From NCBI GenBank assembly GCA_043803815.1, contig JAZDJR010000030.1:1-22905 (forward strand): a stretch of DNA of 22,905 bases. Reading direction: 5' to 3'. Shown here in pieces: positions 1-22,905 of this stretch. Numbering within the stretch: position 1 is the stretch's first letter; the number at the start of each line of letters is the position of its first letter. The notes beneath the pieces were generated by a model. That model ran no database searches, was not told the origin of the DNA, and saw only the letters and a program-made list of their open reading frames with translations. Both the position numbers and the translations under genes were made by a program. The stretch comes from Candidatus Micrarchaeota archaeon. Its GTDB lineage: Archaea; Iainarchaeota; Iainarchaeia; Iainarchaeales; JAGVWC01.

Positions 1-138
1 GTGTACCGGTGACCCCAAAGAACTATATCCCCCTTTGCCCCAAAACAATTTGGGCAAAGCATTCAATCACCAAAATAAGAATGCTCGCCCCCTAAAAAAT
101 TAGACCTTTAAAAACCAACCGAGTTTGTCAGGAGTTCC

Positions 139-510
139 CGACTCTGGGACAAAAGTAGGCTATTTTGAGTTTGACAGCATGCGCCTCGACAAGTACTACT
201 CGTACCAATCCATCTTTGCTTGTGTGGGTAAGCAAACTCGTGTCATAGTCATTCCGAAAAAGAACGCTACCGTTCGAGGACCCAAGGAATGAAAACGGCT
301 CATTCTTGACCTCATAACCGCACCATTCTCATTCTTGGCAGAGTACTTTAAACGGGTACGAAGCAAGTACAACTTTTCCAAAGACAAACGACGGTTCGGC
401 AGCATACGACAGCGGCTCGAAGAACGCATCATAACCGCGGCCTTCAGCCGAGCCACCCTACACAACTACTCAGCCCATCACATGAACGGCTGAGTTTTGT
501 CCCAGAGTCG
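139..510 (+). mobile_element. Non-autonomous, internally deleted IS remnant (MITE-like, 372 bp), ISNCY/ISA1214-like DDE group
   Basis: Perfect 16-bp terminal inverted repeats CGACTCTGGGACAAAA (139-154) and TTTTGTCCCAGAGTCG (495-510) enclose only the 3' part of a transposase gene. No target-site duplication is visible. Confidence 0.85.
155..493 (+). pseudogene. C-terminal fragment of a DDE transposase with an in-frame stop
   Basis: Hand translation: ...FDSMRLDKYYSYQSIFACVGKQTRVIVIPKKNATVRGPKE*KRLILDLITAPFSFLAEYFKRVRSKYNFSKDKRRFGSIRQRLEERIITAAFSRATLHNY. RLDKYYS, IPKKNAT, DKRRFG and LHN are motifs I recognise from archaeal ISNCY-type transposases. TGA at 290-292 replaces a Trp, and AAG at 365-367 sits where the catalytic Glu is expected. 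Confidence 0.85.
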
Positions 511-624
511 AGAATGACCTTTAAACTGCGAATTTGACCAAAATCCCGCATTCAGAACTTTTTAAACGCAGGGTAAAAAAAACCAAGGTATTTATTATGG
601 GTTTTCGTTATTTTGGTGATTAGC

Positions 625-750
625 ATGGATTCCAAGGAACAGTCGCGGGTTCGGTTTTTGGTTTTGGTGGCCATTATTGTATTAGCTACGGTATTGCTGT
701 TTCAGTTAAAGCTGGCTAACCCAAGCGGCTGGGCCTTATTGAAGCCGTAA
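625..750 (+). CDS. Small (41 aa) single-pass membrane protein, not in ORF track
   Basis: MDSKEQSRVRFLVLVAIIVLATVLLFQLKLANPSGWALLKP*. A GGTGAT SD lies just upstream of the ATG, there is an AT-rich TATA-like box near 589-598, and the protein has a clean hydrophobic helix. Confidence 0.6.
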   Translation: MDSKEQSRVRFLVLVAIIVLATVLLFQLKLANPSGWALLKP

Positions 751-809
751 AGCGGCGATTAGTGGCCGGCCAAAACTGTTTTTTGGCAAGGCGGGCTTTG
801 CGTCATCAG

Positions 810-1859
810 TTATAAAACGCAGTATTTTGGGGTTGTGTCGAGGTGGTGTTCGTGGTGGGCGGTGTTGAGTTGGACAAAGTTTTCGCTGATAACGCGGGCA
901 AAAGACTCGGTCTTTTGGCCCGCCGGGTGTTTGCAGTTTAATGGTTTGGTGTACCGTCGTTGGAGGCAAGAGTTGTAGGTTTCGCTGTTGCTGCGGGGGT
1001 GGTAGCCGCGCAGCCATTCTTGTGTGTTGGTTACGCAGTCGTAAATCATGTCGCGCCACGCAGGTATTCCTTTGGGTGCAAGTGTCAGATTTTTTTTTAC
1101 AAAAAAATAAGGGGTTGCTGTTTGGGCAACCAGTCCAACGTTGGCTCGGGAGATGAACCCGGCGTCAAACTGGGCTTCTTCAATGTAATCCTCGTGGACA
1201 TCCAAGGTCTGTTGCCAAAGTTCCGGTAATATAGGCGCGTCGTTGATGGGTCCGGACGGCGAAAACTCGAATGCCGTGCAAACATGATAATGGTTGGCTA
1301 TCATTAAGGAAGCCATGGCAAAGTCTTTTCTTTTTTCTTCATCCAGTTTGTCCCGCGAGTAATGAACGTGGTTGTTTTTCTTTTGTCCGGTACTGTCACC
1401 GGAAAAACTTTTTTCGTGTCCTTGTACCGCCATGCTCGTTTTTTTGTGAACCAGTCGCAACAAGGCTTTGACTCGTTCGTCGTAATAGGCTCGACCAATG
1501 GTACGTGGGCTCATTTCAGAAATCATGCCCAAACGAGGCCCTAGAATGTTGACCCAATCGGAAGCCGTTCGTTCATCGGCCTGCAAAAACTCGGCTAGCA
1601 AAACGGCTTTGGCTTTTTCATGAACCGTAAAGTCTTCGTTGTCCCAACTTTTTTTGACATGCTGCTTAGGCAGTTCGTACTCGTCAATACTGTCCACGTA
1701 CGACTTGATAAGATTCAAAACATTGGTGAGTTCTTTAACTCGAGCCCGATTGTAGGATGCCCAGTTTCGCTGCGTTTCTTTTTTTGGTTCGTACGGAAAC
1801 TTTCGCTCCGTAACCTGCTCCAACAAGTCAGCCAAAACGCGTACCGGCAGTTTTTTCAT
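810..1859 (-). CDS. DDE transposase
   Basis: N-terminal RNWASYNRA motif and DDE triad candidates SGDSTG, FDAGF and YHPRSNSET. I prefer the ATG at 1859 (MKKLP) over the track start at 1910. Confidence 0.9.
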   Translation of the reverse strand: MKKLPVRVLADLLEQVTERKFPYEPKKETQRNWASYNRARVKELTNVLNLIKSYVDSIDEYELPKQHVKKSWDNEDFTVHEKAKAVLLAEFLQADERTASDWVNILGPRLGMISEMSPRTIGRAYYDERVKALLRLVHKKTSMAVQGHEKSFSGDSTGQKKNNHVHYSRDKLDEEKRKDFAMASLMIANHYHVCTAFEFSPSGPINDAPILPELWQQTLDVHEDYIEEAQFDAGFISRANVGLVAQTATPYFFVKKNLTLAPKGIPAWRDMIYDCVTNTQEWLRGYHPRSNSETYNSCLQRRYTKPLNCKHPAGQKTESFARVISENFVQLNTAHHEHHLDTTPKYCVL

Positions 1860-1924
1860 GCCAAAAACAACGCCGAAAGTCTTGGCATGATTTTCGGTAC
1901 ATAAAAGCAAACCAGAACAGGCCC

Positions 1925-1950
1925 TTTTTAGCCAGCCAACCGGCTAAAAA
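1925..1950. repeat. Subterminal inverted repeat inside the IS, upstream of the transposase
   Basis: TTTTTAGCC (1925-1933), 8-nt loop, GGCTAAAAA (1942-1950): a perfect 9-bp stem. Confidence 0.6.
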
Positions 1951-1981
1951 ACCAAAGATGCAAAGCCGGCAAGGCGGTTAG

Positions 1982-1990
1982 TTTTTTATA
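1982..1990 (+). promoter_or_regulatory. Putative TATA box of the PAC2 gene
   Basis: TTTTTTATA lies about 25-30 nt upstream of the GGTGAG SD and GTG start. Confidence 0.5.
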
Positions 1991-2012
1991 GAGCCCCGCG
2001 GTTGTAGTTACG

Positions 2013-2762
2013 GTGAGTTTAGTGAATGACAGTATTCGTTTTTTTGAATCCAAAAAAAGGGATTTAAGGGGGTATACTTTAATCGAGGGATTCCCCGGAA
2101 TGGGACTTGTGGGAACCATTGCGGCCAAATATATGGTTGAAAAACTGGAATTTGAGCTCATCGGCCATATCGATTCGGATTTTTTTATTCCGTTAATCCA
2201 GATTCATAAAGGACTGCCCTTGCATCCCTCGCGGATTTACGCGAACGATGACTTGAAAATGGTGATTTTTATTTCCGAGCAGGTCATTCCGCGCCAGGAA
2301 ACGTACGGAATGGCGCGCGCCAGCATCGATTGGTACAAGGAAAAGGGAATCGGCCGCGTTATCTCGCTTGCCGGAATCAACACGGGAAACGCCAATGACA
2401 AAAAAATTTACGGAATCGGCTCCAACCCAAAAACAATCAAGCTTTTGGAGGAAAACGAAATCGAAGTGATTCAGGAAGGAATCACGACGGGAATCACCGC
2501 GATTATTTTACTGGAACTGGACCACGAAAACATCGACGCATTTTCGATTATGGGCCCGGTTTCCATCGGAACGGATTACAAGGCTTCCGCGGGATTATTG
2601 GAAAAGCTTTCCAAAATCTTAAAACTGGAAATCAACACCGCGCCGCTCTTAAAGGAAGCCAAGCAAACCGAAAGCGAACTGCTAAACCAGATGCAAAAGC
2701 TGCGCGAGAGCAGCGACACCATGCAAAAAACGGAAGACCATGGTCCGGCCATGTACACGTGA
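2013..2762 (+). CDS. Proteasome assembly chaperone family protein (PAC2/PbaA-like) with C-terminal HbYX motif
   Basis: TLIEGFPGMGLVGTIAAKY, HPSRIY, ISLAG and ITGITA motifs are typical of the archaeal PAC2 family. The C-terminus is M-Y-T. The real start may be GTG 2022, behind a GGTGAG SD at 2012-2017. Confidence 0.92.
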   Translation: MSLVNDSIRFFESKKRDLRGYTLIEGFPGMGLVGTIAAKYMVEKLEFELIGHIDSDFFIPLIQIHKGLPLHPSRIYANDDLKMVIFISEQVIPRQETYGMARASIDWYKEKGIGRVISLAGINTGNANDKKIYGIGSNPKTIKLLEENEIEVIQEGITTGITAIILLELDHENIDAFSIMGPVSIGTDYKASAGLLEKLSKILKLEINTAPLLKEAKQTESELLNQMQKLRESSDTMQKTEDHGPAMYT

Positions 2763-2771
2763 GGAAACCCG

Positions 2772-3425
2772 ATGATTTTTTTCCGAAAACGGCCAAACAA
2801 GACGGCTTCCAAAGCCTTGGCGTCGGTCAAGCCTGCCGAAATCAAGCGAAAGCTGGCCATCATCCGAAAGCGAGCTGAATTCCGCATTACGCACGAACCC
2901 AAGCAACGGGCAACGCTGGAGACCGAATTGGACCGGCTTGAAAAAGCGCTTGCAAAAGACAAAATCAAGTTTGACCCTACGGACGAAAACGACCTGATGA
3001 AAGGCCTTCATTTAAGCAATCTGGATTCGGTCCGCAAAAACGTCCGGTTGTTCGGCGGAAAAGGAAAAGTTCTTGACCAGTCTTATAATGTCGGCGAGCT
3101 TTTTGAAAACGTATTTCGCCCAATAAAGACGTTTCGCAAAATGTGGAAAGAATTCGGGATTTTGGTTTTGGTTGTTTATCCGATAAAAACCTCCCTGCGC
3201 GTGGTTTTTTTGGTTCCTCGGGCTTTGGGCCGCAGCCTTGCGAGAAGCATCTGGTACCGGCAGATGAAAAACGAGTCGACCGCTTTTAAAAAAGACGCGG
3301 AAAAATTCCAAAAAGAAAAAGGAAAACCCATGCCCATTCTTGCATACAAGCTTTATTTTGGCAGTGATGATTACAAGAAATATTTAAAAAAAGAAGCTGC
3401 CGAACAAAAGAAAAAAGCGGCGTAA
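2772..3425 (+). CDS. Hypothetical basic protein with one hydrophobic segment
   Basis: 217-aa ORF 9 nt after PAC2 with a GAGG SD. It is Lys/Arg-rich and contains FGILVLVVYPI. No family recognised. Confidence 0.75.
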   Translation: MIFFRKRPNKTASKALASVKPAEIKRKLAIIRKRAEFRITHEPKQRATLETELDRLEKALAKDKIKFDPTDENDLMKGLHLSNLDSVRKNVRLFGGKGKVLDQSYNVGELFENVFRPIKTFRKMWKEFGILVLVVYPIKTSLRVVFLVPRALGRSLARSIWYRQMKNESTAFKKDAEKFQKEKGKPMPILAYKLYFGSDDYKKYLKKEAAEQKKKAA

Positions 3426-3517
3426 CTTCCAAAAAGAAAAAAATTATTCGAATTTTTAAATTCTGATTTTAAAAAAAAGAATTTCTTTTTTGTTATTTGG
3501 GACCGCTGAAAATTTGT
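3426..3517. terminator. AT-rich convergent intergenic region, probable bidirectional oligo-T terminator
   Basis: A-tracts and T-tracts lie between two convergent genes. Confidence 0.4.
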
Positions 3518-6500
3518 TCATTCTTTTTTGGATTTGGTCCGGATAACCGTAATGGTTCCGATTAAGCCGAGGATGAACAAGGCCAGCAATAGAGGGTTTT
3601 CTGGCAGGGAAGGCAGGTTGAATCCGTTTCCTTTGTCTCCGCCGATGTTCAGGTTCAATAGGTTGCCGGTTGCCTGCGTAGAGACTTTTCCATCGGGCCC
3701 TACCTGGGTGCTTAAACCGTTTTGCTTGAATGCTTCCAATAATGGCAAGAGTTGCGCGTTTTCGGTGTACCATAGGCCTTTGTTGGGGTCGTACCAGAAC
3801 GCGCCTTTGTCGCCTTGCGCGCTGATTAACGGTTCTGGCTGGCCGTTATAGGTAAGTATCGGCTTTCCGCCTTCGGATGAAAAGTCCAGGGTATGCTCTT
3901 TTCCGTCCGCGGTTGTTATTTTAACGCCGTTGGGGGTGGGTGTAATCGAGGTAATGGGCTGGTCGACGAGTGTTTCGCCGGTGTTTTTGTCGATGACTTT
4001 GAAGTAATCCCGGCATTTTCCGTTTTCCAGTTTCGAGTAAAAAATGAACCGCTTGCTTGGCGTGTCGAATATTTTGTAGGGCCCAAAGTTTTGCAGGCTT
4101 TGGTTGAATGCCGCGACTTTGGAAGCGTCCAGTTCGGAGTTCGGATTGGCGAGCGCTTCAAGGTTAATCGCGGGTTCCGCGCACTGGTTTTCGGGGTTGA
4201 CGGAAGTGGTCGGCGTTGCACGCAGCCCTTGCACTTGATTTTGGTTCAGGATGGTTTTTTCATTGCGCTTGAGCCAGACCAATAATTCGTTGGTTTGGGG
4301 ATTGTACAAAATGACGCCGTTTTGAAACTGAATGCTTTGCATATGTCCCACTTGGGGGTCGCCGTCGACGGAAGCAATGAGTTCGGTAGTGGTGTCCGAC
4401 CATACGTCCGCGTGCGAGTCCGGTCCGTCCGCGACTTTGCGGGGAATTCCTTCCGCGGTAATGCGCTGGCTTTCAGGCTGGGAAAAAATCTGGGGATGCG
4501 TGTCGGTTACAATGGCCTGCGTCTTTCCGAATACTTCGCTTAGGTTGTCGCCGGCCATCCCGACGCCGGTCTGAGCTTTTACCCCTTCGCGAATGCAATT
4601 GAGAACCTGCGGATGCAGCACATAAGTGTCGCCGTCGACGTTCATGCGGAAAATAATGGTTTTTTCGTCCGACGGCAATCCGATTTTGGTAATCATGCCG
4701 GGGTATTCCATAGCCGGAATGTTGCTGTTAAGCGTTGCAAACCGCGTGATGTCGGGGTCGGTAATGACGGGTTTTCCGTCGACCAAGACCTGTCCTTTTT
4801 TGAAATCGTTTTTGACGTTTATTTTGCCGTCCGTGATGTCCTGCTCCCCTTCGGTGCGGTATTTGCTCGGCGTCAGTTCGCTTCCGCCTTGCAGCCACAA
4901 ATAAAACAAGTGGGTTCCGGAAAATTGTCCGCTGGTCTGGCCGTTGGTCGTAAGCACGCCTTCAACCAGGTCCTTGGTTTCCGCGTTGCTGATCAAATCG
5001 TCGATTTTCTGCTTGGCATCGTTGGCGGCTTGCCCTGTCCAGCTGTTGGTGTCGCCTTTGAGAGCTCCTAAGACCCTGTCGCTTCCTTCTTTTACTGCGT
5101 TGGCGACTTTGTTCGTGCTTTTGTCCGCCGGGGTTTCGGCTTTTTTGTCGGATTGCGGCGCGGGCGAGAAAAAGTGGATAAAATAGCCTTCCTGCGCGTC
5201 CACGCAGTCCTGTAGTTGGGGCGCAAGCAAAGTTTGCTGCAAGGCGCTTCCCAAAAATCCCGCCCAGGTGAATACCGCGTATCCGAGGGTTTCCATTCCG
5301 ACGAGCACCCCGCCGACGGAGGCGTCTTCGGGAAACACTGCGCCGATTATTGGAATGCTTTTGTTCATTTTTTTAACGAGGTCCTGGCAGGTTGTTTTGT
5401 TCCTCACGGCTTCGTCCAAATCGATGTGGCCTTTGGCGATGTCTTTGGTCTCGCCGCTTAAATTGGTGCGGGAAGCGTAGGCAATCAGGGTTTGGCCGAT
5501 GTCTTTTTGGTCGTTAGGGGTGTCTTCCAAAAAAAACGACTGCAATTTTTGAGGGGAGAAAAAGAAAGGGGAAAAAAGGAAAGTTCCTTTGTGCTGCAGG
5601 GAAATTTTGCAGAGACTGCAGTCTTCGGGCCCCGACGTGTACACGGCAAGGCTTCCGACTTCGCTTCGCGCTTCGTTATGCGTGATGCTCTGGTAAAAGT
5701 CGTTGATGGGATTGTATTCCTGCGATAATTTGTCCAGAATCACTTTCCAGGGAAGCTTGTTCAAAAAGGCGACAAAGATGTCGCCTTGGTCGCTTCCTTC
5801 GTTGGAAAAAAAGTCGATGTAGGAAAATTTGTACAGGTCGCTGTCTCCAAGGTCCAAGGAAAGCGTTTTCCAGGTGTCGGGCAGTTGGTAAAGCGAAATG
5901 GCTTCCTGTCCGAATCCGCGCTTAAATCCCCAAAACGCGAAAGGATAAGCGGTCAGTTTGGCGCCGCCTTTGGGGGACAAATACGATTTGATTATTTGAT
6001 TTTCTTTGGCAAAGTATTGGTCCAACAAGCTGCCCCAGTGTTCGCGGTTCTGGAATCCTTTTTCGCGCAGTACCTGCTGCATGAATGTCAGGTTGTTGGC
6101 AAAGTTTTTGAGGGGCTTTGCGCCTTTGGTTGTCATCATCAGGTCGGCCAAGTCGTCGGCGGATAATTGCCTCGCGGGCTGCCATTTTCCGGTAAACAGT
6201 TCGACATCGCCGCCGCTTTTTTTGAGGATGTAAGCGAGGTTTCCTTTATTGAACGGAACGCTTTCGCCGTTTTCGAGTTTGGCAAACGCACCCGCATAAT
6301 TGTTGTTTTGGATGGCTTCTTCCAAGGCGTCTTTGGTCAGTTTGGCAACGGATTTTTCGGGCTGCAGGGTGTACAATTGGAGCTTTCCGTCAACGGATGT
6401 CAGGCTGGTCCCCCATTTTTTTCCCGTTCCGGTGAGCCATTTTTCGTCGAAATGAAAGTGGCCATCTTCGGCCATTTTGTTAAGCGCCAGGTCGTAAAAG

Positions 6501-8188
6501 TCCGAGTTTTGCGCGAGCTGGGTAAATTCGCCGTCGGATTTTTGAACCGCGTATTTTTGCCAGTCCACGCTTTTGTGGTTCAAGTGCCATTGCGGAACAT
6601 CGATTCCGGTCACGTCATCGATTTGGTCCCAAAGTTTTCCCTGAGTTGCCGCGAATTTTCGCTTTGCGATAATATACCCCGGGTCGGTTGCCAAAAGCCC
6701 TTTGGTTGCCGCCTTGAATTCGTCTTCCGCCAATTGGCGTTCCAGTTCTGTTGAGCGCGCGATGTTTTTCATATTGGTGACATAGTTGTAAACGTTTCCG
6801 CGCTCGATCGGGTCGGTAATCGGCGCGAGTTCTTTCTGAAAGGTCGGGTTCCACCACGCGGAAAATTGCCCGCCTTCCAGCACGGCTTTGTCGCTTACCA
6901 ATTTGGCGTCAAACATCACGCTTTTGGTCCGCAATTGGGCGAGGTTTCGCTTGGTCAGCTCATTAAAGGCGAACTGGTTCGGCCGCTGGTAAAGGCTGCG
7001 GATTCGTTTTCCCAAAGCGGAATCCGAGATTTTGGGGATAAGGTCGGAGCGGATTTTGGCATAGCCGAATGCGCGTCCGGCCTGGTTTAAAAAAGTGGGA
7101 CCAAACGAGCTGAGCAGGGTAAAGCCGCTAGAATACGCGTTGAACATTTTGTCAAACATGGAGTACGTGTTGATGTAGCATGCGGCATTCGTGCAGTTGG
7201 AATTCATGCTCGCGGAAAACGAGTCGGTCAGAATCGAATTGGGGATTATTTTTCCGCGGATGCGCTCCGCGAGCTGCACGGGAACCTGATTGGTGTCCGC
7301 GACCTGCAATAAGGAAGCGCGGACGTCGGCCAGGTCGCTTGGGGGAATTCCCTGGATTGAAACGTTCGCGTCGTTCATTTTGAATTTGTTCCACAGGTGC
7401 GAAAAAACGTTTTTGTAATTCTGAACAATGCCGCTTCCGCTGTTGCGCAGTTCCATGTTCTTGCCGAGGACCGAGCAGTTTTTGGTCATGTCAAGGCAGC
7501 GGCCCGCGCGGACCGAATCGTTGACCAGCAATCCGAATGCGAATGCGCCCGTGGAAAAATTGTTCAGCAGGTGTTCGATTTCGGCGGGGTCTATTTTTTG
7601 GTTGGGAATTTTTTGCTTGATGGCCAAGTCGCCTTTTTCATCCGGAATAATCACGTTGTTTTGGTCGAGTGTTTCGCGGTTTTTTTTGGCGGGCTTTCCC
7701 GCGTCGATTTGTTTTCCGACAAATCCTTTGCGAAGGGTCTCGTCCCATAATTTGTTGCGCTCAAGCGGGGACAATTCCGTATTCGAGCAGGTGAATCCTG
7801 TGCGGCTGGGCGGATTGTACTGGGGGTTGACATCCAGCAGGCTTTGCTGCTGCTGGTTAAGCGGAATTTCCGCGGGAATATTGGGCCGGATAAACGGCTG
7901 GCCGGTATTGGGGTCGATGACTGCGGGGTCTTTGGCAATGGATTGCTGGACTTCGGGAATAAAAAGCGAGTTTAGCGGGTCGTTTGGATTGGACGCGGGA
8001 TTTTGATTTGGGGTGCTTGGGGTATTTAACATCTCATTTAAAGCGCCGGAAGAATTGGGGTTGGAAGCGGGATTTGAACCCGAACCTGGCGCCGGCGAAG
8101 AGGCGGTTTGGGCGATGACTGACACCCACGGCGCGTCCAGTAAAATCAGGATTAAAAAAATGTGCATCCATGCCTGGTAATTCGCCAA
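3518..8188 (-). CDS. Giant (1556 aa) secreted cell-surface protein with C-terminal membrane anchor
   Basis: N-terminal signal peptide (IFLILILLDAPWVSVIA-Q), Ser/Pro/Asn linker and several Cys pairs. The C-terminus is LPSLPEN + hydrophobic helix + RTKSKKE. TTG start with a GGTG SD. Confidence 0.9.
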   Translation of the reverse strand: MANYQAWMHIFLILILLDAPWVSVIAQTASSPAPGSGSNPASNPNSSGALNEMLNTPSTPNQNPASNPNDPLNSLFIPEVQQSIAKDPAVIDPNTGQPFIRPNIPAEIPLNQQQQSLLDVNPQYNPPSRTGFTCSNTELSPLERNKLWDETLRKGFVGKQIDAGKPAKKNRETLDQNNVIIPDEKGDLAIKQKIPNQKIDPAEIEHLLNNFSTGAFAFGLLVNDSVRAGRCLDMTKNCSVLGKNMELRNSGSGIVQNYKNVFSHLWNKFKMNDANVSIQGIPPSDLADVRASLLQVADTNQVPVQLAERIRGKIIPNSILTDSFSASMNSNCTNAACYINTYSMFDKMFNAYSSGFTLLSSFGPTFLNQAGRAFGYAKIRSDLIPKISDSALGKRIRSLYQRPNQFAFNELTKRNLAQLRTKSVMFDAKLVSDKAVLEGGQFSAWWNPTFQKELAPITDPIERGNVYNYVTNMKNIARSTELERQLAEDEFKAATKGLLATDPGYIIAKRKFAATQGKLWDQIDDVTGIDVPQWHLNHKSVDWQKYAVQKSDGEFTQLAQNSDFYDLALNKMAEDGHFHFDEKWLTGTGKKWGTSLTSVDGKLQLYTLQPEKSVAKLTKDALEEAIQNNNYAGAFAKLENGESVPFNKGNLAYILKKSGGDVELFTGKWQPARQLSADDLADLMMTTKGAKPLKNFANNLTFMQQVLREKGFQNREHWGSLLDQYFAKENQIIKSYLSPKGGAKLTAYPFAFWGFKRGFGQEAISLYQLPDTWKTLSLDLGDSDLYKFSYIDFFSNEGSDQGDIFVAFLNKLPWKVILDKLSQEYNPINDFYQSITHNEARSEVGSLAVYTSGPEDCSLCKISLQHKGTFLFSPFFFSPQKLQSFFLEDTPNDQKDIGQTLIAYASRTNLSGETKDIAKGHIDLDEAVRNKTTCQDLVKKMNKSIPIIGAVFPEDASVGGVLVGMETLGYAVFTWAGFLGSALQQTLLAPQLQDCVDAQEGYFIHFFSPAPQSDKKAETPADKSTNKVANAVKEGSDRVLGALKGDTNSWTGQAANDAKQKIDDLISNAETKDLVEGVLTTNGQTSGQFSGTHLFYLWLQGGSELTPSKYRTEGEQDITDGKINVKNDFKKGQVLVDGKPVITDPDITRFATLNSNIPAMEYPGMITKIGLPSDEKTIIFRMNVDGDTYVLHPQVLNCIREGVKAQTGVGMAGDNLSEVFGKTQAIVTDTHPQIFSQPESQRITAEGIPRKVADGPDSHADVWSDTTTELIASVDGDPQVGHMQSIQFQNGVILYNPQTNELLVWLKRNEKTILNQNQVQGLRATPTTSVNPENQCAEPAINLEALANPNSELDASKVAAFNQSLQNFGPYKIFDTPSKRFIFYSKLENGKCRDYFKVIDKNTGETLVDQPITSITPTPNGVKITTADGKEHTLDFSSEGGKPILTYNGQPEPLISAQGDKGAFWYDPNKGLWYTENAQLLPLLEAFKQNGLSTQVGPDGKVSTQATGNLLNLNIGGDKGNGFNLPSLPENPLLLALFILGLIGTITVIRTKSKKE

Positions 8189-8245
8189 AATCGCACCGTA
8201 TTTAATTGGGATTTTGGTAATAAAAGGATTCGCTTGTTTGGGGTT

Positions 8246-8776
8246 TTACGCCCAATAAACAAGGTATATGAGACCCGGAATGGCCCAGGGAATCAAAAAC
8301 AAAATCACGACAGTGGTAACCAAAACCGTCAGCCAAACTGCCCCGATTTTGGCGACCAATGGGTTTTTTGTTTTGGGGGAAAACCATTCAAAGAAAAATA
8401 CTCCCAAAAATTCCAAGGGAAGCAATAACAGCGAGAAAAACAGGGCCAAGGCTAAAATTCGAATCAGAATAAGGCCGTAGGCAAACAATTGTTCGCCAAG
8501 GCCGGATTGCAAAGCTTGCGGAACGGTTCCCAAATCGCTTTCGCGGACCCCAATGCCTGCGGGAACAAAATACGCAAATATTAATACCACTAAAACCACC
8601 AAGTATGTGGTGAACAAAGCGGAGCGCAGCCAGGATTGCTTGTAACGCTTGGAAAAAAATCGGTGAAGCGGAGAAACCAAAAGCACGATTGCGATAATGG
8701 GCAGGCAATACAAAATCGTACCAACCAAAAGCGAAAACAGGGATGAAACCGCGTTTGAAACAAAATCGGCTGCCAT
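8246..8776 (-). CDS. Hypothetical polytopic membrane protein (176 aa, about 4-5 TM)
   Basis: Strongly hydrophobic segments. I prefer ATG 8776 (MAADF) with its GGTG SD, because the track extension to 8947 runs through a repeat region and the divergent gene. Confidence 0.85.
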   Translation of the reverse strand: MAADFVSNAVSSLFSLLVGTILYCLPIIAIVLLVSPLHRFFSKRYKQSWLRSALFTTYLVVLVVLIFAYFVPAGIGVRESDLGTVPQALQSGLGEQLFAYGLILIRILALALFFSLLLLPLEFLGVFFFEWFSPKTKNPLVAKIGAVWLTVLVTTVVILFLIPWAIPGLIYLVYWA

Positions 8777-8816
8777 ATCAAAACACCAACAAAAAGGAAA
8801 AAGAACTATAAAATGG

Positions 8817-8889
8817 TTTTGGGTTGAAAAAAAAAGAGTTTTAGCTGAAAAAAGGATTTTGGGTTGAAAAAAGGGATTGGCTGAAAAAA
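8817..8889. repeat. Four imperfect tandem repeats (about 18-22 nt) in a divergent promoter region
   Basis: TTTTGGGTTGAAAAAAAAAGAG / TTTTAGCTGAAAAAAGGA / TTTTGGGTTGAAAAAAGGGA / TTGGCTGAAAAAA. The 16-mer TTTTGGGTTGAAAAAA is exact at 8817 and 8857. Confidence 0.75.
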
Positions 8890-9665
8890 TGGCGGACATA
8901 ATCGAATTGGGGCTATTTTTGTATTCTTTGGCTGGCAGCGCCAGCATCGGATACTGGATTTTAACGTCGTTTTGGCCTTCGATTCGGGACCGCGACCGTC
9001 AGTTTAAAACCGGCTTGTCCGTGGTGGTAGGCGGCTTGTACATTTTGCTGGTTTTTTTAATCGCCAGTTTTTTAGGGGCCGGCCATTACAACGGCTGGTC
9101 TTTTGTACAGGCATTTTTCTGGCTCGTGCCTGTTTCGTTTATCGTACTGGTCAGCATTTTGCTGGTCAAGCACATGGTTTTGGTCGGCAGGCAAATACAA
9201 TCCGGCGAAATAAACCTGTTTGCCCCAAAAATTGAAATCGCCGCGGAAACCATGCCGTTGCAGGGAAGCGCAGAACTGGTTTCCGAACTCGCAAGCACGG
9301 TTCCGGAAATCGAAAAAACCGAAGTTCCAAGCCCAAGCGTTTCCAGCGAAGAGGTTCTTCCAAAATCCGATTCGAAAAAATCGGCCGCGGATAGTTCCGT
9401 TCCTGTTTCCGAAGTCGTGCCTGGTGAAAACGAAGAGGATGTCGCAAGCGAAATTAAAAAAATCATGTCCGCGGGAAGGTTTGAAGACCAATCCAAACCC
9501 GCGGAAACGGACGAAAAAAAACAGGAATCCAAAACAGCGGATTGGTCGTTTGAAGTCAAAAACGAAATGAATTCCGATTCCCAAAAAACCGGCTTAACTC
9601 AGGAAGAAATCGAAAAAATCAAGGCCGACCTTAAAAAGAAAATCAAGGACAGCCTCGGTCCGTAG
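8889..9665 (+). CDS. Membrane protein: 3 N-terminal TM helices plus acidic low-complexity tail
   Basis: Three hydrophobic segments in the first ~100 aa, then a Glu/Ser/Lys/Pro-rich region and a short C-terminal amphipathic helix (LTQEEIEKIKADLKKKI). I prefer ATG 8889 over TTG 8877. Confidence 0.85.
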   Translation: MADIIELGLFLYSLAGSASIGYWILTSFWPSIRDRDRQFKTGLSVVVGGLYILLVFLIASFLGAGHYNGWSFVQAFFWLVPVSFIVLVSILLVKHMVLVGRQIQSGEINLFAPKIEIAAETMPLQGSAELVSELASTVPEIEKTEVPSPSVSSEEVLPKSDSKKSAADSSVPVSEVVPGENEEDVASEIKKIMSAGRFEDQSKPAETDEKKQESKTADWSFEVKNEMNSDSQKTGLTQEEIEKIKADLKKKIKDSLGP

Positions 9666-9752
9666 CCAAGGTCCGGCTTAAATCCGTCTTTAGGGAATTT
9701 GAAAATCCAAAACAGTCGGTTTTAAAATCAATAAAATCCTTGTTCGTTACCT

Positions 9753-10874
9753 ATGGCGGCTCCAGCAGACCAAAACAGCCTCTTTTCGAATCCGGGACAA
9801 GTAATCGGCCGGCTTTCGGACCAAGCCGCCAAATTTTTTTCCGAAAATACCCTGCTAATCGTTGGAATCGCCGCGGTGATTATTCTTTTAATTATTGTTT
9901 ATTTTTTCGTTTTGCGAAAACGAAAAAACCGAGAACCGGTTCCGCGGGTTCCGCACCCGCCGCGGGCCAGAGGAACCGCTGAACCGACCGAAAATATTTC
10001 TTCTTTTGGAACTCGGATTGGTTCCGATGCAACCGTCCGACAAGTGGTTGATGCAATGGCAACCGGCCAGCCGGTTGCCGGCCAAACCCAACCAGCGGTT
10101 TCTCCCGTTTCCAACCAAAACAAACAAGCGCCGATTGAAAACCCGCTTCCGCAGGTTCCAAAAAAACAGGAAAAAATGCCGCGGCGCATGAAGCGATTTG
10201 AACGCAGGGAAAACGCGGCCGGCGAAAACGCATTCAGAGGGTATTCTTCAGCGGTTCCGGCCAGGCACGGCCGAAGCGAAGAACAAATTCCAGATTTGGA
10301 TGTTTTGGCCGAAAATATCGCCGAAGATGCCCAGCGAAGCGAAGCGGTTGACCGTGAAATGCAGGAACTCCAAAAACGACTGGGCAAAATGCCCAATCCA
10401 AATTCTTCCGCCGCAACAGCAGTTTCTTCCGCGGGAACAAACGCGCAAGTCGGTTCCGGCGAAACGCCCAGCCAGCGTCATCATAGCCGAAGGATGCAAA
10501 AACAGGCCGAAACCCAAAAAGAAGAATCCTCCTCCCCCGCGGTTCCGACGGCTTCCATGGACGCGCTTTCCAAAGTCCAAAATATGGATTTTAAGGACTT
10601 GTTTGAAAACAAGGAAGGAAAAAACAAAAAAAAGAAGAACGAGCTGGACGATGTGGAAAGCGATTTGCAGGAATTGGGAGGCGACGCGGATGACAAGGAC
10701 GGGGACGGAGAGCCGGAAACCTGCCCGTCCTGCCGCAAAGAAACCGAAAAAGTGCTGTATTGCCCCGAATGCGGCAACGCGTTCTGCAAAAACTGCGCGG
10801 CGGCGTTCAAGCGCAAGGGAAATGATTCCTATTTAGTGTGCCCGAAATGCCAGACCGAAGTCAAAAGCGGCTGA
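9753..10874 (+). CDS. Single-pass membrane protein with disordered linker and C-terminal C8 zinc finger
   Basis: TM helix LLIVGIAAVIILLIIVYFFVL followed by RKRKNR. The C-terminus is CxxC-x9-CxxC-x4-CxxC-x14-CxxC (10722-10850). A TATA-like TTTTAAAA lies ~30 nt before the ATG. Confidence 0.9.
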   Translation: MAAPADQNSLFSNPGQVIGRLSDQAAKFFSENTLLIVGIAAVIILLIIVYFFVLRKRKNREPVPRVPHPPRARGTAEPTENISSFGTRIGSDATVRQVVDAMATGQPVAGQTQPAVSPVSNQNKQAPIENPLPQVPKKQEKMPRRMKRFERRENAAGENAFRGYSSAVPARHGRSEEQIPDLDVLAENIAEDAQRSEAVDREMQELQKRLGKMPNPNSSAATAVSSAGTNAQVGSGETPSQRHHSRRMQKQAETQKEESSSPAVPTASMDALSKVQNMDFKDLFENKEGKNKKKKNELDDVESDLQELGGDADDKDGDGEPETCPSCRKETEKVLYCPECGNAFCKNCAAAFKRKGNDSYLVCPKCQTEVKSG

Positions 10875-10903
10875 ACCGTTTTTTAAAATATTTTTTGGAA
10901 AAT

Positions 10904-12085
10904 TTAGTTGAAGCTTATTTGCAGGGATTTGGTATCCACAATCGTTCCGTTGACTTTGACATCGAAGTTGCAGGCGGTTGATGTACCTGAAGCCCGCAGA
11001 CCGCTTTTGGACACTCGAAATGTTAATTCATGCGGAGCACCGGCGTTCAGGACAAAACTCGTGGAATTCAATTCGGAAATCAGGTTGCATCCGCCGGTTC
11101 CCGCCTGAACCGATACCTGAACATTTGAGTAATCGGTGGTAGACAAATTCGTCACCCGAATTTTTCCGATGAAGTCGGTGTATTGGCCGGGAGTCGTACT
11201 CGCATTCCAAGTCAGGGAAACCGGCTGGGGAATAAACGAAGCGGTCACGTTTCCGACGGGGCCTCCGGGAATGGCGACAAACGTGGCGATTCGGCACGCA
11301 TCCTGGTTGGCATCGCAGCAATTCAATTTACCCAGCATGTATCCGGGGCTTTGCTCGATAATAGCCGCGCTGGGCCAAAGCGCAAAGTGAACTTCGCTTT
11401 CGATTTTATCAGGCGGGTCGTTTATGCCTTTGGCTTTGGCTAGGATAATATTGGAGGAAGCCTTGTTGATGTTGGGAATCGAAAACAAAAAATTGTCCAC
11501 ATCATTTTTGGTTGCGGGCTTGCAGTAATAAAAAATGTGGCAGCCGGGTTTGCCCGAGGAACACGAAACAGAGTTGTTTAGGGTGTCTTTGACATGGTTT
11601 AAGATGTCAGCCGGAGTCACGGTTCTATACCATAAAAAATACGGGTAGGGATTGATGAGCGGATTTCCGGAGTAAAAATAAAACGCGTAATCGCTGGTGG
11701 ACGCAAGCGGTTTCATGATGGCGGCGATTTGGTCGCGCAAAATCGGCGCGGTTTCGTCCATCGCGCCGTCATCCGCAAAGTCTTCCTTGACCGCGGCCAA
11801 TAAAAAATCGTATTCCGGAACCTTGTCGGTTGAAACGCACGGGTTTCCGGGTATTGCGGGGCAGCAGTCCAACGTGCACTGGGGATTTCGGGGAACGCTG
11901 GTGTACATAATGACTTTGAGCGCACTCGACGCGTAATCGCGGAACTGCTCGTTGGCGGCCTGCGTCGAGAAATTATTGCCGTACGAATTCGCAAAACCCA
12001 ATAAGAACAACGCAAGGGTGCTGGATATCAAAAAAAAGGCGAGTGCATCCGCAACGGAGGACTGGCCTTTGCAATTGAGCTTCAT
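10904..12085 (-). CDS. Large minor pilin/adhesin-like protein with class III signal peptide and C-terminal beta-rich (Ig-like) domain
   Basis: MKLNCKG|QSSVADALAFFLISSTLALFLLGF and many Cys. The C-terminal ~110 aa alternate like beta-strands (KIRVTN, VQVSV, LTFRVS, FDVKVNG). ATG 12085 overlaps the upstream stop (ATGA). Confidence 0.82.
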   Translation of the reverse strand: MKLNCKGQSSVADALAFFLISSTLALFLLGFANSYGNNFSTQAANEQFRDYASSALKVIMYTSVPRNPQCTLDCCPAIPGNPCVSTDKVPEYDFLLAAVKEDFADDGAMDETAPILRDQIAAIMKPLASTSDYAFYFYSGNPLINPYPYFLWYRTVTPADILNHVKDTLNNSVSCSSGKPGCHIFYYCKPATKNDVDNFLFSIPNINKASSNIILAKAKGINDPPDKIESEVHFALWPSAAIIEQSPGYMLGKLNCCDANQDACRIATFVAIPGGPVGNVTASFIPQPVSLTWNASTTPGQYTDFIGKIRVTNLSTTDYSNVQVSVQAGTGGCNLISELNSTSFVLNAGAPHELTFRVSKSGLRASGTSTACNFDVKVNGTIVDTKSLQISFN

Positions 12086-12684
12086 CTCCACACCGCCACC
12101 GCGAGCAAAGCGGGCCGGATGACTCCGTTGTCGTTAATCGCAACGGGAAAATTAATACGAAGCAGATTATAGGAAGGCGCGTTTTTTTGGGTCAATTCGT
12201 CGGAATTGTTCTGGCAAATCAATACTTGCGGTTTGGAGGGAGAACCGTAGTCAAAAAGCGGGGGCTGGCAGTTTGTCCCCAGATTTGAATTGTTGCATGG
12301 GTCGTGTCCCTGCTGTTCCTTGAAAAACTGGTAATCCTGGTATTGGCCGGTATTGACCGGAATCTTGAACACTACCGCGCGGTACTTGAAATTTCTGACT
12401 TCCACATTATGGCACAAGGCATTCCATTTTTCGTAATTTTCAATCAGGTTGTCGCCTTTCAGTGTTTGCCCGATGCGCAAAAGCGCGAATTTTTGGTCAA
12501 AATCGATTTTTTTTTGGTCAAAAGCGTTAAACGCAAACGCAAACGCGCCGAAAAAAATGACCAACGCAAACGTCAGCGGAATCAGAGAAGGCAAATCATC
12601 GCCGATGGGGCCGATAAAACCCTTGCGGTTTAATTTCTTTGAAAATTTTTTTGCAAAACCCGATTTTGGCTTTTTCTCTTTCAT
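12082..12684 (-). CDS. Pilin-like protein with class III-like signal peptide
   Basis: A basic leader ends in LNRKG|FIGPIGDDLPSLIPLTFALVIFFGAFAFAF. ATG 12684 (MKEKK) is preferred; the track start at 12729 is possible. Confidence 0.75.
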   Translation of the reverse strand: MKEKKPKSGFAKKFSKKLNRKGFIGPIGDDLPSLIPLTFALVIFFGAFAFAFNAFDQKKIDFDQKFALLRIGQTLKGDNLIENYEKWNALCHNVEVRNFKYRAVVFKIPVNTGQYQDYQFFKEQQGHDPCNNSNLGTNCQPPLFDYGSPSKPQVLICQNNSDELTQKNAPSYNLLRINFPVAINDNGVIRPALLAVAVWR

Positions 12685-12790
12685 TGAAACCCCGAAAAAA
12701 TAATTAATCGATTTTTTTGATTTTCGCATTATGGATTTTTTTTGATTCCGATTTTTTATTTCCGTTTTATTGTTTTTTTTGACTCTTGTT

Positions 12791-13492
12791 TTACGGGCTG
12801 CAGTTGAACACTCCGTTTCGGCCCGGCTCGTTTTTGACTCCGATGAATCCGCCCGGTTTTCCGTTGATTAAAATATCAAAGTAGTCGTTGCAGTAATCAT
12901 TTAGCGCTGCGCTGTCGCTGGAACAGGGAACCACAAACAATGTTTCGTTGCCCTCGAATGTTTCCTTGACCAATAAAATCGAATCTGTCGGGGAAGGCGC
13001 GGACTGCGGGTCGAGCACGCTATTGCCGTTGGGGTCGGTTACTTCACTGAACGAACCAATGATTGGGTTAAAGGAAAACAGCCGAATTTGGGCTTTCATC
13101 TGATAGGGCTGGCTTGCCAAAACGCGGCCTTGGGTAACGCCGGCCTTGCTTTCAAGCAGGGAATACACCAAAGTATTGGGAGAATACGACGGAAGAGTCG
13201 GGTCTGTGCCGGACTCGGGAATTTTGGATATGCGGACTTTAAAGTACACGCGGTTGGAACTGGAACCGCAGCCTTGCGAACAAAGATACGGTGGAATCGT
13301 CAGAGTGGATACATTGCACAGGTTTTGCGAGTTGACGTTGGTGCGCGTGTCTTCGGCAAAACGCGACAAAATCTGGCTCGCTTTGCGGTCGACCACGGAC
13401 TGGTCGACAAAAAACGAAAAATACGCGACAATGGCGAAAATCGCGGTGACCATAATCAGCAGGTTAAGCTTGCTTAGAATAAAGTCCAGCAT
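12791..13492 (-). CDS. Pilin-like accessory protein lacking a cleavable leader
   Basis: Begins MLDFILSKLNLLIMVTAIFAIVAYFSFF, followed by an amphipathic helix and a Cys-containing beta domain. It lies within the pilin cluster. Confidence 0.75.
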   Translation of the reverse strand: MLDFILSKLNLLIMVTAIFAIVAYFSFFVDQSVVDRKASQILSRFAEDTRTNVNSQNLCNVSTLTIPPYLCSQGCGSSSNRVYFKVRISKIPESGTDPTLPSYSPNTLVYSLLESKAGVTQGRVLASQPYQMKAQIRLFSFNPIIGSFSEVTDPNGNSVLDPQSAPSPTDSILLVKETFEGNETLFVVPCSSDSAALNDYCNDYFDILINGKPGGFIGVKNEPGRNGVFNCSP

Positions 13493-13529
13493 TCAAACCG
13501 TAAAACAAGACGGGTTTGAAGTATAAAAA
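13492..13529 (-). promoter_or_regulatory. Putative promoter with inverted repeat between TATA box and start codon
   Basis: Minus-strand TTTTTATA at 13529-13522. The IR is TTCAAACC (13492-13499) / GGTTTGAA (13513-13520). Confidence 0.5.
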
Positions 13530-13569
13530 AGCCGCGTTGGACTTGAAAAAATCGTTTTTTGGTTATCGG

Positions 13570-13827
13570 TTATTCAAATTGCTTGTACCATTTTTCGTAT
13601 TGCTTGTGGCTTCCGGCAAACAGTATTTCGCGTGTTTTTTGCTTTTCCCGAAAACAAATGCGGTATTGCCCGGCTTCGACCACAAAAATCGGAACGCCGT
13701 GCTTTAAGTGGCGTGCCGTAATCAGGTGTTGGAGTTTTAGGATTTTTTTCAAAAGAATTTGCTGAACGGACGTATCCAATTTGGAAAAAAACTCGTCCCA
13801 CCCCGCCGCATACAACAATTCAAACAC
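13570..13827 (-). CDS. Type II TA toxin, RelE/ParE superfamily
   Basis: 85 aa, basic. The pattern FFSKLD..VQQILLKKI, GQYRICF, ILFAGSHKQYEKW fits the RelE/HigB fold. It lies 3 nt downstream of the antitoxin. Confidence 0.85.
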   Translation of the reverse strand: MFELLYAAGWDEFFSKLDTSVQQILLKKILKLQHLITARHLKHGVPIFVVEAGQYRICFREKQKTREILFAGSHKQYEKWYKQFE

Positions 13828-13830
13828 GGC

Positions 13831-14100
13831 TTATCCCTTAAAACCGTATTTTTTCATTACCTGCTCTTGGGTGAATACTTTTCGTTTGCCGCTGTCGATT
13901 TCGTCGGATACCTGTTTGGCTTTTCGAAACGCCAATTCGTCTTCGAGCTCCCTGAGGTTTTTGTACACGTGATGCTCCTTGGCCAGCTCCAAAACGCCCT
14001 GGCGAATCACTTCGCTGCGCGTCTTATACAAGCCCGACTTGGTCAATCGCTCGATAATCAGTTCCTGCGCGGCATCAAACCGCACCAAGGTTTCACCCAA
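13831..14100 (-). CDS. Ribbon-helix-helix antitoxin (CopG/ParD-like)
   Basis: TLVRF strand, IERLTKSGLYKTRSEVIRQGV helices and C-terminal EIDSGKRKVFTQEQV. TTG 14100 behind an AGGTGG SD is preferred over GTG 14109. Confidence 0.85.
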   Translation of the reverse strand: MGETLVRFDAAQELIIERLTKSGLYKTRSEVIRQGVLELAKEHHVYKNLRELEDELAFRKAKQVSDEIDSGKRKVFTQEQVMKKYGFKG

Positions 14101-14107
14101 AAAAACC

Positions 14108-14142
14108 ACCTATCAAAATGATAGGTCAAAAACTATATAAAA
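14108..14142 (-). promoter_or_regulatory. TA promoter with palindromic operator
   Basis: Perfect IR ACCTATCA-aaa-TGATAGGT (14108-14126) lies just downstream of minus-strand TTTTATATA (14142-14134). Confidence 0.75.
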
Positions 14143-14157
14143 CCATGGGAAACCCGG

Positions 14158-14721
14158 TTAATTTTTGAGATAAACGCAAAACGTGGGCACCGAGCCCGAA
14201 CCGACGGTCTTGTTGACAATGGAATACGAGCCGCCGGGAATCAGGTAGCCGGTTTCCCCGTTTCCGATGTCTGTACTTGCGCCGACCTTAAAATCAATCA
14301 GGCTGTAGCCCGGTTTCACGTCGCAAGGAGGAGTGGGCGAAAAATTCGAGTATACGGGAACGCCTTCAATGCACAGGTCCTTGTTAAACGATTCGGACTG
14401 AAACGTAAAAAAAAGGCATTCGGTGTATACGCGGCTGCAAATTGCGGCGCAGCGGGCCTGCTGGCTGACCACGTTGAACAATAATTTTTTGGGTTTTTTA
14501 AACGACAAATTCGGGGAAAAAACAATGGACGCGGAATTTCCGTTGTTCGCGTTTTGAACGGCCTGAATAAGCTTGGTCATCTGGTCGTTGAGCTGGGACT
14601 CGGCCTGACGTTTGGTGACATAATCGATGGCTTGGGCGGCCATGAACAGGACAAATCCCATAATGACAACGGCAACCAGCACTTCAAAAGGAGCGGCTTC
14701 CTGGCCTCGTTGGTTTTTCAT
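14158..14721 (-). CDS. Pilin with class III signal peptide
   Basis: MKNQRG|QEAAPFEVLVAVVIMGFVLFMAAQAI, with six Cys in the globular domain. Confidence 0.88.
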   Translation of the reverse strand: MKNQRGQEAAPFEVLVAVVIMGFVLFMAAQAIDYVTKRQAESQLNDQMTKLIQAVQNANNGNSASIVFSPNLSFKKPKKLLFNVVSQQARCAAICSRVYTECLFFTFQSESFNKDLCIEGVPVYSNFSPTPPCDVKPGYSLIDFKVGASTDIGNGETGYLIPGGSYSIVNKTVGSGSVPTFCVYLKN

Positions 14722-14727
14722 TTGGTT

Positions 14728-14898
14728 TCACGCGGCTTTTTCTTTAACGGTCTTGATTTGCTGCTGCGAACTCTTGAACATGGGCTTGACTACGGTAATC
14801 AGCAACAGCGCTGCAATAATCAGGACGATTAGCATGTAAAGCGAGTTCCATTCGCTTTGGCAGCGCTTTTCGGACAGCATGCGGCCGAGGTCTTTCAT
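14728..14898 (-). CDS. Very short (56 aa) Flp-like pilin, not in ORF track
   Basis: MKDLGRMLSEKRC|QSEWNSLYMLIVLIIAALLLITVVKPMFKSSQQQIKTVKEKAA*. It ends 6 nt before the next pilin start, and a TATA-like ATTAAATA lies ~25 nt upstream. Confidence 0.82.
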   Translation of the reverse strand: MKDLGRMLSEKRCQSEWNSLYMLIVLIIAALLLITVVKPMFKSSQQQIKTVKEKAA

Positions 14899-14949
14899 AC
14901 CATTACCATAGGCAGTAACCGCTATTTAATGATTTTTGGGGCCTTAAAA

Positions 14950-15058
14950 CCGGAAAAAACAATCTGAAAAAAATAATCAAAATCCAAAAAAAAGCGGGTT
15001 AAAAAGCGAAAATTAAATAAAAAAAATAATTAAAAAATAAAAAAAGGAAAAAAGGGAG
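14950..15058 (-). terminator. Oligo-U-rich terminator region downstream of the putative major pilin
   Basis: Long runs of A on + (U in the minus-strand transcript) follow the stop at 15060 directly. Confidence 0.55.
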
Positions 15059-15059
15059 T

Positions 15060-15578
15060 TTATCCCTTGACGATTCCAATGATGCAGTAAACGTTCGCGG
15101 TTGTTGGTGCTCCAGTGGCCCACTTGACGTTGGAAATTGGCATCGTAGCAATGCCCAATTGGTCGCTGAACGATTTTATGACATTGACGCGGGTATCATC
15201 CAGGCAAAAGGCCACAACTTTGACATCGCGCGCACTGTTTCCGGTATAACGTAATACGCCATTTGTATGATTAAAGAATCCTGTAAGAGCAGCATCAACC
15301 GCAGTGCCGACTTGTTTGTTATCAATTCCAAGTTCGGGCCCTCCAACTGTATAACTGACCACGTCGTCCGCAACCACCTTGATTTTTTCGGATGTAATCA
15401 TGGTGCCTTGGCTGGTTTTGGCCTGGCTTAATTTGTCGCGCGCAATCACGGCGACTTTTTGTCCCGGCGGGCTGATAAGATTCAAAATCCCAAGCAATAC
15501 GCCCAGAATCGCGATTGCAATGACCGCGGAAATCAATAACTGGAAAACGCCCGAACCCTGTCCTTTTCGATTAACCAT
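15060..15578 (-). CDS. Pilin with class III signal peptide, candidate major pilin
   Basis: MVNRKG|QGSGVFQLLISAVIAIAILGVLLGIL. A strong GAGGTG SD, its own TATA box and a U-rich terminator suggest a separate, highly expressed unit. Confidence 0.9.
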   Translation of the reverse strand: MVNRKGQGSGVFQLLISAVIAIAILGVLLGILNLISPPGQKVAVIARDKLSQAKTSQGTMITSEKIKVVADDVVSYTVGGPELGIDNKQVGTAVDAALTGFFNHTNGVLRYTGNSARDVKVVAFCLDDTRVNVIKSFSDQLGIATMPISNVKWATGAPTTANVYCIIGIVKG

Positions 15579-15623
15579 GCTTGCACCTCAAGTAAACAAA
15601 CTCTTCTATGAAGGCGTTTTTAG

Positions 15624-15632
15624 TATATAAAT
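15624..15632 (-). promoter_or_regulatory. Putative TATA box of the candidate major pilin gene
   Basis: Minus strand AAAATTTATATAC about 45-50 nt upstream of ATG 15578. Confidence 0.55.
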
Positions 15633-15810
15633 TTTGGGGTGACAATGGCGGCCGGTCTTATCCCGAAATAAGGTCATCTCTGGAAATTTAGCAAAGTCCG
15701 AAAAGGCCTTGATTTAAAAACTTTTAATCCGAGAACCGAACCGGATTTTACCCCGCTTCTTTTATAGTACTTTATTCCTTGTAGAAAACGAATCCGCCGA
15801 AGGAAATCGC

Positions 15811-17019
15811 ATGGTGCAAAAATTTTTGGTTATTCTTGTCTTTTCAGCACTTTTTGTTGTCTTAAGCGGCTGCACCACTCCCGCGCCTGTTTGCGGCAAT
15901 GGGCAATGCGAAAACCCCGAAAACGCGGAAAACTGCGCAGCGGACTGCCAACAGCAGGGATTCCACTTTGAGTGCTCAAACCAAAAATGCCAGCGGGTTT
16001 CGGGCCAGGGAAACAATTCCTGCGAAAGCGACAATGACTGCGCAATAGCCGCCACGCATCTTGAATGCCAAAACAACGCATGCCGAATTGTTGAAGGCGA
16101 AGGAGAAGACCAATGCCAAAGGGATTCGGACTGCAATGCATCCGGATGCATTGACTGCAGAGCGGTGCAACCGGAAACCTGCGCGGATTCCGACAATGGA
16201 AAAAATTATTACGAAAAAGGCACTGTTGCAATCGGAACAAAAACGTATTCCGATTCGTGCCAGGATGCGAACAAAGTACTGGAATATTATTGTTCAACCG
16301 CCACGCAACAACGGTCGGAACGGCACGTGTGCCCGAACGGTTGCAGCGATGGAAAATGCCAAATCGCATCGTGCACAGCCGGAGAGAAAAAATGCGAGCA
16401 AGACCAAGTGCTGAAATGCGGCACCAACAACGAATGGGCGCTTGAAGCGGAATGCTCCAACGGATGCCAGAATGCGGCCTGTGTTGCGGATTGGTGGTGC
16501 ATGAAACGAAAAATGTATAACCGATTCATGAGCCCGGGCGGTATTTTTGAGCTTATTCCTGTGGAAATAACTGAAACAACGCCCGGTTCCGGAGAATACC
16601 AGATTAAACTGCGGTATAAAAACTCCGACAATGGTATTACTGATATCAAAACCGTTGGGGAAAAAACTTATCTGAGCGATGTTTTTGGAACGGACGATGC
16701 AGGAAAAAAAATAGATTTTGACCGCAATTATTTTGTGGACGAAATCGGTTTTGAAGCGGAAACCGGCAAGAAATACTGGTTCCTTGCAAACGATTCTTGC
16801 AATCCCTGCGAACCCGGACAGCTGGCCTGCATTGGAGCCCAACAGCAGCAATGCAATGCAGAGGGAAACGGCTGGAGCCTCAAAGAGAACTGCTTTAACA
16901 ACTGTGACAATGAAGCCTGCCTTCCGCCCTGCACGCCGGGAGAGCAGAAATGCGAGGTGGGGGTCCTGCAAAAATGCACTGAAAAAGGAATCTGGCAGTT
17001 GAACGGTTTCTGCCCGTAA
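15811..17019 (+). CDS. Cys-rich repeat lipoprotein-like surface protein
   Basis: Lipobox-like VVLSG|C. Modules are CGNGQCE..ENC..DC, two EC...C..V.G.G...C..D.DC repeats, C.DSD.G.NYY.KGTV...LEYYC...CPNGC.DG.C, and three C..G...C.......C.....W.....C repeats. Confidence 0.88.
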   Translation: MVQKFLVILVFSALFVVLSGCTTPAPVCGNGQCENPENAENCAADCQQQGFHFECSNQKCQRVSGQGNNSCESDNDCAIAATHLECQNNACRIVEGEGEDQCQRDSDCNASGCIDCRAVQPETCADSDNGKNYYEKGTVAIGTKTYSDSCQDANKVLEYYCSTATQQRSERHVCPNGCSDGKCQIASCTAGEKKCEQDQVLKCGTNNEWALEAECSNGCQNAACVADWWCMKRKMYNRFMSPGGIFELIPVEITETTPGSGEYQIKLRYKNSDNGITDIKTVGEKTYLSDVFGTDDAGKKIDFDRNYFVDEIGFEAETGKKYWFLANDSCNPCEPGQLACIGAQQQQCNAEGNGWSLKENCFNNCDNEACLPPCTPGEQKCEVGVLQKCTEKGIWQLNGFCP

Positions 17020-17294
17020 AATGGGCGGCTTTTTCAATCGCCATTACAAAAGCGGACAATAACACGAAAAACGATTCTGTTGAAATCCTTTTAAAATCCG
17101 CAAACCGGTTTTTTAAAATTCGCAAATTTTGCCGATTAAACCAAGTTTATTTTTTGATTTTGAGAAATTCCACAAGGATGGAATAAAAAATCCGGCGAAC
17201 TGAACGGCTATCAAACGGCTTTTTTTATTGCCCGATAAGCCAGTGGCAAATGCTTGGAACCGAAGCATTGGGGAAGGCAAATGGGTAGTGCTTG

Positions 17295-17765
17295 TCAAGG
17301 ACTGCCAAAAGTGACGCTGCACTGAATGGTTCCAGGACAGTTTGGCGGGTCGGGAGCCATTGTCCGGCAGATGAATATGACATCAGTTTGAAGGTCAAAA
17401 AGGATTTCGGCTTTGCGAATTGAATTATTATTGAGTGTACTGATACGGTCGTCGTATGAAGTAAATGTTATGCAAAGCGGGCCGACCGGGGTGTTGTGGC
17501 CTAAGCCGATTCCGGAAAAAACCGTTCCTTTGCGGAACAATAGTTTTTCGCGCAGCACTTCGTCCCCTGTAGGCGTGTTTAACGCGATTTTGAATCCGTC
17601 GTAAAAGCGCCCTTCGGATAATTGCCATTGGACGCTTCGCACGCTTTCCACCACGCCCAGCACCAAAATAAGGATTAACAGGCCCAGCACCGCGCCGATT
17701 AACAATTTGAACGGCTCGAACTGGCCGGACTGGTTAATCCGTTGCAAATTTATTTTTTTTTTCAT
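17295..17765 (-). CDS. Pilin with class III signal peptide
   Basis: ...RINQSG|QFEPFKLLIGAVLGLLILILVLGVV, with four C-terminal Cys. The N-terminus resembles those of the pilins at 14721 and 15578. Confidence 0.85.
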   Translation of the reverse strand: MKKKINLQRINQSGQFEPFKLLIGAVLGLLILILVLGVVESVRSVQWQLSEGRFYDGFKIALNTPTGDEVLREKLLFRKGTVFSGIGLGHNTPVGPLCITFTSYDDRISTLNNNSIRKAEILFDLQTDVIFICRTMAPDPPNCPGTIQCSVTFGSP

Positions 17766-17963
17766 AAAAATTATTTCTTTTTTCTTTTTTTTGAACTGTC
17801 CGCACCGCCGCGCTTCGCGACTGCTTTGGGTCTAATCCTTTGATTCAATTTTAATTTTTTTTAATTAATTTTTATTTTTTTTACTCCTCAAACCGGTTCT
17901 ATTGAATTTTCAATTTTTTTATTCTTTGTTTTTTGCTTTATTATTTTTTTTGCTCTATTTTTT

Positions 17964-20342
17964 TTATCCTGTCAGGGAGGCGACGACGGTGTTGGAAGCA
18001 AGGACGCTTGCGATGAAAACCAGAATCGCAATCGGGAGGGCGCGTGACAAATTCATTTTGAACAGGGTGTCGTTGTCTTCCTGTATTTTGGTGTTAAAAT
18101 AAGTCATGATGATGACGATTTCCATGACGTAAACCGCAACGATAATCAAAAACAGGCCCGGAGACACAAGGGATTGGAATATTTCGGCGCCGGGCGCGAG
18201 CTTTCCAAGGTTGCCCAGCTGGCCAAAAGCGCTGGTGTTGACAAGGCCGGTGGCAGCGGAACTGGAGCTGATGGTGGAAAAATCGAAATTGGACGTCAAA
18301 TCGCTTTGCGCAAGGTTGGACAAGGTCAAAATAACGACTTTTTGGAGGCTGACCGTAATTCCCAAAATGACGGGCGCAATAAATGTAGCGGTGACCTGCA
18401 TCATTCCCGTAATGTCCGCAACCAAAATAACCAGCAATCGCGAGACTTTTTCGGAATTGGTCAATTGAAGCGAAAGCGAAATTAAGGTGCGCGCGCCGAC
18501 ATTGACGCCTAACTGCACCGAGTCCACCAATAGTTTCATGGAAGTGGTGATAATGTTGGAGTTCAGGTTTTTGAGCGAGCCGAAATTGGAGTCAAAAATC
18601 GCGGCTTCCAAAGGCAGCCCTAAAACGCGGATGTTTTCCACGGTTTTGCCGTATATGCGTTCGGCAATCAGGGTGTTGGGCAAAAATCCCCTAGTGTGCT
18701 GCAATGCTTCTTCAACCGGCTTGTTTTCGCCCATGCGCGAAGCTAAAATGTACAGGCTGTCGCGGAATTCGCTTTCCATTTGGGTTATTTGTTCCTGCAT
18801 TTTGCGTTTGTAGACGTTTCGGTAATACAGTCCCGCGCCGATTGAGGCCGTAATCGTAATGAGGCAGCCGAAAATCAAAAAATACGGGGTTACGTCGTTT
18901 CCGCCTTGCGCGAAAAACTTTTGGCGTTCCAAGGAAATTTCGGCTGCGACGCGTTCAGGGGAGGTCTGGCCGGAAGCCGAAAGTTTTATTTCAAGGGCTC
19001 CGCCTGGCTCGAAATAATCGCATTTTTTGACGTCGCGCTCCAAAACGTCGCAGATACTCTGGTCTTTTGGAATCAGAACGGTTTCTCCGACCGTGATTCC
19101 GTAGCTGCTTAAAAAAACCGAGGCGCCGATGCCGGCCGCAAGGAGAATAAAGACCACGAATCGCACGTCCAAAAAGCCCCTGCCGATTTTCATTTTCCAT
19201 TTTTTAGGCAGGTCGGGATGGTCGTCGGGGATTTCGGGGGACTGGTAGGTGGGCGGCCTTTTTTTGATGACGCTTCGCGCAAACAAAAACGCGGCAGCCG
19301 GAATGACGATGTTGTAAATCATGATTAAAATGTCCGCGCGCGCCAGGGGCTGTTTTGAAAACGCGCCGCCGACCGGTAAAATAATAATCAGAATCAAAGG
19401 CAACAACACTCCGAGGTAAAACAAAAAGACCGAGGGCTGGGACAGGTCGCGCGCGTATTGTTCCATTTTGTTTTTGACGGATTCCAATAATTCCACCATG
19501 GTCTTGTCCAATAAGGCAAAGCGCTTGGCTTCGGTATCTTCCAAAACGGATGCGCGCACCATCATCAGGGAACGCTTAAATTCTTCGGAAAATTTTCCCC
19601 AGCGGTACGCCAGGGCATCCATGGCTTCGGCCAGGGTATTGTAAACGCCCAATTGCACGTCCCAAATCGCTTTTTTAAAATCTTCCGCTATTTTTCCGCG
19701 GCCGTGTTCCGCCGCAAACTCGACTGCTTTTTCCAGGTTGGGAACCAGTTTCATGCTCATGGTCAGGTAACCGATGATTTCCGGAACATAAGTCAGGGCC
19801 TTGATCTGCTCGTCCGCAGCGGCTGCAAGAGGATACTGCTGCACGTACCGAACGACCAGTAAAGCTGCGGCCAAAAGCGGGATAAACAAATAAAAGTAGG
19901 GCAAAAAATCGCTGCTTAGCACTTTGGCCAAAAAGGATACCACGGAAACGTTTTGACAGGAGTCGTTTCCCGCGGCGTCCGGAATTCCGCAAAGCGGAAC
20001 CAATGGAACCGCAAACAATATTCCGGCTATTACAATGACGACAAAAAAGGCGAGAACCATGGACATGGTTACGCCGGCGTTGTATTCGTCGGACTTTAGG
20101 TCCCAGCCCAAAAAATCAACCGCGTTTTTGTGAACATCCGAAAAAGGCTGTTTTCCGCCGAACCCCGGAACGGCTTTTTTGGCCCATTTGCAGTAAAGCA
20201 CAAAACCGGTCTGAACAGGCTTGACCAGGCGGGTTTCACCGCTGCCTACTGCAAACCGGTCAATGGCAATGCTTTTGTATAGTTGCCCGGGCGAAGGCAT
20301 AAAATTCGCTTTTTGGTTTTGCTGTTCCCGTCTGGCTGCCAT
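17964..20342 (-). CDS. Type IV pilus/T2SS-F membrane platform protein (fused TadB/TadC-like)
   Basis: 792 aa with two T2SSF-like cytoplasmic units (PEIIGYLTMSMKLVPNLEKAV and EFRDSLYILASRMGENKPVEEAL), each followed by TM helices. It starts 1 nt downstream of the ATPase. Confidence 0.92.
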   Translation of the reverse strand: MAARREQQNQKANFMPSPGQLYKSIAIDRFAVGSGETRLVKPVQTGFVLYCKWAKKAVPGFGGKQPFSDVHKNAVDFLGWDLKSDEYNAGVTMSMVLAFFVVIVIAGILFAVPLVPLCGIPDAAGNDSCQNVSVVSFLAKVLSSDFLPYFYLFIPLLAAALLVVRYVQQYPLAAAADEQIKALTYVPEIIGYLTMSMKLVPNLEKAVEFAAEHGRGKIAEDFKKAIWDVQLGVYNTLAEAMDALAYRWGKFSEEFKRSLMMVRASVLEDTEAKRFALLDKTMVELLESVKNKMEQYARDLSQPSVFLFYLGVLLPLILIIILPVGGAFSKQPLARADILIMIYNIVIPAAAFLFARSVIKKRPPTYQSPEIPDDHPDLPKKWKMKIGRGFLDVRFVVFILLAAGIGASVFLSSYGITVGETVLIPKDQSICDVLERDVKKCDYFEPGGALEIKLSASGQTSPERVAAEISLERQKFFAQGGNDVTPYFLIFGCLITITASIGAGLYYRNVYKRKMQEQITQMESEFRDSLYILASRMGENKPVEEALQHTRGFLPNTLIAERIYGKTVENIRVLGLPLEAAIFDSNFGSLKNLNSNIITTSMKLLVDSVQLGVNVGARTLISLSLQLTNSEKVSRLLVILVADITGMMQVTATFIAPVILGITVSLQKVVILTLSNLAQSDLTSNFDFSTISSSSAATGLVNTSAFGQLGNLGKLAPGAEIFQSLVSPGLFLIIVAVYVMEIVIIMTYFNTKIQEDNDTLFKMNLSRALPIAILVFIASVLASNTVVASLTG

Positions 20343-20343
20343 T

Positions 20344-22650
20344 TTAGGGTCCTGCGGTTTTGGTTGTTCCGCTTTTTTTATTCAGCAAAGTCTGCACGAT
20401 ATTGTTTTGGACCCAATATTTCCATTTGCCCAGCAGCTGGTCGTAATCCACTTTTTTGCCCAAGGCCAATTGCTCTTCGCGCAAAATCATGTATTTGTTG
20501 TTGCAGACCGAATAATTTTCGGCTTCCAACAGTTCCGGCAGTTCCAGTTTGTTTTTCAGGTCGACCAAAAACGCCTTTGCGGAGGCATTGGCTTTGATTG
20601 AATCCCACATTTCGTTCATGTTTAGGCCGCTGGTTTTGGAGATTCGCTGGAATAATTCCGAATCTTTTAGGCTGTCTTCCTGAAAGCTCAATTTGTCGCC
20701 GCGCGCATCGTACAGCATCAAATCCAAAAGTCCGCCTTCCGTTTCGGGGTCGGTTGTCCAGTGCTTTTTGACTTCCGTTACCTGCGAAACGCGGCGCACG
20801 CGCTTTAAGGAACCTGAAAACCGAATCGGCCTTGCAACCACAATCACGTCGGTTGCCTTAAACGAAGTCGTCGGAACATCCAAATCGTTTACAACGCGGT
20901 CCCAGACGCTGTAGGCGGAGTCGCCGTGAATCGTTCCCAGTACGATGTTTCCCGCGGCGCCGACGCGCATGGCTTCGTACAAAACGCGCGCTTCCTTACT
21001 GCGAACCTCGCCGATAATTAATGCGGAATCGCCGAGGCGAAGTGCGGTACGCAGCGCTTCTTCCGGCGCAACTTCCGTATCCGAAGTTGAAATCGAAATC
21101 GGAGAGCGCGTTTTTAACCGCTGGATGTTAAAGCCGATGTTTTTCATGTATTCCGCTGGAATTTCGAGCGTGTCTTCCTGCACAATAATGCGCGCGTTCT
21201 GCAAAATTTCAAGCATAAGCGCTTGCAAAAGCGAAGTTTTTCCGGATCCGCGGCTTCCCGTCACCAGCATGGTGGCCTGCTGGTCGACAAAAAAGCTCAA
21301 CAGCCCCGCCCCAAGCGGATTGATGAAATTTTTGTCAATGAATTGGGGCAAAGTCCAAGGAGTGACTTTGTGCAGGCGAAACGCAAACGCGGTGCCGTCG
21401 GGTGCGAGCGGCTTTCCGATTACGGCTACGCGCGTATCCAAATCCGGCAAGTCAAAATCCAAAACAGGATGCACTTCATCGAATGGACGGCCGCTCATCG
21501 CGCGCATTTTTGAAACCAGCGAATTGGCTTCTTCTTCGGTGTACAAAATATTGGTCTGGCATTGGCCGTATTCGGAATGCACCACATAAATCGGCTTTTG
21601 GCCGATTGGGGAATCGAGATAAATATCGGTGAGGTTTCGGTCCTGCAAAATCAGTTCGAGTATTCCGTAGCCGACCGTGTAGCGCGCCACGATTTCGGAG
21701 AGTTCCACGGCTTCTTCGGCGGACAAAAAAATCTTGTTGGCCTGCGCGATGTCGTGGATGGTGGATTCGTAAATGCGCTCGAAGTAGCGCCGGCTTTTGG
21801 CAAGGCCGGATAACGTCGCGCGGCCGGGCTTATAGGAAGCCACGATTTCTTTTGTCTTGCTTAAAACAAAATATTTCTGGGGCGGCATCGTGTATTCGGG
21901 CGGATTGATAAAATACATTTTTTCGGTCTTGTTCGGATGGTTGAAAATCTGCACGCTGGCTTTTCCAATCGTGTATTCGTCCAATAATTCGAGTTCTTCC
22001 ATTTCGCGGAACAATAATCGCGAGCCGATAAAGGAAGGCTTGATTTCGCTTTCCAATAAAGTGTGGTAAATTTCCTTGGTGTCGGGAATTTCGCGGAGCT
22101 TTACGATGAATTCCTTGGTTTTGCCGATTAATTCGGTTTCCTCGAATTTTTTTTGCACATAGCGCAGGGTGTCCAGGTAAACCTGATTGCAGGCAACCAA
22201 ATTTTGCGTCGCGGACTTGCCTTTTTCGATTTCTTTTTTGATTTCTTGCAGGCACGTCAGGTAAGCCATGATGGGGTCAAAGCCGATCAAGTCGTGCGTA
22301 ATGCGCACAATCGCGTCGTGGCGTTCGCCGAAAAACTTTTCGCATTCCCCGTCCTGAACGCCTAAGTGCGCGTAGCTCCAAATCGATTCCAGTTCAAACG
22401 ATTTGATTAAGGTGGCCACTTGCTTGAGCATTTTGGTTTGGCTTTCGTCGTAAACGCGGTCGTAGACATCCGCCAAAACAATCAAATCGGCATCAACTTC
22501 CTGAAGCAGGGTCAAAACGTGAAACATGCAGGCGCGTTCGTCGGAAATGCTGGCCTGATAAACCGAGTTCTTGTAGTCGATTACGAGGTGCTTTTTGCCC
22601 CCGACGTCCTTTACGACGTAATCTCCCACTTCAAACTTGCCGATTTTCAC
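20344..22650 (-). CDS. Type II/IV secretion system ATPase (TadA/VirB11/ArlI family) with long N-terminal extension
   Basis: Walker A GSRGSGKT, Asp box QEDTLEI, ALRLGDS, Walker B LIIGEVR and His box GTIHG. GTG start with a GGTGA SD. Confidence 0.97.
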   Translation of the reverse strand: MKIGKFEVGDYVVKDVGGKKHLVIDYKNSVYQASISDERACMFHVLTLLQEVDADLIVLADVYDRVYDESQTKMLKQVATLIKSFELESIWSYAHLGVQDGECEKFFGERHDAIVRITHDLIGFDPIMAYLTCLQEIKKEIEKGKSATQNLVACNQVYLDTLRYVQKKFEETELIGKTKEFIVKLREIPDTKEIYHTLLESEIKPSFIGSRLLFREMEELELLDEYTIGKASVQIFNHPNKTEKMYFINPPEYTMPPQKYFVLSKTKEIVASYKPGRATLSGLAKSRRYFERIYESTIHDIAQANKIFLSAEEAVELSEIVARYTVGYGILELILQDRNLTDIYLDSPIGQKPIYVVHSEYGQCQTNILYTEEEANSLVSKMRAMSGRPFDEVHPVLDFDLPDLDTRVAVIGKPLAPDGTAFAFRLHKVTPWTLPQFIDKNFINPLGAGLLSFFVDQQATMLVTGSRGSGKTSLLQALMLEILQNARIIVQEDTLEIPAEYMKNIGFNIQRLKTRSPISISTSDTEVAPEEALRTALRLGDSALIIGEVRSKEARVLYEAMRVGAAGNIVLGTIHGDSAYSVWDRVVNDLDVPTTSFKATDVIVVARPIRFSGSLKRVRRVSQVTEVKKHWTTDPETEGGLLDLMLYDARGDKLSFQEDSLKDSELFQRISKTSGLNMNEMWDSIKANASAKAFLVDLKNKLELPELLEAENYSVCNNKYMILREEQLALGKKVDYDQLLGKWKYWVQNNIVQTLLNKKSGTTKTAGP

Positions 22651-22708
22651 GTTTTCACCGCGATTTTGCCCCGAAATTATGCTATATAGTATTCTCTTGG
22701 GCTAGGGG

Positions 22709-22722
22709 TCTTAGCGCTAAGA
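22709..22722. promoter_or_regulatory. Perfect 14-bp palindrome upstream of the ATPase, candidate operator
   Basis: TCTTAGCGCTAAGA lies between two TATA-like elements (22682-22689 and 22736-22743). Confidence 0.55.
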
Positions 22723-22780
22723 ATAGTGATTTCTATTATAAAATCCTATGGAAACCGATAGAAAAAGGGACTCCTGACAA

Positions 22781-22802
22781 TGGCGGTGGGTAACCACCGC
22801 CA
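22781..22802 (+). repeat. GC-rich hairpin with GNRA tetraloop
   Basis: TGGCGGTGG-GTAA-CCACCGCCA: a perfect 9-bp stem. Confidence 0.65.
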
Positions 22803-22905
22803 AAAAGAAAGGGTTTCTTGTAAGAGTTGGGCGAATCGTTGTTTGATGCTGGTTTTTGGCGGGTAATGAACGTAGCCGAGCCTAACGGCTGGGGGTTTGC
22901 GGCCA

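Follow-up and report, generated by a model that had tools for sequence, protein, structure and literature searches.

The window, meaning the whole 22,905-nucleotide stretch analysed here, carries genes for an assembly ATPase, a polytopic platform protein, a series of pilin-like proteins and a giant secreted protein, together with further membrane protein genes. Homologue names point to Iainarchaeota (Diapherotrites), in agreement with the DPANN affiliation proposed in a first-pass annotation of this DNA, and every gene listed in that annotation was found where it had been placed. The features are as follows.

2013..2762, + strand: PAC2-family gene, often adjacent to the giant gene (PF09754 at 6e-43)
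3518..8188, - strand: giant secreted protein, 1556 aa, with a signal peptide and a C-terminal TM segment
3521..3616, - strand: tripartite sorting-type signal at the C-terminus of the giant protein (NLPSLPEN, TM helix, RTKSKKE)
8246..8776, - strand: 4-TM protein, ~176 aa (orthologues start at M58; the ORF extends to 8947)
8889..9665, + strand: protein with 2–3 TM segments and a long acidic/charged tail (hydropathy, composition)
9753..10874, + strand: membrane-tethered disordered protein (1 TM) with an 8-Cys zinc domain (about 10719–10853)
10904..12091, - strand: pilin-like protein, 395 aa (CKG/QSSVADALAFF)
12082..12729, - strand: pilin-like protein, 215 aa (KG/FIGPIGDDLPSLIPL)
12791..13492, - strand: pilin-like protein, 233 aa, with a very short leader (MLD/F...)
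14158..14721, - strand: pilin-like protein, 187 aa (N-terminus QRG/QEAAPFEVLVAV; 28 orthologues)
about 14728..14898, - strand: mini-pilin ORF, ~50–56 aa (...RCQ/SEWNSLYMLIVLIIAALLLITVVKPMF), matching cluster c15
15060..15578, - strand: pilin-like protein, 172 aa (N-terminus RKG/QGSGVFQLLISAV; 20 orthologues)
15811..17019, + strand: lipoprotein (LSGC lipobox)
17295..17765, - strand: pilin-like protein, 156 aa, with a class III-type N-terminus
17964..20342, - strand: polytopic platform protein, 792 aa (T2SSF match below cut-off)
20344..22650, - strand: assembly ATPase, 768 aa (T2SSE, PF00437, 66.2 bits against a cut-off of 24.9)

The N-terminal ~300 aa of the ATPase are specific to its clade, and the solved structures nearest to it are A. 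fulgidus GspE 2OAP (2.7e-33), CpaF (1.2e-24) and FlaI. Its orthologues, with 56–76% identity, occurred in 58 of the 61 genomes of the order, and in most loci the platform orthologue adjoins the ATPase gene. The platform is multi-TM, but its designation as a fused platform is unverified, because its single T2SSF match scored 19.7 bits (20.4–24.8 bits in orthologues), short of the cut-off of 25.2, and its C-terminal half showed neither a T2SSF match nor self-similarity. Profile searches of the window found no archaellum gene or prepilin peptidase, consistent with the initial reading. No part of this 85.6%-complete genome gave a match to the prepilin peptidase family PF01478, but 60 of 60 relatives have it, at sites not linked to the pilus locus.

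The count of seven pilin-like proteins in the first-pass annotation was borne out as six listed ORFs plus the mini-pilin, which falls below the 60-aa minimum of the ORF list and was hence unlisted. The six ORFs, all on the - strand, have class III-type N-termini of the types (K/R)G/Q..., KG/FIGPIGDD and MLG/F..., and each is kept in 20–29 orthologues; none of the pilin families matched Pfam or NCBIfam. The 156-, 172- and 187-aa proteins clustered together as one paralogous family, and the 187-aa pilin gene is the first of a four-gene block that stays with the giant gene. Within this block, the sequence MLGF(T/I)LSK(L/I)NLLI is common to 28 orthologues of the 233-aa pilin, and the motif of the 215-aa pilin is common to 28 orthologues and recognisable in Micrarchaeota loci too; the 395-aa pilin has a C-terminal extension of ~140 aa relative to most of its 27 orthologues (mostly 220–320 aa). 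The mini-pilin is Flp-like in size, and its cluster is kept in four other loci (L022, L025, L026 and L042).

Three membrane proteins are encoded between the pilin block and the giant gene. The one described earlier as having 4–5 TM segments is indeed polytopic, but an alignment of 19 sequences places its start at M58, leaving four TM segments. In 28 of 29 other loci a 4-TM ORF immediately precedes the giant gene; the 19-sequence alignment contained no conserved catalytic Cys/Arg/His, and neither a family lead nor a fold lead was obtained. The other two had been read as TM proteins with acidic disordered tails, and their TM segments and charged or disordered character were evident, but the product of 9753–10874 also ends in a zinc domain. 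In this domain, C26, C29, C39, C42, C47, C50, C65 and C68 were invariant in 23 sequences, three of them from Micrarchaeota, and in five loci (L017, L023, L073, L077 and L080) the protein forms a fusion with the TM protein next to it. Of 30 loci with the giant protein, only 20 had a recognisable zinc-domain motif, which counts against reading these genes as a conserved module. The gene for the charged-tail protein, which probably starts at M5 of an ORF beginning at 8877, keeps both its opposite strand and its position between the pilins and the 4-TM gene.

The giant protein, whose likely start is M8 (8167), has the signal peptide and C-terminal TM segment expected of the anchored 1556-aa protein first described. 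One copy is present in each of 59 of the 61 order genomes, with 31–62% identity across the order, and its family forms 214 clusters at 50% identity. Among the 27 members searched there was no Pfam match, and there was no PDB sequence match or convincing fold match for the protein; judged by these sequence searches, it is a new family. Its composition is that of an ordinary globular protein, with 12 Cys (seven invariant) and 12 sequons in 1,556 aa, and its C-terminal region of ~430 aa was modelled as all-beta with pLDDT >90. The protein would be exported by Sec and probably stabilised by disulfides.

The C-terminal sorting signal was new beyond the first-pass annotation, as were the 8-Cys zinc domain and a partner archaeosortase encoded outside the window. 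The pattern N(L/I)P-x-x-P followed by a TM segment and a basic tail was present in 26 of 26 aligned orthologues of the giant protein, LPxxP(E/Q/T/N) was present in seven of ten distant homologues read, and no other ORF in this genome carries a tripartite signal of the LPxxPE type. The small archaeosortase subtype, ~160–200 aa long, has invariant Cys, Arg and His and passed the TIGR04178 signature, but it fell below every named subfamily cut-off (ArtA-F, pacearchaeosortase, heimdallarchaeosortase and XrtX). In at least 20 of 61 relatives its gene lies <3 kb from the pilus ATPase, and in relatives it is divergent to the adjoining ATPase gene. In this genome it is on a different contig (C1) from the window, and no overlap between that contig and the window end was detected. 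We infer from these motifs that the giant protein may be sortase-processed: this small, dedicated archaeosortase most likely recognises the signal of LPxxPE, TM segment and basic tail, and cleavage would leave the giant protein lipid-anchored at the cell surface.

The giant gene and the orthologous ATPase gene were on the same contig in 30 genomes, within 16 kb of each other in 26 of the 30. In many families the order is ATPase, platform, pilins, opposite-strand Zn/TM genes, 4-TM gene and giant gene, and in 37 of the 38 loci that are informative on this point the giant gene adjoins the block of 187-, 233-, 215- and 395-aa pilin genes. In at least five lineages (G005/G036, G055/G040, G032, G043 and G033) the ATPase was relocated, alone or together with the platform, after which the giant gene was kept with the four pilin genes rather than with flanking genes. 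As a synteny control, the PAC2 gene adjoined the giant gene in 15 of 30 loci and in none of 13 Micrarchaeota loci, so that, with the PAC2 gene also a conserved neighbour, synteny at the locus is not fully specific. The conserved neighbours also included c11, a further ATPase/platform pair, and c13, a protein of >2,600 aa encoded after the sortase. Neither the Cys-rich lipoprotein nor the TA pair is a conserved component of the array: both are window-specific insertions, the former with one weak match in 34 loci and the latter with one match, outside the array.

Homologues of the giant protein were also found in Micrarchaeota/Norongarragalinales, in 11 of 121 sampled Micrarchaeota genomes. The same 11 genomes contained the orthologous platform and the small archaeosortase subtype (E-values of 1e-24 to 1e-30), which was absent from the other 110. 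In three loci (L073, L077 and L080) the same pilins are followed in order by the Zn/TM gene, the small TM gene and the giant gene, and two of these loci also have the platform, the sequence of L073 beginning inside the pilin genes. In five others (L072, L075, L076, L078 and L082) the linkage is lost. The 11 positive genomes may be one clade, in which case the co-occurrence may amount to one or two evolutionary events. The first-pass annotation had made its proposal depend on linkage and co-occurrence of the 3518–10874 genes with the ATPase/platform clade; both were seen throughout the order as well as in a second phylum, and the proposal therefore stands in this part. The lipoprotein and the TA pair, as window-specific insertions, are not supported as members of the array.

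We assign a probability of about 0.5 to the joint reading that the window contains, in an Iainarchaeota archaeon, a type IV pilus-like (type IV filament) locus found throughout the lineage and that the 3518–10874 genes form, with the pilus array, one co-inherited, sortase-anchored adhesive surface apparatus. The evidence for such a module is genomic throughout (gene content, motifs, synteny and co-occurrence), and no RNA run was found to contain this DNA. The closest ties of the giant gene are to four distinct pilin-like genes, and in this working model their products are therefore treated as resembling minor pilins, which would dock or present the giant protein, on the pattern of PilY1 with FimU-PilVWX, and so build the adhesive apparatus. 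The giant protein may have the 4-TM protein as its membrane partner, and the charged, TM-tethered zinc-domain protein may be a cytoplasmic scaffold. We infer that these proteins may be in physical contact and may serve adhesion or, perhaps, host contact; the translocator role also proposed at first found no support. A PilY1-type adhesin at a pilus tip is not readily reconciled with a C-terminus that stays permanently anchored in the membrane or to a lipid. The pairing of the pilus locus with the giant protein, kept in two archaeal phyla, makes a good candidate for surface or cell attachment.

The giant protein could instead be an independent sortase-anchored surface protein (an adhesin, enzyme or S-layer accessory) encoded in an envelope island without mechanical coupling, its adjacency to pilus genes reflecting ancestral gene order retained in small, slowly rearranging genomes. 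We regard this as possible, at odds well below even. The giant protein needs no pilus machinery for export because it has its own Sec signal and anchor, unrelated-looking genes (PAC2, c11 and c13) are also conserved neighbours, and five Micrarchaeota genomes hold the giant protein and platform unlinked. However, the giant–pilin junction (37/38) is far stabler than the giant–PAC2 junction (15/30), the giant gene tracked the four pilin genes and not its flanks through several rearrangements, linkage to the pilus was retained between two phyla, and the sortase subtype sits at the ATPase, not at its presumed substrate.

Two further readings were considered. In a bindosome-like or type II secretion-like system, a short pseudopilus would position or assemble the giant protein and there would be no long adhesive filament; such a system would suit the large number of distinct pilin-like families, of which four cannot be separated from the giant gene, and the lack of an obvious abundant major pilin in the sequence. 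The ATPase does match the BasE model (5.4e-21), but weakly, at 74.9 bits against a cut-off of 1000 and below its FlaI and TadA matches, and the Flp-sized mini-pilin and three paralogous small pilins fit a real filament. Sugar-binding clients of the bindosome carry a class III signal, unlike the giant protein, and we consider this reading unlikely. That the giant protein is itself an S-layer protein, lipid-anchored by archaeosortase as in Haloferax, appears highly improbable, even though it is single-copy order-wide and its signal peptide, large ectodomain and tripartite signal resemble those of sortase-anchored S-layer glycoproteins described in PMC6098224. It has an ordinary globular composition, with its 12 Cys, seven of them invariant, and only 12 sequons, matches no S-layer family and, at 31–62% identity, is conserved to a degree unusual among S-layer proteins. 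Elsewhere this genome encodes a separate, canonical candidate for the S-layer, a 925-aa Thr/Gly/Ser-rich protein with two Cys that matches S_layer_C (PF05124) over the cut-off, and is also found in 46 of 61 relatives.

Parts of the proposed surface apparatus resemble several known systems. PilY1 of bacterial type IVa pili is a large Sec-exported non-pilin encoded and inherited with about four minor pilins, FimU-PilVWX(E). The giant protein is likewise large, Sec-exported and co-encoded with about four pilin-like genes, and its C-terminal part is modelled as all-beta; however, it has no sequence similarity to PilY1, is archaeal and carries a C-terminal TM segment and sorting signal that PilY1 lacks. 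As in Tad/Flp pili, a Flp-sized mini-pilin stands beside larger pseudopilin-like proteins, comparable to TadE/F, and the ATPase resembles CpaF (1.2e-24) and TadA (128.9 bits). Unlike in Tad/Flp pili, the ATPase does not reach the TadA model cut-off of 373 bits and has archaeal GspE 2OAP as its best solved match; equivalents of TadZ, RcpA and TadD were not seen in the window by profile search.

The sortase and its presumed substrate recall archaeosortase A/PGF-CTERM of the Haloferax volcanii S-layer glycoprotein and other Art/Xrt pairs, as treated in PMC6098224: the enzyme is polytopic with conserved Cys/Arg/His, the giant protein is a Sec substrate with a motif, TM segment and basic tail, and enzyme subtype and motif co-occur. 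In contrast to those pairs, the sortase is short and outside the named subfamilies, the motif is LPxxPE rather than PGF, PEF or VPXXXP, there is seemingly a single substrate per genome, and the enzyme gene lies at the pilus ATPase. Archaeal type IV pilus systems were surveyed in 2016 (PMC4858521), and a term search of that survey returned no mention of DPANN, Diapherotrites, Micrarchae or archaeosortase. Like the Methanococcus Epd and Haloferax PilB-PilC systems, the present locus combines a secretion-superfamily ATPase, a polytopic platform and several class III-type proteins, with the prepilin peptidase encoded elsewhere in relatives of this archaeon. It differs from them in the clade-specific N-terminal region of its ATPase, in a platform of ~790 aa with one sub-cut-off T2SSF match, in pilin families that lie outside Pfam/NCBIfam and in its association with a sortase and with a giant protein that bears a sorting signal.

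ORF listing and translation, followed by Pfam and NCBIfam scans, gave the following gene map for the window, which is an entire 22.9-kb contig of a 1.08-Mb genome (G000) that is 85.6% complete. Pilin-like genes are named by the amino acid lengths of their products.

Genes of the window (coordinates, strand, and description)
810-1910, minus strand: IS5-like transposase
2013-2762, plus strand: PAC2-family gene
3518-8188, minus strand: giant protein, 1,556 aa, with no family match
8246-8947, minus strand: multi-TM protein (4-TM gene)
8877-9665, plus strand: TM protein with charged tail
9753-10874, plus strand: TM protein with charged tail, 373 aa (zinc protein)
10904-12091, minus strand: pilin-like gene 395
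12082-12729, minus strand: pilin-like gene 215
12791-13492, minus strand: pilin-like gene 233
13570-14109, minus strand: toxin–antitoxin (TA) pair
14158-14721, minus strand: pilin-like gene 187
~14728-14898, minus strand: seventh pilin-like gene, a mini-ORF matching a mini-pilin cluster conserved in other loci
15060-15578, minus strand: pilin-like gene 172
15811-17019, plus strand: Cys-rich lipoprotein
17295-17765, minus strand: pilin-like gene 156
17964-20342, minus strand: platform, polytopic, 792 aa
20344-22650, minus strand: T2SSE ATPase

These scans confirmed the genes recorded in the first-pass annotation, apart from its description of the platform as fused: the polytopic protein is present, but its fusion is only putative, with a single T2SSF match of 19.7 bits, just below the Pfam cut-off of 25.2, and no second T2SSF domain detected. 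Three platform orthologues scored 20.4-24.8 bits with T2SSF (cut-off, 25.2). The ATPase belongs to the secretion superfamily (T2SSE/PilB/FlaI-like), with 66.2 bits on PF00437 (cut-off, 24.9) and a match to 2OAP in the PDB at 2.7e-33. The expected seven pilin-like proteins are indeed encoded when the mini-ORF is counted, and a class III signal peptide, (K/R)(G/A)↓Q or G↓F ahead of a hydrophobic helix, is conserved in seven gene families, as assessed by eye without a trained predictor. These genes form a conserved type IV filament locus with a core machine of known type. The Peptidase_A24 prepilin peptidase was not found in G000, at its 85.6% completeness, and occurs in 60 of 60 relatives, away from the pilus locus. 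The earlier remark that archaellum genes are missing from the window held, with no archaellum family among its 18 proteins in Pfam and NCBIfam. The locus does not fit an archaellum, the FlaI model scoring 142 bits against a cut-off of 550 and ArlF/G/H and related accessory genes being absent from the window; nor does it fit a Tad/Flp pilus, with 128.9 bits on TIGR03819 (TadA/CpaF equivalog; cut-off, 373).

The orthologous ATPases of several relatives lie in frames of 1,225-1,835 aa (G002:C13, G003:C109, G028:C13, G034:C14, G037:C37, G038:C19, G043:C4, and G054:C32), where the match breaks at approximately residues 489-495, close to the P-loop region. From their sequences, these frames look like the products of one or more intein insertions; the window gene has no intein. 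The N-terminal region of most orthologues carries a near-invariant C26-x2-C29 ... C41-x2-H44 pattern, a probable metal site, half of which appears to have been lost from the window ATPase, with Y26 and S29 in place of Cys (residues 26-44 of 20344-22650(-)). A complex of the ATPase N-terminal 310 aa, the 75-aa zinc domain, and two Zn scored 0.00 in two runs, which gives no verdict either way.

The giant protein has one homologue of ~1,500 aa (31-62% identity) in 59 of the 61 genomes of the order, and the two genomes without it are 68% and 83% complete. The ATPase family occurs in all 61, and an orthologue-level ATPase (56-76% identity, with the special N-terminal 300 residues covered) in 58; none was found in G016, G039, or G046. 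The giant and ATPase genes share a contig in 30 genomes and lie within 16 kb of each other in 26 of them, and far apart in four (G005, G032, G036, and G055). The outcome named beforehand as fatal to the proposed apparatus, that homologues of the genes at 3518-10874 would be unlinked to and not co-occur with the ATPase/platform clade, is thus not what we found. Among 34 stretches from 30 genomes, compared with tblastn and ORF clustering, the recurring order was ATPase, platform, 156, 172, variable genes, 187, 233, 215, 395, the oppositely oriented zinc and TM genes, the 4-TM gene, and the giant gene. The ATPase was relocated alone in G005 and G036, together with a sortase in G055, and jointly with the platform and 156 genes in G032; in G040, it is on another contig with a weak sortase-family match beside it, and G009, G022, and G029 contain inverted segments. 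In all of these genomes, the giant gene remains with the 187-233-215-395 block. We added 13 more giant-gene contigs from genomes in which the ATPase is on another contig, and the four-pilin block was kept in all eight that reach far enough. Further splits, in G043 and G033, occurred between the four-pilin block and the platform. Overall, the giant gene is beside this block in 37 of 38 informative loci; the sole exception is G057 (L032, on G057:C24), where the block and the zinc and TM genes are absent between the 4-TM and 156 genes, and the order is giant, 4-TM, 156, platform, ATPase.

Outside the order, we searched 1.84 billion representative proteins with a profile of giant-protein residues 700-1530, which matched 214 clusters at E ≤1e-3, 118 of them at ≤1e-30. 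The distant tier comprised proteins of 1,200-1,650 aa that match through the C-terminal region, and of the 10 distant homologues read, seven ended in LPxxP(E/Q/T/N), a TM segment, and a basic tail, and two in an IPL variant. A one-genome-per-species scan gave 13 loci, all titled Candidatus Micrarchaeota or Norongarragalinales. In L073, L077, and L080, the pilins, a fused TM–zinc gene, a small 3-TM gene, and the giant gene follow the same order, with the platform also visible in L077 and L080 (L073 starts inside the pilin genes). Five Micrarchaeota loci with enough flank were unlinked, and the platform orthologue was elsewhere in all five of their genomes. In an evenly drawn sample of 121 Micrarchaeota genomes (with G094, flagged as unpublished, among the negatives), the giant protein was found in 11, and the platform orthologue (E ≤1e-100) in exactly the same 11, with one additional weak paralogue match; these counts ignore kinship, and the 11 genomes may be one clade, so the agreement may reflect few evolutionary events. 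The giant and platform genes are within 10 kb of each other in four of the 11.

The main alternative is that the arrangement merely reflects gene order inherited within an envelope island. We consider this less likely, given how the giant gene behaves under rearrangement and the linkage that extends across phyla. The two junctions of the giant gene also differ in stability: whereas the junction with the pilin genes is nearly constant, that with PAC2, taken as a control, is looser, PAC2 occupying that position in 15 of 30 loci and giving way in the others to c12, c17, or unclustered ORFs. No PAC2 gene was found near the giant gene in any of the 13 Micrarchaeota loci. The module itself is real and strongly conserved.

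Genes encoding T2SSF-like membrane proteins (ORF cluster c11) lie beside PAC2, on its upstream side, in L013, L015, L024, L025, L029, L031, L043, and L045. Ahead of them, L043 and L045 have another, distant secretion ATPase, so PAC2 may be part of an adjacent, second ATPase/platform operon. The IS5-like transposase of the window fills the place held by c11 in the relatives. The c12 gene (~215 aa), which is absent from the window, comes after the giant gene, in the same orientation, in L016, L017, L019, L023, L024, L027, and L032; its N-terminus looks helix-turn-helix-like when the sequence is read by eye.

In 28 of the 29 non-window loci, a 4-TM ORF immediately precedes the giant gene; the 4-TM gene of the window has its true start at M58 and a product of ~176 aa. 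A hidden sortase was ruled out for this protein, which has no conserved Cys, Arg, or His, and its matches in the ESM Atlas were all <0.9, with TM-scores <0.5. The C-terminus of the 373-aa protein is a zinc domain with eight invariant Cys, and 20 of 30 loci with the giant protein show this motif; in L017 and L023, one fused gene encodes both the TM and the zinc protein. The 4-TM gene and this TM–zinc scaffold gene are constituents of the locus. The Cys-rich lipoprotein, previously counted among the membrane or secreted products of the array, and the TA pair exist as genes but are not in the conserved order. The lipoprotein, with an LSGC lipobox and repeated Cys modules, had a single weak match (L026) among the 34 loci, and the TA pair had a single match elsewhere, outside that order. 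Only in this genome does the TA pair, a ParD/RelB-like antitoxin and a small toxin, separate two pilin genes; relatives of the toxin occur a few kilobases from the giant gene in Micrarchaeota loci L072 and L076 and near the relocated ATPase in L040.

The giant protein represents a new family with a conserved sorting-type C-terminus. Those of its homologues that have a name are called hypothetical proteins, with archaeon GW2011_AR10, Candidatus Diapherotrites, Candidatus ainarchaeum, or, loosely, Micrarchaeota as source, which puts the organism in Iainarchaeota. The protein and 26 relatives matched nothing meaningful in Pfam, and the window protein had no Pfam or NCBIfam family and therefore no known CTERM model; a profile search of the PDB gave no matches, and the ESM Atlas no usable match. 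AlphaFold2 models built with 57-row alignments had mean pLDDT values of 76 and 75, with the C-terminal ~430 residues confidently modelled as all-beta and a helical bundle predicted within the N-terminal part; the N-terminal model (residues 126-720) had no Foldseek match at E ≤0.1. The PilY1/Neisseria PilC domain (a modified beta-propeller) that marks PilY1/PilC tip adhesins was not found. The C-terminus (NLPSLPEN, a TM helix, and RTKSKKE) combines a motif, a membrane helix, and a basic cluster, the three-part arrangement that an earlier article (PMC6098224) gives for the substrates of sortases, exosortases, and archaeosortases. All 26 aligned orthologues close with N(L/I)P-x-x-P(E), a membrane helix, and a basic tail, and they share seven invariant Cys. 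The giant protein is one of approximately seven secreted, C-terminally anchored ORFs of at least 250 aa in G000 and the only ORF in that genome ending in LPxxPE, a TM helix, and a basic stretch.

The giant protein is unlikely to be an S-layer protein, having no match to PF05123 or PF05124. The true S-layer protein of this organism is likely, from its sequence, to be G000:C13:12661-15462(-), a secreted, Thr/Gly/Ser-rich protein of 925 aa with only two Cys, which matches S_layer_C (PF05124) over the cut-off in two pieces. Among 61 relatives, 46 have a protein of the S_layer_C type, with a score above the cut-off in 39, and a preprint on a cultured Micrarchaeon demonstrated that its S-layer is a protein of this kind (bioRxiv 10.1101/2021.04.28.441871).

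G000 has one exosortase-family gene, G000:C1:234-779, outside the window at the start of the 2.3-kb contig C1, scoring 43.9 bits on TIGR04178 (cut-off, 23). No sequence overlap was found between contig C1 and the window end. Across the order, there are two small sortase paralogues of ~160-200 aa each, one of which lies within 3 kb of the orthologous ATPase, mostly divergently, in 20 of 61 genomes; the G000 copy belongs to this ATPase-adjacent type. All 12 aligned members of the subtype have C76, R118, and H138, as the enzyme family requires. The models of the named subfamily and motif pairs (ArtA/PGF, ArtB/VPXXXP, ArtC/PEF, ArtD-F, and pacearchaeosortase) were all far below their cut-offs, and the protein represents a new subtype of small archaeosortase. 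Within the Micrarchaeota sample, the subtype (E 1e-24 to 1e-30) was found in the same 11 giant-positive genomes and in none of the 110 others, with a single cross-match to a long-type sortase at 1e-8. It abuts the platform in G178 and G179 and is ~5 kb from it in G121 and ~8 kb in G142. Giant-negative Micrarchaeota with a sortase mostly have the long type of ~500-540 aa. Tight linkage and co-occurrence across two DPANN phyla unite the filament locus with the giant protein, the 4-TM and TM–zinc genes, and the sortase.

Contig C14 of G000 encodes two further giant proteins, of 2,794 aa (G000:C14:94626-103007(-)) and 3,065 aa (83695-92889(-)). Both have a single TM segment, lack a C-terminal anchor, and start with a conserved region on the cytoplasmic side (Y..EDK.Y..LD.L..KGIP). 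In relatives, genes of this family come after the ATPase-adjacent sortase (L042 and L044) and move along with it when the ATPase splits off; the family is also represented close to the giant gene in Micrarchaeota locus L075. Contigs C1 (1924-2325) and C14 (103139-104355) terminate in near-identical IS3-family transposase copies, and the IS5-like gene is at the left side of the window (810-1910); the assembly breaks around this super-locus were probably caused by insertion sequences.

To our knowledge, how DPANN archaea attach to surfaces or partner cells is largely unknown, and we know of no cultured members of Iainarchaeota or of the giant-bearing Micrarchaeota branch. The locus supplies a well-defined and conserved set of components: a pilus motor, seven pilin-like proteins, a new family of giant protein that has no sequence relative in Pfam or the PDB and no convincing fold match, a sortase of a new subtype with a new sorting motif, a 4-TM partner, and a zinc scaffold. 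The core machine is extended by the giant protein, the 4-TM protein, the zinc scaffold, and the sortase, an addition of which we know of no earlier description. A 2019 survey (PMC6393860) mentions, without going into detail, DPANN type IV pilus "dark matter" islands in which FlaI, TadC, and surface proteins accompany unrecognisable pilins, and the terms DPANN, Diapherotrites, Micrarchae, and archaeosortase are all absent from a 2016 survey of archaeal pili (PMC4858521). Neither the giant family nor a sortase–pilus link is described in the literature titles and abstract openings covered. The locus would add a sortase–signal pair outside the named archaeosortase subfamilies and give the first genomic link of an archaeosortase to a type IV filament locus. 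No RNA runs were listed as containing the window DNA, and one DNA run was, with a 0.09 share of words.

The sortase would process the giant protein, and the four inseparable pilin-like proteins may dock or present it, by analogy with PilY1, a large non-pilin protein docked by minor pilins; the resulting apparatus may be adhesive. These results have no bearing on host contact or uptake. A bolder step, to which we give long odds, is that the ATPase-adjacent sortase couples the giant protein to the filament machinery beyond lipid-anchoring, for example by cutting at LPxxPE so that the 170-kDa ectodomain is passed or joined to the four-pilin complex. Such coupling would make the locus a sortase-loaded type IV filament with a giant adhesin at its tip or base and a cell-contact organ of Iainarchaeota and some Micrarchaeota. 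It would then be an archaeal counterpart of the sortase-built pili of Gram-positive bacteria, combined with PilY1.
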